IMG/VR virus record: IMGVR_UViG_3300031228_000003
Coordinates: 1 to 39,847 of that record
Source: a virus
Length of the DNA stretch: 39,847 nucleotides
Strand: one strand, 5' to 3'
Shown: positions 1 to 39,847 of the stretch, piece by piece
How positions within the stretch are numbered: position 1 is the stretch's first letter
Layout of the letters: each line of letters begins with the position of its first letter
Position numbers and translations under genes: made by a program
The notes under the pieces: generated by a model
The model's input: the letters and a program-made list of their open reading frames with translations, nothing else
Databases searched by the model: none
What the model was told of the DNA's origin: nothing

Positions 1-28
1 TGCCTTACTGAACACCGATCCATACCAC

Positions 29-58
29 CGGAGGGAGAGGGTTCGGGATCGGAGGGAG
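29..58 (+). repeat. direct repeat CGGAGGGAG x2, 21-bp period, upstream of the first early gene
   Basis: CGGAGGGAG occurs at 29..37 and 50..58, just upstream of PAL copy 73..92. Confidence 0.6.
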
Positions 59-72
59 TTCCGCCGGGAACA

Positions 73-92
73 GGGGGTATAACGTTATGGGG
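73..92. repeat. PAL copy GGGGGT-ATAACGTTAT-GGGG
   Basis: Exact core at 79..88. The arms are not complementary. It lies upstream of gene 101. Confidence 0.9.
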
Positions 93-100
93 TGAATAGG

Positions 101-430
101 ATGAGTGCAAAGGAACTTGCAGAAGAATTGGGGACGGCATGGGAACGGGTGGGGAAGGATGCACAAGATGCAGCCGAACGGAGACGGAAACAATTCCGTG
201 ACGGAGTTATCGGGATTGATGAATTCTTATACTTCGCTAAGCGGGGACACAGGGAGGGTGGATACACGGGGGGAACATCGTTCAAGGCGACTAACCATAG
301 ATCAATCATTCTCGAATCCTTGCGCAACAATCCGGACGTTACGGTATCAACGCTACATGACGGGAACGGGAAGGTTGTACGGGTGTCGGTTCGATGGAAT
401 CCAAGGGTCCGGTTATATCTAAGCCCATAA
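101..430 (+). CDS. hypothetical protein (first gene of the rightward early block)
   Basis: This is track ORF 92..430. ATG 101 is preferred because GTG 92 lies inside PAL copy 73..92. The TAA stop at 428..430 lies inside PAL copy 423..440. Confidence 0.6.
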   Translation: MSAKELAEELGTAWERVGKDAQDAAERRRKQFRDGVIGIDEFLYFAKRGHREGGYTGGTSFKATNHRSIILESLRNNPDVTVSTLHDGNGKVVRVSVRWNPRVRLYLSP

Positions 431-440
431 CGTTATGGGC
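423..440. repeat. PAL copy GCCC-ATAACGTTAT-GGGC
   Basis: Exact 18-bp palindrome. It contains the TAA stop of gene 101..430. Confidence 0.9.
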
Positions 441-463
441 TAATCAAATCACACGGGGGAGAT

Positions 464-889
464 ATGTTGGAGGAACTGAGGGACGGTGAATCGCAATGGC
501 TTGATGCACTGTTGATCGGGGGTCGAATTGACCGGGGGGTAGGTGAGCCAAGATTATACAAGGCGGACGGCAAGGTTGTATCGCACAAGGACTTATCAAT
601 CATTCGGATTGATTACCCCGTGATTGCAATAGCCATCCGGATAAGGGCGCACTCCAGAGAGCCGGGTATAGCCGGTCGTTTCAAAACACGCGGGAGAGCT
701 ACACAGACAAAGATTCCCACGAGTAGGACGTACATCATTGGGGCATTGATAAATCGGGGGGAGTATCCCGTGACGATAACCGAGATAATTGATGCACGCG
801 GCATAACGGGGCCGATCGCGGCTTTGACATTGTCGCGGGGAATTGGTGAGACATTGGGTCTAATCGAAGAGTACAGGGATAGATCATGA
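464..889 (+). CDS. hypothetical protein
   Basis: 141-aa ORF. A GGGGGAG Shine-Dalgarno lies 3 nt upstream and a CAAATCACA leader motif lies at 445..453. There is an ATGA overlap with the next ORF. Confidence 0.6.
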   Translation: MLEELRDGESQWLDALLIGGRIDRGVGEPRLYKADGKVVSHKDLSIIRIDYPVIAIAIRIRAHSREPGIAGRFKTRGRATQTKIPTSRTYIIGALINRGEYPVTITEIIDARGITGPIAALTLSRGIGETLGLIEEYRDRS

Positions 890-1104
890 CATACAAAGAG
901 CAACGCGATATGCTATTGAACCTGTTGGGTACGATCACGGAAAACAACGGGGGCGAATTCATCGTATCGATGGGGGAGTATAACAGGTACAAGGAACGCG
1001 CGAAAGCGGATAAACTAACTTTCAAGGTATCGACCCTACTTGATCGGAACATTATCCTTATGGAGTTGGACGATCGATCGTCCTCGGGGGGCGGGGATGA
1101 ATGA
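886..1104 (+). CDS. hypothetical protein
   Basis: 72-aa ORF coupled by ATGA to the upstream gene. It contains the 16-bp palindrome GGACGATCGATCGTCC at 1068..1083. Confidence 0.55.
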   Translation: MTYKEQRDMLLNLLGTITENNGGEFIVSMGEYNRYKERAKADKLTFKVSTLLDRNIILMELDDRSSSGGGDE

Positions 1105-1396
1105 CGAAGGGTTGTTCCCGAAGAATCAAAACGAACTACACATTCGAATTCCATTGAGGGGCGGAAAGCTTTATGTAGTCCGGGAGGATGGCGTGCGGAA
1201 GCTCTGCAAGCAATATGCAATGCAACCCCATAACGCTATAGGTGAACTGCGAAAGCTTGCGGCATGGAACGAAGCGAATCCGAAGAAACGAAAGACCGAG
1301 CGGGGGATACGTCGGCATATACACAGTTGGTTCAGCAAGGTGCAGATAAATAACGCTCCGGTTGATTACCGGACGTCGGGAGGATTTTTTAAATGA
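1097..1396 (+). CDS. hypothetical protein
   Basis: In-frame ATG 1097 of track ORF 1040..1396 overlaps the previous stop (ATGAATGA). The ORF carries a degenerate PAL-like sequence at 1226..1242. Confidence 0.5.
   Translation: MNDEGLFPKNQNELHIRIPLRGGKLYVVREDGVRKLCKQYAMQPHNAIGELRKLAAWNEANPKKRKTERGIRRHIHSWFSKVQINNAPVDYRTSGGFFK
1226..1242. repeat. degenerate PAL-like sequence CCCC-ATAACGCTAT-AGG inside an ORF
   Basis: One core mismatch. It is the only copy well inside a CDS. Confidence 0.4.
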
Positions 1397-2250
1397 GCGA
1401 TAAGACAAATGATCTTGCGGAGATATTCGAGGGTGGTGATAGTATCCGATCGGAGGTCCCTCGATTCTGTGAGCAGTGCAAGCAGCCGTATACGGCAATT
1501 GTCTATCGGGTGCGCTCGACTGAATCGTATGAAACCCTTTGCTCGGATTGCATAGCGAAGAACAGGAAGTGTGAGGGGTGCGGCAACGAATTGGAAATTC
1601 GATACCTGTTCGGTGAAGAGCGGAAGATATGTCCGTCAATACTCTGTGAGGCCGGACATTACCAGAGAGCGGAAGCGCAAAAGGCGCTAACGGATTACAG
1701 GAAGTCAATAGTAACCGACGTATTGCCGGGACTCCGGTACTATGGGGATATAACACCCTCCAGGCTACCGAACCAGACTGCATTCAGGACGGCCGGAAAG
1801 GGGGCTCTAAGCCATTTGATTGCCGGGAGGGGGGTAATCCTCTACGGACCGACTGGAACGGCTAAGACGAGGGTTATGTATTTCGTACTTAAGCGGTTGT
1901 TTGTGGATACGGGACGGAGCGTAAAGGTGTTCGAGGGGTCGGAGTTCGGTAACGCGTCAGCTATAGCGTATGGACCGGACGGCGAAGGGGATCGGTTCGT
2001 TGATCGGCTGACGGGATACGACGTGCTGGCCTTTGATGATTTCGGCAAAGGGGTGCTTACGGAACGCTCGATAGCTACACTGTTTGCAGTGGTAGAAAAA
2101 AGGATGCAGGGATGTAGGCCGATATTCATCACCACGAACGATTCATTCAGCACACTTCGCGCAAAGGTGCGGGGAGAGTCGAGCGATACGACACTGACCC
2201 CGTTGTTCAGACGATTAGAAGAGTTCTGCGAATATATCGAAATGGGGTGA
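1393..2250 (+). CDS. DnaC/IstB-like AAA+ ATPase (putative helicase loader) with N-terminal Cys-rich zinc ribbon
   Basis: P-loop-like ILYGPTGTAKT and Walker B VLAFDDFG are present, and FITTN resembles sensor-1. The N-terminus has CEQC..CSDC..CEGC cysteine pairs. Confidence 0.7.
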   Translation: MSDKTNDLAEIFEGGDSIRSEVPRFCEQCKQPYTAIVYRVRSTESYETLCSDCIAKNRKCEGCGNELEIRYLFGEERKICPSILCEAGHYQRAEAQKALTDYRKSIVTDVLPGLRYYGDITPSRLPNQTAFRTAGKGALSHLIAGRGVILYGPTGTAKTRVMYFVLKRLFVDTGRSVKVFEGSEFGNASAIAYGPDGEGDRFVDRLTGYDVLAFDDFGKGVLTERSIATLFAVVEKRMQGCRPIFITTNDSFSTLRAKVRGESSDTTLTPLFRRLEEFCEYIEMG

Positions 2251-2254
2251 CGCA

Positions 2255-2677
2255 ATGGCCGGACACACCGAACGGATCATCAGGGATGAAGCTTTGAAAG
2301 AGCTGTTGAAAGAAAGGTACAGTGAATTATCCGAGAAGGTGAAGCGAATGGACAACAAAAGAATCACACAGAAAGACGTTGACGAAGCGCAACGTTTATG
2401 GGATCAACGAAAGGCAAAGGAGGATGAGGAACGCAACCGGGAAATAACGAATGAGTTTATCGACGAACTCGTTTCCCGGAGTGTTGAATACAGGGAACGT
2501 CGGGAAGAGTTGAAACGGCAGGAAGAGCGAATGGCAAAAGAATTGAATTCGCTTCGAGTGCTTGCAAGGGAAACGGGTGAACACATTGATCGAATGAACA
2601 AGTTTCAGCAGCAACGTTTCCGCACTCGACTAAACAAGGCCTTGCAGGGAAAGGGATTCGTCCCGGTCAATTGGTAG
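2255..2677 (+). CDS. hypothetical charged coiled-coil protein
   Basis: 140-aa ORF rich in E, K and R. The G of its TAG stop is the first base of PAL copy 2677..2694. Confidence 0.6.
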   Translation: MAGHTERIIRDEALKELLKERYSELSEKVKRMDNKRITQKDVDEAQRLWDQRKAKEDEERNREITNEFIDELVSRSVEYRERREELKRQEERMAKELNSLRVLARETGEHIDRMNKFQQQRFRTRLNKALQGKGFVPVNW

Positions 2678-2694
2678 CCCATAACGTTATGGGC
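2677..2694. repeat. PAL copy GCCC-ATAACGTTAT-GGGC
   Basis: Exact. Its first G is the last base of the TAG stop of gene 2255..2677. Confidence 0.9.
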
Positions 2695-2727
2695 TGACAG
2701 AGTAAACACAAGTCAAAGGGGTAAGTG

Positions 2728-2952
2728 ATGGGAAACGGAGTAAGCGAAGAGCGGATGCAATGGGTTATTGCCGCAATGAAACGGATAGCCGAAATCGAGT
2801 TGTTTGGAAAGGCAGAGATTGCCAAGATCAACGAAACCGAAATAACCCCGTTCGTTGAATTGATGACAGCCGAACAGGCGATAAGGATAATGGAAATCCT
2901 TATCGAAAACAGGCGGACAATTGAAGTCGAGCAAAGGAAGCGAGTGAAATAA
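2728..2952 (+). CDS. hypothetical protein
   Basis: ATG 2728 is preceded by AAAGGGG (GTG 2725 is an alternative start). The upstream 27 nt are duplicated at 4384..4410. Confidence 0.55.
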   Translation: MGNGVSEERMQWVIAAMKRIAEIELFGKAEIAKINETEITPFVELMTAEQAIRIMEILIENRRTIEVEQRKRVK

Positions 2953-3096
2953 AACTTCCGTCTCTGCAAACACCGGAGCCGATTATTGGGTGATAGGTAT
3001 CCGGGGGTTTGTGGGGTGGTCCGCTATGGGGTAGTCAAGGGTTTGAATGGAACCGACTTATTCGGGTTCGATTCCCGACGGACCGCAAAGGGTAGA

Positions 3097-3114
3097 GGGT
3101 ATAACGTTATGGGG
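3097..3114. repeat. PAL copy GGGT-ATAACGTTAT-GGGG
   Basis: Exact core. The arms are not complementary. It ends 5 nt upstream of the methyltransferase ATG. Confidence 0.9.
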
Positions 3115-3118
3115 TGCA

Positions 3119-3850
3119 ATGAATCATATAGATTTATTTAGCGGAATCGGCGGTTTCTCGTTAGCTGCAAAATGGGTATGGGGCGATGAGCACAAGGTTT
3201 GTGCCTTTGTAGAGCGGGACGAATTTTGCAGAAAGGTACTACGCAAACACTGGCCGAATGCTCCGATATTTCCGGACGTCACGTATTTCAACGGGAGGGG
3301 ATACAATGGACAAATCGACTTACTCACGGGGGGGTTCCCCTGTCAACCGTATTCATTCACCGGGAACCGTAGGGGCGCGAAAGACGACCGTGCGCTCTGG
3401 CCGGAGATGTTCAGAATCATTGACGAAGTCCGGCCCCGTTGGGTACTTGCAGAAAATGTGTTTGGGTTCGTTGAAATGGGGCTCGAAGAAACGATACTTA
3501 ACCTGGAGAGTATTGGTTACGAAACGGGGTCGTTCGTTATTCCGGCTGTTTCCGTCGAAGCCGATCACGAAAGAAATAGAATATGGATTGTTGCCTACTC
3601 TGACGCTGAACGACGGACAGAACACAACCCTTCCCCCGTCTATGGTGAATCGCAATGGGTCATTAGTGGGGCATCTTGTACGATTGGGGAAAGGGGGTTG
3701 CTTAAATCCGGAGTGGACGGAGCAGTTTATGGGTTACCCGGTCGGATGGACCGATATAGAATAAAGGCATTGGGTAACGCTATCGTTCCACAGGTAGCCG
3801 CAAACCTATTTGAGTTCATGAAAAAGGTAGATGAAAAGTTCAGGGCATAA
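3119..3850 (+). CDS. DNA (cytosine-5)-methyltransferase, minimal 243-aa form
   Basis: Motif I DLFSGIGG, motif IV GGFPCQPYS, motif VI LAENV, motif VIII-like HERNRIWIVA and motif X GNAIVPQV are all present. ATG 3119 gives the canonical MNHIDLFSGIGG N-terminus. The TAA stop lies inside degenerate PAL 3843..3860. Confidence 0.85.
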   Translation: MNHIDLFSGIGGFSLAAKWVWGDEHKVCAFVERDEFCRKVLRKHWPNAPIFPDVTYFNGRGYNGQIDLLTGGFPCQPYSFTGNRRGAKDDRALWPEMFRIIDEVRPRWVLAENVFGFVEMGLEETILNLESIGYETGSFVIPAVSVEADHERNRIWIVAYSDAERRTEHNPSPVYGESQWVISGASCTIGERGLLKSGVDGAVYGLPGRMDRYRIKALGNAIVPQVAANLFEFMKKVDEKFRA

Positions 3851-3860
3851 CGTTGTAGGC
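3843..3860. repeat. degenerate PAL copy GGGC-ATAACGTTGT-AGGC
   Basis: One core mismatch. It contains the TAA stop of the methyltransferase gene. Confidence 0.7.
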
Positions 3861-3873
3861 TAATCAAATCACA

Positions 3874-4023
3874 ATGTGCGAATATCTGGACATATCGGAT
3901 ATGTTGGGGAAGACCCTAACGAAGGTAGTTATCAAACGTCCCCCGTTGTTCGATGAAGATCGAATTACGTTCTATTGTGACGACGGAACAAGATACGTGA
4001 TGATCCATGAACAGCAAGAGTAA
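3874..4023 (+). CDS. small hypothetical protein (49 aa)
   Basis: Hand-translated ORF below the track cutoff (MCEYLDISDMLGKT...HEQQE). Its ATG directly follows the TAATCAAATCACA leader that also precedes gene 464. No Shine-Dalgarno is visible. Confidence 0.3.
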   Translation: MCEYLDISDMLGKTLTKVVIKRPPLFDEDRITFYCDDGTRYVMIHEQQE

Positions 4024-4101
4024 CGCGTTGCTGAAACGAGTGAATACCGAAGTTGTTTGTATGACGTGCGCGAAGGTTCAGCCGGGACCGGGAGAGTCGA
4101 T

Positions 4102-4407
4102 ATGAGCGAATGGACACAAACCCGAATCACGAGAGACGAGAAAGCTGAACCCGTAGAGTTCATAACCATAACGGACGGGGGCGTTTACTATATCGGGGAT
4201 GGGTGGTGTGAGGTCGTGCCGGGATCGTGGGGGTATTCAGAAACCCAATACAGATTCAGGATGAACGACGGGACCATTGCGGAGGTTAGGGCCGGAACGA
4301 TATACGGGAGTGCTCGGGAGCTTGCCGGGGAATGGTTGAAGCATTATCGGGAAAACCGGAAACCGTACAACGAAAGAAGGGATAACACAAGTCAAAGGGG
4401 GAAGTGA
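4102..4407 (+). CDS. hypothetical protein
   Basis: This is track ORF 4057..4407. ATG 4102 is preferred because of the GGGAGAG Shine-Dalgarno at about 4090. ATG 4057 is an alternative. Confidence 0.5.
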   Translation: MSEWTQTRITRDEKAEPVEFITITDGGVYYIGDGWCEVVPGSWGYSETQYRFRMNDGTIAEVRAGTIYGSARELAGEWLKHYRENRKPYNERRDNTSQRGK

Positions 4408-4510
4408 TGGAGAGATGGGGGCATTGGGTTAGCTGGGAAGCCGGGGAGATGATGGTAAGGCCGACCCCTTAACCCGCTGAATAATTCAACCTTTCATTTG
4501 AGTTATTACT

Positions 4511-4849
4511 ATGTTAGAATCCGCCGTCCCCTGTCCGGTCTGCAAATCAACCGGCACGAAACGTATCGGGATTCAGGTTCAGCGCATTGGCCGGAACGAA
4601 ATACACTTCTGTCGGGAGTGTTCCGACCGATACACGACAAAGAAGCGTGCCGCTGGCATATACATTGTCGATCGGGAATTTCGAATTCCGATCCTCCCGA
4701 AATGGTATATCGAAATAATCCGGACCGAGCAGACCAAGACAACCGAGAAGGACCGACGCAAAGCAGAGCGAAAGGAAAAGAAGCTAACCGAGTTCCTGCA
4801 AAAGAAGGGACTTGTTGAACCGAGCGAAACCGAAGCATTCACAGATTAG
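4511..4849 (+). CDS. zinc-ribbon protein with basic C-terminus (possible DNA/RNA-binding regulator)
   Basis: CPVC...CREC cysteine pairs lie in the first 40 aa, followed by a K/R/E-rich tail. The TAG stop abuts PAL 4849..4866. The competing frames 4498..4818 and 4509..4838 look non-coding. Confidence 0.6.
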   Translation: MLESAVPCPVCKSTGTKRIGIQVQRIGRNEIHFCRECSDRYTTKKRAAGIYIVDREFRIPILPKWYIEIIRTEQTKTTEKDRRKAERKEKKLTEFLQKKGLVEPSETEAFTD

Positions 4850-4866
4850 CCCATAACGTTATGGGC
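4849..4866. repeat. PAL copy GCCC-ATAACGTTAT-GGGC
   Basis: Exact. It shares its G with the TAG stop of gene 4511..4849. Confidence 0.9.
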
Positions 4867-4892
4867 TACCAAACCAAACAAGGGGAATCGAG

Positions 4893-5201
4893 ATGAGCAA
4901 AACGGCCGTGTTCGTTCCAGGCGAAGCGACGAAAGCATTCAAAGCAATTCGAGATGAACGGGAAAGGCAAAACGAAAAGTGGGGAGTTCAGACCCATTCA
5001 CTTTGCGGGTGGATTGCGGTTCTAACAGAGGAAGTGGGGGAAGCTGCAAGGGAAGCGTTGGATATTGAAATAAACCCTAAGCCGGGAAAACTCGGAGACT
5101 ATAGCGACGCGTTCGAACGATTCAGAAAAGAGATGGTTCAGGTTGCAGCCGTTGCGGTTCAGATACTCGAATACTTGGACCGGGACGAATTACCATTTTA
5201 A
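4893..5201 (+). CDS. MazG-like nucleotide pyrophosphohydrolase (putative)
   Basis: The pattern ERERQNEKWG..H....W..VLTEEVGEAARE ... EMVQVAAVAV matches phage MazG-like/dNTP-PPase domains as I recall them. Confidence 0.5.
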   Translation: MSKTAVFVPGEATKAFKAIRDERERQNEKWGVQTHSLCGWIAVLTEEVGEAAREALDIEINPKPGKLGDYSDAFERFRKEMVQVAAVAVQILEYLDRDELPF

Positions 5202-5218
5202 CCCATAACGTTACGGGG
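5202..5218. repeat. degenerate PAL copy CCC-ATAACGTTAC-GGGG
   Basis: One core mismatch. It starts immediately after the TAA stop of gene 4893..5201. Confidence 0.7.
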
Positions 5219-5237
5219 TCAACACATAGGGGAAGCA

Positions 5238-5492
5238 ATGGAGATACAAAATATCAGAATGCGGGAGAACCGAATATTGACCGGAGAGATTGACGGGGTG
5301 GAGTATATCGTAGCCGACATAATCGTAGCCGATGTTCGCACCTTGCAATCGGAGCGTGCCCAAGATGTGAGATTGACGATAGTTAAACGGCCCCCTATTC
5401 ACGAAGCATGGCAACGGGCACAGTCGGGACAGTGGGCGTTTCGTTGGACCTGCTACGACCTTAGACGATTAGAGAGATTCGATTCGGAGTAA
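5238..5492 (+). CDS. hypothetical protein
   Basis: 84-aa ORF with the initiation region AGGGGAAGCAATG, which recurs at 6981..6996. Confidence 0.55.
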   Translation: MEIQNIRMRENRILTGEIDGVEYIVADIIVADVRTLQSERAQDVRLTIVKRPPIHEAWQRAQSGQWAFRWTCYDLRRLERFDSE

Positions 5493-5500
5493 GTGACGCT

Positions 5501-5986
5501 ATGGCATACCGACCAAAGAACGCCGTTGATATTTTGCAGATGAGGTCAGAGCCAAAGCAGGAATGGATTAACCCGTTTGTCGCATTCATCTACGGTATAC
5601 ACGCAATCATACGTTTCATCTTAGACTTGCTCAATCGGGATGAGGCGACACGGGATGAAATGACATTAGCCCAAGCACAAAGGCTTATCGATGAGTATGA
5701 TAAAAAGCAGGTAACGGGGAAATGGGACGATGAAATTCCGAGCGACGTAGATGCATTCGTCGAAGTGTGCAAGATGTTCGGTCGGGCGGGAATTGTGATA
5801 GTACCCGATAACGTGCAAGTGGAAAGGACGGCAACCGACGGGACGTTAGTAACATTCCCGGAAACGGGTAGAATGCAACGCTCGTTAAAGACCTTGGAGG
5901 ATCGGATATTGCGTCAACCCGTCGGACTTGCTTCCGCAATCGCAGAACTACAAAGAACCAAACCGAACGAAGATGATAAAGCGTAA
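5501..5986 (+). CDS. hypothetical protein
   Basis: 161-aa ORF on the plus strand in the same series as its neighbours. Confidence 0.6.
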   Translation: MAYRPKNAVDILQMRSEPKQEWINPFVAFIYGIHAIIRFILDLLNRDEATRDEMTLAQAQRLIDEYDKKQVTGKWDDEIPSDVDAFVEVCKMFGRAGIVIVPDNVQVERTATDGTLVTFPETGRMQRSLKTLEDRILRQPVGLASAIAELQRTKPNEDDKA

Positions 5987-6350
5987 ACAATACTTCTCGA
6001 TTCCGGATTTGAAATGGACCGAAGTTTATACGGGGGTAGCGGAAAAGCACACGGCGGACGCAGGGGGCAGGACGTACGTTATTCACGGGTGGGACAATGG
6101 GGAGCGGACGGGGAAGGTGTACAACGGGAATATCTTCGACGCGTCAGACGATCCGGGAGACGAAGTATATTACCGTGTATGCTCCGACGTCTCCACACTT
6201 GGCGAAGCAAAACGAAGGTGTCAGGAACACTTTCGTTCGGTTATGGAAATCACGTTACAGCCTGAACCGTTGGTAATGAACGCATGGGTTTACGTGGCAA
6301 CTGTAGCCGTAATGACGATTAGCATACTGGTGACCCTCGCGATTATATAA
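5973..6350 (+). CDS. hypothetical protein with C-terminal transmembrane helix
   Basis: In-frame ATG 5973 of track ORF 5928..6350 gives a 14-nt overlap with the upstream gene. The C-terminus WVYVATVAVMTISILVTLAII is hydrophobic. Confidence 0.5.
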   Translation: MIKRKQYFSIPDLKWTEVYTGVAEKHTADAGGRTYVIHGWDNGERTGKVYNGNIFDASDDPGDEVYYRVCSDVSTLGEAKRRCQEHFRSVMEITLQPEPLVMNAWVYVATVAVMTISILVTLAII

Positions 6351-6395
6351 CCGGAACCATTCGGTTCCATCAATTCAATCAATCGGAGAAAGACA

Positions 6396-6689
6396 ATGGC
6401 AGACCGATTCGTAAAGATCACCGAAGACACGGGACACGTGAAAAAGGGGGAAGTGTACAAGACTCTTTCCCGTGACCGTTCCAGTGTGGAGATTATCGTA
6501 CATGGAAAGTACAACAGACCGGAAAGGGTATGGATCACGGACAAGCATTTCGAGTATACGGATGACTCGTCGGACGCAATCGATTTACACGATGAACTGT
6601 ATCCTCCGACGCAACAGCCGACCGCACCCGACGAACCGGAGACGACCGAAGCAAAGCCGACCGCAAAGCGAAAGACTGCAAAGAAGTGA
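6396..6689 (+). CDS. hypothetical protein
   Basis: 97-aa ORF with a GGAGA Shine-Dalgarno, followed by tandem PAL copies. Confidence 0.6.
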   Translation: MADRFVKITEDTGHVKKGEVYKTLSRDRSSVEIIVHGKYNRPERVWITDKHFEYTDDSSDAIDLHDELYPPTQQPTAPDEPETTEAKPTAKRKTAKK

Positions 6690-6695
6690 CCACCA

Positions 6696-6713
6696 CCCCA
6701 TAACGTTATGGGC
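6696..6713. repeat. PAL copy CCCC-ATAACGTTAT-GGGC (first of a tandem pair)
   Basis: It is part of the 24-nt direct repeat ACCCCATAACGTTATGGGCTAACC at 6695..6718 and 6721..6744. Confidence 0.9.
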
Positions 6714-6721
6714 TAACCCCA

Positions 6722-6739
6722 CCCCATAACGTTATGGGC
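6722..6739. repeat. PAL copy CCCC-ATAACGTTAT-GGGC (second of a tandem pair)
   Basis: See 6696..6713. Confidence 0.9.
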
Positions 6740-6755
6740 TAACCGAGGGAAGCAT

Positions 6756-7061
6756 ATGGTAAAACGATTCATGAACATCGTGGTTCCCGGTTCCGGCCCG
6801 CACGGGAGCGTAATTACGGGAACGCTCGGAGGGGGTGATACCCGGTATATTATCGGGTATATCGGACCGGACGGGGTGGAGATGGAACCGGGAGTAGGTC
6901 AACAGGTCAGACCACATCCGGACCTTGAGGGCGTTATCTGTGTCGACTTCGTATGCGTAGATAAAATGTCACTTGACGAATACAGGGGAAGCAATGAAAG
7001 AGTATTACAGAAATGTCAAGGTTCGGCGCGCAAGTGTCGGGATCTGCGATATTACGGGTGA
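6756..7061 (+). CDS. hypothetical protein
   Basis: 101-aa ORF with a GAGGGA Shine-Dalgarno. Its last 68 nt overlap the next gene and look poorly coding, so the 3' part is uncertain. Confidence 0.4.
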   Translation: MVKRFMNIVVPGSGPHGSVITGTLGGGDTRYIIGYIGPDGVEMEPGVGQQVRPHPDLEGVICVDFVCVDKMSLDEYRGSNERVLQKCQGSARKCRDLRYYG

Positions 7062-7218
7062 GGACCCATCGACTGGGTCAAGGTATTATCTGGGAATGAT
7101 TCTTGACGATGAAGGGAACGGCATAGAATTGATTTACGGTCAAAAGGCCGAGATAGTGGAGTCGACCAACGGGGGCGAAGTGATTAGGTTCTATAAAGAA
7201 ACCGAGGATGACGAATGA
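6994..7218 (+). CDS. hypothetical protein
   Basis: In-frame ATG 6994 of track ORF 6973..7218 is preceded by AGGGGAAGCA. Confidence 0.5.
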   Translation: MKEYYRNVKVRRASVGICDITGEDPSTGSRYYLGMILDDEGNGIELIYGQKAEIVESTNGGEVIRFYKETEDDE

Positions 7219-7634
7219 GGAACTTCAACATAGCGAAGAGTGACGACGGTTCGTATATCAGGGCCAGCCTACAAACCGGCAATGATCCTACATTCAAAGT
7301 CGAATCATTCTGGTTCCACGTTATGTTAACCGGAGAGAAGGGGACGCGCTCGGAACGTTGGGTATGGACCTTGTACAATGGTCCATACCAGATTGATTCG
7401 GGGAACAGGGGGACGGACTTTGCGGCAATCCGGGAAGCCGTCGAAAGGCTGAAGGTATATATAATAACCTTGTACAACAAGGTAACGGAAACCAATTTCC
7501 AGCTATGGTATACGGAACGGAAGGTAGACCAAAGGCAATTCATCGATTCAATACCAACACCGAACGGGGGAGCGAATGGAGGAGCGGAAACCGACGGAGC
7601 GGACGCAGCAGTTCCAGTGGATACAGAAGTGTGA
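7215..7634 (+). CDS. hypothetical protein
   Basis: 139-aa ORF with an ATGA overlap with the upstream gene. Confidence 0.6.
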   Translation: MRNFNIAKSDDGSYIRASLQTGNDPTFKVESFWFHVMLTGEKGTRSERWVWTLYNGPYQIDSGNRGTDFAAIREAVERLKVYIITLYNKVTETNFQLWYTERKVDQRQFIDSIPTPNGGANGGAETDGADAAVPVDTEV

Positions 7635-7875
7635 TGGAACCTTGTGGATATACAAGGCAGCCGGATACACGATCCGTATAACGTCAGCCACAACAACGTC
7701 ATACAAGTGGCGACTGTATGACGTAACCGGAGAACTGCTGTACATTGACGATGTGAGGATAGAGGGGGAAGCGGAAGACTTGGATGAGGCAAAGCACAAT
7801 TCGGAATACGGATTAATGGGTTACCTTGCTTGGGTCAAGGATCGAATTAGGATGAATAACGGGATAAGCCCATAA
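7576..7875 (+). CDS. hypothetical protein
   Basis: 99-aa ORF with a GGGGGAG Shine-Dalgarno. The TAA stop lies inside PAL 7868..7885. Confidence 0.55.
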   Translation: MEERKPTERTQQFQWIQKCDGTLWIYKAAGYTIRITSATTTSYKWRLYDVTGELLYIDDVRIEGEAEDLDEAKHNSEYGLMGYLAWVKDRIRMNNGISP

Positions 7876-7885
7876 CGTTATGGGC
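7868..7885. repeat. PAL copy GCCC-ATAACGTTAT-GGGC
   Basis: Exact. It contains the TAA stop of gene 7576..7875. Confidence 0.9.
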
Positions 7886-7944
7886 TTGCATCGAACCGGG
7901 AGATATGTTATATTGTCCCTGTTCACCTTCGCTTCCCCGCGAAT

Positions 7945-7990
7945 ACAGGGGCACCCTTTAAGTGATTTGTGGGTGCCCCTGTTTATTTAA
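7945..7990. terminator. intrinsic terminator between convergent blocks
   Basis: Perfect 12-bp stem ACAGGGGCACCC (7945..7956) / GGGTGCCCCTGT (7971..7982) with a 14-nt loop. It is followed by TTATTT on the plus strand. Confidence 0.75.
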
Positions 7991-8459
7991 AGCCAATGAT
8001 CTTTTCAGCGTTCCGGCTTATCACTTCCTGAATCTCTTCAATGTCTTCGTCCTGAACAACCGCAATCGGACGGGGTGGGAATATACCTATCATGGGGCCA
8101 CCCCATATCTCGCGCCTATCTCCAAAGTGATGAGTCGGGAAATCTTCTCTTGCACTCGACACGACAACACCCCGAGGGGTAGGGACAACAACAATAGATG
8201 CCTTAAGGTGTGCCGTATCGGTTAGAGTAATCCCCCCTTCCTCCCGCACTCTATGCGATAGAGGCCAGCGTTCAGAGCCACCCCCATACGGTCCGCTCCC
8301 GTACCGACCCCCTACGTTAAAGTTCTCGTCAATACTCGATTTGATTATTAGGGCAATCTCTCCCATCACCCGATGTAAATCAAATTCATCCCGTTGCGCT
8401 TTCGCTAATGCTCTTTGTAGCTCGTCGGCCTGAACTTGTATCTCTGATAACTTAGCCAT
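7983..8459 (-). CDS. Mu gpG-like virion morphogenesis protein (putative)
   Basis: In-frame ATG 8459 (MAKLSEIQ) starts 1 nt after the upstream stop. The position after the Mu F-like gene supports the call, as do the segments ..ERWPL.. and ..THHFG.. typical of this family as recalled. Confidence 0.5.
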   Translation of the reverse strand: MAKLSEIQVQADELQRALAKAQRDEFDLHRVMGEIALIIKSSIDENFNVGGRYGSGPYGGGSERWPLSHRVREEGGITLTDTAHLKASIVVVPTPRGVVVSSAREDFPTHHFGDRREIWGGPMIGIFPPRPIAVVQDEDIEEIQEVISRNAEKIIGFK

Positions 8460-8460
8460 A

Positions 8461-9258
8461 TCACAGCACCCCCCGTTCCCGCGAACGTTCGTCGGTTTCC
8501 TGCCGACGTTTGACAAGGAAGTTTCGATACGCTTGTGTTAGCCCCTTGGGATATTTACTTACGTCCGGTTCGTATTCATCCAATGGGGTTTTGTTGAACC
8601 CTTCGGATGCTTGCCAGTCGCTACCCGTATCCTCGTCAAGTATACTTAACCCCTTACGACGAACTTCACTCTCGGAGAGACTTGAAACAGTAGTTCGACA
8701 CTGATAGTGATTCGGTCCGATTGCACGTTTAAGCAGGGGGTGACTGTGGTGCAATACCTTGCCGCCGATGACCGACTCAAGTTTACGGCATATATCCGAT
8801 TGTCTGGAATCGTTAACAAAGTTGAAACGTCTGTACGGTCGTTCATTCAGGAACTCGTTTTGTTGTATCATTTGTCCGGCCGATAGTGCAGATTGTACGT
8901 TCGTCCGGAATATGGTTTCCAGTCGATGGGGGGTCAGCTTGACCGTTCGTGTTCCCCCGTCTTCCGTCGGCTGCGTTATCGTATCGCCTACTCCGATCGA
9001 TGCAAGCCGGTCCTCTAATTCCTCTTTCCATTGCTCGACAGTTAGACCCGTGCCGACGGCATCGACGAGGGAATTACGTAACTCCGTCAGTATATCCATT
9101 CGGAGAACTCCCGCACTGGTAAACGTCGTGTTATGCGCACGGTCCAACATATCACGCCACGTGTCGGTTATCTTGTATCCCTTACTGGCAAGGTATTTAA
9201 CGGCTTCTTCCGGGGGTAGGTTGAATGCCGCACGGAAATCAATCGGGTTCAGGTTCAT
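8461..9258 (-). CDS. head morphogenesis protein, Mu gpF / SPP1 gp7 family
   Basis: It lies immediately downstream of the portal gene. The C-terminal signature is D.RQSDICRKL..GKV....HP....GPNHYQCRTT. Confidence 0.8.
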   Translation of the reverse strand: MNLNPIDFRAAFNLPPEEAVKYLASKGYKITDTWRDMLDRAHNTTFTSAGVLRMDILTELRNSLVDAVGTGLTVEQWKEELEDRLASIGVGDTITQPTEDGGTRTVKLTPHRLETIFRTNVQSALSAGQMIQQNEFLNERPYRRFNFVNDSRQSDICRKLESVIGGKVLHHSHPLLKRAIGPNHYQCRTTVSSLSESEVRRKGLSILDEDTGSDWQASEGFNKTPLDEYEPDVSKYPKGLTQAYRNFLVKRRQETDERSRERGVL

Positions 9259-9290
9259 TATCGTATGTCCGTTTTCTTGAAGATTTCGAG

Positions 9291-9309
9291 GGGGTATAAC
9301 GTTATGGGC
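9291..9309. repeat. PAL copy GGGGT-ATAACGTTAT-GGGC
   Basis: Exact core, within composite element copy B. Confidence 0.9.
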
Positions 9310-9331
9310 TGATTCTGTGCAAATTTGAGGG
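9310..9331 (-). promoter_or_regulatory. CCCTC-box copy (minus strand CCCTCAAATTTGCACAGAATCA)
   Basis: It lies between PAL copies 9291..9309 and 9329..9346. Confidence 0.6.
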
Positions 9332-9346
9332 TATAACGTTATGGGC
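9329..9346. repeat. PAL copy GGGT-ATAACGTTAT-GGGC
   Basis: Exact core. On the minus strand it abuts the TAG stop of the portal gene. Confidence 0.9.
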
Positions 9347-11073
9347 TATTCGACCTCCGCCACCGCTCCCGCAATCGCTGCAAGGAACTGGCTTTGTATA
9401 ACATCTGATTCCAACTTACCCGTATCGATCATATCGAACGCTTCTGGAGTCAACAGGAATTCCTCTATCTCTTTGGCGGACATTCCCGATAGTCTCTCTT
9501 TGATTGCGTCGACCATAGGCGCAACCGTTGCCGACACTTCCCGTTCGTCAAGTGCAACCCCAAGCACGGTTTCCGTTGCCGCTTGGGGTTGGGTTAATCC
9601 TTCGCCCAATTCAACGGCAAACCGTTTGTTGTCGAGTTGCTTCGGAACATCACCCTCCGGAAGGGTGCGATTAAATCCCGGTCCGGGTGCAACGGGTGCG
9701 GACACTCCGAACGAATCGGCAGGGAACAGGCCGAGTGCATCCGGATAGTCATAACCAAACGCCGTCATTGCCGCATTAATGCAGATGTTCCGGGGAAGCA
9801 TTCCGCTTGCATAAGCTACCTGATACTGGTACAGGGTTGTGAGACCGCCGACGGTAAAGCGTACCTGATTAGACGATATACTCGGAATCTTGAATGAGTC
9901 AATTTCCAGACCGTAGGTCTTCGCGTAATACTCTTTGTTGAAGATTATGCCGTGGTCCTTTGCAAGTCCCGTATCCCGGTTCAGAATGTTTATATCGAAC
10001 TTCTCCTTTTTGCGAAGCTCGATCCATGGAAGTCGCTCCGGTTCGAGTCCGTAGTTCATCACGTTGATATAATTGATCAACGTGAAAAAGAACTGTTCGA
10101 CAAGGCGCGCCCCACTGACTACGATATCCTCCCGAACCTGAACGGCCGTCTCTTGGTCCCCCAATGCTCCCGGCGTTCCGTTCATTGCCCCGTCATGCCC
10201 TAACCATATCTGCGTGATTATACTATCGACGTACTCGATTGCTTCTCTGTAGATAGCGGAGTTCGAACTTGAACCCGTTGACTTGACATCGGCCGATACC
10301 GATTCAGGGAGAACAAGGATACCGTCCTGATACATTTCAAGTACCGTGTTCGCAAGTTCCTGAACCTTACCATCTTCTTCAAAGAACACAGGGTTATACG
10401 TGATCGTAGGCCACGGCATACCATAGCGTTCGGCAAAGAGAAGCCAGAATTCAAGGTTAGTCTTTTTGATCTGAACAGGCCAGTAACACTGTTCCAGATT
10501 TGACTTGCCGTACGGGTTCGTTGCCGTCGGTTGATTGCGGGATATGATAACCTTCATCGGGTGTTCGATCGGTTCGCCCCCGTGGTTATGTATACTCCGG
10601 AATAGCAACTTACCCGTGTCGTCAAAGCCAAACCATTTAGCCGGTTTGAGCGTTGCCGCTACGGGGTCGATACGTCCGGCCGGTCCCCCCTTCCATTCGA
10701 TCTCGTGAACAGCATACCCGTATTGTTTGGCCGTTAGTATCTCTTCAATTAGTTGCATTATCGGGAGCGATTCAATAACAGCCTGAATCTCCGTGAATAT
10801 GTCAACCGGACAATCTCCCGGAATTACGGTAAACTCCCGGCTGGTAACTCCGGCATTGAATGCCTGAATTGCCGCACTTACCTTACCGTCCGATAACAGT
10901 TCATCGTAAACGGTAATATCCCTCCCGATCTTGTTAAGCAGGGTGGAGGGATTCGGCATAATCTTGAGCAGACCGGACAACGCTTGTGCAACGCTCCCGA
11001 AACTACCTCGTGCCGTTCGGGTGTTGATCGTGTCCGGCTTTAATAGTGCCGCTACATTTCCTTTGTGTGCCAT
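9346..11073 (-). CDS. portal protein (Mu gp29 / DUF935-like)
   Basis: 575 aa, placed between the large terminase and the Mu F-like gene. The N-terminal region resembles DUF935 portals. The TAG stop abuts PAL 9329..9346. Confidence 0.8.
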   Translation of the reverse strand: MAHKGNVAALLKPDTINTRTARGSFGSVAQALSGLLKIMPNPSTLLNKIGRDITVYDELLSDGKVSAAIQAFNAGVTSREFTVIPGDCPVDIFTEIQAVIESLPIMQLIEEILTAKQYGYAVHEIEWKGGPAGRIDPVAATLKPAKWFGFDDTGKLLFRSIHNHGGEPIEHPMKVIISRNQPTATNPYGKSNLEQCYWPVQIKKTNLEFWLLFAERYGMPWPTITYNPVFFEEDGKVQELANTVLEMYQDGILVLPESVSADVKSTGSSSNSAIYREAIEYVDSIITQIWLGHDGAMNGTPGALGDQETAVQVREDIVVSGARLVEQFFFTLINYINVMNYGLEPERLPWIELRKKEKFDINILNRDTGLAKDHGIIFNKEYYAKTYGLEIDSFKIPSISSNQVRFTVGGLTTLYQYQVAYASGMLPRNICINAAMTAFGYDYPDALGLFPADSFGVSAPVAPGPGFNRTLPEGDVPKQLDNKRFAVELGEGLTQPQAATETVLGVALDEREVSATVAPMVDAIKERLSGMSAKEIEEFLLTPEAFDMIDTGKLESDVIQSQFLAAIAGAVAEVE

Positions 11074-11074
11074 A

Positions 11075-11092
11075 GCCTATAACGTTATGGGT
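11075..11092. repeat. PAL copy GCCT-ATAACGTTAT-GGGT
   Basis: Exact core. It lies between the large terminase stop and the portal start. Confidence 0.9.
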
Positions 11093-11097
11093 TGGGA

Positions 11098-12420
11098 TTA
11101 AAAACCTCTATCTCTCAATCGTCCCCGTCTCTTGCTCCGACGTTCCAGACTCTTATCAACTCCGACCCCCTTCGTAGAATTCGGACGATGAAGCGAATGA
11201 TTCCCGGAACCTTCACGGGGAATAACGTACTTAAGACCGTGCGTGTACATTGCGTATCGCATAGCGTCCAAGGCATGATCTTGCAGTTTGACCGGTTCGT
11301 CAAGTATCATCCCCCGATACTCCCGGAATTCATACAGGCTGAACTCTCTTTCGAGATTTGGGGAATTATCCTCGACAATGATACGGTTATTCTGACAGAA
11401 TCGTATTCCATCGATTACCGACTTGTTCGAAGGCGACGCGTTAAACCCCTTCAATTGCAATTCCCGAATCCGGTTCGGTTCCGCACTATCGCAATAGATC
11501 GGGATGGATCGTTTCCCCTTGGGAATCTCCCGTTCCAGTATTTCATGCAATAGGGTGTCGTTCACTTGGGTATCATACAGAACCTCCCGTACCCGAACCG
11601 TTCGCATTTCCTGCCATTGCACGTGTACAACGGCAAGGGGGGAATTTATACCGAAGTCGATTCCGTATGCTTCGGTTATCGGGGTGACAAGGGCTCCGGT
11701 TTCGTCAACGCTCCACGTGCTATATATGACGTGCTCCGGAACGGCCCACTTACCCTTGTCGTATACGTCCCCCGCCATCTTGGATAGTGTGTACTGCTCC
11801 TGATATTCGAGGATCGTTTCAGGGTCGAGGAAATCGTTATCTCTCCACGTGCTATGAATAAGCTTCGTTCGGTCCCCGTACTTTCCCTTGATGTGGATAT
11901 CCTGATTGATCCAATGGTAAAAGTTGATCGGGTTATACGACAAGATGATTTGCTTATAACAGTCGGTGTATCCGCGGAGACGACGGTTCAGTTCGTTGAA
12001 ATCGTTAAACCGTAGTTCGGTCGCCTCTTCAATCCACATTGACGAAATGCCGGAAATCGATTTGAGTTTTTCGGGATCGTCAATGCCTTTGAAGATACAG
12101 GCGTTCCCGTTCAACAAGCATTCAATTTCCAGTAGCCCCCTGCGGATATTGAACAGGTGAGAGATGCCCCACTGTTCGATAACGTTGCATATCTCCCGAA
12201 AGCAACTCTGACGAATCGAGTTCCCTATCTTCCGGATCACAAGGCAACGAAAACCCGTATCCTGCAACATCCGATAGACAACCTTTTGTGCAGCCGCTAC
12301 GGACTTGCCCGAACCGGCACCACCCCACAGATGAAAGAAACGGGTTTCGTCGAAAAGGAAATCGTGATATATCGGATTGACGACGTCCGACGATAACGAT
12401 ATTTCCACGGGGCTATTCAT
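11098..12420 (-). CDS. terminase large subunit
   Basis: Walker A WGGAGSGKS and a nuclease-type C-terminal half are present. ATG 12420 has an AGGAG Shine-Dalgarno 7 nt upstream. ATG 12435 is an alternative start. Confidence 0.85.
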   Translation of the reverse strand: MNSPVEISLSSDVVNPIYHDFLFDETRFFHLWGGAGSGKSVAAAQKVVYRMLQDTGFRCLVIRKIGNSIRQSCFREICNVIEQWGISHLFNIRRGLLEIECLLNGNACIFKGIDDPEKLKSISGISSMWIEEATELRFNDFNELNRRLRGYTDCYKQIILSYNPINFYHWINQDIHIKGKYGDRTKLIHSTWRDNDFLDPETILEYQEQYTLSKMAGDVYDKGKWAVPEHVIYSTWSVDETGALVTPITEAYGIDFGINSPLAVVHVQWQEMRTVRVREVLYDTQVNDTLLHEILEREIPKGKRSIPIYCDSAEPNRIRELQLKGFNASPSNKSVIDGIRFCQNNRIIVEDNSPNLEREFSLYEFREYRGMILDEPVKLQDHALDAMRYAMYTHGLKYVIPREGSGNHSLHRPNSTKGVGVDKSLERRSKRRGRLRDRGF

Positions 12421-12937
12421 CGGAATACTCCTCATCGTATCCGTTACCCATATCGTGTCCGATCCGTTGTGCTTCCTGCAATTTCAATTCATAGATCTTT
12501 CGCTTTGCCTCTTCCTTCCGCCTCTGCAATGTCGGGTCGAGTTTTATCGTTACCGTCGTATTCGTAATTCCAATGTTCGTAGTGGGGGATGGTTTGCGGA
12601 ATCCGGATTCCGGTCTATGCGATAACCACCACTTCGAAAGATCGTCTTTCCTGAATTCATCCGCTTCCGGATCGGTTATGACTTCCGCTATGTTGTCACT
12701 TGCAGCATCGTCTATTGATGCTTTCAGGTCGTCACTCAATCGCTTTAACTGGGGATGCCGTCGGCACCAGTACGAGATAGCGGCCGGTTCGACCTCAAGT
12801 AATCGAGCGGCCTGTTTCATTATCCCCCGACTTGCTTTCAGGGCATCGGCTACCCGTTGCACGGTCAACCCTTTGTTTGCAGACGTGGTAGCGACCGGAA
12901 CGGGTAGGGTCTTTTTAATCGGTTTCGGCTTTGCCAT
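12413..12937 (-). CDS. terminase small subunit (putative, HTH-containing)
   Basis: It lies directly upstream of, and overlaps, the large terminase gene. An HTH-like segment is MKQAARLLEVEPAAISYW. Confidence 0.55.
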   Translation of the reverse strand: MAKPKPIKKTLPVPVATTSANKGLTVQRVADALKASRGIMKQAARLLEVEPAAISYWCRRHPQLKRLSDDLKASIDDAASDNIAEVITDPEADEFRKDDLSKWWLSHRPESGFRKPSPTTNIGITNTTVTIKLDPTLQRRKEEAKRKIYELKLQEAQRIGHDMGNGYDEEYSDE

Positions 12938-12956
12938 TTTAGCGTGGGTTCATTCA

Positions 12957-12974
12957 GCCCATAACGTTATGGGC
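12957..12974. repeat. PAL copy GCCC-ATAACGTTAT-GGGC
   Basis: Exact. It lies in the divergent region between the leftward and rightward late blocks. Confidence 0.9.
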
Positions 12975-12994
12975 AAGGGTTAAACGGTTCGTCT

Positions 12995-13024
12995 TTTACA
13001 AGGTAGGTCATAGACGGATATATT
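12995..13024 (+). promoter_or_regulatory. sigma70-like promoter candidate for the late rightward operon (near-leaderless)
   Basis: TTTACA (12995..13000), an 18-nt spacer, then TATATT (13019..13024). ATG 13030 follows 5 nt later with no Shine-Dalgarno. Confidence 0.35.
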
Positions 13025-13029
13025 CCTAC

Positions 13030-14157
13030 ATGCCTAAGACTTACGAAATAGAGTGCTTCTATCCGGGAGAACATCGGCTTTCCTCCGGTGACCGTTGGGT
13101 ATTCACAATCTCCCAACTGCAAAGGTCCGTCGATCTGTATAACCGACGGGTTGCCGGGGGTGGGAATTACGCTCCCGTTGTGCTCGGTCACCCGGAAGAC
13201 AACGCACCCCAATTCGGTTTCGTAAAGCGTGCGTTCATAGAGGATAACGCACTATGGTTGGAGGTTGTTGTAAACGACAACCTCAACGGCTGGTTAGAGG
13301 AGGGGTACTATCCGGAGCGGTCAATTTCGTTCTACGATGAAATCGACCCGAAGACCGGAGAGAAATATCTATACTTGGATCATATCGGTTTCCTTGGAGC
13401 GGTTCCCCCCGCACTTGCCAACCTCCGGAACGATGGTCTCCCCATTCCGGAAGAGTGGATTAAGCAACCCTCCAAGAAACCGGCAATGGCTTTTTCATTA
13501 CCGACCGAATATAAATTCATCAATGCAACGGACGGCAAGCGAACACCGTCCAAGAACAAACGGAGTTTTGCAATGGAAGAACAGGAAGCAAGAGAACTCT
13601 TTACGGAAATGTTCAACGAGAACATTACTCCAATTACCGAAACCCTTAATCAGATTCGTACTGATATTCAGGGGATTCAGGAGCAACTAAGCGGGGGTGA
13701 GGAAGAGCCGGAAGAGGAGGTCGAAGCGGAAGAGGCTGCAAAGCCGGACCCGGCATTCAGTGCGTTTGCCAAGAAGATTAACGACGGACAGACGCAGATG
13801 TCGGCCGAGATTATGGCTATCCGAAATGAGACGTCGGCACATAAGTTTTCGGCGTGGCTGGACTCTGAAAACGTCCGGTCCCGGATGACGAAAGAGACGA
13901 GAGAAAAAGCTATTAAGATGTTCTCTTCACTTGCTACGAAGGGGAAAGCGTTTAGCGTAGGGGCGAACGGGACGACGGAAGATTCCGAAGAGATCACGAG
14001 TTTCAAGGAAATGATTGAATCGCTTCCGGCTATTGCTCCAACGGGTGCGGACGTATATACGAACGGGAAGGCTTTTTCTTCGTTCCATCCCGCTACCCGT
14101 GGTAACGGTGTGAGCGTAGAGGAGCAGGCGAAGCGCATCGAAAAGATGCTTCGCTAA
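13030..14157 (+). CDS. head maturation protease / scaffold fusion (Mu gpI-like, putative)
   Basis: It lies before the decoration and capsid genes. The N-terminal 130 aa resemble Mu I-type protease (..PVVLGHPED..FGFVKRAF..ALWLEV..). The C-terminal half is acidic and coiled-coil like a scaffold. Confidence 0.5.
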   Translation: MPKTYEIECFYPGEHRLSSGDRWVFTISQLQRSVDLYNRRVAGGGNYAPVVLGHPEDNAPQFGFVKRAFIEDNALWLEVVVNDNLNGWLEEGYYPERSISFYDEIDPKTGEKYLYLDHIGFLGAVPPALANLRNDGLPIPEEWIKQPSKKPAMAFSLPTEYKFINATDGKRTPSKNKRSFAMEEQEARELFTEMFNENITPITETLNQIRTDIQGIQEQLSGGEEEPEEEVEAEEAAKPDPAFSAFAKKINDGQTQMSAEIMAIRNETSAHKFSAWLDSENVRSRMTKETREKAIKMFSSLATKGKAFSVGANGTTEDSEEITSFKEMIESLPAIAPTGADVYTNGKAFSSFHPATRGNGVSVEEQAKRIEKMLR

Positions 14158-14187
14158 ATCGTAGCCGATTTAATCGTTCGGTTCCTA

Positions 14188-14205
14188 CCCCATAACGTTA
14201 TGGGC
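14188..14205. repeat. PAL copy CCCC-ATAACGTTAT-GGGC
   Basis: Exact core. It lies between the scaffold and decoration genes. Confidence 0.9.
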
Positions 14206-14235
14206 TAACACTCAAAATATTGGAGATATACAGCA

Positions 14236-14664
14236 ATGGCCAAGGACCTTGTAGTAGATAGCACGTCTTACGATCCGAAAGACGACCTGATTGCCGGACA
14301 CACTCCCGAACTCCGAACCCGTCGTATCCTGCTTGCAGCCTCACAAGGTGCGCTTGTACGGGGACAGGTTCTGAAAATGGATCTTGCAGACCATACGACC
14401 GGGGCCGTGAAGGGGACAACGACAAACGTTACCGACGTTCTTATAGCCGGTGCAACCGCCGGACATACGCTTGTTCCCGTCTACATTCTCTCGGAGGATA
14501 TAGCAGATGACGTCGGCACACAGTACGTGACCGTGTACGAGTGCGGCACGTTCAACGAAGAAAAGGTTCTCGAACTTTTCGACGCTGCACCTACGGCACA
14601 GGAAACACTTCTGTTCCGGGAGAACTGCCGGATTCACGGAATCTTTCTCCGCAAGGTAATCTGA
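14236..14664 (+). CDS. head decoration protein (lambda gpD-like)
   Basis: It lies immediately upstream of the E-like capsid gene. The segment YVTVYECGTFNEEKV parallels lambda D TLTFYKSGTFRYEDV. Confidence 0.55.
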   Translation: MAKDLVVDSTSYDPKDDLIAGHTPELRTRRILLAASQGALVRGQVLKMDLADHTTGAVKGTTTNVTDVLIAGATAGHTLVPVYILSEDIADDVGTQYVTVYECGTFNEEKVLELFDAAPTAQETLLFRENCRIHGIFLRKVI

Positions 14665-14720
14665 TAACCGACCGCCAATAATTCACTTAACGAATTCACT
14701 AACAACAATAGAGGAACGGC

Positions 14721-15761
14721 ATGGTTTACGATGAAGTAATTATGGCGGTCGCCAACGGTGAAGAACTCGACAAGAAGCGGGAAACCCGTTTCTTCCTCGA
14801 CAAGTTCTTCCCGTCGGGTGATGCCATTGGAACGAATTACGTTCGTCTCCTGAAATCAGTTGACGAACACGGGATTGCATCTTTCGTTCTTCCCCGTGAA
14901 GAGGCGAAAGTGGTAGGTGAACCGGGATATACTTCGCAGCTTATTGAAGCTCCGGTTATCCGGGAGAAGATTATTTATACCCCTGAAGACCTGCTCGAAC
15001 TCGGGGCCGCTCCCGGCTCTATCCTTCGGATGAGCGAAGGGGAAACGACCGATCAGGCCGCGGAGCGTCGCATTGCGCGGGGTCTGCTTAAGCTGCGGAA
15101 TCGAGCACTCCGGCGGGAGGAGGCTATGGCAATCGGAGCACTCTCCGGAGGGTGGACCTATGACGATGGCGAAGGGGTAGCCCTTGACGTTGACTTTGCA
15201 TTCCCTGTTGCAAATAAATTTGCACTTGCCGGGGGTGACATTTGGGGATCGACAACGGAGGATAAGGTTGGCCAGCTTGAAGACTGGATTAGAGTTACGG
15301 AAGAGTTCGGGGGTAACGTAACCGATATTGTTATGGGTCATCGTGCGTACCAACGTTTCATTACGGATACTGCCGTACAAGAGCTTTACGACAAGAACAA
15401 TATCCGTATCGGTGCGCTCGACAACACGAACCGAACCGATCGGTTTGCACGCGGCACGTGGGGAACAGCCCTTATTCACAAGGTATCCGAGCCGGTCAAG
15501 CTCGAAGACGGATCGACGATTAACCTTGTCGATCAGGATGGGGTCTGGATCATTTCCGACGCAATGGAAACGGATAAGGTATATGCGCGAATTGCTATAC
15601 TTGATCCGGAGACTAACCGTCCGATCAGTGCGCAGACTTCGATATACTCTAAGGAGTTCGTTTCGGGTGACGATCTACAGACCCTCGGACTTCTGTATGT
15701 ATCCCGTCCGTTCCCGATCCTCGCGAATCCGGGATCGGTTACGTTCGTCGAAACGGCATAA
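14721..15761 (+). CDS. major capsid protein (lambda gpE family)
   Basis: 346 aa. N-terminal FFLDKFFP and C-terminal PFPILANPGSVTFVETA parallel lambda E (LFLRLFF; PLMLLADPDEFVSVQLA). Confidence 0.8.
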   Translation: MVYDEVIMAVANGEELDKKRETRFFLDKFFPSGDAIGTNYVRLLKSVDEHGIASFVLPREEAKVVGEPGYTSQLIEAPVIREKIIYTPEDLLELGAAPGSILRMSEGETTDQAAERRIARGLLKLRNRALRREEAMAIGALSGGWTYDDGEGVALDVDFAFPVANKFALAGGDIWGSTTEDKVGQLEDWIRVTEEFGGNVTDIVMGHRAYQRFITDTAVQELYDKNNIRIGALDNTNRTDRFARGTWGTALIHKVSEPVKLEDGSTINLVDQDGVWIISDAMETDKVYARIAILDPETNRPISAQTSIYSKEFVSGDDLQTLGLLYVSRPFPILANPGSVTFVETA

Positions 15762-15764
15762 TAG

Positions 15765-15829
15765 TTATCCCGGTGCGGTTCCCTTTTCAGAGTGACGTTT
15801 AGGCATGGATCGGGAACCGGCCGGGATAA
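15765..15829 (+). terminator. long hairpin after the major capsid gene (attenuator or stabiliser; no T tract)
   Basis: TTATCCCGGTGCGGTTCCC (15765..15783) pairs with GGGAACCGGCCGGGATAA (15812..15829). That gives 16 bp with a small internal bulge. Confidence 0.5.
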
Positions 15830-15869
15830 TCCCCCACTAACTATAACATAAATCCGAAGGGTGATATAA

Positions 15870-16097
15870 ATGCAGACTACGGAAATCAGGTATATCCGGA
15901 ACGTTCGATACAAGAACCCGGATTCGGCTTTCGGTGAAAGCGTGACCGATGATAATTTTATCACGAAGGAATCGGGAACGGTCGAGACGGTCAGTGTCGA
16001 TCACGCCCGGAATCTTGTCCGACGGGGTTACGCTGAATACACTACGGGTAAGCAGAAGTCAAGGCCGACGGAAGAGAAAGCGAAGTCCGGCAAGTAG
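15870..16097 (+). CDS. hypothetical protein
   Basis: 75-aa ORF with a GGGTGA Shine-Dalgarno. The TAG stop abuts PAL 16097..16114. Confidence 0.5.
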   Translation: MQTTEIRYIRNVRYKNPDSAFGESVTDDNFITKESGTVETVSVDHARNLVRRGYAEYTTGKQKSRPTEEKAKSGK

Positions 16098-16114
16098 CCC
16101 ATAACGTTATGGGC
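16097..16114. repeat. PAL copy GCCC-ATAACGTTAT-GGGC
   Basis: Exact. It shares its G with the TAG stop of gene 15870..16097. Confidence 0.9.
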
Positions 16115-16117
16115 TAC

Positions 16118-16140
16118 CCCTCAAAATTTGCATGGATTCA
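16118..16140 (+). promoter_or_regulatory. CCCTC-box copy CCCTCAAAATTTGCATGGATTCA
   Basis: It lies between PAL copies 16097..16114 and 16141..16158, upstream of gene 16169. Confidence 0.6.
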
Positions 16141-16158
16141 GGGCATAACGTTATAGGG
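16141..16158. repeat. PAL copy GGGC-ATAACGTTAT-AGGG
   Basis: Exact core. It lies downstream of a CCCTC box and upstream of gene 16169. Confidence 0.9.
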
Positions 16159-16168
16159 TGGTGAGGAT

Positions 16169-16630
16169 ATGGGTTATTGCACGGTAGCGGACGTAAAGGC
16201 ACGGTACGACGACGACGAATTACGTCGGCTTACCGACGATGCAAAAACAGGTGCAATCGACGACAACGTAATACAGTCGGAGATTGACAATGCGACAACC
16301 GAGATAAACGGGTATCTGCAAAACAGATATGTTGTCCCGGTTGTTGATGATCCATTTCCGGAACTGCTCAAAGTGTGGTGCCTTGAATTCACGGCATACA
16401 ACATTGTCAAGCGTAGGAAGGGGTTAACCGGAGATATGCCGGAAACCCTGACGAAGGAACGGGAACGAATTATTGGGGAACTCCGGAAGGTGAATGAGGG
16501 GAGACTGTCGATTGCAGCAACACTAATTTCCGATCTTCCCCTATCCTCCCCTAACCGAGTTATGGTAGTTCGCACCCGACCGGGAAAAGTATTCACGAAC
16601 GAAACGTTAGATAAGTTCCGTGGCAGTTGA
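16169..16630 (+). CDS. head-tail connector protein (Mu gp36 / DUF1320-like)
   Basis: N-terminus MGYCTVADVKARYDDDELRRLTDD....IDDNVIQSEIDNATTEINGYLQNRY is typical of DUF1320 as recalled. Confidence 0.65.
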   Translation: MGYCTVADVKARYDDDELRRLTDDAKTGAIDDNVIQSEIDNATTEINGYLQNRYVVPVVDDPFPELLKVWCLEFTAYNIVKRRKGLTGDMPETLTKERERIIGELRKVNEGRLSIAATLISDLPLSSPNRVMVVRTRPGKVFTNETLDKFRGS

Positions 16631-17057
16631 TCTAAATACCGAAGAAGCGGAACTAATCGAACAGGTCGAATCGGTAATAACCGATATTGACGTTCTCCCG
16701 ATTGTCAACGCTGAACGCACGGAAGAAGCGAAGCGGACGGCTGAAAGCGATACGCACGGGGTGGCATTCGTGTATATCTCCGGAGATAGAACCGGGGAAA
16801 AGCGGATGACGGAACTTAACGCAACCGTTGTAATTGCGTGCCGTTCCCTCCGGTCGGAGACAATGGGACCGGAAACCCGTAAAGGCGTATACGATTACCT
16901 TACGGCACTACGGGAAAAGTTCGAATCTGCGGGGGGCATAGGGTACGATAACACGACGTGGGTTTACTCCGATAGTAGATTTGTTCAGGAACAGAATGGG
17001 CTATACTATTGGGTCGTAAACCTTATCGGTTATCGTGTTGAAATACCATACATGTAA
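16620..17057 (+). CDS. hypothetical head-completion protein (possibly Mu gp37-like)
   Basis: The GTG start overlaps the upstream stop. The call rests mainly on position after the gp36-like gene. Confidence 0.4.
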   Translation: MAVDLNTEEAELIEQVESVITDIDVLPIVNAERTEEAKRTAESDTHGVAFVYISGDRTGEKRMTELNATVVIACRSLRSETMGPETRKGVYDYLTALREKFESAGGIGYDNTTWVYSDSRFVQEQNGLYYWVVNLIGYRVEIPYM

Positions 17058-17377
17058 TGTCCATGACAACCGAAGAAGCCACCTTGTCAGTTATCATTGC
17101 CGCAATCGGGGGTCTGTTTATGTTCCTGTTTGCCGCACTCGGGGTTGTCTTTATGTACATTCGACACGTCCGGGAACGGGAGAGTCGGAAGGAAGAACAG
17201 ATACTTCATTCTCACACCTTGCACGCAAACCACGACCAACGGATTACCATGCTGGAGCGCGAAGCAAAGGACCTGAAAGAATGGATCACGGGTATTCGGG
17301 AAGAGCTTCGCACCGTTCACCGTGATGTACAGGAATTGACGAAACACGTAATGTCAGCACTGCGGGACCCCCGATGA
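17057..17377 (+). CDS. single-pass membrane protein, holin or i-spanin-like
   Basis: N-terminal TM helix LSVIIAAIGGLFMFLFAALGVVFMYI followed by a charged coiled coil. It is coupled by ATGA to the endolysin gene. Confidence 0.45.
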   Translation: MSMTTEEATLSVIIAAIGGLFMFLFAALGVVFMYIRHVRERESRKEEQILHSHTLHANHDQRITMLEREAKDLKEWITGIREELRTVHRDVQELTKHVMSALRDPR

Positions 17378-18480
17378 AATACACGATCGACAGAGAATTA
17401 TTTTTCGACACGGTTCGTGCAAAGTTCGGACCCCTTAGCCAATATCAGGTAAACGGGTTTGAAAACTTTCTGTCCCGTTATGAATCGGAGTATATCGACA
17501 CGTCCGACCTCGATACGTCGTTACGACAATTCGCGTACATACTCGGCACGGTATGGCACGAATCAGCCCAGACGATGAATGCTATCCGGGAGGGGGCGAA
17601 CAAGTCCGATCCGATTATATCGGACGCGCAAGCATATAGCAGAGTAACCAACTATCTGCGAAGGGTAGGACGGGGAACGTCCTACGCAACCCGTAAGGCT
17701 AATGGGGTTAGCTATTACGGACGGGGACCGGTGCAAGTAACGTGGGAAGATAATTATCGGAAGATGGGTCCTATCCTTGGAGTCGATCTTCTGAACAATC
17801 CGGACTTGTTATTGCAGGAGCCGTATGGCACCCGATCGGTATTCGAGGGGATGACGCGGGGAACGTACACGGGTCGGAAGCTATCGCAGTATATCACCCC
17901 CCACAAAACCGAATACTTCAACGCGCGGGACATTGTCAACGGACGGAAGGACAAAGCCGGGGATATACGTATCTATGCCGAACGATTCCAGTCAGCGTTA
18001 TTCCTCAACCCGAATCGACCGGCTGTTGTACTCGAAGAGTCGGCCCCGAAAGAACCGGACCTTCCCGACCCTGATACGCTGGCGTCAGAGTATGCCGGGG
18101 AATATATCTCGAAAGACGTTCGTCCGGTAGACTGGAAAAGTATCGAACCCCCTCCGAAGAAAAATGTATTTGACAAGGTGCGGGAATGGATCGTTAGTAA
18201 ACTTCCGTCCCCGTCATATTCAACAAACGAAGGAAACCGAAACATGGAACCGCAGAAAAAGAGTTGGATTATCACCCTGATTAAACCCGTTGCCGTCGCC
18301 CTCTTTGCGTGGCTGGGAATCGCTATTGACCCGATGATCTTAGATAACCCGTCAGCATGGGGTATTGTTATCCTCGTCGGCTACGCACTCATTGGCATTG
18401 CCGAAAAGTTTTTCATCCGAAAGGAAGTGAAGGAAGTGAAAGAGGAAGTGAAGGCTAATTCGCCCCACGGGACCCTATAA
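17374..18480 (+). CDS. GH19 (chitinase-like) endolysin with two C-terminal transmembrane helices
   Basis: HESAQT, YYGRGPVQVTWEDNY and GVDLLNNPDLLL match barley chitinase SHETTG, YYGRGPIQLSHNYNY and GVDLLANPDLV. The C-terminus has WIITLIKPVAVALFAWLGIAI and WGIVILVGYALIGIAEKFFI. The TAA stop lies inside PAL 18473..18491. Confidence 0.85.
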   Translation: MKYTIDRELFFDTVRAKFGPLSQYQVNGFENFLSRYESEYIDTSDLDTSLRQFAYILGTVWHESAQTMNAIREGANKSDPIISDAQAYSRVTNYLRRVGRGTSYATRKANGVSYYGRGPVQVTWEDNYRKMGPILGVDLLNNPDLLLQEPYGTRSVFEGMTRGTYTGRKLSQYITPHKTEYFNARDIVNGRKDKAGDIRIYAERFQSALFLNPNRPAVVLEESAPKEPDLPDPDTLASEYAGEYISKDVRPVDWKSIEPPPKKNVFDKVREWIVSKLPSPSYSTNEGNRNMEPQKKSWIITLIKPVAVALFAWLGIAIDPMILDNPSAWGIVILVGYALIGIAEKFFIRKEVKEVKEEVKANSPHGTL

Positions 18481-18491
18481 CGTTATACCCC
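18473..18491. repeat. PAL copy CCCT-ATAACGTTAT-ACCCC
   Basis: Exact core. It contains the TAA stop of the endolysin gene. Confidence 0.9.
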
Positions 18492-18492
18492 T

Positions 18493-19146
18493 ATGTCCTG
18501 TTATACGGATATATCGCTACTCGCCCACCTGACACGGGGGAAGGACACCGAAACCATTATTCTGAAATCCATTCCGGATAGCATGATAATGGAAGAGGGG
18601 GGATTGCTGGAGTTCCTTGTCGATGAAATTCGGGACCGTATTGATTGTCTGCAATGCGAACTGATCGAGTGTTGCAACACCGAACCGGAACCGATCGATT
18701 ACGGTTCCCAAGGGATTCTAACGACCGGAGACACGACAGAGGTTAACAGTGCCGGACCGACCCCCGTACAATGGGATAACGTTGTACTCTTGGACGGGGA
18801 AGATTATGAGCACATCACGGACATATTCGGTTCCAGTAAGATAAAGGTGAAGCGTGCCGGACGGTTCCGGATCGATTCGATGATAACGTTCGTATCGGCA
18901 ACAACCGGAGTAAGTATAGCGGTTCAGGTTCAGGTTAATGGCATACCTGTTCCCTACGGGGTCGGACGGCACGGGGTAGTTTCGGGTGGAGTAAATGACA
19001 AGAGTAGTTCCTCTATTTCGATTATAGCGGACCTGCTCGAAGATGACGAAATCGAAATCGTCACGTTCCAGAATGGAGCGGCCGGAACCGCTACACACGT
19101 AGCACAAGAATCGAATCTGTTACTATCACGATTCCCGCAAGCGTAA
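18493..19146 (+). CDS. virion protein with C1q/TNF/BclA-CTD-like C-terminal jelly roll (putative fibre or receptor-binding protein)
   Basis: The C-terminal pattern GRFRIDSMITFVSA..VSIAVQVQVNGIPVP....SSSISIIADLLEDDEIEIV....NLLLSRF resembles BclA/C1q-type domains as recalled. Confidence 0.4.
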   Translation: MSCYTDISLLAHLTRGKDTETIILKSIPDSMIMEEGGLLEFLVDEIRDRIDCLQCELIECCNTEPEPIDYGSQGILTTGDTTEVNSAGPTPVQWDNVVLLDGEDYEHITDIFGSSKIKVKRAGRFRIDSMITFVSATTGVSIAVQVQVNGIPVPYGVGRHGVVSGGVNDKSSSSISIIADLLEDDEIEIVTFQNGAAGTATHVAQESNLLLSRFPQA

Positions 19147-19149
19147 ATC

Positions 19150-19701
19150 ATGGCATGTGCTAAGAAGGTCCGCAAATACGACTATGCGGGAAGCGAACGG
19201 ATACGGGTACGGGGAACAACCGGGGGTGCAAATACATTCGGTCCCGGAAGTACTCTGTTCACGGCCGGGGACATGTTCAGTCCCGTACTTACGTTTGCGG
19301 ATCTCGGTTCGTGCAATTGTGGCGACGAACACGGATCGGGATTAATCGAGTCCGTGATAATCACGGAAAACATTTCGACTGACCCTGTAGAGGCAAGCGG
19401 TTTTCAGGAACCCGACCTTACGCTATGGCTAACGAACGTTACTCCCGGAACCGTTCCGGCTGTAAATGATCCGATGTCGGGTATTACGATACTGAATAAC
19501 GAACTCGTCGCGATCGTGCCGTTAGGTGGCATTGTCTGGCACGAAGTAAATTCGGGAATGTCGGTCGGACAACTTGCCGTAAGCGTGCCGTATATCATAC
19601 CCTCCGGAACGCTCTACGGGTTCCTTGTCGTCAATGATGCTCCGGACTGGACCCAATCGACAACGGCGTTTTCAATTGATATATTCGCCACGAAGGACTA
19701 A
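19150..19701 (+). CDS. hypothetical virion protein
   Basis: 183-aa ORF in the structural block. Confidence 0.55.
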   Translation: MACAKKVRKYDYAGSERIRVRGTTGGANTFGPGSTLFTAGDMFSPVLTFADLGSCNCGDEHGSGLIESVIITENISTDPVEASGFQEPDLTLWLTNVTPGTVPAVNDPMSGITILNNELVAIVPLGGIVWHEVNSGMSVGQLAVSVPYIIPSGTLYGFLVVNDAPDWTQSTTAFSIDIFATKD

Positions 19702-19730
19702 CCAACAACATACACTAAGGGGGCCGAATC

Positions 19731-20429
19731 ATGGCTAAAGTAATGGGACGTCCGACAGTGGGCGGACGGCATGCGGGATGGATCATTTCACTTACCGTGA
19801 CCGGATCGGAGATAACCGGTAACGGCGCGGATGCTTACGAGTTCGATCACTTGGAAAATGCTGAAGTTGTCTTTGCAATCAGTGCGGAAGAGTCGGCAGC
19901 CGAACAGGGCAAGATTGAAAAGGTCGGCATCGATGGGATTACTTTCGAGACTGCGGAAGTAAGCGAGCGGATAGATATTATCTCCGGAGAAACGGTATCG
20001 GGTGGGGATAGTACAGCCGGACGGGAAAGCCAGATCAAAGTAACGTCCCTTGCAACCGAAGCGGGCGCGGACGTCAGCGCAATTCAGGCATTCCGCGGAA
20101 AGGTTGTACTTATGGTTCTTCCGCACGGGAAAGCATATTCAGCCGGATCGGAAGCGGGACTAAAATACTATTGCCTCATCGGCAAGGTGTCGAGCATTAC
20201 GGGACCGTCGTTCGCAGGTAACGACGTAGCCACGATTGCGCTCGAAGTAACTGGGGGAAAGACGTACACCGAAGACGCCGGAACGGAAATATCGGCAGCC
20301 GTCACAACGTTTACGGCGATTACTCCGGTCGGTCAGGACCCATTGGAGGTTACGATTGCAGCCCCTGCCGGTGCCGCAGTCGATGCCGTCAAGACCGTTC
20401 TTCTTACGGGGGATATTGCGATCGTCTAA
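19731..20429 (+). CDS. abundant structural protein candidate (possibly major tail protein)
   Basis: It has a strong AGGGGG Shine-Dalgarno. It is followed by a PAL copy and then a canonical intrinsic terminator, as is typical of highly expressed structural genes. Confidence 0.4.
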   Translation: MAKVMGRPTVGGRHAGWIISLTVTGSEITGNGADAYEFDHLENAEVVFAISAEESAAEQGKIEKVGIDGITFETAEVSERIDIISGETVSGGDSTAGRESQIKVTSLATEAGADVSAIQAFRGKVVLMVLPHGKAYSAGSEAGLKYYCLIGKVSSITGPSFAGNDVATIALEVTGGKTYTEDAGTEISAAVTTFTAITPVGQDPLEVTIAAPAGAAVDAVKTVLLTGDIAIV

Positions 20430-20447
20430 GCCCATAACGTTATGGGC
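20430..20447. repeat. PAL copy GCCC-ATAACGTTAT-GGGC
   Basis: Exact. It starts immediately after the TAA stop of gene 19731..20429. A canonical terminator follows 28 nt later. Confidence 0.9.
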
Positions 20448-20474
20448 TACATAGCAACTGCGGGTTACTCTACC

Positions 20475-20508
20475 ACGGGGACGGGAAACACCCGTCCCCG
20501 TTTTACTT
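20475..20508 (+). terminator. intrinsic terminator
   Basis: Stem ACGGGGACGGG (20475..20485), loop AAACA, stem CCCGTCCCCGT (20491..20501), then a TTTT run overlapping the last stem base, then ACTT. Confidence 0.8.
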
Positions 20509-20524
20509 CAATGGAGATTATATA

Positions 20525-20911
20525 ATGCGAATTTATAGCGAAGGAGTCGGAACGGGTGGAGCATTCACGGCCGACGGTTCAGAGATAACGATTCAGGGTC
20601 TGAACGCTTCCCGCTTTGCCGTTGACCTTTCGACGTTTACCCGTGCTCGGTTGTCAGTGAACCTCTACAGCTTTAGCGGTCCGGCATCATCCGCAAAGTT
20701 TGAAATCGAATACTCTATCAACAACGGGACGAATTGGGGCGCAACGGGTGTCGAGGTTGAGGCGAACAATACGGGTCTATTCGTCGGAGAGTATACGTCC
20801 CTTCCGTCAAGCGTTGACGCTGACACTATTTTCCGGATCGTTACGAGTGACGAAACCGGCAACGGGGGCGCGTCGCTCTGGCCAGTCTTTATCGACCTTG
20901 AAGTAAAGTAA
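20525..20911 (+). CDS. hypothetical beta-rich virion protein
   Basis: 128-aa ORF with a GGAGA Shine-Dalgarno. Confidence 0.55.
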   Translation: MRIYSEGVGTGGAFTADGSEITIQGLNASRFAVDLSTFTRARLSVNLYSFSGPASSAKFEIEYSINNGTNWGATGVEVEANNTGLFVGEYTSLPSSVDADTIFRIVTSDETGNGGASLWPVFIDLEVK

Positions 20912-20917
20912 GTTCCA

Positions 20918-20935
20918 GCCCATAACGTTATAGGG
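20918..20935. repeat. PAL copy GCCC-ATAACGTTAT-AGGG
   Basis: Exact core. Confidence 0.9.
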
Positions 20936-20948
20936 TAGGGGTTCAGAA

Positions 20949-23516
20949 GTGCCGGAATATAAGACGACATACACGATAGAGGAACCGGAGATTCCCGGCG
21001 GGACTCACAGTATTATCATTTTCAGTGATACGTACGATGGACTTTCCAACGTCAACACGGCGACAGAGGTTTCCGTGTTCGAAGTTGAATCATCGACGGA
21101 AGCGTTGGAAGGTGACGCGGGAGTTGTTCAGGTAAATAACATATCGTTTCTCGTCGATGGGCTACGGGCGTATAATCAGGACGACCGGGACGCAATAGAT
21201 TTTGTATTGACCGCACGGGACGAAGATACGCTAATCTATTGCGCCCGGTTCATCCTCTACGGACCGGGACCGTATACCATCGTCAATTCCGATTTTGCAT
21301 TTCGGGGAAGAGTCGGGACGGATTTCAGTTGGGACGACCCCCCCAAGTGGGAAGGGGATTTATATAGCAGTGACCCGGCACCCGTCCGCACGTGGAAAGG
21401 TGAGGCGTTTACTATCGACCTTGGAACAATGCTGAACGAAACCGTAGGGGAAATTGTCTCCCGGTTGCGCTTCGGTGTTGACGAGAACGGGGATATACTT
21501 TACGGTGAACCGGAAACCGAAGATTATACGAACTGGATAGCGACGAACGTTGACGATCGGCAAGCATACTATTTATCCGAAGGGGTGGTGGGGAGTGCTC
21601 CCGCACTTGCCGCAAAGTGGGCGAACCTCGTGAGTCTGGAAGATGCTTTTCAAATGCTGTTTGATAATACGAAGTTGAATGCACTCACCCTTACGTTCGT
21701 TCCGACAACGTTGGATATGCAAGCTATCCCGGCACGCTTTCACGCGATCCGGGAATTTGACGACCACGGCAAGGCGTACCGTTACGTACATTCCACCGAA
21801 TCGTATAACCTGTTAGGTGTGCCGTTCCATTACAAGGGAGATAGTGCCAAACTTGGATTCGAAACTACGAACCCGGCTATAACGAGTCCCGGAATATATC
21901 AACTCAAAACCGGAGGGGCGGGATACGGGGTGATGAGCGTAGCCTATAGGCTACTCCACCCGTTCAGGGGTGACGACGATCCGGACGTAAATTTTTCATG
22001 GTGGAACCTGACGGTTGCGGAAGTGCTGGTACGTGTTGCCTATTCTCTCGGTTGTACGCTCGAATTCATTTATACAAGTCTGAATACCGTTGATGTACAG
22101 TTTAACCCCCGAGCATTGAAGGGAACCGTAGAGACATTTATACGGGATGCCTACAGCGCAAAGGGAAGCACAAAACCCTATTCGGTAGACTCACAAGGTA
22201 AGTACGTCGGAGCATCGTTCCGACTTGCAACCGATGGGGCGGAGTACTATCGCCATACAAAAGACGGTCTGGAATCAACGTTCAACCACCGGACGCAACA
22301 GCGAAGCGAGCCGAAACAGTCCGACCGTTATTTACCGTTGACTATATCGCCGACGTTCTGCTTGTTCGACGACGACACGGGGAAAGATATTTTTTCGAAG
22401 ATCTTAGCGGAGGGGATCGGGGCGAAAGTGTACGGGCGGAACATGCACGATGTTCTGCCGAACCCGATGTTACCCCACAACATCGTAATGCACGAAGGGG
22501 CAACAACCGAAGCAATGGGGAGGGGAGCGAATGCCGACGGGGTGGGCGCGTGGAAATCGCAGAACCTTGAAGGGGTACACACCGGGATTTATATCACGTG
22601 TCCCGGTTTGCCGTCGATCCGTTACCCGTCGCTTCCCGGCAACCTCGGAGGGTCGTACCCTTGGGGAGAAGTGGGGGTTGATGGGGTTGATATATACGCC
22701 CCCGTCTCTATCTGTGCAATCGACTATAAAACCCCTAACGGCACGGTAATAAAAAAGCTGTTCTATCAGCTATCGGAATACCTTTCCGAAGTATACGAGA
22801 ACGACAAGAAGTATTACGAGGGGGCATATACATTCAACGTTCCGGGACTATCCGGATTCCGACTTGCACCCGGCGGAACCGATAGCTGGAAAAACATCCG
22901 TGCCGGAAATCTCGTCACCTTGGACGGGGTGGAATGGATCGTTAATCGGGTTGTGCGCAAGTTGACGGAAACGGAAATTACATTGCACGCACTCGAACAG
23001 TATTCGGGTTTCGTTATGTCTACGATTGATCCGGATACCGAAGAACCTCCGACACCCGGAAACACTTTCGCGGAAGTGCCACTGGACGAGGAACGTAAAC
23101 AGGCTGTCAACCCGTCGGTGCAATTGCGACCGGTTGACGATGAATACATTCCGCTTATGCTGGTAAGTGAACTAACCGACGGAGAGGCCACGGTATCGCA
23201 GGCAACGTCGGCACATTACGGGAGGGTGCGGGGAATGAACATCACAGAGTACGACGTTGAACTATCGCAGGAAACCAATACGCTTTCCATCCTTGCCGGG
23301 GGAACGCTGAACGTTGGGGTTGCCATTGTTACGGCACTCGGATTGCAGCCGGGGGACCGGCTGTATTTACGCAACGGCACGGACCCCGTGAATTGGTCCA
23401 ACGTCCCCCCTGATGGGTCGGACCCCGACGAAGATCTTGTATACGAATTCGGACGGGTGAACCCTGACGGTCTATCTATCCGGATCGAACCGAAAGAGTA
23501 CAGGCGGTTTATCTAA
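20949..23516 (+). CDS. large virion protein (tail tip or fibre candidate)
   Basis: 855-aa ORF with a GTG start after TAGGGG. It is the second largest gene in the structural block. Confidence 0.6.
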   Translation: MPEYKTTYTIEEPEIPGGTHSIIIFSDTYDGLSNVNTATEVSVFEVESSTEALEGDAGVVQVNNISFLVDGLRAYNQDDRDAIDFVLTARDEDTLIYCARFILYGPGPYTIVNSDFAFRGRVGTDFSWDDPPKWEGDLYSSDPAPVRTWKGEAFTIDLGTMLNETVGEIVSRLRFGVDENGDILYGEPETEDYTNWIATNVDDRQAYYLSEGVVGSAPALAAKWANLVSLEDAFQMLFDNTKLNALTLTFVPTTLDMQAIPARFHAIREFDDHGKAYRYVHSTESYNLLGVPFHYKGDSAKLGFETTNPAITSPGIYQLKTGGAGYGVMSVAYRLLHPFRGDDDPDVNFSWWNLTVAEVLVRVAYSLGCTLEFIYTSLNTVDVQFNPRALKGTVETFIRDAYSAKGSTKPYSVDSQGKYVGASFRLATDGAEYYRHTKDGLESTFNHRTQQRSEPKQSDRYLPLTISPTFCLFDDDTGKDIFSKILAEGIGAKVYGRNMHDVLPNPMLPHNIVMHEGATTEAMGRGANADGVGAWKSQNLEGVHTGIYITCPGLPSIRYPSLPGNLGGSYPWGEVGVDGVDIYAPVSICAIDYKTPNGTVIKKLFYQLSEYLSEVYENDKKYYEGAYTFNVPGLSGFRLAPGGTDSWKNIRAGNLVTLDGVEWIVNRVVRKLTETEITLHALEQYSGFVMSTIDPDTEEPPTPGNTFAEVPLDEERKQAVNPSVQLRPVDDEYIPLMLVSELTDGEATVSQATSAHYGRVRGMNITEYDVELSQETNTLSILAGGTLNVGVAIVTALGLQPGDRLYLRNGTDPVNWSNVPPDGSDPDEDLVYEFGRVNPDGLSIRIEPKEYRRFI

Positions 23517-23519
23517 CGA

Positions 23520-23537
23520 CCCCATAACGTTATAGGC
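23520..23537. repeat. PAL copy CCCC-ATAACGTTAT-AGGC
   Basis: Exact core. Confidence 0.9.
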
Positions 23538-23540
23538 TTT

Positions 23541-23993
23541 ATGGCACTCTGGGAAAACATAGTATGGCTACGGTACGTCAAGCCGGACGGCTCAACGGTT
23601 GCCCATCGATTCAACGCTCTGGAAAACCCCCGTGTTACCTACGCAAAGGACGGGGCGATAATTCAGGGGAACCGGTCCGCCCACCCGTTTACGTACTATC
23701 GGACGGCACGGTATATCGTCCTGATTAGTGCGGATGAATTGTATATGCAGAGCGCTTACGAGTTTATGATATCGTTCTGGTATGCAAACGAGAAGCATAT
23801 AGCAATTGACAGCTCCGTAACTGAACCGCTCGACACGGAGTTTATTTCCGTATACACGGACGGGGGGGATGCTCCGGAGGAATTTATCGAAGATGTTCAG
23901 GAACTTCCCGACTGGACACTGGAACTTTTCGAAACCCGACGTCGGGTCTGGAACTCCGGAACGAACCTCTGGGAACCCGTCTATCTTGCATAG
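23541..23993 (+). CDS. hypothetical tail-module protein
   Basis: 150-aa ORF bounded by PAL copies on both sides. Confidence 0.55.
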   Translation: MALWENIVWLRYVKPDGSTVAHRFNALENPRVTYAKDGAIIQGNRSAHPFTYYRTARYIVLISADELYMQSAYEFMISFWYANEKHIAIDSSVTEPLDTEFISVYTDGGDAPEEFIEDVQELPDWTLELFETRRRVWNSGTNLWEPVYLA

Positions 23994-24010
23994 CCCATAA
24001 CGTTATGGGG
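23993..24010. repeat. PAL copy GCCC-ATAACGTTAT-GGGG
   Basis: Exact core. It shares its G with the TAG stop of gene 23541..23993. Confidence 0.9.
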
Positions 24011-24020
24011 TACAGATATT

Positions 24021-24530
24021 ATGGCACTGGTAACACGATCGAAAGCGAGCATAACGGATACCCGAATCTTCCCGTTCCACGGGATACAGATATACGCGGG
24101 ACCCGATCCGGATGATCTCCACCTTCTGATACGGACGGTTGTAGCCGGTTCGACCTATACACTATCGGAGGTCCGCAAAGCAGGGCGGGTGGTCGCGTTC
24201 ATTATCAACGGGTCGGCACGGGTAGTGTATAACGACTACAATTCCCCCGACTTCATAAAGACATTCGAACGAATGTCTTTTCAGAAGATCACGGATATAA
24301 ATATACTGCTCGAACCCCATAGCGGACAACCGGGAGGGGATAGCCGGACGATAAGCAACAAGCGTGCAACCGTCCGCAATTGGCGGATGAGTTGGGAAAT
24401 TCCCGCACAAGGGGATACCAAACTACCCGATATGGTAATAACGTTTCGGGGGGTGTTCAGCGTTGATGCTCTTAAGGGATTCAACGAAGCGTATGACCTT
24501 GACGATACGGAAAGGCATTTCTTCAGCTAA
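24021..24530 (+). CDS. hypothetical tail-module protein
   Basis: 169-aa ORF. Confidence 0.55.
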   Translation: MALVTRSKASITDTRIFPFHGIQIYAGPDPDDLHLLIRTVVAGSTYTLSEVRKAGRVVAFIINGSARVVYNDYNSPDFIKTFERMSFQKITDINILLEPHSGQPGGDSRTISNKRATVRNWRMSWEIPAQGDTKLPDMVITFRGVFSVDALKGFNEAYDLDDTERHFFS

Positions 24531-24550
24531 TCAAAAACCGAGAAACCGAA

Positions 24551-24946
24551 ATGAATGCTTTGGCCGTATGGAAAGAATATCGTCTCTTCCTGCAAGGTGC
24601 GGGGATCAAACGCAAAGAGTTCCTTACCCGTGCAATGCAGAGCGGGAACGCTGAACTATTCGCTGACCTGATTAAGGAAGGGTGTGTAAGGATAGCAGCC
24701 GGGGATACATTGGCGGATCTTGAACGGACACGGGGATACGTCCCGTACTCAATAGCCCAAGTAATCAGGGGTTCGCAATCAACGGGGTTGACACCGTGGC
24801 GAATACTGGTGGCGTCCGTTACTATCCTGAATATACATAGCATCCCGACCCGGTTACGTGTCGAGCTATTATCTACCCTGTTCGGGGGTGGTATCATACA
24901 GGATGCCGGACCTGATTTTATACTTACGGCATTCAATGCCGAATAA
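24551..24946 (+). CDS. hypothetical tail-module protein
   Basis: 131-aa ORF. Confidence 0.55.
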   Translation: MNALAVWKEYRLFLQGAGIKRKEFLTRAMQSGNAELFADLIKEGCVRIAAGDTLADLERTRGYVPYSIAQVIRGSQSTGLTPWRILVASVTILNIHSIPTRLRVELLSTLFGGGIIQDAGPDFILTAFNAE

Positions 24947-24963
24947 CCAAACCGAGAAAGACA

Positions 24964-25644
24964 ATGACAGACAAACCGAAGAACGCGATTAACATTGAAT
25001 CACCCGACGGGGATACACTCGAAACCCTTGCTACGGCAATTGACGTAACGATGTTCCCGGATCAGGGGCACCCGGACGAAACGACTCCACCCGACGACGT
25101 GGTATTGTCAAGTGAAATTGCAATACCGATAGAGCACCCCGAACGAGGGCCGGAAACATGGGTGTTCAATTGGTCGGAGATTTCCCCGATCCAACATATC
25201 AGAGCAAGCAAACTGCTGTTCTACGAACACGAATTACTTGTGAACCCTCTTCCATCCCATCGACAGAATAAACTATCCGGTCTCTACGAAATTGAGATGG
25301 AAATGTTTTCCGTTCTCCTTCTCCGGAAAAACGAAGATGGGACGTTAGATAGACGGACACCCATGGGGCGGGTTAATCAGGAAGCCGAAGCACTGGAAGC
25401 AATCTATTTGATGAAGGGTTCCGATTACGATAAACTCCGAATCATAAAAAAAAATTTGTGTTTGCTATACGGTGTGCCAAGCGTAGACAGGACATTGGAT
25501 TTCAAAAAATTAACCCGAAGTCTGGCGGGATACATATCAGCTTTCTCTCACCTGAAATTGAGCGAAAGCGATATATCGACCAACTCCGAAACGACGGATA
25601 CGGGACAACATGGAAACGAAGAGCAATCGAACAGGGAGCAATAA
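24964..25644 (+). CDS. tail assembly chaperone (lambda gpG analogue)
   Basis: It is the last gene before the tape measure. It contains the slippery run A AAA AAA, and an overlapping -1 frame is open. Confidence 0.6.
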   Translation: MTDKPKNAINIESPDGDTLETLATAIDVTMFPDQGHPDETTPPDDVVLSSEIAIPIEHPERGPETWVFNWSEISPIQHIRASKLLFYEHELLVNPLPSHRQNKLSGLYEIEMEMFSVLLLRKNEDGTLDRRTPMGRVNQEAEALEAIYLMKGSDYDKLRIIKKNLCLLYGVPSVDRTLDFKKLTRSLAGYISAFSHLKLSESDISTNSETTDTGQHGNEEQSNREQ

Positions 25645-25787
25645 GCGATCCGTTATTGTTCTTCGTTGCACAGGGTGATCCGTCCGTAATCGACACTATC
25701 CGTTATCTACGGATGCCGGATTTTCTCGACACACTCGACACCGTCTGTTCCCTTGTGGGTCAGCGGTTAGCGTCCCGAATGTTTTAG
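24964..25787 (+). CDS. tail assembly chaperone, -1 frameshift fusion product (lambda gpGT analogue)
   Basis: The -1 frame is open from 25434 to TAG 25787. The zero-frame reading ATA AAA AAA AAT at 25444..25455 gives a perfect X XXY YYZ heptamer. The frame offset of track ORF 25458..25787 relative to 24964 is +2, which equals -1. Confidence 0.6.
25446..25454 (+). promoter_or_regulatory. programmed -1 ribosomal frameshift slippery site (A9 run)
   Basis: AAAAAAAAA at 25446..25454 is followed by TTT. A second, weaker site CAAAAAA lies at 25503..25509. Confidence 0.6.
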
Positions 25788-25804
25788 CCCATAACGTTAT
25801 GGGG
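25787..25804. repeat. PAL copy GCCC-ATAACGTTAT-GGGG
   Basis: Exact core. It shares its G with the TAG stop of the frameshift ORF. Confidence 0.9.
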
Positions 25805-25817
25805 TCGGACGATTCGA

Positions 25818-25835
25818 CCCCATAACGTTATGGGG
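25818..25835. repeat. PAL copy CCCC-ATAACGTTAT-GGGG
   Basis: Exact core. It is linked to the previous copy by the small hairpin GGGGTCG-GACGAT-TCGACCCC. Confidence 0.9.
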
Positions 25836-25861
25836 TCTTCCGACAACACACGGCAAACGAT

Positions 25862-28800
25862 ATGCAGATAGAAGTTGATTTCGTACCGAAGGGGGCAAAC
25901 CTCCGTGCCTTTTTGCAGAGCTTGGCTAAACAGCTAAAAGCCCTTGGGTTAGATACATCCGCTTTCGACGTCGATCAAATCGCAAAGGATTTCGAGGAAG
26001 CTGCATTCTTTGCAGGTGAAGCGGGAAAAAAGATATCGGAGCTTGAAGCGGAATTAGATTCCCTGCAAAGTGGGGGTGATAAAGCCGCTAAGACATTTGA
26101 ACGACTCGGTAAGTTCGGAGCATTGGAGGGGATCGGTTCAGGGCTGAACGCCTTTAACGATAAGCTACAGCAGAACGCGGAAGGTATGCGGTTGCTCGGT
26201 TTGCGATCGGGTGCAACAGGTGCGGAACTTGAACAACTGGAACAATCGGCATCCAATGTATTTAGCCGATCCGTAGGGTTCGAGACATTTAACGAAGCGA
26301 CCGAAGCGATAGGGGTAGCACACAGAACGTTAAGTGAATTTCTTGACCCGGCACAACTCGAAGATTTCGTAGTCAATATGTCGGGTGCCGCAAAGGCATT
26401 CGATCAGGATCTGAATAACGCGCTACTTAAATCAACCTCCCTTATCAAAGCCTATGGTTCGGAAGCTGCAAACGTAATCCCGCTTGTTATGCAGCAGGCG
26501 GGGACGTCCGGCGATGACGTGTTAGATACGCTTGCAGAGTATGCCCCCCTCATGAAGGAAGCGGGGATAAGTTATGAAGAGTTCGCGGGACGGATGATAG
26601 CGGGAGCGCAAGCGGGGGCGCGGGATACGGATAAATTGGCCGACAGTATTAAGGAGATGCAAATACGTTTGCAGGCCGGGGACACGACGAAAGCCCTTAG
26701 CGAAATAGATACACCGATCACCGAAGCGATTGCAGGTATTGTAAAAGCCGGAGAGGAGGGAAGCAAATCAGCCGGGCAGGTAATGTCGGAAACCGCGCAA
26801 GCGATCGAAACCGCTTTCGATGCCGGACAGATTTCCGAAACGATGCGCTCACAGCTGCAGGTTGCTATAGCCGGAACACCGGCGGAAGATCTTGGGGCCG
26901 ATCTGTATGCAGATATATTTACGGCCCCTATCGATCCAAGTATAATTCAGGGGCAAGCGGCCGACCTTACGGCAATGCTACAGGAAAGTATACAGCCCCC
27001 GTCCTTTACCGAAACAATCGGCCGTGAATTAGAGGCGACCTTTTCGGGGTTAGGTGCTACGATAGGTCCGCTACTTGGACCCACTGCACAATTCGCGCAA
27101 ACCCTTGGAACCGTTGGCCCTGCACTTGCCGGGATGGATCTTGCAAAACATGCAGGAAGTGCAACGCAATTTGCGGCAAGTATACTATCAAAAGTTATTC
27201 CGGGACTTGGGGCGCAACTTGCCGCAACCAATGCAACTACGATCGGAACAAAGGCACTATCTGCCGCACTGTTAACTAACCCGTTTTTCCTTGGGGGTGC
27301 CGCTATACTCGCAGGGGTTGCGGCCGCATTTGTATTACTGAGGGATAATACAAAGTCGGCCGACGATGCCGTTGCAGACCTGAACGAATCCACCGACCGG
27401 TTCAACGAAGTAACCGAAAAGGCGAAGGGTGTAAAAACTGCAAGTGATAACCTGCGGAAACTTGCCGACGAATACGATGACCTATCTAAAAAGACCGATC
27501 CGGAAAGTCAAAAAAGATTCGCACAAGTCGCCACGGAATTAGATAGTAAGCTCCCCGGATTCTCTACGAAGGTTGACGAACTCGGGACCAAGGGTGAATT
27601 ACTCGGACAGAAATATCAGTTTGCGACCGGTCAGGTTCGCGCCCACGCTGACGAAATGGACCGGTTAGCGGATCAGGGCGTCGCGGACGCGCAAAAAATG
27701 CAGACCGATCAGGTCAAGGCCGCATTAGATACATGGGATAAATTAGAGGGTGAGATTGCGGGAGCGAGGGAAGAGACTGATAAATATCAGGCATTGGTAG
27801 ATCAGGGATTAGGTGACGAAGGGGGCGGGATATTTAGCGATACTTACGCAGAGAATGCAGCCGACTCAAGGGCCGAGTTAGTCAAATATGGACAAGAGCA
27901 AGAGAAGGTAAAGGAAGGTCTTAAAGACTGGATCAAAGAGCAGGCGGCACAAGGCAAGAGCATGGAGGATGTGGCCGAAGCTGCAGGCCGATCGGTCGAA
28001 GATATAGCGTATCTCGGCGGAGAAATGTTTGCAGCACAAAAGGAAGCAGCCGCAATCGGTGGCGAAATGCGTAACGTTGCACAGGAGACAAGAGCAACGG
28101 CCGACGAAGCTAAGAAATTAGGTGCGGAATTTCAGGCAGCAATGGCTGCGAGTGCGGACCTATCGACGGCAAGTATAGCGGCACTTGCACAGGCGTTGTT
28201 CAACTTGGAGAACACAAAGAATGCCGATGCCGAAACACGCGCACTGCTGCAAAAGCAGGTAGACGATTTAACGGTAAGAGCGCAATCGGCCGTGAAGTCT
28301 GAAACCGAACTTCAGGCATACTTAAAGCGTGCCGAGAAGTTAGCGGGTAAGGTAACCAGAACGACAACACGCACACAGACCGAACGGGAAAAGCGATTGA
28401 TCGACGCTAAAGACGTCGTGGACGATATAATAAAAAGCCTGAATAATGAATTGACCTTGCAAGGGCTATCCGACGGACTCGACCGGGAGTTATCGGAAGT
28501 CTTTCAGGATCGAGAGGCGGACTTAGCGGCACTCAAAGAACAGGCTGAAAAGTTGCGGGAAGATTACAAGAAGTCTTTGAAAAAAGATTCCGGATTGATA
28601 TTCAAAAACGCTGACCTGATTAAGTCACTTGAAGAGGGAGGGGAAGCGTATAAAAAGGTTCTCGAAAAATATGCGAACATCGAACGGGAAGTAACGATAA
28701 ACTTCTTTCGCGAAACGCTTGCACAAAAGCGGGAAGAGCAGGAAAAGGAAAACGAAAAGCTTGCAGCCGATTACGAACGGCAAGCGGGACAGATAGCGGC

Positions 28801-30268
28801 AATCGACGCGACATCAATTGCGAAGCGAATAGGATTGCTAAGCAAGGCAAATGCACTTGAATTCGAAAACCGCAGACGGTCGATTGTCGAGAACAACGAA
28901 GCCCTATTGTCTCTTATGGCTGAGCAGGCCAAAGAGCAACGCAACGTCGACACGGCCGAAACCGAATCGGCGCGGGATGCCGCAAAGATTCGGGTCGACG
29001 AATTAACCAAACAGATAGAAGCACAAAAGGCACTTATTCAAAGTTCCGCTTCCGAGATGTTCCGACTCCGGGACCTGAACGAAAAGCTATCGACCGACCT
29101 GACGGATACCGAAAAGAAAGAGACCGAAGAGCAGATAACGATAATTAACGAGAAGCTGGCGACGATCGACGAAAGTACACGATCGGCCGCGCAGGATTTA
29201 CTCTACGCACAAGTCGAGTACGCGGACGAGGAAAGGGGGATATATAAAGAGCTTTCGGAGTTCACCCGGAAAGAGCGTGTCGACAAACTGATAAAAGAGA
29301 ACATGGCACGCGAAGCCGAAATGCAACGACATAACGACGAGATGAGTAGACTTGTCGGAGTTATCGTTTCGGTTACCGAAGCAAGGGGAGATAGGTTAAT
29401 CGGGATTCAGGAACGGCAAGCGTTAGAGCAACTCGAAGAGACGAGAGCACGGGATATAATTTCGGAAGAAGAGTATGAACGGCGTAAGACGGAAATTGCA
29501 AGTGCCGCAGAGTTGGACCGTGAAGCGTTGCGCTCCCGTGCACGGGGTATCGAATTAGAGGCAGAGCGGCAAGCGGTCTTACAACAGCTTGCCGCCGAAC
29601 GGGAATCTACCCAAGCACTGTTAGACGAAGCGATTGCAGCCGGGGACGTGACCGAAGCGGATAACCTACGCGACAAACTCAAGGGAATCGAGGATGATAT
29701 AAAGGAGCGGGGAAAATTCATTACGGCTGTTGCCGCCGAACTGCAGGACGCGTTAACCGAACTCTTTACAAATCTTGTGGCGGGAGACGAAGAAGATATA
29801 AAGCGTCCGTTTAAAAAGGCGTTCGGTGTATTGGTCGGAGCGTTGCAACGTCTGGCCAGTGCCAAGATAACAGAGGTCTTGCTCGGCAGTATCTCCGGGG
29901 TATTGGGATTACCGGGACTTGTCGGGAGTCTTGCCGCAAAGGGAGTAATCGAGGGAATAGTAAACTCGCTGCTCAATCCGATATTCAGTTCTCTCACGTC
30001 ATTCGCGGAAGGGTCCGGGCCCCTGACGTCCCCGCAATTGGCGATCGTCGGAGATGCTCCCGTTCCGGAACGTGTACTAAGGGACGATCAATTGCAATTA
30101 CTCATGACTGCTGCAAGTGCACGGGGTGCGGAAATGCTATTGCCCCAACTGCAAACGCTGATTCAATTGTTCAGGGAGTATCCCGACCGGATAGCAATTA
30201 GCGAAGGGGAAACGGCTGATGCCGTCAACCGCGCTAATCAACGGAGACGGAAAGGACTCGTCGGATAA
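25862..30268 (+). CDS. tail tape measure protein
   Basis: 1468 aa, largely alpha-helical (A/E/K/L/Q rich) with a central hydrophobic segment TNPFFLGGAAILAGVAAAFVLL. It follows the frameshifted chaperone genes. Confidence 0.85.
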   Translation: MQIEVDFVPKGANLRAFLQSLAKQLKALGLDTSAFDVDQIAKDFEEAAFFAGEAGKKISELEAELDSLQSGGDKAAKTFERLGKFGALEGIGSGLNAFNDKLQQNAEGMRLLGLRSGATGAELEQLEQSASNVFSRSVGFETFNEATEAIGVAHRTLSEFLDPAQLEDFVVNMSGAAKAFDQDLNNALLKSTSLIKAYGSEAANVIPLVMQQAGTSGDDVLDTLAEYAPLMKEAGISYEEFAGRMIAGAQAGARDTDKLADSIKEMQIRLQAGDTTKALSEIDTPITEAIAGIVKAGEEGSKSAGQVMSETAQAIETAFDAGQISETMRSQLQVAIAGTPAEDLGADLYADIFTAPIDPSIIQGQAADLTAMLQESIQPPSFTETIGRELEATFSGLGATIGPLLGPTAQFAQTLGTVGPALAGMDLAKHAGSATQFAASILSKVIPGLGAQLAATNATTIGTKALSAALLTNPFFLGGAAILAGVAAAFVLLRDNTKSADDAVADLNESTDRFNEVTEKAKGVKTASDNLRKLADEYDDLSKKTDPESQKRFAQVATELDSKLPGFSTKVDELGTKGELLGQKYQFATGQVRAHADEMDRLADQGVADAQKMQTDQVKAALDTWDKLEGEIAGAREETDKYQALVDQGLGDEGGGIFSDTYAENAADSRAELVKYGQEQEKVKEGLKDWIKEQAAQGKSMEDVAEAAGRSVEDIAYLGGEMFAAQKEAAAIGGEMRNVAQETRATADEAKKLGAEFQAAMAASADLSTASIAALAQALFNLENTKNADAETRALLQKQVDDLTVRAQSAVKSETELQAYLKRAEKLAGKVTRTTTRTQTEREKRLIDAKDVVDDIIKSLNNELTLQGLSDGLDRELSEVFQDREADLAALKEQAEKLREDYKKSLKKDSGLIFKNADLIKSLEEGGEAYKKVLEKYANIEREVTINFFRETLAQKREEQEKENEKLAADYERQAGQIAAIDATSIAKRIGLLSKANALEFENRRRSIVENNEALLSLMAEQAKEQRNVDTAETESARDAAKIRVDELTKQIEAQKALIQSSASEMFRLRDLNEKLSTDLTDTEKKETEEQITIINEKLATIDESTRSAAQDLLYAQVEYADEERGIYKELSEFTRKERVDKLIKENMAREAEMQRHNDEMSRLVGVIVSVTEARGDRLIGIQERQALEQLEETRARDIISEEEYERRKTEIASAAELDREALRSRARGIELEAERQAVLQQLAAERESTQALLDEAIAAGDVTEADNLRDKLKGIEDDIKERGKFITAVAAELQDALTELFTNLVAGDEEDIKRPFKKAFGVLVGALQRLASAKITEVLLGSISGVLGLPGLVGSLAAKGVIEGIVNSLLNPIFSSLTSFAEGSGPLTSPQLAIVGDAPVPERVLRDDQLQLLMTAASARGAEMLLPQLQTLIQLFREYPDRIAISEGETADAVNRANQRRRKGLVG

Positions 30269-30281
30269 TTAACGACGATAT

Positions 30282-30315
30282 ACACGACGGGGGTTTTCGG
30301 TTTCCTCCGTCGTGT
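30282..30315 (+). terminator. hairpin directly after the tape measure gene
   Basis: ACACGACGGGGG pairs with CCTCCGTCGTGT: 12 bp including one G-T, with a 10-nt T-rich loop. There is no 3' T tract. Confidence 0.5.
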
Positions 30316-30317
30316 CC

Positions 30318-30361
30318 GGGAGGGGGTGGGGTCCGGATGTGCGGTCACCCTACCCCCTCCC
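30318..30361 (+). other. 15-bp G-rich/C-rich hairpin
   Basis: GGGAGGGGGTGGGGT (30318..30332) pairs with ACCCTACCCCCTCCC (30347..30361) with one G-T pair. Confidence 0.6.
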
Positions 30362-30372
30362 CATATCGGTCC

Positions 30373-30386
30373 CCTACGATCGTAGG
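30373..30386. promoter_or_regulatory. operator-like palindrome CCTACGATCGTAGG
   Basis: Perfect 14-bp palindrome. Its core TACGATCGTA recurs at 30689..30698 and 38062..38071. Confidence 0.55.
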
Positions 30387-30403
30387 AAATCCCCGTTTCG
30401 AAA

Positions 30404-30426
30404 CCCTCAAAATTTGCGCAGAATCA
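30404..30426 (+). promoter_or_regulatory. CCCTC-box copy CCCTCAAAATTTGCGCAGAATCA
   Basis: One of four copies of a 23-nt motif. The others are 9310..9331 (minus), 16118..16140 and 35539..35561. Confidence 0.6.
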
Positions 30427-30446
30427 GCCCATAACGTTATACCCCC
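30427..30446. repeat. PAL copy GCCC-ATAACGTTAT-ACCCCC
   Basis: Exact core, within composite element copy A. Confidence 0.9.
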
Positions 30447-30553
30447 TCAAAATCTTGCAGAAAACCGCGATTTCTTGAAGCCACTCGGATAGGGGTAGAC
30501 CCGGAAAATCCCGTCACGGGCTTCTTTGGGGCCCCTAAATTTGGGAAATTTAA

Positions 30554-30573
30554 GGGGGTATAACGTTATGGGG
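30554..30573. repeat. PAL copy GGGGGT-ATAACGTTAT-GGGG
   Basis: Exact core. It has the same form as copy 73..92. Confidence 0.9.
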
Positions 30574-30612
30574 TCTCCCCTCGAAAATTCCTCGGTCTCC
30601 CCTCGAAAATTC
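30572..30612 (+). repeat. tandem direct repeat GGTCTCCCCTCGAAAATTC x2 (22-bp period), iteron-like
   Basis: Identical 19-mers at 30572..30590 and 30594..30612. A degenerate third unit CCCTCGATTTCTCC lies at 30615..30628. Confidence 0.8.
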
Positions 30613-30686
30613 TTCCCTCGATTTCTCCACGGAATCCACGATTCCCGAACTTTTTTTCGATCGCTGTCGATTTTTCTTGCGTGTGT

Positions 30687-30699
30687 CCTACGATCGTAG
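30687..30699. promoter_or_regulatory. operator-like palindrome CCTACGATCGTAG
   Basis: 12-bp palindrome CTACGATCGTAG at 30688..30699, about 70 nt upstream of gene 30771. Confidence 0.55.
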
Positions 30700-30770
30700 T
30701 ACCTTTGTACTAAGTCAGAGCGGGGGACAGTCTCCCGCAAGACCCACAAATCACAATCGGAAATTTTACC

Positions 30771-31082
30771 ATGACAGAGCAGACGACCGCAAAGCCGAAT
30801 TTTATCACCACGATTGAGCAGGAGTTTTCATCCGCATTTGGAGTGAGCTTCCGAGCCGAGGAGACGACGTCTCTCGGAGAGGGCGACCGGACTTGGCAGA
30901 TGTACAGTGACGATTTTGATTACGGTTGCTACATCACAGAGCCGGATTTCCCGGAGGGTCACCCGGCACGCGGGGATATTATGATTGCCCCGGCATTCGC
31001 GTCGGATGGTCAAATGCTCGGAAATCGCCCCTACTCTACGGCACGTGGTGCGATTGCGGCTATAGAGCGACACAGAGCGTAA
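30771..31082 (+). CDS. hypothetical protein
   Basis: 103-aa ORF with a CAAATCACA leader at 30747..30755. Confidence 0.55.
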   Translation: MTEQTTAKPNFITTIEQEFSSAFGVSFRAEETTSLGEGDRTWQMYSDDFDYGCYITEPDFPEGHPARGDIMIAPAFASDGQMLGNRPYSTARGAIAAIERHRA

Positions 31083-31091
31083 ACAGCAACG

Positions 31092-31109
31092 GCCCCCGGA
31101 AACGGGGGC
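31092..31109 (+). other. GC hairpin with GAAA tetraloop
   Basis: GCCCCCG-GAAA-CGGGGGC lies 10 nt after the stop of gene 30771..31082. There is no T tract. Confidence 0.5.
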
Positions 31110-31155
31110 ATCACCCCACTAAATCAAATCACATTTCAACAGAGAGAAATTCACA

Positions 31156-31800
31156 ATGGAAAATTCAAACCTCGACATCTACTTTGCTCCGGAGCTTGAC
31201 CGCTCACAGTACACCGACACGGCCCCCGCTATCGACGACGCCTACCCCCGCTATGTGCACTATCAGGGACAGCATGAGCCGCAGGATGTGCGCCTAATCT
31301 TGACGCAGGAGGGCACGGTATACGTCGATTACGATCCGATCATCGGGAGCGGGACAACCTCGGACCTGCATCACGATATCGATCTGGCGTGGAGCGGAAT
31401 CCCGTCGGAGACAACAGGAGCGGAGATAAATGAATTTCTACGGGACGTCACCCCACTGATGGAACGGGTACATGCCGGACACTCCGTAGAGTGGGACGGG
31501 AGCAACCAGGTCGGGCGCCTTGACGATGACGCCACAAAAGCCAGCGATGAAATTGATAGAGCGATTGCGGATAATTTCGAATGGCACGAACCCAAATTCG
31601 AAATGTATGATCCGGCCGATTTTTTCGAGGATGGTTTATCGGACCTTAAAGCCGATACGACGGACGACGAAATTAATGCAATCGCGAAGCGGGAGACCCT
31701 TGAGGCGTGGACAAGTGCGGTACTGTTTTCAGATGATGCGGCGGAAGCCCTGACGGAAATTCGTGATCGACTGAAGGAGCAGGCCGAAGAAGAGGCGTAA
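31156..31800 (+). CDS. highly acidic hypothetical protein (DNA-mimic / anti-restriction candidate, speculative)
   Basis: 214 aa, very rich in D and E throughout. Codons are visibly more C-ending than in neighbouring genes. A CAAATCACA leader lies at 31125..31133. Confidence 0.55.
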   Translation: MENSNLDIYFAPELDRSQYTDTAPAIDDAYPRYVHYQGQHEPQDVRLILTQEGTVYVDYDPIIGSGTTSDLHHDIDLAWSGIPSETTGAEINEFLRDVTPLMERVHAGHSVEWDGSNQVGRLDDDATKASDEIDRAIADNFEWHEPKFEMYDPADFFEDGLSDLKADTTDDEINAIAKRETLEAWTSAVLFSDDAAEALTEIRDRLKEQAEEEA

Positions 31801-31804
31801 TTAA

Positions 31805-31890
31805 TTCAGGTCCGGGACCATTCTACGAATGGGAGTTGTCCTACACCCTTCCCGGTTTCGTACCTTCGCCGGGGAGGGTCCGGACCTGAA
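31805..31890 (+). ncRNA. 86-nt multi-helix structured element (terminator complex or small RNA)
   Basis: The outer helix is TTCAGGTCCGG(G)ACC (31805..31819) with GGTCCGGACCTGAA (31877..31890). The inner helices are CCATTC-TAC-GAATGG (31818..31832) and CCCTTCCCGG/CCGGGGAGGG (31846..31855 / 31869..31878). Confidence 0.4.
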
Positions 31891-31897
31891 CCGAGTA

Positions 31898-31915
31898 GCC
31901 CATAACGTTATACCC
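31898..31915. repeat. PAL copy GCCC-ATAACGTTAT-ACCC
   Basis: Exact core, preceded by TAG. Confidence 0.9.
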
Positions 31916-31941
31916 TCGCAAATCACAAACGGAGAGACAAG

Positions 31942-32229
31942 ATGAAGAACGACATTTTTTGGTCAGCTTCGGCGGGAACGGGTGGGCGAATTACGGACAC
32001 GAGAGTTTACGACACACTGCGGGATGCAAAGAGACTGATTGCAGAGTATGATAATCATGGAGGGGGTGGGTATATCATCCGGCACGAATCGCGAGGGGTT
32101 GAGGGTCATCCCGTGTCCGGCAAGATTGTATATCAAACTCCCGGATATAATTTATCCGGTCACTACGAGATGGAGCGTGATAAGATCGTAGAGAATTGGA
32201 ATCCCGACAAACCCGAACCGACCCCATAA
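31942..32229 (+). CDS. hypothetical protein
   Basis: 95-aa ORF with a GGAGAG Shine-Dalgarno and a CAAATCACA leader at 31919..31927. The TAA stop lies inside degenerate PAL 32222..32239. Confidence 0.55.
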   Translation: MKNDIFWSASAGTGGRITDTRVYDTLRDAKRLIAEYDNHGGGGYIIRHESRGVEGHPVSGKIVYQTPGYNLSGHYEMERDKIVENWNPDKPEPTP

Positions 32230-32239
32230 CGTCATAGGC
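32222..32239. repeat. degenerate PAL copy CCCC-ATAACGTCAT-AGGC
   Basis: One core mismatch. It contains the TAA stop of gene 31942..32229. Confidence 0.7.
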
Positions 32240-32298
32240 TGAGATTTGATTTCGGGGGTTGCTCGGATCGTCTTATGACGTCCGTCCCGGAATCGATA

Positions 32299-32347
32299 GG
32301 GCCGGGGGAGTGGTAAAATATTCCTCCGCACTCCCGGCCCGCTTTTT
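32299..32347 (+). terminator. intrinsic terminator
   Basis: GGGCCGGGGGAGTGG (32299..32313) pairs imperfectly with CCGCACTCCCGGCCC (32326..32340). GCTTTTT follows. Confidence 0.7.
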
Positions 32348-32374
32348 AATCAAATCACAACCGGAGATATCACG

Positions 32375-32725
32375 ATGCACTTTCCAAGATCTATACTCCC
32401 CCCGATCGACATAAACCAATTTGCCGCACTCGTCACGAACCCTGACGAATACCGATATCCCATAATACAATTCCGGCAACGCTCCGAACAGGAGCATACA
32501 GCAAGGGTCCGTTTCACCCCGCAGGACGGAGCGGAGGGAATTGAATTCGATATCACGATTACAGCCGACTGGAACGGGGGAAGGGGACGGATATATAGCA
32601 TTACCGTATGGGGTGGAGCCGAGGAGAAAACCTACTGTTTAGAGGTGAGCGGTACGCCAGATCCTTACGAGTGGGCGAACGGGGCTATATCGAAAATTGT
32701 GCAGCAGCATTACGCAACCATCTAA
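32375..32725 (+). CDS. hypothetical protein
   Basis: 116-aa ORF with a GGAGA Shine-Dalgarno and a CAAATCACA leader at 32351..32359. Confidence 0.55.
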   Translation: MHFPRSILPPIDINQFAALVTNPDEYRYPIIQFRQRSEQEHTARVRFTPQDGAEGIEFDITITADWNGGRGRIYSITVWGGAEEKTYCLEVSGTPDPYEWANGAISKIVQQHYATI

Positions 32726-32779
32726 CAGAGTGCGGGACCGCACACGATACACACAACCTTAATCAATCGAGGGCTTACT

Positions 32780-34177
32780 ATGCCGAAGGCAAAGACCGCA
32801 ACCAAGACCAAATCAACCAAGACAAAAACCGCAAAACCGGAGGGGGGAGAACCGACAACGAAGAAAGATAATTTGACCGACGCACAACGGGGGGCGATGG
32901 AGGAACTGCAATCTATCGGAGCGGAAACCCCGACCCGTAGCAGTGCGGCGCACGGGTACGTAATTCAAATGAATTCCATCGAACCGCAACGGGTGCCACT
33001 GGGAACGATATTCTACCATCCCGGCCGTGATCCGCTAATGACCACCCGAAAAATTACACAGACACGGGTAGGGTTCGATAAGGAGTATGCAGTGGAGGAG
33101 CTGGCCCCGTTTCTCCTGGAAGATCCGAATTTTGACTTCCCGGCAATTCAGATGATATATAATCCGGATACGGGATTGACGTACATAGCCGACGGATTCC
33201 ACCGGCTAACCGCTTACCAGCATGTAGGACGGGAGACAATCCCCGTACGTCTGGCACTTGGAACCGAGGAAGATGCGATTAAGGTGGCGACCGGAGCGAA
33301 TGCAGAACACGGTCGACGTCGCACCCGTCAGGATATACGCAAGGCCGTAACTATGCTTTTGCAGAATCCTGAATTCGCCAAGCGGTCCGATACGTATATA
33401 GCGAATTGCGCTAAGGTGTCGCAGCCTTTCGTCGGCAAGATGAGGAAGGAAATTTTCGGAGACGATACACCGACCGAGCGTATCGGCACGGACGGCAAAA
33501 CGCACAAGGTTAGTACGACTCCGGTCGGATCGAAACCGAGCAAAGCGAAAGAGCCGGACGTAATCGAGACACGACCGGAGAATAAATACATTACCGAAGA
33601 TGCCAACGGGGATATTCTCCCGGACCACCTACAGCGTGTGTTCACGTGCGGCAAAGATGTTGCCGCAAAGGTGAGTGAACTGAAACGGTCGGCAAAGGCA
33701 CTAACGGAAATTGTCTCCGCTTATCAGAGCGAAGACAACGAAGGAACGCTATATGCTCCGATCGTTGACGGAATCGAAACCGCACTCAAGCAGATTAATT
33801 CTGCACTGAACCGGCTGAACCGGGAGTCACTTCCGAAGTACATTTCCCCGTACACGAAGGGACGGGAGAACGAAATGTATCCCGACTCGGAGGAACATCT
33901 TGCACCCGTCGAAGGGTATGAGTATCCGGACGGGACACGGGTAAATATCGGATGGGTTTCCGATACGCAGTATAAGGAATCCCCCGAAGATCTTCGTAAC
34001 GATCCGGATCTATTGCATTACGACTATGATTTCGGAACGGAGGAAGTGGGGGATGAGGAAGCCGACGACGTCGGCACGGTAGAGGAAGGGGAAGAGATTG
34101 AGGTCGAAGCCGATCCGGACCTTATGCAGGATTCCCCGGATGAAGAGGAAGAGCCAGCGATAAACGCATTTGCGTAG
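32780..34177 (+). CDS. ParB-like N-terminal domain protein with acidic C-terminal tail
   Basis: ParB/Srx-type motif YIADGFHRLTAYQHVGRETIPV is followed by ATGANAEHGRRRTRQDIRKAV and an HTH-like segment. The N-terminus is lysine-rich and the C-terminus is strongly acidic. Confidence 0.7.
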   Translation: MPKAKTATKTKSTKTKTAKPEGGEPTTKKDNLTDAQRGAMEELQSIGAETPTRSSAAHGYVIQMNSIEPQRVPLGTIFYHPGRDPLMTTRKITQTRVGFDKEYAVEELAPFLLEDPNFDFPAIQMIYNPDTGLTYIADGFHRLTAYQHVGRETIPVRLALGTEEDAIKVATGANAEHGRRRTRQDIRKAVTMLLQNPEFAKRSDTYIANCAKVSQPFVGKMRKEIFGDDTPTERIGTDGKTHKVSTTPVGSKPSKAKEPDVIETRPENKYITEDANGDILPDHLQRVFTCGKDVAAKVSELKRSAKALTEIVSAYQSEDNEGTLYAPIVDGIETALKQINSALNRLNRESLPKYISPYTKGRENEMYPDSEEHLAPVEGYEYPDGTRVNIGWVSDTQYKESPEDLRNDPDLLHYDYDFGTEEVGDEEADDVGTVEEGEEIEVEADPDLMQDSPDEEEEPAINAFA

Positions 34178-34190
34178 CACGGGACCCCGT

Positions 34191-34210
34191 AGGGTATAAC
34201 GTTATACCCT
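34191..34210. repeat. PAL copy AGGGT-ATAACGTTAT-ACCCT (20-bp perfect palindrome, arms inverted relative to the majority form)
   Basis: Exact core. Confidence 0.9.
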
Positions 34211-34269
34211 TGCCACGGTACTCTACGGGGTTTCACCCCATAAACACAAATCACACAGACGAGAAAACA

Positions 34270-35187
34270 ATGGCAACGAAAAAGGCGACGGAACAGACGG
34301 CGAATATTTACGAACGAATTTCCAAGGTGCAAGCGGAGGTTACATCCGTTCCGAAAAAAGGGAGGAACAAACATTTCGGTTACGACTATCACAAAGAGTC
34401 CGATATACTTAACGCAATTCGCGCACCCCTGCAACGGCACGGGGTAGCGGTCACGGTAACCGAGGATAGCGTAAAAATCGAGAACGGGATTCTTTACGGG
34501 ACGATTCAGGTACGTTATACCAACGTGGAGGAACCGGAAGATTTTATTCTCCAGCGTTGGACGTGCGGAGCTTCGACAATTCTTTCAGCCGAAAAGGGGA
34601 CGTTAGACGATAAGGCAACCGCAAAGGCATTTACGGGAGCGGTGAAACAGGCGGTTGCAAAGATGTTCGGCATTACGGACGATGTAGATAACGACCTGGA
34701 TGGGGAAGGGTACGCAAAACAGACGACCCCCGTAGAACCCCGTAGTGAGAATAAAACTACAGGGGGGGTATCCGGACAAGGGGCAGTACATAAAAACACC
34801 GTGACGACCAAGGAAACCGCCAAAAACGGCAATGCTCCGGAGCGATCGGACCCCTATACTCCCGATAAGATAGCGGCACTCATTCAGAAAATCGGGTCGG
34901 ACCCGAAATATTCCGAGTCCGCGAACAAGGATGACGTCTGGAAATTGTACACGGCACTTACGTATCAGGTATTTCCCGGCAAGAAAAACCGGGAGGTCGC
35001 AGAGAATCAAACCCGTCTGTTGATTTACTGCCTGACGGGGCAACGGACAACCGACACATTGACGAAGGGGCATATAGCGGGAATATACAATTGGTTGAAG
35101 TTCGACGGGAAGGATATACCGATAGACAACCCGATAATCAAAGCTGAACTTAGGGCATGCTATGACAAGTGGGAACTCGGAAAGTGA
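34270..35187 (+). CDS. ERF-family single-strand annealing protein
   Basis: IYERISKVQAEVTSVPKKGRNKHFGYDYHKESDILNAIRAPLQRHG parallels P22 Erf FYARLAEIQEHLNAPKNQYNSFGKYKYRSCEDILEGVKPLLKG. AFTGAVKQAVAKMFGITDD parallels ATSSYARKYCLNGLFGIDD. ATG 34270 is chosen because the 34210 start lies inside a PAL copy. Confidence 0.75.
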   Translation: MATKKATEQTANIYERISKVQAEVTSVPKKGRNKHFGYDYHKESDILNAIRAPLQRHGVAVTVTEDSVKIENGILYGTIQVRYTNVEEPEDFILQRWTCGASTILSAEKGTLDDKATAKAFTGAVKQAVAKMFGITDDVDNDLDGEGYAKQTTPVEPRSENKTTGGVSGQGAVHKNTVTTKETAKNGNAPERSDPYTPDKIAALIQKIGSDPKYSESANKDDVWKLYTALTYQVFPGKKNREVAENQTRLLIYCLTGQRTTDTLTKGHIAGIYNWLKFDGKDIPIDNPIIKAELRACYDKWELGK

Positions 35188-35518
35188 CGGACTATACAAC
35201 ACGCAGGATGCAGCCGACATAGTAACCCGGTTAACGCACACAACAGAAACGAGATACGAAGTCGATGCCGAATGGGTACGGGTTGCAGTATCCGGCAAGC
35301 GATACCAGACGACGAAGGGGAGCAAGCGTTATGCATACCAGTGCGTACCCCTCCTTAAAGAGAACCGAGATTACATACGGAAGGGGAGGAAAATATACTT
35401 GACGGTGGAGGGGATAGATAGGATGGTGCGGAAACGGTCGGAGCAATTATCCGCATTCCGTGCCGGTCGGAAACCATCACGGGGACGATACCGACGAGTA
35501 CAGGACGGGGACGAGTAG
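35162..35518 (+). CDS. hypothetical basic protein (possible HTH DNA-binding)
   Basis: 118-aa ORF with a 26-nt overlap with the ERF gene. The TAG stop abuts PAL 35518..35535. Confidence 0.5.
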   Translation: MTSGNSESDGLYNTQDAADIVTRLTHTTETRYEVDAEWVRVAVSGKRYQTTKGSKRYAYQCVPLLKENRDYIRKGRKIYLTVEGIDRMVRKRSEQLSAFRAGRKPSRGRYRRVQDGDE

Positions 35519-35535
35519 CCCATAACGTTATGGGC
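35518..35535. repeat. PAL copy GCCC-ATAACGTTAT-GGGC
   Basis: Exact. It shares its G with the TAG stop of gene 35162..35518. Confidence 0.9.
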
Positions 35536-35538
35536 TGA

Positions 35539-35561
35539 CCCTCGAAATTTCAACAGAATCA
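35539..35561 (+). promoter_or_regulatory. CCCTC-box copy CCCTCGAAATTTCAACAGAATCA
   Basis: It follows PAL 35518..35535 and lies upstream of gene 35578. Confidence 0.55.
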
Positions 35562-35577
35562 CACATTGGGGGAAGCG

Positions 35578-35793
35578 ATGAACGAAGAAATCACAGTTGC
35601 CGGTCGGTTTACGATAGTCGAGCGTTCAGGCGATACGCTCAAAGTAACACGCACATTCCCGCACCTTGAATTTACGTACGCTTCGAAAGCTATTGAATTC
35701 GTCCGGTTCGCAGAGCGGACCGGGATAGCGAAACCGGGGAAACGATATTTCATTAAATCAATGACGGGGAACCGTCGGGGGAACGGGCAATGA
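35578..35793 (+). CDS. hypothetical protein
   Basis: ATG 35578 follows a GGGGGAAG Shine-Dalgarno. The track start TTG 35566 is less likely. Confidence 0.5.
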   Translation: MNEEITVAGRFTIVERSGDTLKVTRTFPHLEFTYASKAIEFVRFAERTGIAKPGKRYFIKSMTGNRRGNGQ

Positions 35794-36098
35794 AAGAAGA
35801 AACGGAAACCTGCGATTGCATGAAATGCAAACTTCGAAGGGGTGAACAATTATCGGAAATCGAAATCGCGGCAACGTGCCACGCTCTGGACATGGCACGG
35901 GAGGGGGTACAAAGTGACGATCAAAGAGCAATTCTTGCCTTACTCGTCCGGGAGTATGGACCGTTTACCCTCCACATTCCAAAGGCTCTGAATGCCACGG
36001 TGGGAGTAGAGTTCAAGCTGTTAGACGTAGACGACAAGGGGGCAAGGGTACGGGTATCAACAACAGATATTTCAATCGGAGGACACAGTGTCAATTAA
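35790..36098 (+). CDS. hypothetical protein
   Basis: 102-aa ORF with an ATGA overlap with the upstream gene. Confidence 0.55.
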   Translation: MKEETETCDCMKCKLRRGEQLSEIEIAATCHALDMAREGVQSDDQRAILALLVREYGPFTLHIPKALNATVGVEFKLLDVDDKGARVRVSTTDISIGGHSVN

Positions 36099-36357
36099 GC
36101 TGAACGACATAGCAAAGGCGATAACCGAGCGGGAAGGGGGGAAGGAGGAGGTTAATATTGCGCAGGTTAACGATGTGTTGGTAGCGTTGCGGGATCTTAT
36201 AGAGGAGTCGATAGCGGAACCCGATGTTATCGGAATGGAACCCGACGATATACTCGAAACGATTACGGGGATTCCGTGCGTACGCGCCATTGATGAATAC
36301 GGGGAACTGTTGGAGTTAGACGTAACCGAATTCCGGAACAGGAAGGTAACTACGTAG
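36088..36357 (+). CDS. hypothetical acidic protein
   Basis: GTG start preceded by a GGAGGA Shine-Dalgarno. 89 aa. Confidence 0.5.
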   Translation: MSIKLNDIAKAITEREGGKEEVNIAQVNDVLVALRDLIEESIAEPDVIGMEPDDILETITGIPCVRAIDEYGELLELDVTEFRNRKVTT

Positions 36358-36393
36358 CGACGGGGGACCGTCAAGGGGAAGCGGGAAACCAAA

Positions 36394-38034
36394 ATGTCAA
36401 ATCACACACAGACGGTTTACGACCTACGGGGATACCAGACAAAGGCATCCGATAGTATACTATCGGATTTATCCGACGTCGATAGTGCGCTACTCGTTGC
36501 CGCTACGGGATCAGGTAAGACCGTGATATACAGCGAGGTTGTACGGCGATACCTTGCAGAGCACGGGGGGCGTGCTCTGGTTCTTGCTCCACAATTTCGA
36601 CTACTGGAACAGGGGCGCAAGGCGTTAAACGATTTTGCGGGATTCGGTATCGGGTCGATCGGGTACGAATCCGGAGACCATCACCTGAACCCTCGTCACA
36701 TTCCGAAGATCGTTTTATCTACGCTCGACACAATGCGGAACCGGCTCGACAAGTTCGACCCGGATACGTTCCGGATTATGATTATCGACGAAGCGGATTA
36801 CGCAACACCCGGAACATGGACGATCCGAAAGTATTTCGATTCGGCTAAAGCATTAGGGGTAACCGCAACAACGAAGCGAACCGATAACCTTAAGCTGTTG
36901 GGGAGCGGTTGTTATGATACCATCTCCGACGTAATCGAAATCCGGGACCTGATAGAAGAGGGGTACTTGGTTCCGATACAACAGAACTTTGTCGATACTG
37001 CTACGATCAATCTGGAAGGGGTGAAGGTAACCGCGAAAGGTGATTTCAAAGAGGATGAATTAGACGCGATAATGATTCAGGAGCAATCCGTTTTAGAGGT
37101 TGCGCAAATTGCTATCAACGAATCCGGCACCCGTCCGACGTTGATATTCTGTTCATCCGTCGAGCACTCCGAACGGGTGGCGTCGAGTATAAACAATCAT
37201 CTTCCGGGATATGCTGCAAGCGTATCGGGAGCGGATAAGGATCAGGAATATAACATTGGCCGTTTCAAGCGAGGGGATATACAGTACCTATGCAATTGCA
37301 TGCTGTTGACGAGGGGGGCGGATATGCCGCACGTGTCGCACTTGGTTATGGCACGTCCGACAAAATCCACGTCGCTATATACGCAGATGGTAGGACGTGG
37401 AACGCGCCTGCTCGGGCGCGACTATGTCGAGAGTATGGCAAACGGGAAAACTGATCTACTCGTTACCGACATTGTCGGTGTCAGCCATCAACATAAACTA
37501 ACGACGGTGATAGATATACTATCACCCGGATCGTCTCCGGAGTCAATCGAGGAAGCGATACGCAACGCTCGAAAGAATGGTTCTCGCAGTGCGGTTGATA
37601 TAGCGAAAGACGCCGAACGTCTGACAGCCGAAGCCGAAGCACGTGCAAAGCTGAAAGCCAAGGGGGCGCAATACACGAAAACGGCCGTCGATCCATTCGC
37701 AGTTATGGGCATTCGAAAGCCGGTCGCCTATGGGCTACCAATGACGGAGGGACAGGAAAGAGCACTAAGGAATTTCAAGGTTCCGGAGGATGTACTATCG
37801 ACACTCGACAAACGGCAAGCGGGGAAGCTTATTCAATCCCTTATTGAAGGGATCAACAAGGGAAGTGCAACACTGAAACAGAAAACACTACTTCGAAAGT
37901 ACGGACTGTTGAAGGACGGGGAAGATATATCCTTTGATGCAGCGGGAGACGTGATTACGATAATCAGCCGGAATAACTGGAGGTTGCAGGGGGTAGAGTT
38001 CGAAGTTCATGCAGCGATGTCGGAGCAAGTATAG
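36394..38034 (+). CDS. SF2 DEAD/DEAH-box helicase
   Basis: Motif I AATGSGKT, motif II IIDEAD, motif III VTAT and motif VI QMVGRGTR are present. Confidence 0.85.
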   Translation: MSNHTQTVYDLRGYQTKASDSILSDLSDVDSALLVAATGSGKTVIYSEVVRRYLAEHGGRALVLAPQFRLLEQGRKALNDFAGFGIGSIGYESGDHHLNPRHIPKIVLSTLDTMRNRLDKFDPDTFRIMIIDEADYATPGTWTIRKYFDSAKALGVTATTKRTDNLKLLGSGCYDTISDVIEIRDLIEEGYLVPIQQNFVDTATINLEGVKVTAKGDFKEDELDAIMIQEQSVLEVAQIAINESGTRPTLIFCSSVEHSERVASSINNHLPGYAASVSGADKDQEYNIGRFKRGDIQYLCNCMLLTRGADMPHVSHLVMARPTKSTSLYTQMVGRGTRLLGRDYVESMANGKTDLLVTDIVGVSHQHKLTTVIDILSPGSSPESIEEAIRNARKNGSRSAVDIAKDAERLTAEAEARAKLKAKGAQYTKTAVDPFAVMGIRKPVAYGLPMTEGQERALRNFKVPEDVLSTLDKRQAGKLIQSLIEGINKGSATLKQKTLLRKYGLLKDGEDISFDAAGDVITIISRNNWRLQGVEFEVHAAMSEQV

Positions 38035-38058
38035 ACGAATATTTATTTTCGACAAGTG

Positions 38059-38087
38059 TTGTACGATCGTAGTAATTAACGTATATT
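38059..38087 (+). promoter_or_regulatory. sigma70-like promoter candidate overlapping an operator-like palindrome
   Basis: TTGTAC (38059..38064), a 17-nt spacer, then TATATT (38082..38087). The palindrome TACGATCGTA at 38062..38071 overlaps the -35 element and spacer. Confidence 0.4.
38061..38074. promoter_or_regulatory. operator-like palindrome copy (GTACGATCGTAGTA)
   Basis: It shares the 13-mer TACGATCGTAGTA with 30689..30701. Confidence 0.5.
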
Positions 38088-38098
38088 GGGGTTTGGAA

Positions 38099-38395
38099 AT
38101 GGCAAATACATTTCACGTCGGGATATTGAACGCGGATGGGTTTCAAGGGGTAGGTGAGAACCTAAAGTTAGCGTGGGCGGATTACGAGCCAGATAATCCC
38201 GGCGTACTATACTTAACAGAGATTACCGGTCGGAAACATTTGAACCTGATCTTGTCGGGTGCGTATTCGAATCGGGGGTTCTGGACTCGCCTTACTCCGG
38301 AAGCTGCAACCGAAGCGTATCGGGATGGTCGATACGACGACCGGTTTATATGGGACGATGAAACGCAATCAATCGGACTGAATGATACACGGTGA
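38099..38395 (+). CDS. hypothetical protein
   Basis: In-frame ATG 38099 (MANTFHVG) of track ORF 38009..38395. The longer start would overlap the helicase gene. Confidence 0.55.
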   Translation: MANTFHVGILNADGFQGVGENLKLAWADYEPDNPGVLYLTEITGRKHLNLILSGAYSNRGFWTRLTPEAATEAYRDGRYDDRFIWDDETQSIGLNDTR

Positions 38396-38403
38396 AAAAT
38401 TAT

Positions 38404-38652
38404 ATGCACATAGTTGACGAGTCCGAACTACGGGACGTGGCGACCCGGTTAGTGAAAGAGGCCGGGGGGGTTCGCCTTGCAGGTAAGCAGACGGGTTACG
38501 CAACGAACACAATATACAACGCACTGAACCCGGCTAACGAAGTGTCGCGACACAGAGCAATTCTGATAAACCTGATTGCGTACCTGACACGGGGAAGCGT
38601 TTCCACACAGTACGCAATCCGGACAACTGAATCGAGCCTTAAGGTTCGATAG
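38404..38652 (+). CDS. putative HTH DNA-binding protein
   Basis: ATG 38404 follows GGTGA (GTG 38392 is an alternative start). AGKQTGYATNTIYNAL is HTH-like. The TAG stop abuts PAL 38652..38669. Confidence 0.5.
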   Translation: MHIVDESELRDVATRLVKEAGGVRLAGKQTGYATNTIYNALNPANEVSRHRAILINLIAYLTRGSVSTQYAIRTTESSLKVR

Positions 38653-38669
38653 CCCATAACGTTATGGGG
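38652..38669. repeat. PAL copy GCCC-ATAACGTTAT-GGGG
   Basis: Exact core. It shares its G with the TAG stop of gene 38404..38652. Confidence 0.9.
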
Positions 38670-38694
38670 TCAAACACAAATCACGGGAGAGAAG

Positions 38695-39078
38695 ATGAAA
38701 GAGAAACGGAAGATCGAAAAGCGAGATATGGTAGTTGCCGTATTCAGTCATTTCGGTTTAGATACAAACACGACGTCATTTGATCCAAGCGGACGGGATG
38801 CAGATAGGGCAATTGATGGATTGCGGACGATTGCGGAAAAGTACGGTCTGGAATTGCGCTTTGATCGGGAGAAGCAGCCTATGATCTGCGCAGGTGAAAC
38901 CATCTTGTTCGATCCGGACGAAGCGGAATTACCGGGGGATCGGGACACAGAGGAAGAACCGCTATACATTACCGAGCGTGGAGAGGTTGCGATAAAACCG
39001 AATTACTCTGCGCGGTTGACAATCGAAGCGGGTCCCGACGGAGACGACGAAACGATTCTAAGGATCGTAAGGGCATAA
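38695..39078 (+). CDS. hypothetical acidic protein
   Basis: 127-aa ORF with a GGGAGAG Shine-Dalgarno. The TAA stop lies inside PAL 39071..39088. Confidence 0.55.
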   Translation: MKEKRKIEKRDMVVAVFSHFGLDTNTTSFDPSGRDADRAIDGLRTIAEKYGLELRFDREKQPMICAGETILFDPDEAELPGDRDTEEEPLYITERGEVAIKPNYSARLTIEAGPDGDDETILRIVRA

Positions 39079-39088
39079 CGTTATGGGG
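39071..39088. repeat. PAL copy GGGC-ATAACGTTAT-GGGG
   Basis: Exact core. It contains the TAA stop of gene 38695..39078. Confidence 0.9.
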
Positions 39089-39111
39089 TCGGAACAAAAC
39101 GGGGAATCGTG

Positions 39112-39450
39112 ATGAAGAGGATTCACAGGATGGTTAAGAACAGGAGCTTTACGGTTATATCGAATGAAGTTTTTCAGGATAAGCGTTTATCGTGGAAAGC
39201 CCGGGCCATACTTGCCTATCTACTGACAAAGCCGGACGATTGGGAATTGAGCATAGCCGACTTAGTTAAGCAGAGCGGGAAGGACGGCAGGGATTCGGTT
39301 CGAGCTGGATTGAGGGAATTACAGGAGTTGGGTTACATGGTATTCGAACAGAGCCGGGATAAGCGGGGTCGGAAGGGATTGGGGGCGTGGACTATTTACG
39401 AGAGTCCCGTTCTGAATCCAAGGGTAACCCCCTCAAAGGGGAGCGATTAA
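39112..39450 (+). CDS. winged-helix replication initiator / DnaD-N-like protein (putative)
   Basis: The pattern FTVISNEVFQDKRLSWKARAILAYLLTKPDDWELSIADLVKQSGKDGRDSVRAGLRELQELGYM is typical of phage and plasmid replication-organiser wHTH domains as recalled. Confidence 0.55.
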   Translation: MKRIHRMVKNRSFTVISNEVFQDKRLSWKARAILAYLLTKPDDWELSIADLVKQSGKDGRDSVRAGLRELQELGYMVFEQSRDKRGRKGLGAWTIYESPVLNPRVTPSKGSD

Positions 39451-39458
39451 ATTCACCA

Positions 39459-39498
39459 CCGGTTACGGAACAACCGTAAACGGGTAATCCGTAACCGG
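39459..39498 (+). terminator. hairpin after the initiator-like gene
   Basis: CCGGTTACGG (39459..39468) pairs with CCGTAACCGG (39489..39498). There is no T tract. Confidence 0.45.
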
Positions 39499-39499
39499 C

Positions 39500-39660
39500 T
39501 AATCCCGAACTACTAAATACTGAGGGATATACTAAAGACTGAAGTACTACTCTTCTTCTCTTACTGTACTTGAATTCTATATTCTCAGAGTATTCTCTTT
39601 CCGTTAAATACGGAAGCGCGCTGCGCCGAATTTTCAAAATTTCAAAGACTCGAAAATCCG
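39500..39660. other. AT-rich repeat-bearing region, replication origin candidate
   Basis: GC content is visibly lower here. ACTAAATACT/ACTAAAGACT lie at 39512 and 39531, TATTCTC x2 at 39580 and 39591, and TTTCAAA/TTCAAA at 39631 and 39641. The region is directly downstream of the initiator-like gene. Confidence 0.35.
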
Positions 39661-39720
39661 GGAGCGGGATTCGGATGATCGATAAGGCTTACACACAAGG
39701 CGAATACACTAACTCCCTAT

Positions 39721-39847
39721 TGCCTTACTGAACACCGATCCATACCACCGGAGGGAGAGGGTTCGGGATCGGAGGGAGTTCCGCCGGGAACAGGGGGTAT
39801 AACGTTATGGGGTGAATAGGATGAGTGCAAAGGAACTTGCAGAAGAA
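39721..39847. repeat. terminal overlap identical to 1..127
   Basis: Direct comparison of both ends shows 127/127 identity. Confidence 0.95.
39793..39812. repeat. PAL copy (duplicate of 73..92 within the terminal overlap)
   Basis: It lies inside the 127-nt overlap and is not an independent copy. Confidence 0.9.

Follow-up and report, generated by a model that had tools for sequence, protein, structure and literature searches.

A palindrome repeated at gene junctions

Why does one short palindrome recur at most of the gene boundaries of a phage genome, and what would read it there? The window, that is, the whole 39,847-nucleotide stretch of viral DNA analyzed here, contains 30 exact matches to the 10-bp palindrome ATAACGTTAT, the core of the element that we call PAL. 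Since the match at 39799 is the copy at 79 duplicated within a 127-bp terminal direct repeat, these correspond to 29 unique copies in 39,720 unique bp, where 0.03 are expected (dinucleotide-preserving shuffles averaged 0.03 and never exceeded 1). Our recount agrees with the first-pass annotation of the window at all coordinates, as shown in Table 1. That annotation had placed the copies between open reading frames or on their ends, and the centers of all 29 indeed fall in non-coding DNA when the start of the methylase gene is taken as ATG 3119 instead of 3047 (binomial p 1.2e-30, with 9.3% of the genome non-coding). It had also assigned PAL to the majority of non-overlapping gene boundaries, and indeed 24 of the 38 junctions whose gap is 10 nt or longer have it; no copy occurs at any of the overlapping or abutting junctions of the phage genome.

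The core is invariant in 29/29 copies and lies in a full consensus that is a 22-bp palindrome, TAGCCC-ATAACGTTAT-GGGCTA, whose +5 position is T in 52 of the 58 half-sites; the 16-18-bp form is (G)CCCATAACGTTATGGG(C). The G/C triplets said to flank every copy are CCC/GGG in most of them, but GGT, CCT, ACC or AGG in the remainder. Three of the four one-mismatch copies previously listed (3847, 5205, and 32226) stand and lie at the stop codons of three further junctions, whereas the one given as 1232 starts at 1230 and is within a gene, and two more within coding sequence, at 12393 and 18776, had been missed.

Table 1. PAL copies and associated features of the window
Feature	Position	Strand	Context
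PAL core	79..88	.	GGGGT-core-GGGGT; first gene begins 3 nt on; same copy as 39799-39808 (terminal repeat)
PAL core	427..436	.	TAA of core is stop of gene 92-430
PAL core	2681..2690	.	TAG-CCC form; stop codon 3 nt before
PAL core	3101..3110	.	8 nt upstream of likely true start of C5 DNA methylase (ATG 3119)
PAL core	4853..4862	.	Junction 4849/4893
PAL core	6700..6709	.	First of tandem pair, 26 bp apart
PAL core	6726..6735	.	Second of tandem pair, with 6700
PAL core	7872..7881	.	On stop of 7576-7875; convergent region after tail-S-like gene; L244 element at same junction
PAL core	9296..9305	.	Portal/MuF junction, leftward unit; L244 element at same junction (7573)
PAL core	9333..9342	.	Portal/MuF junction, second copy
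PAL core	11079..11088	.	TerL/portal junction; L251 exact copy at same junction (2979)
PAL core	12961..12970	.	Divergent TerS/protease control region; same place in L251 (1150) and L244 (3947)
PAL core	14192..14201	.	Junction 14157/14236
PAL core	16101..16110	.	Perfect 22-bp form, then BOX2
PAL core	16145..16154	.	Non-symmetric flanks (GGGC/AGGG)
PAL core	18477..18486	.	Within 12-nt junction; stop codon in core; next start 6 nt on
PAL core	20434..20443	.	Canonical intrinsic terminator (20475-20501) 31 nt downstream
PAL core	20922..20931	.	Junction 20911/20949
PAL core	23524..23533	.	Within 24-nt junction
PAL core	23997..24006	.	Junction 23993/24021
PAL core	25791..25800	.	First of pair 31 bp apart; upstream of tape-measure gene
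PAL core	25822..25831	.	Second of pair, with 25791
PAL core	30431..30440	.	502-nt non-coding region; BOX2 on either side
PAL core	30560..30569	.	502-nt non-coding region; then iteron-like TCTCCCCTCGAAAATTC repeats
PAL core	31902..31911	.	Junction 31800/31942
PAL core	34196..34205	.	18 nt past stop of ParB-like gene; sole copy with alternative symmetric flanks GGGT/ACCC
PAL core	35522..35531	.	Junction 35518/35578
PAL core	38656..38665	.	Junction 38652/38695
PAL core	39075..39084	.	On stop of 38695-39078; upstream of replication-initiator-like gene
Degenerate PAL ATAACGTTGT	3847..3856	.	On methylase stop codon
Degenerate PAL ATAACGTTAC	5205..5214	.	Stop codon 3 nt before
Degenerate PAL ATAACGTCAT	32226..32235	.	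On stop codon
Orphan ParB/KorB/Noc-like protein, 465 aa (by structure model)	32780..34177	+	Candidate phage-encoded PAL reader
Long non-coding region	30269..30770	+	Two PALs alternating with BOX2 (CCCTCRAAA) and iteron-like repeats; possible origin or control region, relation to PAL uncertain

The same palindrome in plasmid parB genes

The first-pass annotation had found no resemblance between PAL and any described element, a view that we revise, since the 16-18-mer is identical to the palindrome found within parB in a large family of plasmid ParB proteins. A scan of a genome collection for exact CCCATAACGTTATGGG gave at least 120 loci, and about 80 of the 120 matches listed lie inside or beside parB of parAB operons; all the genic copies checked are in a single reading frame, (T/A/P/S)HNVMG. 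Because the scan itself demanded the exact 16-mer, 13 plasmid parB genes chosen by protein similarity provide an independent test: most carry long perfect AACGTT-centered palindromes at the same codons, with the arms altered symmetrically and the amino acids altered too. Additional copies lie between or upstream of plasmid parA and parB; in two complete plasmids, none occurs outside parB. We predict that this AACGTT-centered family with lineage-specific arms represents the parS sites of plasmid parAB operons. Within the ParB family, an in-parB parS was demonstrated experimentally for one member, the homologous ParBm of Thermus pTT27, which binds a palindrome within its own gene according to EMSA and foci in E. 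coli (PMC4409726); that published parSm is another palindrome at another position than the PAL-class plasmid palindromes, which are predicted parS sites.

A candidate reader encoded by the phage

The gene 32780-34177, named first among the candidate binders in the first-pass annotation, encodes a protein with a ParB/Srx N-domain containing G-F-H-R and a helix-turn-helix (HTH); its N-tail is rich in Lys and its C-tail is acidic. Its structure model matches ParB-parS (6T1F), KorB (8QA9), and Noc-NBS across some 156 columns, the HTH among them, with a low overall confidence (mean pLDDT 49) and 64-77 in the relevant part. Judging from this model, the product is an orphan ParB/KorB/Noc-like protein. 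Its GxxR motif has the Srx-like DGFHR form, and no sequence similarity to the PAL-type plasmid ParBs is detectable. The HTH helix VSQPFVGKMR is nearly identical in high-GC phage homologues, in whose contigs (4-9 kb, partial) no PAL was found. Phage MW202545.1 encodes a homologue with 34% identity and has its own 17-bp palindrome in eight copies in 50 kb, two within the homologue gene and six elsewhere. We detected no ParA, canonical ParB, ParA-binding motif, integrase, or recognizable repressor in the phage genome, so that a role in partition or lysogeny is without independent backing.

Since its sequence matches the predicted centromere site of a cyanobacterial plasmid family, PAL most likely docks a ParB-type protein; on balance, we deem it probable that PAL is an array resembling parS or KorB operators, with predicted binding by a ParB-family dimer. 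Of the roles proposed earlier, that of an array of operators bound by a dimeric protein fits best. The invariant core, set in a 16-22-bp palindrome, would be read as duplex DNA by a dimeric HTH protein of the ParB family, which may be the orphan protein of the phage or a plasmid-type ParB resident in the host, the predicted in-gene centromere of the latter having the same 16-18 bp. With 29 sites a median of 1.3 kb apart, at most cistron boundaries, the reader would nucleate genome-wide and, if it slides as ParB or KorB does, would cover the genome completely. The likely outcome would be control or insulation of transcription units across the genome, comparable to KorB of RK2 with its 12 operators or to cluster A stoperators, while the sites may alternatively serve to condense or partition the genome of an episomal phage, comparable to the dispersed centromeres of N15.

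Comparison with known systems

Plasmid RK2/RP4, with 12 OB operators for the ParB-family global repressor KorB, resembles the phage in several ways: its mobile genome measures about 40-60 kb, its perfect palindromes are dispersed over intergenic regions instead of forming one centromere cluster, and its reader has a ParB fold and an HTH. KorB is also one of the structures that best match the fold of the phage protein. The phage differs in having 29 sites, which lie on stop codons and cistron boundaries in long operons rather than mainly near promoters, in showing no detected IncC/ParA or KorA partner, in the Srx-like motif of its protein in place of GERR, and in being a phage rather than a conjugative plasmid. 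The ParABS systems of cyanobacterial and Deinococcota plasmids with parS inside parB share with PAL a palindromic, AACGTT-centered site, which in many of them equals the PAL 16-18-mer. They carry, however, 1-5 copies in or adjoining parAB, whereas the phage has 29 genome-wide, none inside genes, and neither ParA nor a canonical ParB.

The linear plasmid-prophage N15 reportedly has dispersed sopC-like centromeres, consisting of SopB-binding palindromes at four sites, and is said to encode SopA/SopB and a protelomerase. N15 and the present phage are alike in that palindromic sites are scattered over the genome instead of clustered, but the latter shows no SopA/SopB and no protelomerase. The stoperators of cluster A mycobacteriophages likewise comprise dozens of one short motif in short intergenic gaps of a genome of about 40-50 kb, with a proposed roadblock logic of genome-wide silencing. 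They are asymmetric, oriented with transcription, and, in the temperate phages that carry them, read by an immunity repressor acting as a monomer, whereas PAL is a perfect palindrome and neither a repressor nor an integrase was found in this phage. The 465-aa protein fits the orphan phage ParB-CTPase-fold proteins as described in the parts of a survey considered here (PMC12704722): it is encoded by a phage, lacks both a ParA partner and a ParA-binding motif, and has a divergent N-domain. Those parts of the survey assign no cis-acting sites to the orphan proteins, for which PAL and the palindrome of MW202545.1 are candidate site sets.

Related phages and alternative explanations

The comparison with related genomes proposed in the first-pass annotation had a positive outcome, the element being kept at the same junctions in related phages. 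L251 (TerL 60% identical) has exact cores with AT-rich flanks at the TerS/protease and TerL/portal junctions, and in L244 (portal 41% identical) the symmetric variant ATAATATTAT occupies the syntenic counterparts of the junctions at window 12961, 9296/9333, and 7872. L250 (TerL 44% identical) carries an unrelated dyad motif of 20 nt at junctions of the same kinds. Across the window phage and its relatives, the motif thus varies (ATAACGTTAT, ATAATATTAT, CGATTATCAATTTCAAATCG) while the junction positions are kept; the CCC/GGG flanks are absent from the relatives' elements, and L244 alters the AACGTT center that is invariant in the plasmid family. This pattern is no less compatible with a phage regulator of any kind that co-evolves with its site than with ParB, and it counts toward an alternative reading of PAL as the operator array of a phage-encoded dimeric non-ParB regulator (a repressor, late activator, or early-to-late switch factor) that co-evolves with its site, like palindromic stoperators, the identity with plasmid parS then being coincidental. 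Such a regulator could be encoded by one of the many small ORFs without family assignment. However, identity over 16-18 bp to a widespread palindrome is improbable by chance, as 16-bp palindromes can take 65,536 different sequences and the match extends through the flanks in 15 of the 29 copies. Furthermore, no repressor-like or Mor/C-like gene was detected in the phage, where the only clear site-specific DNA-binding fold besides a replication-initiator-like HTH is the ParB-like one. We therefore regard a non-ParB regulator as rather unlikely, and the docking of a ParB-type protein remains our preferred reading.

PAL might instead be a recombination or mobility signal, such as a boundary for cassette exchange between co-infecting phages, a site-specific nuclease or recombinase target, or a miniature mobile palindrome inserting after genes. 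In either orientation the full 22-mer closes three reading frames with stop codons, several genes end within PAL or immediately before it, and the phage encodes an Erf recombinase; an unrelated element in mat metagenomes carries the same 18-mer in a repeat of about 60 nt flanking small ORFs, at which assemblies break. This explanation appears improbable, since we found no tyrosine or serine recombinase, integron integrase, transposase, or homing endonuclease in the phage, the copies have no common longer flanks or target-site duplications, and, compared with attC, PAL misses the R''/R' consensus at 2 of 4 degenerate positions per 7-bp core site and its arms abut.

A function in the transcript, as a U-less terminator, attenuator, stabilizer, or inter-cistron processing site, would suit the coupling of PAL to stop codons, and 17 of the 29 copies can fold into a stem of 6-10 bp capped by an ACGU loop (-6.7 to -16 kcal/mol). 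The other 12 lack a stable fold (MFE above -6 kcal/mol, three of them 0.0), the flanks are often direct rather than inverted repeats (e.g., GGGGT...GGGGT), and in the relatives they are AT-only, with ATAATATTAT unable to fold. As the first-pass annotation had stated, no U/T tract follows any of the 29 copies and ordinary hairpin-plus-T terminators are present separately, at operon ends, at about 7945, 20475, and 32299; its view that PAL is probably not simply the terminator of this phage is borne out, but its option of an RNA attenuation or processing hairpin is not supported. In addition, a stem function would not predict an invariant core sequence, the identical sequence occurs in the middle of parB genes, and Rfam has no match for PAL. 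Because 12 copies are stemless, no U tract follows, and the relatives' flanks are AT-rich, PAL is a duplex-DNA site rather than an RNA hairpin, a role to which we give very little credence.

Slightly harder still to credit is a bidirectional promoter element with a -10-like TAACGT or TATAAC serving many small transcription units. Several window copies do lie 3-8 nt ahead of a start codon, and the L244 variant contains TATTAT (with its flank, TATAAT) 6-8 nt before start codons; across the copies, however, the distance to the start codon varies between 3 and 330 nt, a -35 partner could not be found and a promoter scan remained at chance level, copies on stop codons and at convergent gene ends make no promoter sense, and a perfect 10-bp palindrome kept unchanged 29 times would be unusual for a sigma-70 -10 element. 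Finally, passive uptake of a REP-like or uptake-signal-like host repeat, suggested by a density of one copy per 1.4 kb, like that of uptake sequences, and by the enrichment of the 16-mer in cyanobacterial genomes among the matches listed, is scarcely tenable, since no genome among those matches has more than two loci, the multi-copy loci there are parB-embedded save four two-copy ones, and complete plasmids carry the 16-mer in parB alone; the listed loci, mostly in or beside parB, bear out the earlier notion of a dedicated element.

Distribution of PAL in the phage genome

According to our analysis, the window represents a tailed phage with a Mu-like head module (Portal_Mu, Mu_F, and Mu_Gp36), in which genes for TerL, a protease, MCP, a 1,468-amino-acid tape measure, and a GH19 lysin accompany a set of replication and DNA genes encoding Erf, a DEAD-box helicase, an IstB/DnaC-like loader, a replication-initiator-like wHTH protein, a C5 methylase, and a "ParB-like" protein. 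The portal is only 28 to 31% identical to that of the closest GenBank phages, and a Megablast search of 20 kb of the window against GenBank phages gave no match. No integrase, transposase, recognizable repressor, or ParA was found among the window genes, and the window contains no tRNA genes. Identical contigs of 39,750 bp and 39,861 bp are present in SRR9005026 and ERZ27256897; the public copies are 100% identical and, having no sequence variants, carry no information from microdiversity.

PAL, the palindrome with the 10-bp core ATAACGTTAT, has 30 exact matches in the window, and both the count and the positions reported in the first-pass annotation were reproduced. The match at 39799 is the copy at 79 again, within an exact 127-bp terminal repeat that is consistent with a circularly assembled genome; the unique 39,720 bp thus hold 29 copies. 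Dinucleotide-preserving shuffles of the window gave a mean of 0.03 matches and a maximum of 1. The first-pass annotation also listed four one-mismatch copies, of which the one placed at 1232 in fact begins at 1230, within coding sequence; two more, at 12393 and 18776, are coding as well.

On a gene map combining the ORF list with the gene calls on the identical public contigs, all 29 copies are non-coding or lie on a stop codon, provided that the C5 cytosine methylase (3047 to 3850) starts at 3119. Its annotated start at 3047 would make the copy at 3101 coding, and the ATG at 3119, which lies 8 nt after PAL and is preceded by GGGG, is the likelier true start. The non-coding share of the genome is 9.3%, which gives p = 1.2e-30 for 29 non-coding copies out of 29. 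Of the 38 junctions with gaps of 10 nt or longer, 24 carry PAL, and no overlapping junction does. The copies lie in leftward and rightward units alike, spaced 1.3 kb apart in the median and at a density of one per 1.4 kb; degenerate copies with one mismatch lie on the stop codons of further junctions (see the table). The full consensus is a 22-bp palindrome, TAGCCC-ATAACGTTAT-GGGCTA. The TAA within the core is the stop codon of four genes, and other genes have a TAG or TAA immediately before the GCCC.

The core is a perfect palindrome and invariant across copies, whereas the flanks vary: the half-site GTTAT is followed by GGGC 27 times, GGGG 13, ACCC 10, AGGG or AGGC 5, GCCC 2, and GGGT once. 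Ten copies have no palindromic extension beyond the core, and some flanks are direct rather than inverted, as in GGGGT-core-GGGGT. The statement that every copy is flanked by G/C triplets thus holds for many copies, but the flanks are not always pure G/C. What is conserved in PAL is its dyad-symmetric sequence, as is characteristic of sites that a dimeric protein binds on duplex DNA, and we consider it likely that PAL is a duplex-DNA site for such a protein. Among the roles proposed in the first-pass annotation, an operator array for a dimeric DNA-binding protein is the best supported.

Retention of the element among relatives

Three syntenic relatives of the phage were found by protein searches in public assemblies (SRR22742746, SRR14194033, and SRR14126295). 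In L251 (GC 43%, TerL 60% identical), where the flanks of the PAL copies are AT-rich, an exact ATAACGTTAT is located in the divergent protease/TerS region, 4 nt before the TerS start, at the junction of window 12961, and a second one just after the TerL stop, at the junction of window 11079. L244 (portal 41% and TerL 61% identical) has four copies in 9.6 kb of the variant ATAATATTAT, in which a symmetric change replaces the central CG of PAL by TA. These lie upstream of TerS, at portal/MuF, and after a tail-S-like gene, matching the window junctions 12961, 9296/9333, and 7872, and one exact PAL is present at the contig end. The synteny comparison proposed in the first-pass annotation came out positive. 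L250 (Logan SRR14126295, TerL 44% identical) contains no PAL in its 21-kb contig; it has its own 20-nt dyad motif, CGATTATCAATTTCAAATCG, in 11 copies that are mostly intergenic, including those at the TerL/portal junction and in the divergent region. Nothing comparable to PAL was detected in remoter Mu-like loci, and MCP- and portal-based IMG/VR searches returned either nothing or relatives at 26 to 27% identity without a repeated palindrome. Among the relatives, the position of PAL is kept while its sequence drifts with retention of symmetry, and G/C flanks are therefore not essential in this phage lineage.

PAL-type palindromes in parB genes

When we scanned a collection with a single genome for each bacterial and archaeal species for the exact 16-mer CCCATAACGTTATGGG, at least 120 loci were obtained, mostly in cyanobacteria but also in Thermus, Meiothermus, Calidithermus, and Rubrobacter. 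Among the 120 matches listed, about 80 lie inside or beside the parB gene of a parAB operon, and the ParB identities at loci with this 16-mer range from 35 to 100%. The site is always in the same frame in 93 parB genes, where it encodes (T/A/P/S)HNVMG, and at several parAB loci the site recurs, either between the two genes or upstream of parA. A metagenome scan placed about half of 75 loci with CCCATAACGTTATGGG inside or beside parB. In IMG/VR, the exact 18-mer has no match, and the 14-mer occurs at 36 single-copy loci, consistent with chance.

Because requiring the exact 16-mer biases the genome scan, we drew an independent set of 13 homologous parB genes of complete cyanobacterial plasmids, with protein similarity as the sole selection criterion. 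Most of them carry a long perfect AACGTT-centered palindrome at equivalent codons with lineage-specific arms (see the table), and the encoded amino acids vary along with the arms while symmetry is retained. In two complete plasmids, one of 35.9 kb with three copies and one of 27 kb with a single variant copy, the site is found only inside parB. The in-parB dyad is under DNA-level selection, the expected look of a centromere, and PAL is one specificity class of the predicted parS family. PAL is hence, by its sequence, a palindrome of the plasmid-centromere class and not unrelated to known biology; the earlier impression that it resembles no described element is not supported. Literature searches for the 10-mer or the PAL sequence in a relevant context found none, and the sample accessions were found in no paper.

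Palindromic elements and associated features in the window, in phages, and in parB genes
Replicon or gene	Element	Positions	Remark
Window	127-bp exact direct repeat	1-127, 39721-39847	Window ends
Window	Degenerate PAL, one mismatch	3847, 5205, 32226	On stop codons
Window	Hairpin-plus-T terminators	about 7945, 20475, 32299	Transcription-unit ends
L250, phage relative	CGATTATCAATTTCAAATCG	406, 2745, 3366, 5417, 7028, 8209, 8906, 11318, 16184, 17599, 19535	
Phage MW202545.1	TACTAGTC-N-GACTAGTA	68, 10178, 10205, 27599, 34035, 43568, 49121, 49150	
parB, 13-gene set	TACCCATAACGTTATGGGTA		
parB, 13-gene set	CCCACAACGTTGTGGG		
parB, 13-gene set	TTGACTAATAACGTTATTAGTCAA		
parB, 13-gene set	TAGGAGAAACGTTTCTCCTA		
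parB, 13-gene set	TTAATGGAAACGTTTCCATTAA		
parB, 13-gene set	TTGCCCAAAACGTTTTGGGCAA		
parB, 13-gene set	TCCAATAACGTTATTGGA		One of four CAATAACGTTATTG copies in same gene
parB, 13-gene set	GTTACCAATAACGTTATTGGTAAC		Two copies, one upstream of parB
parB, 13-gene set	30-mer around GGGAAACGTTTCCC		Two copies
parB, 13-gene set	34-mer around TGGTAACGTTACCA		

The AACGTT-centered in-parB palindromes have the appearance of a parS family divided into specificity classes; the family is large, has apparently not been described in the literature, and occurs on cyanobacterial, Thermaceae, and other plasmids. The symmetric variation of the arms between lineages looks like a natural series for the evolution of ParB-parS specificity and plasmid incompatibility. 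Across the parB loci compared (L037, L038, L242, L243, and L253 to L264), the palindromes measure 16 to 34 bp and lie in an insertion within the HTH region, encoding x-N-V-x. The plasmids that encode this large ParB family come from cyanobacteria, Thermaceae, Rubrobacter, and others, and the parB genes of Nostoc and Scytonema contain 2 to 5 in-frame copies (THNVMGE repeats).

ParBm of the Thermus thermophilus plasmid pTT27 offers a precedent for this family: it binds a palindrome within its own gene, as demonstrated by competition EMSA and by the formation of foci in E. coli. The published palindrome is not the same as PAL and occupies a different position (PMC4409726, PMC10085754). This ParBm is 41% identical to a Leptolyngbya protein of the PAL-type ParB family. 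The parBm gene of strain HB27 (L241) also contains the near-palindrome GGGACAACGTTGTTCC at the codons aligned to HNVMG. This near-palindrome is not the published parSm (AAGGACGCGTCCTT, locus position 3580) and may be a second, unreported ParBm site.

Candidate readers of PAL

On balance, we favor a ParB-family protein as the reader of PAL, the two candidates being a protein of the phage and the ParB of a host plasmid. The phage candidate is the 465-amino-acid product of 32780 to 34177, the first-named binder in the first-pass annotation, which turned out to be the best supported of those proposed, with a predicted ParB-like fold. Its features are a Lys-rich N-terminal tail, a ParB/Srx N-domain (ADGFHR, with sulfiredoxin matches), an HTH (SDTYIANCAKVSQPFVGKMRKE) preceded by a "GAN..HG" box, a long stretch of helix, and an acidic tail, and it has no Pfam match. 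Its AlphaFold model is of low quality as a whole, with a mean pLDDT of 49, but has values of 64 to 77 over residues 100 to 228. Foldseek aligned this model with C. crescentus ParB-parS (6T1F), KorB (8QA9/8QA8), and Noc-NBS (7OL9) at E values of 1e-4 to 1e-3 over about 156 columns, corresponding to the N-domain and the DNA-binding domain, where model confidence is moderate. A PAL copy lies 18 nt past the stop of this gene and is the sole copy with the alternative symmetric flanks GGGT/ACCC.

BLASTP and HMM comparisons of the 465-amino-acid protein with the PAL-type plasmid ParBs were negative, and the hhalign alignment, though matching box II in register, was not significant. Phage MW202545.1, which encodes a homologue 34% identical to this protein, has eight copies of a 17-bp palindrome in 50 kb (see the table). 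Two of them are inside its parB-like gene (9886 to 10704), encoding TSQTS repeats after the HTH, and the remaining copies are dispersed, three being intergenic. This gives the phage ParB-like protein support as a reader from an independent genome. Against the phage protein, its HTH helix is near-identical in homologues of high-GC phages, which are partial contigs without PAL and in which the gene sits in replication modules beside helicase and primase. The distant homologues P0002 and P0003 are on partial contigs without PAL and without a repeated palindrome. The viral contig IMGVR_UViG_3300041973_000006 encodes a 36%-identical homologue and contains two 14-mers, but its high GC content and ambiguity preclude an interpretation.

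In favor of a host plasmid ParB is the exact identity over 16 to 18 bp, including the CCC/GGG flanks, which plasmids conserve even where the core changes; in addition, microbial-mat metagenomes contain parAB loci whose site has the identical GCCC...GGGC form. That the phage site equals a predicted plasmid centromere gives rise to the idea that the phage recruits the partition protein of a host plasmid. We put forward only tentatively that the 29 copies mimic a centromere and load the plasmid ParB of a probably cyanobacterial host along the whole genome. The phage would then use, without encoding it, the host CTP-switch clamp for operon silencing or insulation or for episome segregation, with competition with resident plasmids for ParB as a side effect.

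Whichever of the two proteins is involved, PAL would constitute an array of parS/KorB-operator-type sites for a ParB-family dimer. At the median spacing observed, the reader would occupy every transcription-unit boundary and, if it is a sliding clamp, coat the genome; the outcome could be silencing or insulation, or else episome maintenance. If true, ParB-type sites would be more densely arrayed here than on any other known replicon, and the phage would be the first to have them at almost all of its cistron boundaries. Genome-wide control in the style of KorB or stoperators would then reach into a new phage lineage, and DNA targets would be at hand for orphan phage proteins of the ParB-CTPase fold, which are widespread and are not known to have assigned sites or function (PMC12704722). 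More broadly, orphan phage ParB-like proteins may generally be paired with genome-wide palindrome sets, as in MW202545.1, which would provide the first cis-acting partners for this large uncharacterized group.

Alternative explanations for PAL

A phage regulator outside the ParB family is an unlikely, though not negligible, reader.

That PAL is a recombination or mobility signal, the recombination boundary of the first-pass annotation, is improbable. An unrelated element of mat metagenomes does have the 18-mer in a repeat of about 60 nt flanking small ORFs, but no recombinase is present in the window.

Even less probable is the RNA hairpin also proposed in the first-pass annotation. RNA folding gave an MFE above -6 kcal/mol for 12 of the 29 copies and of 0.0 for three, a U tract follows none of the 29, canonical hairpin-plus-T terminators are present separately at transcription-unit ends, and an Rfam search returned no family. 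Since, in addition, the flanks vary, a hairpin role, be it as intrinsic terminator or structured RNA, cannot explain PAL. A promoter element is slightly less probable again: the copy at 12961 is the only one adjoining a plausible promoter, in a promoter scan of the window that stayed at chance level. Finally, a host repeat of the REP, MITE, or uptake-sequence type is very improbable, since no genome gave more than two loci among the matches listed, and the multi-copy loci are all parB-embedded except for four two-copy loci.

Comparison with known systems

PAL resembles the parS sites of ParABS in matching the palindromes at bona fide parB genes, but the phage has neither ParA nor a canonical ParB (ParB_N with GERR plus HTH_ParB). 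No window ORF matches the HMM of the PAL-type ParBs; credible Walker A motifs occur only in TerL and the helicase, and the precomputed Pfam matches contain no ParA. It shares with RK2 KorB/OB many dispersed copies of one perfect palindrome, here 29 and all non-coding, and a predicted element-encoded ParB-fold protein with HTH; RK2 KorB with its 12 operators is the closest working analogue of the array. KorB operators are placed with respect to promoters and work with the co-repressor KorA and the partner IncC; in the window, only the copy at 12961 adjoins a plausible promoter, and no IncC-like ParA was found. The stoperators of cluster A mycobacteriophages are analogous in logic. However, they are asymmetric 13- to 14-bp sites oriented with transcription and come with an immunity repressor and a temperate lifestyle, whereas PAL is a perfect palindrome found in both directions in a phage without an integrase or repressor match (weak evidence). 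N15 has four dispersed centromeres, which are the closest phage precedent for the PAL array.

Other known elements were compared and rejected. Compared with the integron attC consensus (R'' RYYYAAC, R' GTTRRRY, structured spacer), CCATAAC and GTTATGG of PAL each miss two of the four degenerate positions in the 7-bp core site, the arms of PAL abut without a spacer, and no tyrosine recombinase was found in the window. The CATAA...TTATG arms are similar to those of XerCD/dif, but the spacer is 2 bp and not 6. The arrangement of the Mu C/Mor site (TTAT-N6-ATAA) is opposite to that of PAL, the L244 variant ATAATATTAT lacks the CpG of a C5 methylase target, and the cyanobacterial HIP1 octamer, GCGATCGC, is absent from the window.

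Additional sequence features

The 35.9-kb plasmid pn6 of Nostoc sp. UHCC 0926 (NZ_CP117767.1), which has three PAL copies in parB, is annotated with a protelomerase family protein. Protelomerase is a hallmark of N15-type linear plasmid-prophages.

In a family of 23 mat contigs (Ga01631xx, L159 to L232; e.g., L164 at 786 and 1208 and L219 at 4145 and 4541), GCCCATAACGTTATGGGC is embedded in a conserved repeat unit about 60 nt long, TAAAAAGC.ACGAGAGAGTAAGT-PAL-AAACTCTCA, which flanks small ORFs about 400 to 500 bp apart and at which assemblies break. The repeats adjoin a 340-amino-acid "GGRNRTAA" protein with a ParB box-II-like "YITGGRNRTAAI"; it has no Pfam or PHROG family, and its hhalign score is not significant. 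The mat-contig family and the window phage have no proteins in common.

With regard to short palindromes, the window contains 59 TCCGGA and 30 CGATCG sites, where about 10 of each are expected; of its 52 AACGTT sites, 22 lie outside PAL. Numerous other 6-bp palindromes are found only 1 to 3 times, a scarcity that suggests restriction avoidance.

A second motif of the window, BOX2 (CCCTCRAAA..), occurs seven times against about one expected. It often abuts PAL, supplying the "ACCC" variant flank, and is also present at 9284, 16118, and 35539. In the 502-nt non-coding region 30269 to 30770, iteron-like BOX2 repeats (TCTCCCCTCGAAAATTC, two to three copies) are located between two CCTACGATCGTAG palindromes, and this region may be an origin or early control region.

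Follow-up and report, generated by a model that had tools for sequence, protein, structure and literature searches.

Intergenic palindromes in a compact phage genome contribute to stop codons and probably serve as duplex DNA sites for a ParB-type protein

About half of the gene junctions in this tightly packed phage genome hold a 20-bp dyad-symmetric element, A-SSSY-ATAACGTTAT-RSSS-T (PAL), and 16 gene ends overlap or adjoin a copy. PAL is probably a duplex DNA site for a dimeric ParB-type protein, with its phasing to stop codons being a side-effect of packing rather than a termination device; which protein binds, and with what effect, we infer.

In the window (the whole 39,847-nt stretch analyzed), the core ATAACGTTAT occurs exactly 30 times, which corresponds to 29 unique copies as the ends of the window overlap by 127 bp. 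Another three copies carry one mismatch each in the core and have G/C arms, giving 32 sites per 39,720-bp unit, 29 of them with the invariant core; a decayed copy at 1226 is additional to these. Searching for the 18-mer with up to three mismatches yielded 25 matches versus 0.02 expected. The arms differ between copies in a non-compensatory manner (GCCC, CCCC, GGGT, GGGC, CCCT), and the bases flanking the 18-mer are A and T only. Within the 18-mer itself, a stop (TAA) is present in one frame per strand only.

The first-pass annotation had claimed that PAL supplies or touches the stop codon of at least 16 genes, and all 16 gene ends were confirmed (6 internal TAA, 8 TAG and 2 abutting). The TAA at PAL positions 6-8 is the stop of the genes ending at 430, 3850, 7875, 18480, 32229 and 39078, whose last dipeptides (SP, RA, SP, TL, TP and RA, respectively) exactly match those previously described. 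In the TAG class, PAL base 1 is the final G for the genes ending at 2677, 4849, 16097, 23993, 25787, 35518 and 38652; the eighth is the minus-strand portal gene, which ends at 9346. While all eight positions were correct, the description of this G as the outermost base of an 18-bp palindrome needs amending, in that each TAG is an ordinary stop sharing A0 and G1 of a 20-bp A-N18-T element. TAA adjoins or overlaps PAL at 5201 and 20429, and four more stops lie 3-6 nt from a copy (6696, 20918, 23520 and, on the minus strand, 11075). An independent gene caller run on the source contig found 15 of the 16 genes with identical ends. The ORF absent from its calls, 25434-25787, follows an A AAA AAA slippery site in the -1 frame, shortly ahead of the tape-measure gene, and is putatively the arm of the tail chaperone reached by -1 frameshifting (a G-T chaperone extension). 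The copies touching a stop are listed below.

423-440: perfect 18-mer; internal TAA ends gene 101-430 (SP)
2677-2694: perfect; G1 is the final base of TAG, gene 2255-2677
3843-3860: one core mismatch, arms GGGC/AGGC; supplies TAA of the C5 methylase gene 3119-3850 (RA)
4849-4866: perfect; G1 ends TAG of gene 4511-4849
5201-5218: variant ACCC..GGGG; first base ends TAA of gene 4893-5201
7868-7885: perfect; TAA ends gene 7576-7875 (SP)
9329-9346: GGGT..GGGC; base 18 pairs with G of the portal TAG (minus strand, 9346-11073)
16097-16114: perfect; G1 ends TAG of gene 15870-16097
18473-18490: CCCT..ACCC, cannot fold; TAA ends the GH19 lysin gene 17374-18480 (TL); next ATG 2 nt beyond
20430-20447: perfect; adjoins TAA of gene 19731-20429
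23993-24010: GCCC..GGGG; G1 ends TAG of gene 23541-23993
25787-25804: GCCC..GGGG; G1 ends TAG of the -1 frame ORF 25434-25787
32222-32239: one core mismatch; TAA ends gene 31942-32229 (TP)
35518-35535: perfect; G1 ends TAG of gene 35162-35518
38652-38669: GCCC..GGGG; G1 ends TAG of gene 38392-38652
39071-39088: GGGC..GGGG, cannot fold; TAA ends gene 38695-39078 (RA)

Comparison with randomised placement, the check proposed in that annotation, showed that the 16 contacts exceed the 3-12 expected, with P between 1e-10 and 0.04 according to the null used. With uniform placement and 9 touching offsets, 8.1-12.0 contacts were expected (P = 4e-4 to 0.04), the value of 0.04 coming from the most generous null, in which 12 nt were reserved for a ribosome-binding site; when the null was limited to frame-viable offsets, 3.3-9.8 were expected (P = 1e-10 to 3e-4). 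Stop codon usage also differed, with PAL-touching ends comprising 8 TAA, 8 TAG and 0 TGA compared to 23 TAA, 15 TGA and 4 TAG at other ends (Fisher P = 0.0018), such that TAG is enriched at touching ends (8/16 vs 4/42). A T stands at position -1, just ahead of A0, in 12 of the 32 copies, and 8 of these 12 are TAG stops. The TAG excess and the absence of TGA are what would be expected of stops constrained by A0 and G1. It is therefore very improbable that short gaps produced these contacts by pure coincidence, with PAL and stops not truly associated: although P is only 0.04 under the most generous null, the frame-viable null and the TAG enrichment both disfavor this reading, as does the layout of the gaps. 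PAL always comes first after the upstream gene, followed by an A/C-rich leader, a Shine-Dalgarno sequence and the next gene, and it is still first where 40-135 nt come after it.

Since the leaders that follow PAL measure 23-33 nt and contain a conserved AAATCACA-type sequence plus the Shine-Dalgarno, little slack is left in these gaps. However, several gaps lacking PAL measure 50-100 nt, so the genome is less than maximally compact, and the left-justification of PAL is still significant with 20 nt reserved for the leader (P = 3e-4), which suggests that packing alone may not account for all of the phasing. PAL is also found where no gene ends, namely in a divergent region (12957), in non-coding DNA (30427 and 30556) and at position 75, and start codons lie 1-4 nt from PAL at four junctions (11075, 18473, 23520 and 3097). 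The copies that do not touch a stop are as follows.

75-92: GGGT..GGGG, cannot fold; ATG at 101 is 8 nt downstream; recurs at 39795-39812 through the terminal overlap
3097-3114: GGGT..GGGG; methylase ATG (3119) 4 nt downstream
6696-6739: two copies (6696-6713 and 6722-6739); the first is 6 nt past the stop of gene 6396-6689
9292-9309: second copy at the portal/Mu-F junction
11075-11092: between terminase and portal (minus-strand genes), 5 nt from the terminase stop, 1 nt from the portal ATG
12957-12974: perfect; divergent intergenic region, no gene end
14188-14205: stop 30 nt upstream, start 30 nt downstream
16141-16158: GGGC..AGGG, cannot fold; ATG 16169 comes 10 nt later
20918-20935: stop at 20911 lies 6 nt upstream
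23520-23537: 3 nt past stop 23516, 3 nt ahead of ATG 23541
25818-25835: second copy ahead of the tape-measure gene
30427-30573: two copies (30427-30444 and 30556-30573), neither of which folds, in a ~500-bp non-coding region (30269-30770)
31898-31915: GCCC..ACCC, cannot fold; ATG 31942 is 26 nt downstream
34192-34209: GGGT..ACCC; 14 nt past the stop of the ParB-like gene

The canonical copy can form a 9-bp hairpin (-12.3 kcal/mol, z = -4.6), which raises the alternative that PAL acts in RNA at cistron ends, where such a hairpin would protect 3' ends, mark processing, or modulate termination or ribosome release. E. coli REP elements near stop codons were reportedly described by Liang, Rudd and Deutscher (Mol Cell, 2015); they are said to be, like PAL, extragenic palindromes a few nt from stops, and from there can affect termination and mRNA fate, but their hairpins are reportedly conserved with compensatory variation, whereas a third of PAL copies cannot pair. 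Consistent with action in RNA, a stop is touched by 7 of the 8 perfect 18-mers, which are able to form the hairpin, stop-touching copies fold better on average than other copies (-7.2 vs -4.2 kcal/mol, Mann-Whitney P = 0.04), PAL is always first after the stop, and conventional intrinsic terminators were not enriched in a terminator search. However, the G1 correlation in the TAG class is partly built in, and in 10-11 of the 32 copies the arms are non-complementary (~0 kcal/mol) while the core ATAACGTTAT is retained, with arm changes being non-compensatory. In addition, PAL lacks a downstream U-tract, its stem falls short of what RNase III requires, non-coding DNA and a divergent promoter region also hold copies, and the same sequence acts like a DNA site within parB genes (see below). 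In the only relative, L096, three syntenic junctions hold a variant of the palindrome (CCATAATATTATAG), which follows stops by 6-8 nt and precedes starts by 4 nt, overlaps a stop at none of the three (0/3), and does not fold. Given the unfoldable copies, the variant lying off stops and the copies near starts, we consider an RNA element unlikely and do not favor the earlier proposal that PAL acts on ribosomes or mRNA at gene ends. Nevertheless, since 7 of the 8 perfect copies lie on stops and touching copies fold better, an RNA-level role may hold for that subset.

Two other proposed mechanisms, that cassettes are joined by recombination within PAL or that PAL inserts and truncates ORFs, would make it a mobile or recombinogenic mini-element. 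The many copies at module boundaries and the element-encoded C-terminal dipeptides are compatible with this, and cyanobacteria are said to carry very small mobile repeats (reportedly Elhai et al., 2008). However, truncation was contradicted where it could be tested, since the C5 methylase (3119-3850) is complete through motif X and the portal and its orthologue end at most 2 residues apart, and we found no evidence for recombination joints, the genes on both sides of PAL-type junctions being syntenic in L096. There are no target-site duplications at PAL copies, the site in parB genes is positionally conserved and in frame, and the analogous repeats of Cluster O mycobacteriophages are not involved in indels (PMC4351075). 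A mobile origin is thus scarcely credible.

The exact 18-mer was found at 20 genome loci and 75 metagenome loci, compared to ~9 chance matches expected in 596 Gb. It lies within ParB genes in 15 of the 20 genome matches and in at least 40 full-length ORFs overall, where it is read as AHNVMG; these genes belong to the plasmid ParB family of cyanobacteria, Thermus and Deinococcus, whose members are annotated beside ParA. Among 14 homologues picked by protein similarity alone, 13 have an AACGTT-centred palindrome of 14-24 bp at the same position, and because its arms co-vary symmetrically it appears to act in the manner of parS. At the Scytonema ParB locus, six copies are in frame and one lies just downstream. 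Since the published pTT27 parS (AAGGACGCGTCCTT) sits at a different place in parBm, the parS role of AACGTT palindromes is deduced from the covariation and arrays. Relative to the plasmid systems (pTT27 parABSm, PMC4409726, PMC10085754), PAL is identical to the 18-mer of T. scotoductus, Leptolyngbya and others, has close variants in T. brockianus and Chroococcidiopsis, and shares the dyad-symmetric, AACGTT-centred sequence that forms arrays in or beside parB. In contrast, the plasmid palindromes lie in coding DNA (AHNVMG), number 1-7 per replicon and have a ParA partner, whereas PAL has 32 copies, every one between genes, and the phage encodes no ParA. The pTT27 parS that has been tested experimentally is a 14-mer of different sequence and maps elsewhere.

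The first-pass annotation also argued that a simple operator would not be expected to show such phasing, but the stoperators of mycobacteriophage L5 occupy short intergenic spaces in a compact phage genome (PMC9283540). Thus, of its overall interpretation, the element-encoded final two residues and stop of six genes and the contact above random stand, while this premise does not hold and the three mechanisms are not favored. PAL could also be an operator or stoperator for a non-ParB phage regulator, such as a small unannotated protein, controlling initiation at promoter-proximal copies and blocking elongation at intergenic ones. Its >30 sites in short intergenic spaces resemble those of Cluster A phages, where 20-30 sites are bound by the repressor (L5 gp71; PMC9283540), PAL has dyad symmetry, and some copies overlap motif-2/TTGC-N18-TATA arrangements. 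We nevertheless judge this quite unlikely, given that stoperators are asymmetric 13-mers, monomer-bound and oriented with transcription (PMC9283540), that no repressor or integrase was found among the phage genes, and that the identity with parB-gene palindromes would be left unexplained.

If PAL is a duplex site for a ParB-type protein, the reading we prefer, there are two candidate binders: a host plasmid ParB and the following phage protein.

32780-34177, plus strand: ParB/KorB/Noc-fold protein, 465 aa, candidate PAL binder

This protein matches PHROG 1033 (E = 4e-7) and Sulfiredoxin (E = 4e-3), and hhalign aligned its N-domain, and only this domain, with that of plasmid ParB (90% probability). 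ParB, KorB and Noc were its best Foldseek matches, using a low-confidence model (pLDDT 49). DGFHR replaces the GERRxR CTP motif, and the protein has a helix-turn-helix-like segment and an acidic tail.

PAL would occupy the first slot in each gap, with its A/G flank and internal TAA being co-opted as stops. The TAA serves one frame per strand, and the near-invariant flanking A plus G1 could complete TAG or TAA in other frames; with these on offer, spacer loss would have let 16 genes build their stop wholly or partly from element bases, six of them also drawing their last two codons from PAL. The phasing would thus be a consequence of packing, with no mechanism acting on termination. Binding may load protein genome-wide, for transcriptional control or DNA organisation, as with KorB.

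Plasmid RK2 has 12 KorB operators. KorB-OB is similar in that a ParB-fold protein, whose structures are among the best fold matches of the phage protein, exerts global gene control from multiple palindromic operators scattered across a mobile genome, often between genes (PMC11790492). KorB is a CTP-dependent clamp that works with KorA, of which no equivalent is known in the phage, whereas the phage protein has DGFHR in place of the CTP-binding GERRxR. Cluster O mycobacteriophages likewise carry >30 genome-wide copies of a 17-bp dyad repeat, predicted to bind a dimeric protein, together with a ParB-like domain protein and neither integrase nor ParA (PMC4351075). Their repeat differs from PAL in sequence (TGTTCGGNNNCCGAACA), stop-codon sharing and a plasmid parS link are not reported for it (PMC4351075), and approximately one-third of its sites lie well inside genes.

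The core of the repeated palindrome (PAL), ATAACGTTAT, occurs 30 times in the window, 29 of these occurrences being unique, and three further copies with one mismatch and G/C arms bring the total to 32 sites. Since bases 1-127 are identical to bases 39721-39847 (an exact 127-bp terminal overlap), the window is a circularly closed genome of 39,720 bp, and the PAL at 75 is therefore the same site as the PAL at 39795. The position matrix, A(29/32)-SSSY-ATAACGTTAT-RSSS-T(29/32), has a core that is invariant in 29 of the 32 copies and no conservation outside these 20 bp; we refer to the flanking A as A0 and to the first base of the 18-mer as G1. Half-site arms were most often GCCC (27) or CCCC (15), followed by GGGT (10), GCCT (4), GGGC (3), CCCT (3), and ACCC (2). 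PAL is thus a dyad-symmetric site, within a 14-20 bp size range, that is conserved as sequence. All of the sites are located in non-coding DNA or in the final 8 nt of a gene, at a density of one site per 1.2 kb in a genome with a coding share of ~90%.

The first-pass annotation had claimed that PAL is phased with the stop codons of at least 16 genes, and all of its coordinates proved right when we checked them stop by stop. Six genes (ends 430, 3850, 7875, 18480, 32229, and 39078) terminate at the internal TAA at PAL positions 6-8, with their last two codons, SP, RA, SP, TL, TP, and RA, respectively, supplied by PAL positions 0-5. A TAG that finishes on PAL base 1 terminates seven genes on the plus strand as well as, through the symmetry of PAL, the portal gene on the minus strand. 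While the coordinates of these TAG cases hold, the 18-mer itself has only one stop frame per strand, and the TAG codons are ordinary stops that share A0 and G1 with PAL. Two TAA codons abut PAL or overlap it by one base (5201 and 20429), and four more stops lie 3-6 nt away. The public collection's gene caller placed 15 of the 16 touching gene ends (those whose stop overlaps or abuts PAL) identically; the sixteenth, at 25787, belongs to a -1 frame that opens at 25434 and has a slippery heptamer. Gene starts in our annotation are heuristic, and gene ends were independently confirmed.

We compared PAL-stop distances with random placement using two analytic nulls for the 23 PAL-facing gene ends, the outcome of which depends on the share of each gap counted as free. 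With uniform placement in the gap and offsets of -8 to 0 scored as touching, 8.1-12.0 contacts were expected and 16 were observed (P = 4e-4 to 0.04, with 0-12 nt reserved as a ribosome-binding site). When only frame-viable offsets were allowed, 3.3-9.8 contacts were expected (P = 1e-10 to 3e-4, with 0-20 nt reserved), such that contact exceeded expectation in both nulls. Stop-codon usage provides independent evidence of the association: the 16 touching ends use 8 TAA, 8 TAG, and no TGA, compared to 23 TAA, 15 TGA, and 4 TAG at the other 42 ends (Fisher P = 0.0018). Pure chance is disfavored by the frame-viable null and by this skew. Taken together, the placement nulls and the stop-codon skew indicate that the association is real and that PAL is left-justified against the upstream gene.

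The layout of the gaps suggests how this contact arises. Each reading frame allows bases to be shared, with a TAA or TGA ending on A0, a TAG ending on G1, or the internal TAA serving as the stop, and 16 of 22 observed ends have the minimal offset of this kind. To the right of PAL lies a conserved A/C-rich leader, (T)AATCAAATCACA, plus a Shine-Dalgarno sequence, occupying 23-33 nt in total; this unit is also present at PAL-free junctions. The leader motif sits a few nt upstream of the Shine-Dalgarno of the genes at, for example, 464, 3874, 30771, 31156, and 31942, as well as 32375, 34270, 35578, 38695, and others. Longer gaps hold, after PAL, a second motif (CCCTCRAAATTT), a second PAL, or the terminator at 20475-20501, so that the order of a junction is invariably stop, PAL, other signals, start. 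That terminator, an 11-bp stem followed by TTTT, is the only convincing intrinsic terminator in the genome and is located downstream of both gene 19731-20429 and the PAL at 20430. The second motif, CCCTCRAAA(A)TTT(GC), always adjoins PAL copies, often forming TTGCNN-N18-TATRSS arrangements with them, and is by itself not clearly above chance (7 matches vs 3.7 expected).

Sites of the second motif adjoining PAL copies
9279-9330, minus strand
16118-16131
30404-30417
30444-30457
30578-30614
35539-35552

PAL also lies close to start codons, at distances of 1 nt (11075), 2 nt (18473), 3 nt (23520), and 4 nt (3097), where its G-rich right arm occupies the Shine-Dalgarno position. Since PAL is pressed against starts as well as stops, the sharing of bases is not specific to termination. 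For annotation, the lesson is that an overlapping DNA site can dictate stop codons and terminal dipeptides, with TAG enriched and TGA absent, without a translational mechanism.

Three mechanisms had been proposed for the contact. Insertion of the element with truncation of ORFs is contradicted by the methylase, which is complete through motif X (GNAIVP), and by the portal, whose end is within two residues of that of a relative; a small mobile repeat of the MITE type likewise does not fit, since the flanks of PAL are not duplicated and the methylase and portal are intact. Nothing supported the joining of cassettes by recombination within PAL. As for action on ribosomes or mRNA at gene ends, an RNA role may apply to the hairpin-competent subset: of the eight perfect PAL copies, seven touch a stop, and folding is better among touching copies (P = 0.04). 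This pattern arises in part because a TAG stop requires G1, and the RNA role fails for a third of the copies. The canonical copy has a folding energy of -12.3 kcal/mol, but for 10-11 of the 32 copies (arms GGGT..GGGG or GCCC..ACCC, for instance) the value is about 0 kcal/mol although the invariant core is kept, and the arm changes are non-compensatory. Pairing in all copies with compensatory changes, the pattern of a REP-like or hairpin RNA, was therefore not found among the 32 copies. REP elements are conserved as hairpins, and PAL differs from them in this respect.

Promoter and terminator scans of the window revealed no enrichment, and PAL was absent among the scan matches. PAL does not have the layout of an intrinsic terminator, a G+C stem with a U-tract behind it, being followed by a T and then by the A/C-rich leader. 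We also considered PAL as a sigma-70 -10 element and rejected this candidate, since its TATAAC lacks the final T and its spacing to starts is inconsistent.

The single informative relative is a 9.6-kb contig (L096) with a portal that is 41% identical and C-terminally within two residues of that of the phage. At three of its junctions, each syntenic with a PAL junction of the window, it carries a palindrome of different sequence, CCATAATATTATAG, which lies 6-8 nt past stops and 4 nt ahead of starts and is unable to fold; the palindrome center is CG in PAL and TA in the relative. Because the variant is syntenic but off the stops, the element family and its positions are conserved while the contact with stops is not. 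The variant, YCATAATATTATAGA, is found at 3947, 7573, and 8897, with another copy at 4339 inside a gene. It lies 4 nt upstream of ATG codons that lack a Shine-Dalgarno and has TATAAT-like hexamers on both strands, and could be a promoter for leaderless transcripts. No repeated palindrome was found in the IMG/VR relatives (portal homologues, 27% identity).

Outside the phage, the exact 18-mer is present at 20 genome loci and 75 metagenome loci, none of which resembles the window's phage. Fifteen of the 20 genome matches are ParB genes, with ~9 chance matches expected in the 596 Gb searched, and at least 40 full-length ParB ORFs overall read the 18-mer in frame as AHNVMG. These ParB proteins are bona fide, with ParB_N and HTH_ParB domains and an adjoining ParA, and their family, to which ParBm of pTT27 belongs, has been found on 282 plasmids from Thermus, Deinococcus, and cyanobacteria. 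To counter the ascertainment bias of an exact-sequence search, 12 extra homologues were fetched by protein similarity alone. A 14-24 bp AACGTT-centered palindrome coding xxNVxx was found at the same alignment position in 13 of 14 homologues, with arms that vary by lineage but symmetrically, as in CCCATAACGTTATGGG, CCCAAAACGTTTTGGG, CCCACAACGTTGTGGG, GGGAAACGTTTCCC, GGATAACGTTATCC, and ACTAATAACGTTATTAGT, for example. At a Scytonema locus, parB contains six tandem in-frame copies, and a seventh follows closely behind the gene, an arrangement that resembles a centromere array embedded in a coding region.

The site is thus tied to ParB genes elsewhere and co-evolves with them. Since the position of the palindrome is conserved, its arms change symmetrically, and Scytonema carries these additional copies, we infer that the AACGTT palindromes are parS-like sites of a co-evolving dimeric DNA-binding protein. 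There is precedent for parS within parB on pTT27 (PMC4409726, PMC10085754), and because the tested 14-mer of that plasmid sits elsewhere in the gene, the parS role of the AACGTT palindromes is a putative one. This parB-borne palindrome, present on plasmids from Thermus, Deinococcus, and cyanobacteria (pTT27 among them), is accordingly a candidate centromere.

Among the DNA records compared, the positionally conserved AACGTT palindrome is present in plasmid parB records L108 (pTT27 parBm), L109, and L111-L119, from Thermus and cyanobacteria. The pTT27 version, TAGGGACAACGTTGTTCCTA, differs from the published 14-mer parSm, which is located at nt 657 of the gene. In Scytonema-type ParB (L008 240-1010, L020 2070-2825), the six copies correspond to THNVMG / NNVIG repeats in the linker, and the seventh lies ~50 nt past the gene end. 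The window itself has a decayed PAL copy, CCCCATAACGCTATAGGT, at 1226-1243 inside ORF 1097-1396, which reads PHNAIG in the same open frame as in the parB genes. Exact PAL pairs 380-520 bp apart were observed on metagenome contigs Ga01631xx (L026, L035, L043, L045, L050, L051, L054, L065, L081, and L085), where they flank paralogous genes of ~120 aa ending ..QPGN* on a mobile element of no assigned type. In these contigs, PAL is the center of a longer inverted repeat, GAGAGTAAGT-PAL-AAACTCTC, ~20 nt after the stop. A 340-aa protein of the Antarctic-mat contig L081 appeared ParB-like by eye and was not detectably so on testing. A literature search for the core sequence returned nothing relevant.

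The phage encodes a candidate PAL binder, gp32780-34177, whose gene has a PAL 14 nt downstream of its stop. This protein matches PHROG 1033 ("ParB-like partition protein") and also sulfiredoxin, and its N-domain aligned with plasmid ParBs at 90% hhalign probability, with its DGFHR placed opposite their GERRYR. Its structural model is of low confidence (pLDDT 49, about 70 over residues 100-230), and the best Foldseek matches of this low-confidence model were ParB-parS, KorB, and Noc structures over ~156 columns; together, the PHROG, hhalign, and Foldseek matches indicate that the genome encodes a ParB-fold protein with an HTH. Pfam did not detect ParB_N in gp32780-34177, the protein lacks a CTP-binding GERRxR box, phmmer and BLASTP comparisons of the phage proteins with plasmid ParBs gave nothing significant, and none of the phage genes matched the ParA/CbiA family. 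Relatives of gp32780-34177 (L097-L100, high G+C) have no palindrome array. Four lines of evidence, namely the loss of folding with retention of the core, the 18-mer in parB genes, the symmetric covariation, and the phage ParB-like gene, point to PAL acting as DNA rather than RNA.

Since ParA and a GERR box are lacking, the PAL system is not canonical ParABS. Its closest functional analogue would be KorB-OB of RK2, where a protein with the ParB fold exerts global control through dispersed palindromic operators (PMC11790492). In appearance, the closest counterpart is the 17-bp dyad repeat of Cluster O mycobacteriophages, >30 copies of which accompany a ParB-like domain protein in genomes that lack integrase and ParA (PMC4351075); the phage, with 32 PAL copies, a ParB-like gene, and no detected integrase or ParA, has the same combination. 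L5 stoperators, in contrast, are asymmetric, oriented, and monomer-bound (PMC9283540), while PAL is symmetric, and no immunity repressor or integrase was detected in the phage. The new elements are how extensively bases are shared with stops and the exact match that ties PAL to palindromes of plasmid parB genes.

Several phage groups carry unexplained genome-wide short dyad repeats, and the ties of PAL to plasmid parB palindromes (exact identity and symmetric covariation), together with the phage ParB-fold protein, turn such an "unknown repeat" into a specific binding hypothesis. Our tentative proposal, which we consider somewhat likelier to be wrong than right, is that the whole phage genome is studded with a plasmid-ParB centromere-type palindrome of the kind found in cyanobacteria and Thermus, along which a ParB-family protein would load over the entire chromosome. 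The loader could be either a divergent ParB encoded by the phage itself, with neither ParA nor a GERR box, or the ParB of a resident plasmid, hijacked or titrated by the phage. If PAL does load such a protein, it would constitute a KorB-like system of genome-wide control or organization in a virus and would offer a concrete, testable explanation for the Cluster O-type dyad repeats.

The phage (50.8% G+C) encodes Mu-type head proteins (portal, Mu-F, gpS-like, PBSX-type terminase, and E-type capsid protein), a tape-measure protein, a GH19 lysin, and an ERF recombinase, DEAD helicase, DnaC-like loader, and HTH replication initiator; searches of its genes revealed no integrase, repressor, ParA, or RNA polymerase. 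Phage records yielded no near-identical DNA, the 18-mer had no match in IMG/VR, and neither HIP1 sites nor tRNAs pointing to a host were found in the window. A second sample (SRR9005027) yielded a contig with 100% identity to the window, which leaves no microevolution to use. The C5 methylase of the phage (gene 3119-3850) is small, complete, and of unassigned specificity, and a CpG lies within the PAL center. CCWGG is strongly avoided genome-wide (6 sites vs 80 expected), GGATCC is absent, CTGCAG occurs at 3 sites, and CCGG is twofold enriched; AACGTT is in excess because of PAL (53 sites vs 9 expected).

Two regions near the tape-measure gene stood out. The ~500-bp non-coding region that follows it (30269-30770) contains two PAL copies that do not fold, along with roughly four of the second motif; possible roles for it are regulatory hub, origin, or packaging region. 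Immediately ahead of the tape-measure gene, in the usual place for a tail-chaperone G/G-T frameshift, an A AAA AAA heptamer at 25446-25452 lies within gene 24964-25644, and the open -1 frame (25434-25787), which ends on a PAL-sharing TAG, is probably a G/G-T programmed frameshift extension.

Follow-up and report, generated by a model that had tools for sequence, protein, structure and literature searches.

The locus at 9269-9332 raises the question of why a 64-bp intergenic element should occur twice in one phage genome, in opposite orientations, and whether it acts as a promoter or activator site. The window (the whole 39,847-nt stretch of DNA analyzed) represents the full circular genome of a phage, 39.7 kb in size. 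When reverse-complemented, 9269-9332 aligns to 30403-30467 with five substitutions and one 1-nt indel, which bears out the approximately six differences given by an earlier sequence-only reading of this DNA; a repeat finder places the arms at 9271-9326 and 30410-30465 (56 nt, 93% complementary). As also described there, one copy lies upstream of a Mu F-like gene (8461-9258, minus strand; Phage_Mu_F/phrog_220) and the other in the large noncoding hub (the 502-nt gap at 30269-30770). The element is a box-PAL-box module, in which two diverged copies of a short motif (the box) surround a palindrome (PAL), and is one of about seven places in the genome where PAL is followed by a box on the sense strand.

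The gap between the portal and MuF genes holds a tandem (PAL+box) x 2 on the minus strand. The first unit begins with an upstream PAL (9329-9346) that abuts and overlaps the portal stop codon and continues into box copy a' (CCCTCAAATTTGCACAGAATCA, 9310-9331), which has a 1-nt deletion compared to its hub counterpart. Within the 64-bp element, the PAL (9292-9309; GCCCATAACGTTATACCC in the sense direction) combines one canonical and one variant half-site. It is followed by box copy b' (CCCTCGAAATCTTCAAGAAAACGG, 9269-9292), which overlaps the flank of this PAL and stops 10 nt short of the ATG of MuF at 9258. The 87-nt portal-MuF linker is open and in frame, as is expected by chance in about 1 of 4 cases, and a read-through fusion of the two proteins was rejected. 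In the hub, all features are on the plus strand and include: (i) a pseudo-PAL (CCCCGTTTCGAAACCC, 30390-30406) at the position expected for the PAL before box a, (ii) box a (CCCTCAAAATTTGCGCAGAATCA, 30404-30426), PAL (GCCCATAACGTTATACCC, 30427-30444) and box b (CCCTCAAAATCTTGCAGAAAACCG, 30444-30467), and (iii) a second PAL (GGGTATAACGTTATGGGG, 30556-30573) followed by boxes c and d (CCCTCGAAAATTC, 30578-30628), which have a 22-nt period and a partial third copy. The hub cluster amounts to five or six box copies; a hairpin with a T-run (30631-30660) comes after boxes c and d.

PAL (consensus GCCCATAACGTTATGGGC), a perfect palindrome of 18-22 bp centered on ACGT, is present in 32 intergenic copies, in almost every gene gap, at a density of approximately one per 1.2 kb. 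While noncoding DNA makes up 8.5% of the genome, 32 of 34 PAL sites are outside of coding sequence (p about 2e-32). The copies reside in short gaps of both the early and the late blocks, among genes of either strand, and about a third have one noncanonical half-site. The states of the left and right flanks are independent (21/3/8/1, Fisher p = 1), thus hairpin pairing is not what is selected. Eleven copies are unable to pair beyond the AU core, and no copy is followed by a T-run, a feature of terminators present elsewhere in the genome. PAL is a DNA-level intergenic element and probably not an RNA hairpin.

The identity of PAL is most likely that of a parS-type site for a ParB-family protein, as the palindrome is identical to one found in and around parB of a plasmid ParABS clade of cyanobacteria and Thermus. 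The exact PAL 18-mer lies inside canonical parB genes at 50 of 95 genome and metagenome loci (33-69% GC), and one PAL-bearing gene matches ParB_N at 5.5e-31 and HTH_ParB at 2e-13. Plasmid ParB homologs were also sampled on the basis of protein similarity, regardless of PAL; of the six retrieved, five had an AACGTT-centered perfect palindrome at the corresponding point of the parB linker, and Deinococcus radiodurans pMP1 did not. Stanieria (CTGATAACGTTATCAG) and Thermus thermophilus TF27 (CCCAAAACGTTTTGGG) each show joint changes in both arms of the palindrome, the T. aquaticus parB palindrome is GCCATAACGTTATGGC, and the encoded peptide changes along with the site across these three. A Picosynechococcus plasmid has four copies of a 20-mer PAL variant around parAB (three noncoding and flanking the operon), and the Scytonema parB has six palindrome copies in the linker plus one just downstream. 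A parS inside parB is demonstrated experimentally for the T. thermophilus megaplasmid (PMC4409726, PMC10085754), and the experimentally supported parBm palindrome of this organism (parSm, PMC4409726) is a different palindrome from PAL. No description of an AACGTT-centered parS embedded in parB across plasmids was found in the searchable literature. The match to a plasmid parS type changes the meaning of the earlier proposal that the box is flanked by PAL. Assignment of a cyanobacterial host from the PAL scan was rejected, as the enrichment stems from parB genes and not from prophages; the phage genome has no HIP1 sites (GCGATCGC).

The protein that binds PAL could be a host plasmid ParB or a phage protein with a ParB/Srx fold and an adjacent helix-turn-helix (ADGFHR...VSQPFVGK), encoded at 32780-34177 on the plus strand. 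No canonical ParB or ParA was found in the phage window. The assignment of the 32780-34177 protein is weak (sulfiredoxin E = 0.004; PHROG 4e-7), and its structure model (mean pLDDT of 46) is not good enough for a fold search. A helicase-linked homolog is encoded by L015, which lacks a palindrome array; a general link between this ParB-like protein and palindrome arrays was thus discarded. No ParB-like gene is detected in 37 kb of the 43.9-kb contig UViG_2873306619. The phage also codes for a C5 methyltransferase (3119-3850).

The box was described earlier as a 23-nt motif present four times, and while these four copies are real, at least 11 box-like copies are present in the genome. The search pattern CCCTCAAAATTTGCNNNGAATCA (up to 3 mismatches) matches 16118-16140 (1 mismatch), 30404-30426 (none) and 35539-35561 (3 mismatches), all on the plus strand, compared to an expectation of 0.00 in shuffled sequence; the fourth copy (9310-9331, minus strand) is missed by the pattern because one A is absent. 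Exact matches to CCCTCRAAAWYT are at 9281 (minus strand), 16118, 30404, 30444, 30578, 30600 and 35539, and degenerate copies are at 14209, 31913 and 39632-39660. The consensus, (A/C)CCCTCRAAAT(T/C)T...AGAAnC, spans roughly 22 nt, of which the 5' core CCCTCRAAAT is far better conserved than the remainder. All copies are on the sense strand, as was claimed for the first four, and nearly all are directly after a PAL, at variable offsets (8, 10, 14 or 15 nt); the recurring order is PAL then box rather than the PAL-box-PAL architecture of the sequence-only reading. CTCRAAAW sites are similarly placed, with 9 of 13 in noncoding DNA, all sense-strand.

Individual copies outside of the 64-bp pair are positioned as follows. 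The box at 16118-16140 is located, as stated earlier, between two PALs upstream of the connector gene (16169-16630), a head-tail adaptor (phrog_195, Mu_Gp36); a canonical PAL (16097-16114) follows the stop of gene 15870-16097, and a variant PAL (GGGCATAACGTTATAGGG, 16141-16158) is placed 10 nt upstream of the ATG at 16169. The box at 35539-35561 likewise lies after a PAL, a canonical copy (35518-35535) that follows gene 35162-35518, and continues into an AATCACA leader, a Shine-Dalgarno (SD) sequence and the ATG of gene 35578. A PAL with a degenerate box (ACACTCAAAATATTGGAG, 14188-14231) is upstream of the decoration gene, and a further PAL (GCCCATAACGTTATACCC) with a degenerate box (CCCTCGCAAATCAC, 31898-31935) is upstream of gene 31942. 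Two box-like copies (TTTTCAAAATTTC and CTCGAAAATCC, 39632-39660) without a PAL occupy the 374-nt gap after the HTH_36 gene. All of these are on the plus strand.

Relatives in which to trace the box are few. Megablast against phage records returns nothing, tblastn of the portal against phage records has no match above 31% identity, IMG/VR has no relative with PAL, and neither a portal search of GTDB genomes nor a TerL search of JGI metagenomes reveals relatives. Two related fragments are usable: L007 for the structural module and L013 for the early module. Both phages have their own AACGTT-centered intergenic palindromes, the arms of which covary between related phages. The 23-nt motif is absent from both, which weakens the promoter reading; the syntenic portal-MuF and adaptor junctions of the relatives have a PAL-like site only. 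The box is also not found in 486 kb of other PAL-bearing DNA. The identity of PAL as a plasmid parS type has good support, unlike the function of the box. As a nonrandom, orientation-consistent intergenic motif next to PAL, the box could reasonably have a cis-regulatory role.

The earlier sigma70-like reading, in which TTGCGC, TTGCAC or TTGCAT precedes TATACC or TATAGG by 18 nt, holds as to geometry in three copies but fits just these 3 among the 11 or more boxes and has a -10 element without T at -7. The -35-like TTTGCR/TTGCRY at 18-19 nt is found only at box-preceded PALs (all three with a TATA-type right half), and two of the three cases of a box followed by a TATA-type PAL are copies of each other. 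TTGCGC, TTGCAC and TTGCAT match TTGACA at 3-4 of 6 positions, and TTTGCA matches the TTTACA used by this genome at 5 of 6. In the TATACC/TATAGG hexamers, position 2 is A but position 6 is C or G, and without T at -7 they do not pass a consensus promoter scan. No -10 is present at this spacing for the 35539 copy, boxes b, c and d, or the degenerate copies. The alternative CRAAAT has A at -11 and T at -7 in all copies but no -35 hexamer and no extended -10 TG. Both readings are below the threshold of the consensus scan, and scans list no consensus sigma70 promoter at the boxes. By comparison, the scan identifies a reference sigma70-like late promoter (TTTACA-18-TATATT, 12995-13024, plus strand) that ends 5 nt before the ATG at 13030; this ATG has no SD sequence, so the late transcript is probably leaderless. 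Starts predicted at 14211 and 16118 would truncate the SD sequence, and for the adaptor gene the sigma70 reading puts the transcript start inside it. Because two strong terminator hairpins (30277-30365) close the late operon, an early promoter must lie in the hub, where no consensus sigma70 promoter is found. The consensus sequences of sigma54, ECF, Bacteroidetes-type and Bacillus alternative-sigma promoters were checked by eye and none fits; an IHF site (WATCAANNNNTTR) and nut-like boxA/boxB were also dismissed, the former on sequence and the latter because the PALs after the boxes are non-hairpin variants.

The best guess treats the boxes as AT-rich promoter cores, or as regulator sites, under the control of a PAL-bound protein. 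The reading preferred here, that the PAL-box modules are ParB-gated transcription starts, is assigned a probability of roughly 35%. In the weakest inferred step of this proposal, the box would be the AT-rich core of a weak, -35-poor promoter. CRAAAT may serve as the -10, with a start at the conserved purines of AGAA, or, in the three box-then-PAL cases, TTGCRY may serve as the -35 and TATAcc/gg of the downstream PAL as the -10. Because PAL is 8-15 nt upstream and sometimes 28 nt downstream, a protein at PAL or sliding from it would occlude such starts; the variable PAL-box offset is, however, ill-suited to a fixed activator geometry. The units gated in this way would include the early operon (from the hub), the replication module (35578), the MuF-neck genes, the decoration and major capsid genes, and the adaptor-tail genes. 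The two 64-bp copies would be diverged duplicates of one tandem-promoter cassette.

An unlikely but substantial alternative is that a phage DNA-binding protein (for example, the HTH_36 initiator-like protein encoded at 39109-39450 or the first early product) recognizes the box as an iteron or operator, with the hub cluster as an origin or a copy-control/autoregulatory array and the isolated copies elsewhere, the 64-bp copy before MuF among them, as auxiliary sites. Boxes c and d of the hub are direct tandem repeats with a 22-nt period and lead into a T-rich stretch, boxes a and b have a spacing of 40 nt, two more box-like copies directly follow the HTH_36 gene, the core is conserved above the rest as expected for protein contact, and no promoter consensus is present at the boxes. 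Iterons need not follow gene orientation, yet the only inverted copy is that of the minus-strand block, inverted with its genes; moreover, most copies stand alone, within a few nt of a PAL and with a start codon 25-50 nt away. The region 39450-39700 is a more obvious AT-rich, origin-like repeat region than the hub, and no cognate protein is identified. Less probable still is that the box, like the 64-bp pair, has no function of its own and is a hitch-hiking flank of PALs that spread through recombination or gene conversion. In favor are an encoded Erf annealing protein, the lineage specificity of the box and the existence of other PAL-plus-flank subfamilies: PAL+CTAATCAAATCACA at 426-453 and 3846-3873 (93% identical), AGGGGGTATAACGTTATGGGGT at 72, 3094, 9289 and 30553, and a tandem PAL duplication at 6696/6722. 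By contrast, at least 11 copies retain the 10-nt core while their 3' parts diverge, which resembles selection and not uniform decay; the core runs together with the flank of PAL in either of two registers (offsets of 8-10 and 14-15), which suggests independent origins; and the motif is concentrated in two regulatory gaps and includes the PAL-less copies at 39632-39660.

An element acting at the RNA level, with PAL as an intercistronic hairpin and the anti-SD-like CCCCCTC or an A/U tract controlling translation or RNase processing, is distinctly improbable. Immediately past stop codons, canonical PALs are able to fold into an 8-bp hairpin, the 35539 box pairs with a downstream GGGGG SD sequence (z = -2.4), and an unrelated phage contig has at least 19 palindromes with CACCTCC/GGAGGTG arms (an anti-SD/SD pair). 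The RNA folds of both 64-bp copies are, however, no better than shuffles (z = -0.71 and +0.81), as is the hub leader (z = +1.0), and MuF has no G-rich SD sequence with which the box could pair. The PALs of the composite (GCCC...ACCC) cannot form a hairpin, the variant TATAGG halves give C.A mismatches on the sense strand, and the PAL flanks do not covary, as noted above. Rfam searches turned up no credible match, either for the whole window at the gathering threshold or for the hub at E <= 1, and no tRNAs were found. Very improbable is the use of the inverted copies as recombination substrates that invert the 21-kb segment between 9.3 and 30.4 kb or serve module-exchange crossovers. While the copies (56-64 nt, 91-93% identical, inverted, 21 kb apart) and the Erf recombinase would suit this role, the arrangement is identical in two other assemblies (an ENA sample and a Logan sample), the divergent gene layout is kept in L007 at about 40-60% protein identity, no site-specific recombinase is among the scanned proteins, and the other box copies have no such partner.

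Several known systems share features with the PAL-box modules. In Bacillus subtilis, parS is found within spo0J. Like plasmid parS, the phage PAL is palindromic, with arms that covary among plasmid species and among related phages; however, plasmid ParABS systems have 1-7 parS copies around parAB, with ParA and ParB on the same replicon, whereas the phage has 32 copies over nearly every gap and neither parA nor a canonical parB. Dispersed palindromic sites of ParB-family proteins at or near promoters, with roles in silencing and partition, are exemplified by KorB/OB, a global regulatory system of plasmid RK2 (with KorA/OA; 12 sites), and by the SopB centromere sites of the phage-plasmid N15 (4 sites), compared to approximately one PAL per 1.2 kb in the phage. 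The second short site, OA, beside some OB sites of RK2 provides a model for PAL plus box by analogy only, as the box is unlike OA and no KorA-like partner is identified in the phage. The stoperators of Cluster A mycobacteriophages (13 bp, asymmetric and oriented; bound by L5 gp71) and the conserved inverted repeats to which the phiC31 repressor binds are, like PAL, present in tens of copies in short gaps of early and late operons and differ in sequence between relatives. By contrast to stoperators, PAL is symmetric and has a separate identity as a plasmid parS type, and no repressor or integrase is recognized in the phage. The phage element shares with sigma70 promoters its orientation, its position before genes and, in three copies, the TTGCRY-18-TATAcc/gg geometry, but fails the scan consensus and is unlike the one clear promoter of the genome (12995-13024). 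The PeSL cassettes of T4-like phages combine terminator-like stem-loops with early sigma70 promoters; they are similarly repeated promoter-plus-palindrome modules that flank small ORFan genes, with modules more alike than their surroundings, but the phage palindrome shows no selection for pairing and the phage promoter is putative.

In the broader interpretation, which is tentative and rather unlikely to hold in full, this phage has filled its gaps with the parS of host plasmids while lacking a canonical ParB of its own, ParB loads genome-wide, the boxes are ParB-controlled promoters, and other phages do alike. Loading would be by host ParB or by the divergent ParB/Srx-HTH protein of the phage, and may serve phage silencing, plasmid-like partition of a prophage, or competition against a resident plasmid. 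The related and unrelated phages L013, L007 and UViG_2873306619 would use other AACGTT-centered variants in the same way.

If the box is a promoter core, the modules would represent a noncanonical, ParB-gated promoter class; otherwise, the 64-bp repeat is no more than a duplicated intergenic cassette. If PAL works as a parS-type site, the concentration of this ParB clade in cyanobacteria and Deinococcota would be a pointer to host range and the array would be the densest known for ParB sites on any replicon. The phage would then be a candidate for a virus that borrows a plasmid centromere, whether for silencing, segregation or plasmid competition.

The window carries an exact 127-nt terminal overlap (1-127 = 39721-39847) and thus represents a genome of 39,720 bp (51% GC) closed into a circle on assembly; this sequence recurs base for base in ENA assembly ERZ27256897 and Logan assembly SRR9005026. 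Family scans identify a tailed phage with: (i) a minus-strand block (12937 down to 7983) of a possible terS, TerL, a Mu-type portal, the Phage_Mu_F-type head gene (MuF, 8461-9258) and a neck protein, (ii) a plus-strand block (13030-30268) of protease, decoration protein, major capsid protein, adaptor, tail genes and a 1468-aa protein, and (iii) a plus-strand early block that follows the 502-nt non-coding hub (30269-30770) and runs across the record origin to ~7900. Among the early products are a ParB/Srx-like protein, Erf, a helicase, an HTH_36 protein, a DnaC-like protein and a C5 methyltransferase; the majority match no family in these scans. No cultured relative was found (megablast was empty, and the top portal identity is 31%). 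Directly 3' of the HTH_36 initiator-like gene, an AT-rich region (39450-39700) in which TACT/ATACTRA words recur makes a stronger candidate for the origin than the hub does.

The 64-bp element, reported in the sequence-only reading as an inverted pair, is present at 9269-9332 (minus strand) and 30403-30467 (plus strand), with 5 substitutions and a single 1-nt indel between the copies (56 nt at 93% by a repeat finder). Its 23-nt box pattern matches at 16118, 30404 and 35539 versus 0.00 expected, and the fourth copy (9310-9331, minus strand) is present with a 1-nt deletion; orientation, neighbour genes and the TTGCRY-18-TATAcc/gg geometry all agree with the original description. The count of four boxes was too low, as further copies occur at hub positions c and d, at 14209, at 31913 and at 39632-39660. 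The word CTCRAAAW occurs 13 times in the genome; nine of these sites are between genes, all on the sense strand. Within the 64-bp element, boxes a (CCCTCAAAATTTGCGCAGAATCA) and b (CCCTCAAAATCTTGCAGAAAAC) stand one on each side of a single PAL, the repeated AACGTT-centred intergenic palindrome of this phage; the portal-MuF gap is a tandem of two PAL-plus-box units, and hub boxes c and d have a 22-nt period. A PAL lies directly 5' of every box except that at 30404, which is preceded by a pseudo-PAL (CCCCGTTTCGAAACCC), and the pair at 39632-39660, with PAL centre-to-box offsets of 8, 10, 14, 14, 14 and 15 nt. Since nearly all box copies are directly 3' of a PAL, the recurrent unit is PAL then box, and the PAL-box-PAL architecture proposed earlier is replaced. 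The portal-MuF gap (9259-9345, minus strand, 87 nt) is also an open frame in phase with both genes, so that the two would be fused if the portal TAG were read through; the chance expectation for such a frame is about one in four. A conserved leader motif, AATCA(A)ATCACA, is found 10-25 nt 5' of start codons of early genes only (447, 3867, 30749, 31127, 31921, 32353 and 35557), and the box 3' end (AGAATCA) merges with it at 35557.

When up to one core mismatch is allowed, PAL has 34 sites, 32 of which are outside coding sequence in a genome that is only 8.5% non-coding (p ~2e-32). Many PALs abut or overlap the stop codon of the upstream gene, and some lie 4-8 nt 5' of start codons that have no Shine-Dalgarno (SD) sequence; the SD-less genes with this spacing are the portal, 18493, 23541 and the methyltransferase (PAL-to-start stretches 11075-11097, 18473-18492, 23520-23540 and 3097-3118). 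The ten-base core (ATAACGTTAT) hardly varies, while the flanking triplets, CCC or GGG on either side, are mutually independent (left/right C/G 21, C/C 3, G/G 8, G/C 1; Fisher p = 1.0), and thus arm complementarity is not under selection. In eleven copies no hairpin can extend past the AU core, and no copy is followed by a U-tract, although canonical T-run terminators are present elsewhere in the genome. Together, these properties argue for a DNA site that is read half by half. The C5 cytosine methyltransferase gene (3119-3850) probably starts at 3119, not 3047; AACGTT sites number 53 in the genome versus ~10 expected, and a possible target is the CpG in the middle of PAL.

The exact PAL 18-mer (GCCCATAACGTTATGGGC), scanned in public collections, matches 20 genome and 75 metagenome loci. 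In 50 loci, with host genomes of 33% to 69% GC, it resides inside a canonical parB gene and encodes AHNVMG in the linker between the Pfam domains ParB_N and HTH_ParB (5.5e-31 and 2e-13 in one such gene). In the parA-parB operons of Scytonema hofmanni UTEX 2349 and of one metagenome-assembled genome (L024:243-1011 and L036:2070-2825), the linker of parB contains PAL-like sequence six times, encoding repeated THNVMG/NNVIG peptides, and an exact PAL is found just 3' of the parB stop codon. To remove the bias of an exact-word search, plasmid ParB homologues were sampled by protein similarity (383 records, mostly Deinococcus, Thermus, Nostoc and other cyanobacteria; six fetched). The parB linker palindrome is TACCCATAACGTTATGGGTA in a Chroococcidiopsis plasmid, TTACTGATAACGTTATCAGTAA in a Stanieria plasmid (both arms changed; peptide TDNVIS), GCTACCCAAAACGTTTTGGGTAGC in the Thermus thermophilus TF27 plasmid and GGCCATAACGTTATGGCC in Thermus aquaticus p61; the parB linker of Deinococcus radiodurans pMP1 has no palindrome. 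The Picosynechococcus PCC 7003 plasmid (L126:760-2613) carries TACCCATAACGTTATGGGTA four times: once in parB, once 36 nt upstream of parA and twice in the non-coding sequence that follows parB. In front of the copy upstream of parA stands CCCGAAAATTTGAGG, the reverse complement of which (CCTCAAATTTTCGGG) resembles the phage box at 11/14 positions, a single instance that may be chance.

DNA-level conservation of the palindrome, arms that co-change between species, copies that flank parAB and a location in parB itself form the signature of a centromere site. A parS inside parBm has been demonstrated by experiment in the Thermus thermophilus megaplasmid and differs in sequence from PAL (PMC4409726, PMC10085754); no mention of the PAL sequence was found in the literature searched. 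PAL is quite probably a ParB-family binding or loading site. Canonical ParB and ParA are absent from the window, and the candidate binder is the phage 465-aa ParB/Srx-HTH protein or, alternatively, a host plasmid ParB. In the 465-aa protein a helix-turn-helix comes after a ParB/Srx-type motif (ADGFHR...GAN..HG..RT); the assignment is weak, and the protein's modelled structure is of poor quality (mean pLDDT 46). A homologue adjoins the helicase in another sequence (L015), which has no palindrome array.

AACGTT-centred intergenic palindromes recur in a group of phages, with arms that differ by genome. L007, a structural-module relative from Antarctic soil (41-63% protein identity), has TCCATAATATTATAGAAGC 5' of terS, 5' of MuF and 3' of the neck gene, as well as AAAACGTTTT and ATAACGTTAT cores, the latter at the contig end (sites 3943-3963, 7569-7589, 8893-8913 and 9631-9640). 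Its terS and MuF start codons, both SD-less, immediately follow TCCATAATATTATAGAAGC, and TATTAT ends 6-8 nt 5' of ATG, a spacing at which it might also serve as the -10 of leaderless transcripts. L013, an early-module relative (ParB-like 32%, helicase 41% and HTH_36 46% identity), carries CTCAACTCCCAACGTTGGGAGTTGAG nine times between genes (2046-15023), with half-sites of the types ACTCCCAAC and ACTTCMAAC; the copy at its tail-operon end has a stem extended to 17 bp and is followed by a hub-like gap of 751 nt. The L013 16-mer recurs in an unrelated phage, IMGVR_UViG_2873306619_000001 (43.9 kb, 61% GC), as the core of CACCTCCCAACGTTGGGAGGTG, found at least 19 times directly after stop codons (L113-L119, L123). 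The arms of this palindrome are anti-SD and SD sequences, and no ParB-like gene was found in 37 kb of the 43.9-kb contig. Exact PALs also separate the small genes of an unrelated element (44-49% GC) on JGI Ga01631xx contigs (L097, L040, L042, L051, L059, L061, L064, L066, L067, L070, L081 and L101), embedded in a longer conserved cassette (...AAAAAGCRAYGAGRGAGTAAST-PAL-AAACTCTCATCC-ATG); the element encodes a 340-aa protein with a GGRNRTAAI motif and has no similarity to window proteins.

The box is harder to assign. An RNA explanation is unlikely: box and element have no Rfam match, folds of both 64-bp copies and the hub leader are not better than shuffles, and pairing with the Shine-Dalgarno is limited to the 35539 copy. 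A promoter role is plausible but weak. The sigma70-like geometry noted originally is present, while the hexamers make 8/12 matches, have no T at -7, occur in three copies only and do not appear in a consensus scan. Two of these three are duplicates of each other; all three carry the rarer TATA-type right half, and no other PAL has a -35-like hexamer upstream of it. An alternative, likewise plausible but weak, places the -10 at CRAAAT (A at -11, T at -7); this reading agrees with all box copies and predicts starts at the conserved AGAA purines with sensible leaders for MuF and gene 35578, but has no -35 or TG motif, and its predicted start would cut the Shine-Dalgarno at 14236. The sole clean sigma70-like site in the genome (TTTACA-18-TATATT, 12995-13024) ends 5 nt before the SD-less protease ATG at 13030; the host therefore uses promoters of sigma70 type as well as leaderless starts, and the late transcript probably has no leader. 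In L007, GATATT lies 7 nt 5' of the protease ATG.

Box position supports a start signal. Two strong hairpins (30277-30365) close the late operon, and the hub must therefore hold the early promoter; it has no consensus promoter and clusters five to six co-oriented boxes. A serious rival is that the box is an iteron or operator, as boxes c and d have the 22-nt period and two copies follow the HTH_36 gene. Recurrence in related genomes, the lack of which was said to weaken the promoter interpretation, was not seen: the box is absent from L007, L013 and 486 kb of other PAL-bearing loci, and is by this comparison lineage-specific. The hub is also bracketed by a perfect palindrome (CCTACGATCGTAGG / CTACGATCGTAG, 30374-30389 and 30688-30701), apparently a distinct pair of operators; its right-hand copy sits in the spacer of a weak TTGCGT-17-TACCTT. 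Canonical T-run terminator hairpins (32300-32375, 20470-20525 and 30631-30660) have the next gene within ~25 nt, with no room for a promoter, and one separates the boxes of the hub from the first early gene; such an arrangement suggests attenuation/antitermination or a short hub transcript.

From the observed anatomy, statistics and identity of PAL with parB-associated palindromes, a joint mechanism is inferred, with a probability of about 0.35. A ParB-family protein would bind or load at PAL and gate the box, a weak promoter core or regulator site 8-15 nt downstream; the 64-bp element would be two such cores in tandem with a common PAL, and a single duplication would have placed it in the portal-MuF gap, oriented like the genes there. 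Dispersed ParB sites in regulation (RK2 KorB, phage N15 and Noc) and phage operator arrays (L5 stoperators and phiC31 repeats) are already known. What appears new is a phage saturated with plasmid-type putative parS yet devoid of a canonical ParB, a second motif linked to PAL, and an AACGTT-centred putative parS family embedded in parB itself. The weak promoter reading made from the sequence alone gains in significance from this PAL/parB context.

Follow-up and report, generated by a model that had tools for sequence, protein, structure and literature searches.

In phage T7, the non-coding left end of the genome carries the tandem promoters A1-A3, and Cluster A mycobacteriophages possess an operator and stoperator system (L5 gp71). 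The KorB operators of RK2 and the dispersed centromere sites of N15 are examples of palindromes that recur many times between genes or at promoters of a single replicon and are read by a ParB-family protein, while lambda ori and plasmid R6K represent the iteron-type origins. In Cluster O mycobacteriophages, 17-bp dyad repeats (5′-TGTTCGGNNNCCGAACA) are present in more than 30 copies (PMC4351075).

The window analysed here, a stretch of 39,847 nucleotides, is the complete circular genome (39,720 bp) of a siphovirus-like phage; the 127-bp repeat at its ends is an assembly overlap. Three public assemblies carry this phage, all of them circular and mutually identical. No DNA match to it was found in the phage collection and its protein relatives are distant only. 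Scans of IMG/VR with the neighbouring proteins and with the palindrome family described below (PAL) returned nothing usable. A 502-bp region lies between the last late gene, coding for the tape measure protein, and a co-directional early/recombination/replication block. Starting at 30771, this block encodes small early proteins, a DUF8280 protein, a ParB-like protein, Erf, a helicase, a helicase loader and a methylase, and for 17 kb 3′ of the tape measure gene the same strand is devoted to early, recombination and replication genes. The region and its surroundings are composed of the following features.

25862..30268, + strand: tape measure protein gene, last gene of the rightward late (head-tail) operon (phrog_1272 and PF10145; 210 homologues)
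30275..30368, + strand: compound double hairpin, proposed terminator or 3′-end protector of the late transcript, stems closed by CGATAT/ATATCG
30282-30293/30304-30315: hairpin 1, 12-bp stem, 92% complementary
30318-30332/30347-30361: hairpin 2, 15-bp G/C-rich stem, 93% complementary
30373..30386, no strand: left region-specific palindrome CCTACGATCGTAGG, candidate operator for a dimeric regulator
30395..30467, + strand: composite module A (with the composite element of the preliminary description at 30403-30467), made up of GTTTCGAAAC, box CCCTCAAAATTTG, CAGAATCAG, PAL AGCCCATAACGTTATACCCC (a non-hairpin variant), box CCCTCAAAATCTT and GCAGAAAAC
30532..30556, no strand: inverted pair of box-like half sites, CCCCTAAATTT ggg AAATTTAAGGG, 91% complementary
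30553..30574, no strand: PAL copy B, AGGGGGTATAACGTTATGGGGT, a weak hairpin (−5.8 kcal/mol)
30572..30628, + strand: tandem array of two units GGTCTCCCCTCGAAAATTC and a degenerate unit CCCTCGATTTCTC, 22-bp period, proposed cooperative binding array
30631..30657, + strand: weak hairpin GGAATCCACGATTCC, then 5 nt, then a T7 run (−7.8 kcal/mol, z −1.9), terminator-like by pattern only
30651-30663: T7 run, then CGATCG
30686..30699: right region-specific palindrome TCCTACGATCGTAG (CCTACGATCGTAG at 30687), 72 bp upstream of the first early ATG
30720..30755, + strand: leader of the first early gene, an 8-bp GC hairpin (one G·T wobble on the + strand), then CAAATCACA at 30747
30771..31082, + strand: first early gene, ATG at 30771, 103-aa alpha/beta protein without assigned function
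32780-34177: ParB-like gene
11098-12937, opposite strand: candidate small terminase gene and large terminase gene, 17 kb from the 502-bp region

The 502-bp gap is real non-coding DNA. As the preliminary description had stated, it is the largest gene-free stretch of the genome (the next-largest intergenic region measures 370 bp), and every motif listed there was found in its place. The codon-usage scores of the open reading frames inside the region, −0.04 to −0.29, are all below the gene minimum of 0.085, and none of these frames matched a PHROG family; the small ORFs were rejected on these grounds. The one other public assembly compared in this region (Logan) contains no gene call there either. 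Searches with the Rfam 15 covariance models gave no match at gathering score in the window and none at E ≤ 1 beyond sub-threshold miRNA models, the best of which in the region (E 0.4-0.9) fell on a GC hairpin.

Terminators are expected to be stable GC-rich stem-loops located directly 3′ of the last gene of an operon and favoured on the transcribed strand. The double hairpin has these properties. Its stems begin 14 nt past the tape measure stop codon, and its fold reaches −62.4 kcal/mol (z −7.4) on the + strand versus −53.5 kcal/mol on the − strand, making the + strand structure more stable by 9 kcal/mol. Each of the two stems contains a single imperfection, a G·T wobble on the + strand that becomes an A·C mismatch on the − strand, and the same holds for all three GC hairpins of the region in that the one imperfection of each is a + strand G·T wobble. 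The second stem is followed by CATATCGG instead of a U-tract, and the hairpins are therefore not canonical intrinsic terminators; a pattern scan for terminators did not report them. In the closest relative, L109, whose tape measure protein is 42% identical, the homologous position carries a canonical rho-independent terminator as well as a hairpin, and about 120 bp of non-coding leader precede the next gene. In the more distant relatives L110 and L111, the next genes start 12-74 bp after the tape measure gene, and the long non-coding region is thus not conserved across the lineage. An over-represented palindrome is absent from all three relatives.

Downstream of the double hairpin, the region is densely occupied by short motifs. 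With up to one mismatch, the region-specific palindrome occurs twice in the genome, both times in the region and 314 bp apart; the next match in the window, at 38060, needs 3 mismatches. Likewise confined to the region is the tandem array, whose two identical 19-mers (at 30572 and 30594; 0 expected in shuffles) belong to a repeat that contains three sense-oriented boxes. All seven exact CCCTCRAAA boxes of the genome are intergenic and sense-oriented, each of them preceded at a distance of 1-8 nt by a PAL core or palindrome, and 4/7 are located in the 502-bp region. Sense orientation extends to the minus-strand operon, which has one exact box (9284) and a copy shorter by one base (CCCTCAAATTTG, 9331). 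Weaker single copies were found in four other intergenic regions. Module A has an inverted counterpart at 9271-9326, between the portal and Mu-F genes (93% identity over 56 nt), and the orientation of both copies relative to transcription is the same. The leader arrangement of a hairpin and CAAATCACA is typical of the early genes of this phage; seven of the eight CAAATCACA copies sit 9-31 nt upstream of start codons of the early block and the remaining one just inside the called start of gene 36394.

That the region concentrates every repeat family of the genome, as claimed in the preliminary description, is an overstatement. Concentration is real for the sense-oriented boxes, and the region is the only place with the paired 13-bp palindrome and the tandem repeat of 22 bp. 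PAL is under-represented, with 2 of 29 copies compared with about 4.2 expected from the share of intergenic DNA, and one of eight CAAATCACA copies equals expectation. The earlier count of at least five CCCTC(A/G)AAA-type boxes must be read with some reservation, as four are exact, two of which derive from one tandem duplication, and the fifth is degenerate.

Our favoured reading, to which we assign a probability of roughly 0.55, is that the region consists of a late terminator formed by the two strong hairpins, followed by arrays of binding sites that control the early genes. It starts from plain observations: how the region is built and where it sits in the gene map, that it has no coding signal, and that its hairpins favour one strand. 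Early control is suggested because the tape measure gene is the last of the late genes and the next 17 kb comprise early, recombination and replication genes, and because the corresponding site of L109 combines a terminator with a non-coding leader. Among the options raised before, a regulatory switch at the late/early boundary is consequently the one favoured by the gene map, by the strand-biased double hairpin in the first 100 bp and by the L109 terminator and leader.

According to this proposal, the junction of the two co-directional transcription units would work in two parts. In the first part (30275-30368), the late head-tail transcript would end in two adjacent, very stable GC-rich hairpins, which may act by halting RNA polymerase or by shielding the 3′ end, and which would insulate the early genes against late read-through. 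The second part (approx. 30370-30770, about 400 bp) would be non-coding and control the early genes, driving expression of the rightward block that begins at 30771. We infer a transcription start within the region and a role of the repeats as operators to which proteins bind. The two identical 13-14-bp palindromes, separated by 314 bp or about 30 helical turns, might constitute an operator pair for a dimeric regulator with possible DNA looping. The five sense-oriented CCCTCRAAA-type boxes, three of them in the 22-bp array, could be bound cooperatively by a protein with an asymmetric recognition site. PAL, dispersed throughout the genome and present twice in this part, would provide a third kind of site.

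Several findings count against early control. PHROGs and Pfam scans of the genome recognised no repressor, Cro-like protein or integrase, and the product of the first early gene (gp30771) does not resemble a DNA-binding protein. Homologues of gp30771 are solely repeat units of large proteins. The idea that it is an RNA polymerase regulator like Xp10 p7 arose from weak sequence matches (E 0.07-0.2) and was rejected, since an AlphaFold model (pLDDT 73) and Foldseek gave it no backing. The promoter could not be located because sigma-70-type matches are absent from the region and not enriched genome-wide. TTGACA-/TATAAT-like pairs spaced 16-18 nt apart numbered 0 in 29800-31300 versus 0.9 expected, using a consensus that may not be that of the host, and genome-wide counts equalled those of shuffles. 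Bacteroidetes-type and archaeal-type promoters as well as PAL acting as a −10 element were considered by eye only and gave no consistent fit.

With the early control regions of T7-like lytic phages, the region shares its character as a non-coding head of the early genes, several hundred bp in length, that contains repeated control elements and lies just after a transcription stop. In contrast to T7, it has no recognisable sigma-70-type promoters, its elements are new motifs, and it follows the tape measure gene immediately on a circular map instead of forming a genome end. The CCCTCRAAA box resembles the Cluster A stoperators, both being short asymmetric sites in a single orientation to transcription that are scattered over intergenic regions and the early control region. 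Stoperators are, however, binding sites of a phage repressor in phages with a temperate life style, whereas neither a repressor nor an integrase was recognised here. Moreover, our phage has only about 10 boxes, half of them in the 502-bp region, and these putative sites are coupled to a second, palindromic element, PAL.

A replication origin, also considered in the preliminary description, has been weakened as an explanation and is unlikely. The 22-bp units would then be iterons for an initiator and the T-rich stretch at 30646-30680 an unwinding element. As in iteron-type origins, direct repeats measuring about 20 bp recur at a spacing near two helical turns, T7 and T5 runs follow just downstream of the tandem units, and the recombination/replication block is adjacent. 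Iteron arrays comprise at least three direct repeats of about 17-22 bp; the region has two exact 19-mers and one degenerate unit, counted as 2.5 units, which may be too few. The AT-rich unwinding element is absent, with 50-bp windows across the region ranging from 42 to 70% GC, and no DnaA box (TTWTNCACA) was found in the region. Neighbouring genes bear no initiator signature, the HTH_36 gene and the DnaC-like loader being 9-11 kb away. Furthermore, structural genes, too, are preceded by single copies of the box, which would not be expected of iterons. The lowest-GC 100 bp of the genome (39511-39610; 31% GC, more than 4 SD below the mean) are found elsewhere, in the intergenic region 39451-39720 (370 bp), together with a 19-bp imperfect palindrome and direct repeats 19 bp apart. 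This intergenic region sits between replication genes (the HTH_36 gene and the DnaC-like loader) and is a better candidate for an origin.

Also unlikely is a role at the RNA level, with a discrete non-coding transcript or an extended structured 5′ leader made from the region. Examples would be an antitermination RNA resembling HK022 put, or an sRNA whose 3′ end is formed by the weak hairpin and T7 run at 30631-30657. The fold of the whole region (z −6.4 on the + strand, −4.2 on the − strand), the pattern-level terminator at 30631-30657 and the uniform orientation of boxes and GC hairpins to the + strand speak for such an RNA. The low folding energy, however, is due to the two terminator hairpins and to pairing among repeat copies, and shuffled sequences fold as well as the sub-regions 30466-30535 and 30700-30775. 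The curated Rfam families produced no match to the region even at E ≤ 1, apart from the sub-threshold miRNA models, and homologous regions suited to covariation analysis were not found.

PAL extends far beyond the region. Its core, ATAACGTTAT, occurs in 29 copies genome-wide as the centre of a palindrome of 16-18 bp (most often GCCCATAACGTTATGGGC), and is present in 25 of the 43 intergenic regions at a density of about one site per 1.4 kb. The 22-mer of copy B has one further occurrence in the unique genome (72-93; the match at 39792-39813 is the assembly overlap) and copies with one mismatch at 3094 and 9289. A role of PAL as RNA hairpin or terminator was rejected on three grounds. Position −4/+4 shows no covariation (8 GC, 3 GG, 3 CC, 1 CG), stability is not biased towards the sense strand (14 vs 12, p 0.64), and 9/29 copies, including copy A of the region, are unfolded on the sense strand, with copy B folding weakly. 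The dyads of Cluster O mycobacteriophages are comparable to PAL in that a short palindrome occurs about 30 times per genome, mostly between genes or at gene starts. They differ in sequence and host group, and PAL has a 10-bp core with no spacer and variable flanks; the comparison concerns the PAL family, of which the 502-bp region has two copies.

The PAL core also recurs within plasmid parB genes of (filamentous) Cyanobacteria and of Thermus, at the centre of a symmetric palindrome that is maintained there through symmetric codon changes. Plasmid parB genes with this palindrome include examples from Leptolyngbya and Thermus scotoductus. A cyanobacterial host was not accepted on the basis of these matches, because the 15 of 20 genome hits that are cyanobacterial lie mostly in coding sequence (the AHNVMG motif of ParB) and not in non-coding repeats. 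The PAL-bearing cyanobacterial loci have no other DNA in common with the phage. An enrichment of CGATCG, a possible cyanobacterial signal, vanished with dinucleotide-preserving shuffles (30 found vs 26 expected in the genome).

A ParB-type nucleoprotein system is a rather improbable explanation of the region. In such a system, the phage ParB-like protein or a host plasmid ParB would load at PALs, in the region and across the genome, as at parS, and the region would be one platform serving silencing, compaction or partition. A palindrome of about 16 bp and a ParB gene on the same replicon are hallmarks of parS systems, and both are present. By eye, the translation of the phage ParB-like protein reveals a DGFHR motif and an HTH-like stretch after a ParB N-terminal-like domain. 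The size of PAL is that of parS, its core matches the centre of the palindrome kept in plasmid parB genes, and it does not behave like an RNA hairpin. On the other hand, the region has fewer PALs than its intergenic share predicts. A ParA ATPase partner and clustering of sites by the par genes would be typical, but no ParA gene was found in the genome and PALs are spread over 25 intergenic regions. The three homologues of the phage ParB-like protein are all distant, and its recognition region differs from those of the plasmid ParBs. In the Thermus HB27 megaplasmid, the published parS is another palindrome, situated 62 codons downstream in the parB gene (PMC4409726). Compared with RK2 and N15, the phage likewise has a ParB-like gene and many palindromes, and the pairing of the two is putative; no ParA or KorA partner was found and the site density is far higher. 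Judged from these sequence features, it is doubtful, albeit conceivable, that PAL is a parS-type site at which a ParB-family clamp would load at every gene boundary. In that case the clamp may be the phage's ParA-less ParB-like protein or the ParB of a resident plasmid.

A packaging (pac) site or genome terminus is very improbable. The region is repeat-rich and non-coding, and the resemblance of portal and terminase to those of Mu suggests packaging by the headful mechanism, for which a pac site is required. Pac sites are normally found in or beside the small terminase gene, but the terminase genes lie on the other strand at a distance of 17 kb, and the three public assemblies, circular with k-mer-sized overlaps and arbitrary break points, provide no terminus signal. 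The earlier suggestion of a pac region is thus unsupported. Least credible of all is a mobile (MITE-like) or invertible element formed by the 326-bp segment between the two CTACGATCGTAG palindromes, whose perfect 14-nt inverted arms, 298 nt apart, and typical size for MITEs or invertible promoter segments are outweighed by the facts that the inverted repeat is trivial because the arms are themselves palindromes, that the interior is made of the phage's own motifs, that no target-site duplication, recombinase, transposase or further copy of the segment was found, and that the Logan assembly agrees with the window base for base over the region in the same orientation.

In summary, the 502-bp region is most likely an ordinary phage junction of terminator and early control, assembled from previously unseen motifs. 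The region helps to annotate an otherwise orphan phage. With three separable site families within 400 bp, the unique palindrome pair, the oriented box array and PAL, it offers a compact test bed for genome-wide regulators. If PAL is of the parS type, the region would be the meeting place of a genome-wide layer and of phage-specific operators that set early transcription. The larger question concerns the protein that would read a 10-bp palindrome present in 25 of 43 intergenic regions, and its possible membership of the ParB family.

Three lines of evidence mark the 502-bp region at 30269-30770 as non-coding. The only public assembly with a fetched stretch spanning it has no gene call there. 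Codon-usage scores of the ORFs in the region, including one of 100 aa on the minus strand, range from −0.04 to −0.29, all below the lowest score among the 56 genes (0.085), and no ORF matched a PHROG family. It is the largest intergenic region of the genome, followed by one of 370 bp. The elements below include a palindrome with the core ATAACGTTAT that recurs throughout the genome (PAL) and the sequence CCCTCRAAA (box).

Layout of the 502-bp region
Directly 3′ of the tape measure stop, + strand: two adjacent hairpins with 12- and 15-bp stems, and a short outer helix closing both
30373: unique palindrome CCTACGATCGTAG(G), left copy
30395-30467: module A, consisting of a box, PAL copy A and a second box
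Between module A and 30532: poorly structured spacer
30532-30556: inverted pair of box-like half sites
30553-30574: PAL copy B
30572-30628: 22-bp tandem array with three boxes
Between the tandem array and 30686: weak hairpin, then a T7 run
30686: unique palindrome, right copy
3′ of the right palindrome, in this order: GC hairpin, motif CAAATCACA, ATG 30771

A preliminary description had located every element that it listed correctly, and its details are accurate. Its summary, according to which every repeat family is concentrated here, was overstated. It holds for the box, with four of seven exact copies in the region (two of the four derive from one tandem duplication), and for the CCTACGATCGTAG(G) palindrome and the 19-mer tandem, which are confined to it. 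It does not hold for PAL (2 of 29 copies versus about 4 predicted from the region's share of intergenic DNA), for CAAATCACA, whose single copy out of eight equals expectation, or for CGATCG, which shows no enrichment over dinucleotide-preserving shuffles.

The initial and terminal 127 bases of the window are identical. Three public assemblies with the same sequence (39,750, 39,847 and 39,861 bp) had no mismatches to the window in the fetched stretches. Each length is 39,720 bp with an added overlap close to the assembler k-mer size, from which it follows that the window represents the whole circular genome map (39,720 bp) and that its end repeat arose in assembly. The genes form three transcription blocks, one leftward and two rightward.

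Transcription blocks
12937-7983, leftward: packaging block with candidate small terminase, large terminase, Mu-type portal, Mu F and virion morphogenesis protein
13030-30268, rightward: head-tail block with protease or scaffold, Phage_cap_E capsid, Mu gp36-like protein, GH19 endolysin, an 855-aa protein and, as final gene, the tape measure protein (1468 aa)
30771 through the map origin to 7875, rightward: third block with small genes, DUF8280, ParB-like protein, Erf, helicase, HTH_36, DnaC/IstB-like loader and C5 methylase

The genes include no recognisable integrase, repressor or phage RNA polymerase. The window has no DNA similarity to deposited phages, and the identity of its portal to those of isolates stays below 31%.

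The region separates the last late gene from the first gene of the co-directional early block, a position that would require both a stop or mark for late transcripts and signals for early expression. The first role would fall to the double hairpin. Its predicted RNA fold is more stable on the + strand (−62.4 kcal/mol, z −7.4) than on the − strand (−53.5 kcal/mol). Both stems are perfect except for a + strand G.T pair, which corresponds to an A.C mismatch on the other strand, and a third GC hairpin of 8 bp (30720-30738) likewise has a + strand G.T as its sole imperfection. This asymmetry points to a function of the hairpins in the + strand transcript. Thus strand-biased, the double hairpin fits a stop or end mark of late transcripts. 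It is not a canonical intrinsic terminator because it lacks a U-tract. The comparison with relatives is thin but consistent. In L109, the closest relative found (tape measure protein 42% identical), a 204-bp intergenic region at the same place consists of a small hairpin, a rho-independent terminator of textbook form and a non-coding leader of about 120 bp; the small genes beyond it are unrelated. In more distant relatives the next genes lie 12-74 bp past the tape measure gene.

The remaining 400 bp or so would hold the signals for early expression as predicted operator arrays. Module A is 93% identical over 56 nt to a module between portal and Mu F genes, and both modules face the same way with respect to transcription. 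Throughout the genome, a PAL core or another palindrome precedes each exact box by 1-8 nt, and all boxes are oriented with transcription, the minus-strand operon included. The asymmetric boxes are spaced at two helical turns, and the two unique palindromes are identical and 314 bp apart, approximately 30 helical turns. We therefore read the region as a late-transcript end combined with an early control region, with a probability of about 0.55; of the options offered by the preliminary description, a regulatory boundary is the best supported. Matches to sigma-70-type promoters were absent from the region and at chance level genome-wide, using a consensus that may not be the host's. Three points weaken this reading: no promoter for the early block was located in the region, no regulator of the proposed operators was recognised, and the first protein encoded downstream does not resemble DNA-binding proteins. 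Between the packaging and head operons, which diverge, lies a region (12938-13029) with one PAL at 12961 and the only good sigma-70-like match of any intergenic region, TTTACA-18-TATATT. This match stops 5 nt before ATG 13030 and would imply a nearly leaderless mRNA.

The motif CAAATCACA, often extended to AATCAAATCACA, is found 9-31 nt upstream of start codons, exclusively in the early block and always on the + strand (445, 3865, 30747, 31125, 31919, 32351, 34247; variant 38677). The eighth copy, at 36398, falls within gene 36394, immediately after its called start. The motif usually follows a PAL or GC hairpin, and its role may be that of an early-gene leader or of a signal for processing or translation. 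The first early protein (30771-31082, 103 aa) is small, alpha/beta and without DNA-binding resemblance; its only homologues are repeat units within proteins of 413-1711 aa. A role like that of the Xp10 RNA polymerase regulator p7 was rejected, as sequence hits were sub-threshold and a structure search gave no confirmation. The second gene (31156-31800) encodes DUF8280. DUF8280 proteins in other phage contigs (L009, L010, L012) also lie just beyond tail genes, and some of them are fused to or beside XRE-type HTH domains, which hints at a regulatory or immunity role for this second gene.

Among other readings, a discrete non-coding RNA or long structured 5′ leader could account for the low fold energy of the whole region (z −6.4), though with low probability. 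That energy comes from the terminator hairpins and pairings between repeat copies, sub-regions fold like shuffled sequences, an Rfam search gave no match and no homologous region was found for covariation analysis. A replication origin, suggested by the iteron-like 22-bp repeats, is not supported: the region has only 2.5 repeat units, is not AT-rich (42-70% GC), contains no DnaA box and adjoins no initiator gene. A better candidate is the second-largest intergenic region, the 370 bp at 39451-39720 (running on to 100), which is flanked by the HTH_36 gene and the helicase-loader module. It has a 19-bp imperfect palindrome (39459-39498), TACTAAAKACTGA direct repeats 19 bp apart and the genome's lowest-GC 100 bp (39511-39610, 31% GC). 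Nor is a pac site supported, the terminase genes being 17 kb distant and the circular assemblies carrying no terminus information. That the palindrome pair bounds a mobile or invertible element is most improbable: there was no sign of a recombinase, of a target duplication or of the segment in another orientation.

PAL itself is a genome-wide element. All 29 copies fall between genes, some extending a few bases into a stop codon, usually with CCC and GGG flanks, and they occupy 25 of 43 intergenic regions (for example 427, 2681, 4853, 6700/6726, 7872, 12961, 16101, 25791/25822 and 35522) at tandem, convergent (7872) and divergent (12961) junctions. Four further intergenic copies have one core mismatch (1230, 3847, 5205, 32226). 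In genes 101-430 and 7576-7875 the TAA stop lies within the core (427-436; 7872-7881), so that the palindrome is fused to the gene end. Two likely annotation issues adjoin PAL copies. The methylase probably starts at ATG 3119 instead of 3047, making the PAL at 3101 intergenic, and an uncalled ORF (6756-7061) directly 3′ of a double PAL and a GAGGGAAG ribosome-binding site has a borderline coding score (0.09 over 6756-6993). We rejected PAL as an RNA hairpin: its 10-bp core, would-be loop included, is invariant, the flanks vary without covariation, 9 of 29 copies including copy A have no sense-strand fold (copy B folds weakly), and stability shows no sense-strand bias. The pattern fits a double-stranded DNA site that would be read by a dimer. 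L109 and two more distant relatives (L110, L111) have no PAL-like punctuation. The nearest published parallel is a 17-bp dyad repeat of Cluster O mycobacteriophages, which has no assigned function (PMC4351075).

When the commonest PAL 18-mer, GCCCATAACGTTATGGGC, was searched against public genomes and metagenomes, most matches were canonical plasmid parB genes of filamentous Cyanobacteria, Thermus and Calidithermus, in which it codes for AHNVMG. This parB family of Cyanobacteria and Thermus plasmids comprises 235 PLSDB records. Short metagenome contigs of one study (Ga01631xx; L019, L028, L036, L038, L041, L043, L044, L047, L058, L074, L078) carry the exact 18-mer twice, about 400-520 bp apart, each within a longer imperfect palindrome and the pair flanking small ORFs; they share no other DNA with the phage. 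We compared 13 parB genes, 11 chosen by protein similarity and two originals found through the DNA word (L026 1182-2117; L105 2369-3238, minus strand; L112-L122). The peptide at the palindrome varies (NDNVII, TDNVIS, TNNVIG, GHNVMP, DNVIH, THNVMG, TQNVLG). Nevertheless, 12 of the 13 genes have a perfect 10-24-bp palindrome centred on AAC|GTT, the N-V codons, whose arms differ between plasmids and stay symmetric through paired codon changes. With the peptide varying and the palindrome retained, the comparison shows that selection acts on the palindrome as such, in DNA or RNA. Candidate functions are an intragenic parS and a hairpin within the segment that aligns with the canonical ParB helix-turn-helix region. 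Centromere-like arrays of 6-7 palindromes at 39-57-bp spacing (units CCCATAACGTTATGGG / CCTATAACGTTATTGG) occur in Scytonema hofmanni UTEX 2349 (L096 769-1003) and in L108 (2595-2817); an ORF with HNVMG/NNVIG repeats may contain them. The parB gene of the Thermus HB27 megaplasmid contains its own binding site, published as AAGGACGCGTCCTT (PMC4409726). This site lies 62 codons downstream of the N-V palindrome, which therefore stands as a putative parS.

The core of the phage PAL equals the central part of the parB N-V palindrome. As the phage has a ParB-like protein and no ParA, a ParB-type reader for PAL is a live idea, albeit an unlikely one, and it would touch the 502-bp region only through its two PAL copies. 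As a kind, the region would be an ordinary phage junction of terminator and early control, and its motifs are new. The unusual feature is the genome-wide palindrome, which is not focused on this region.
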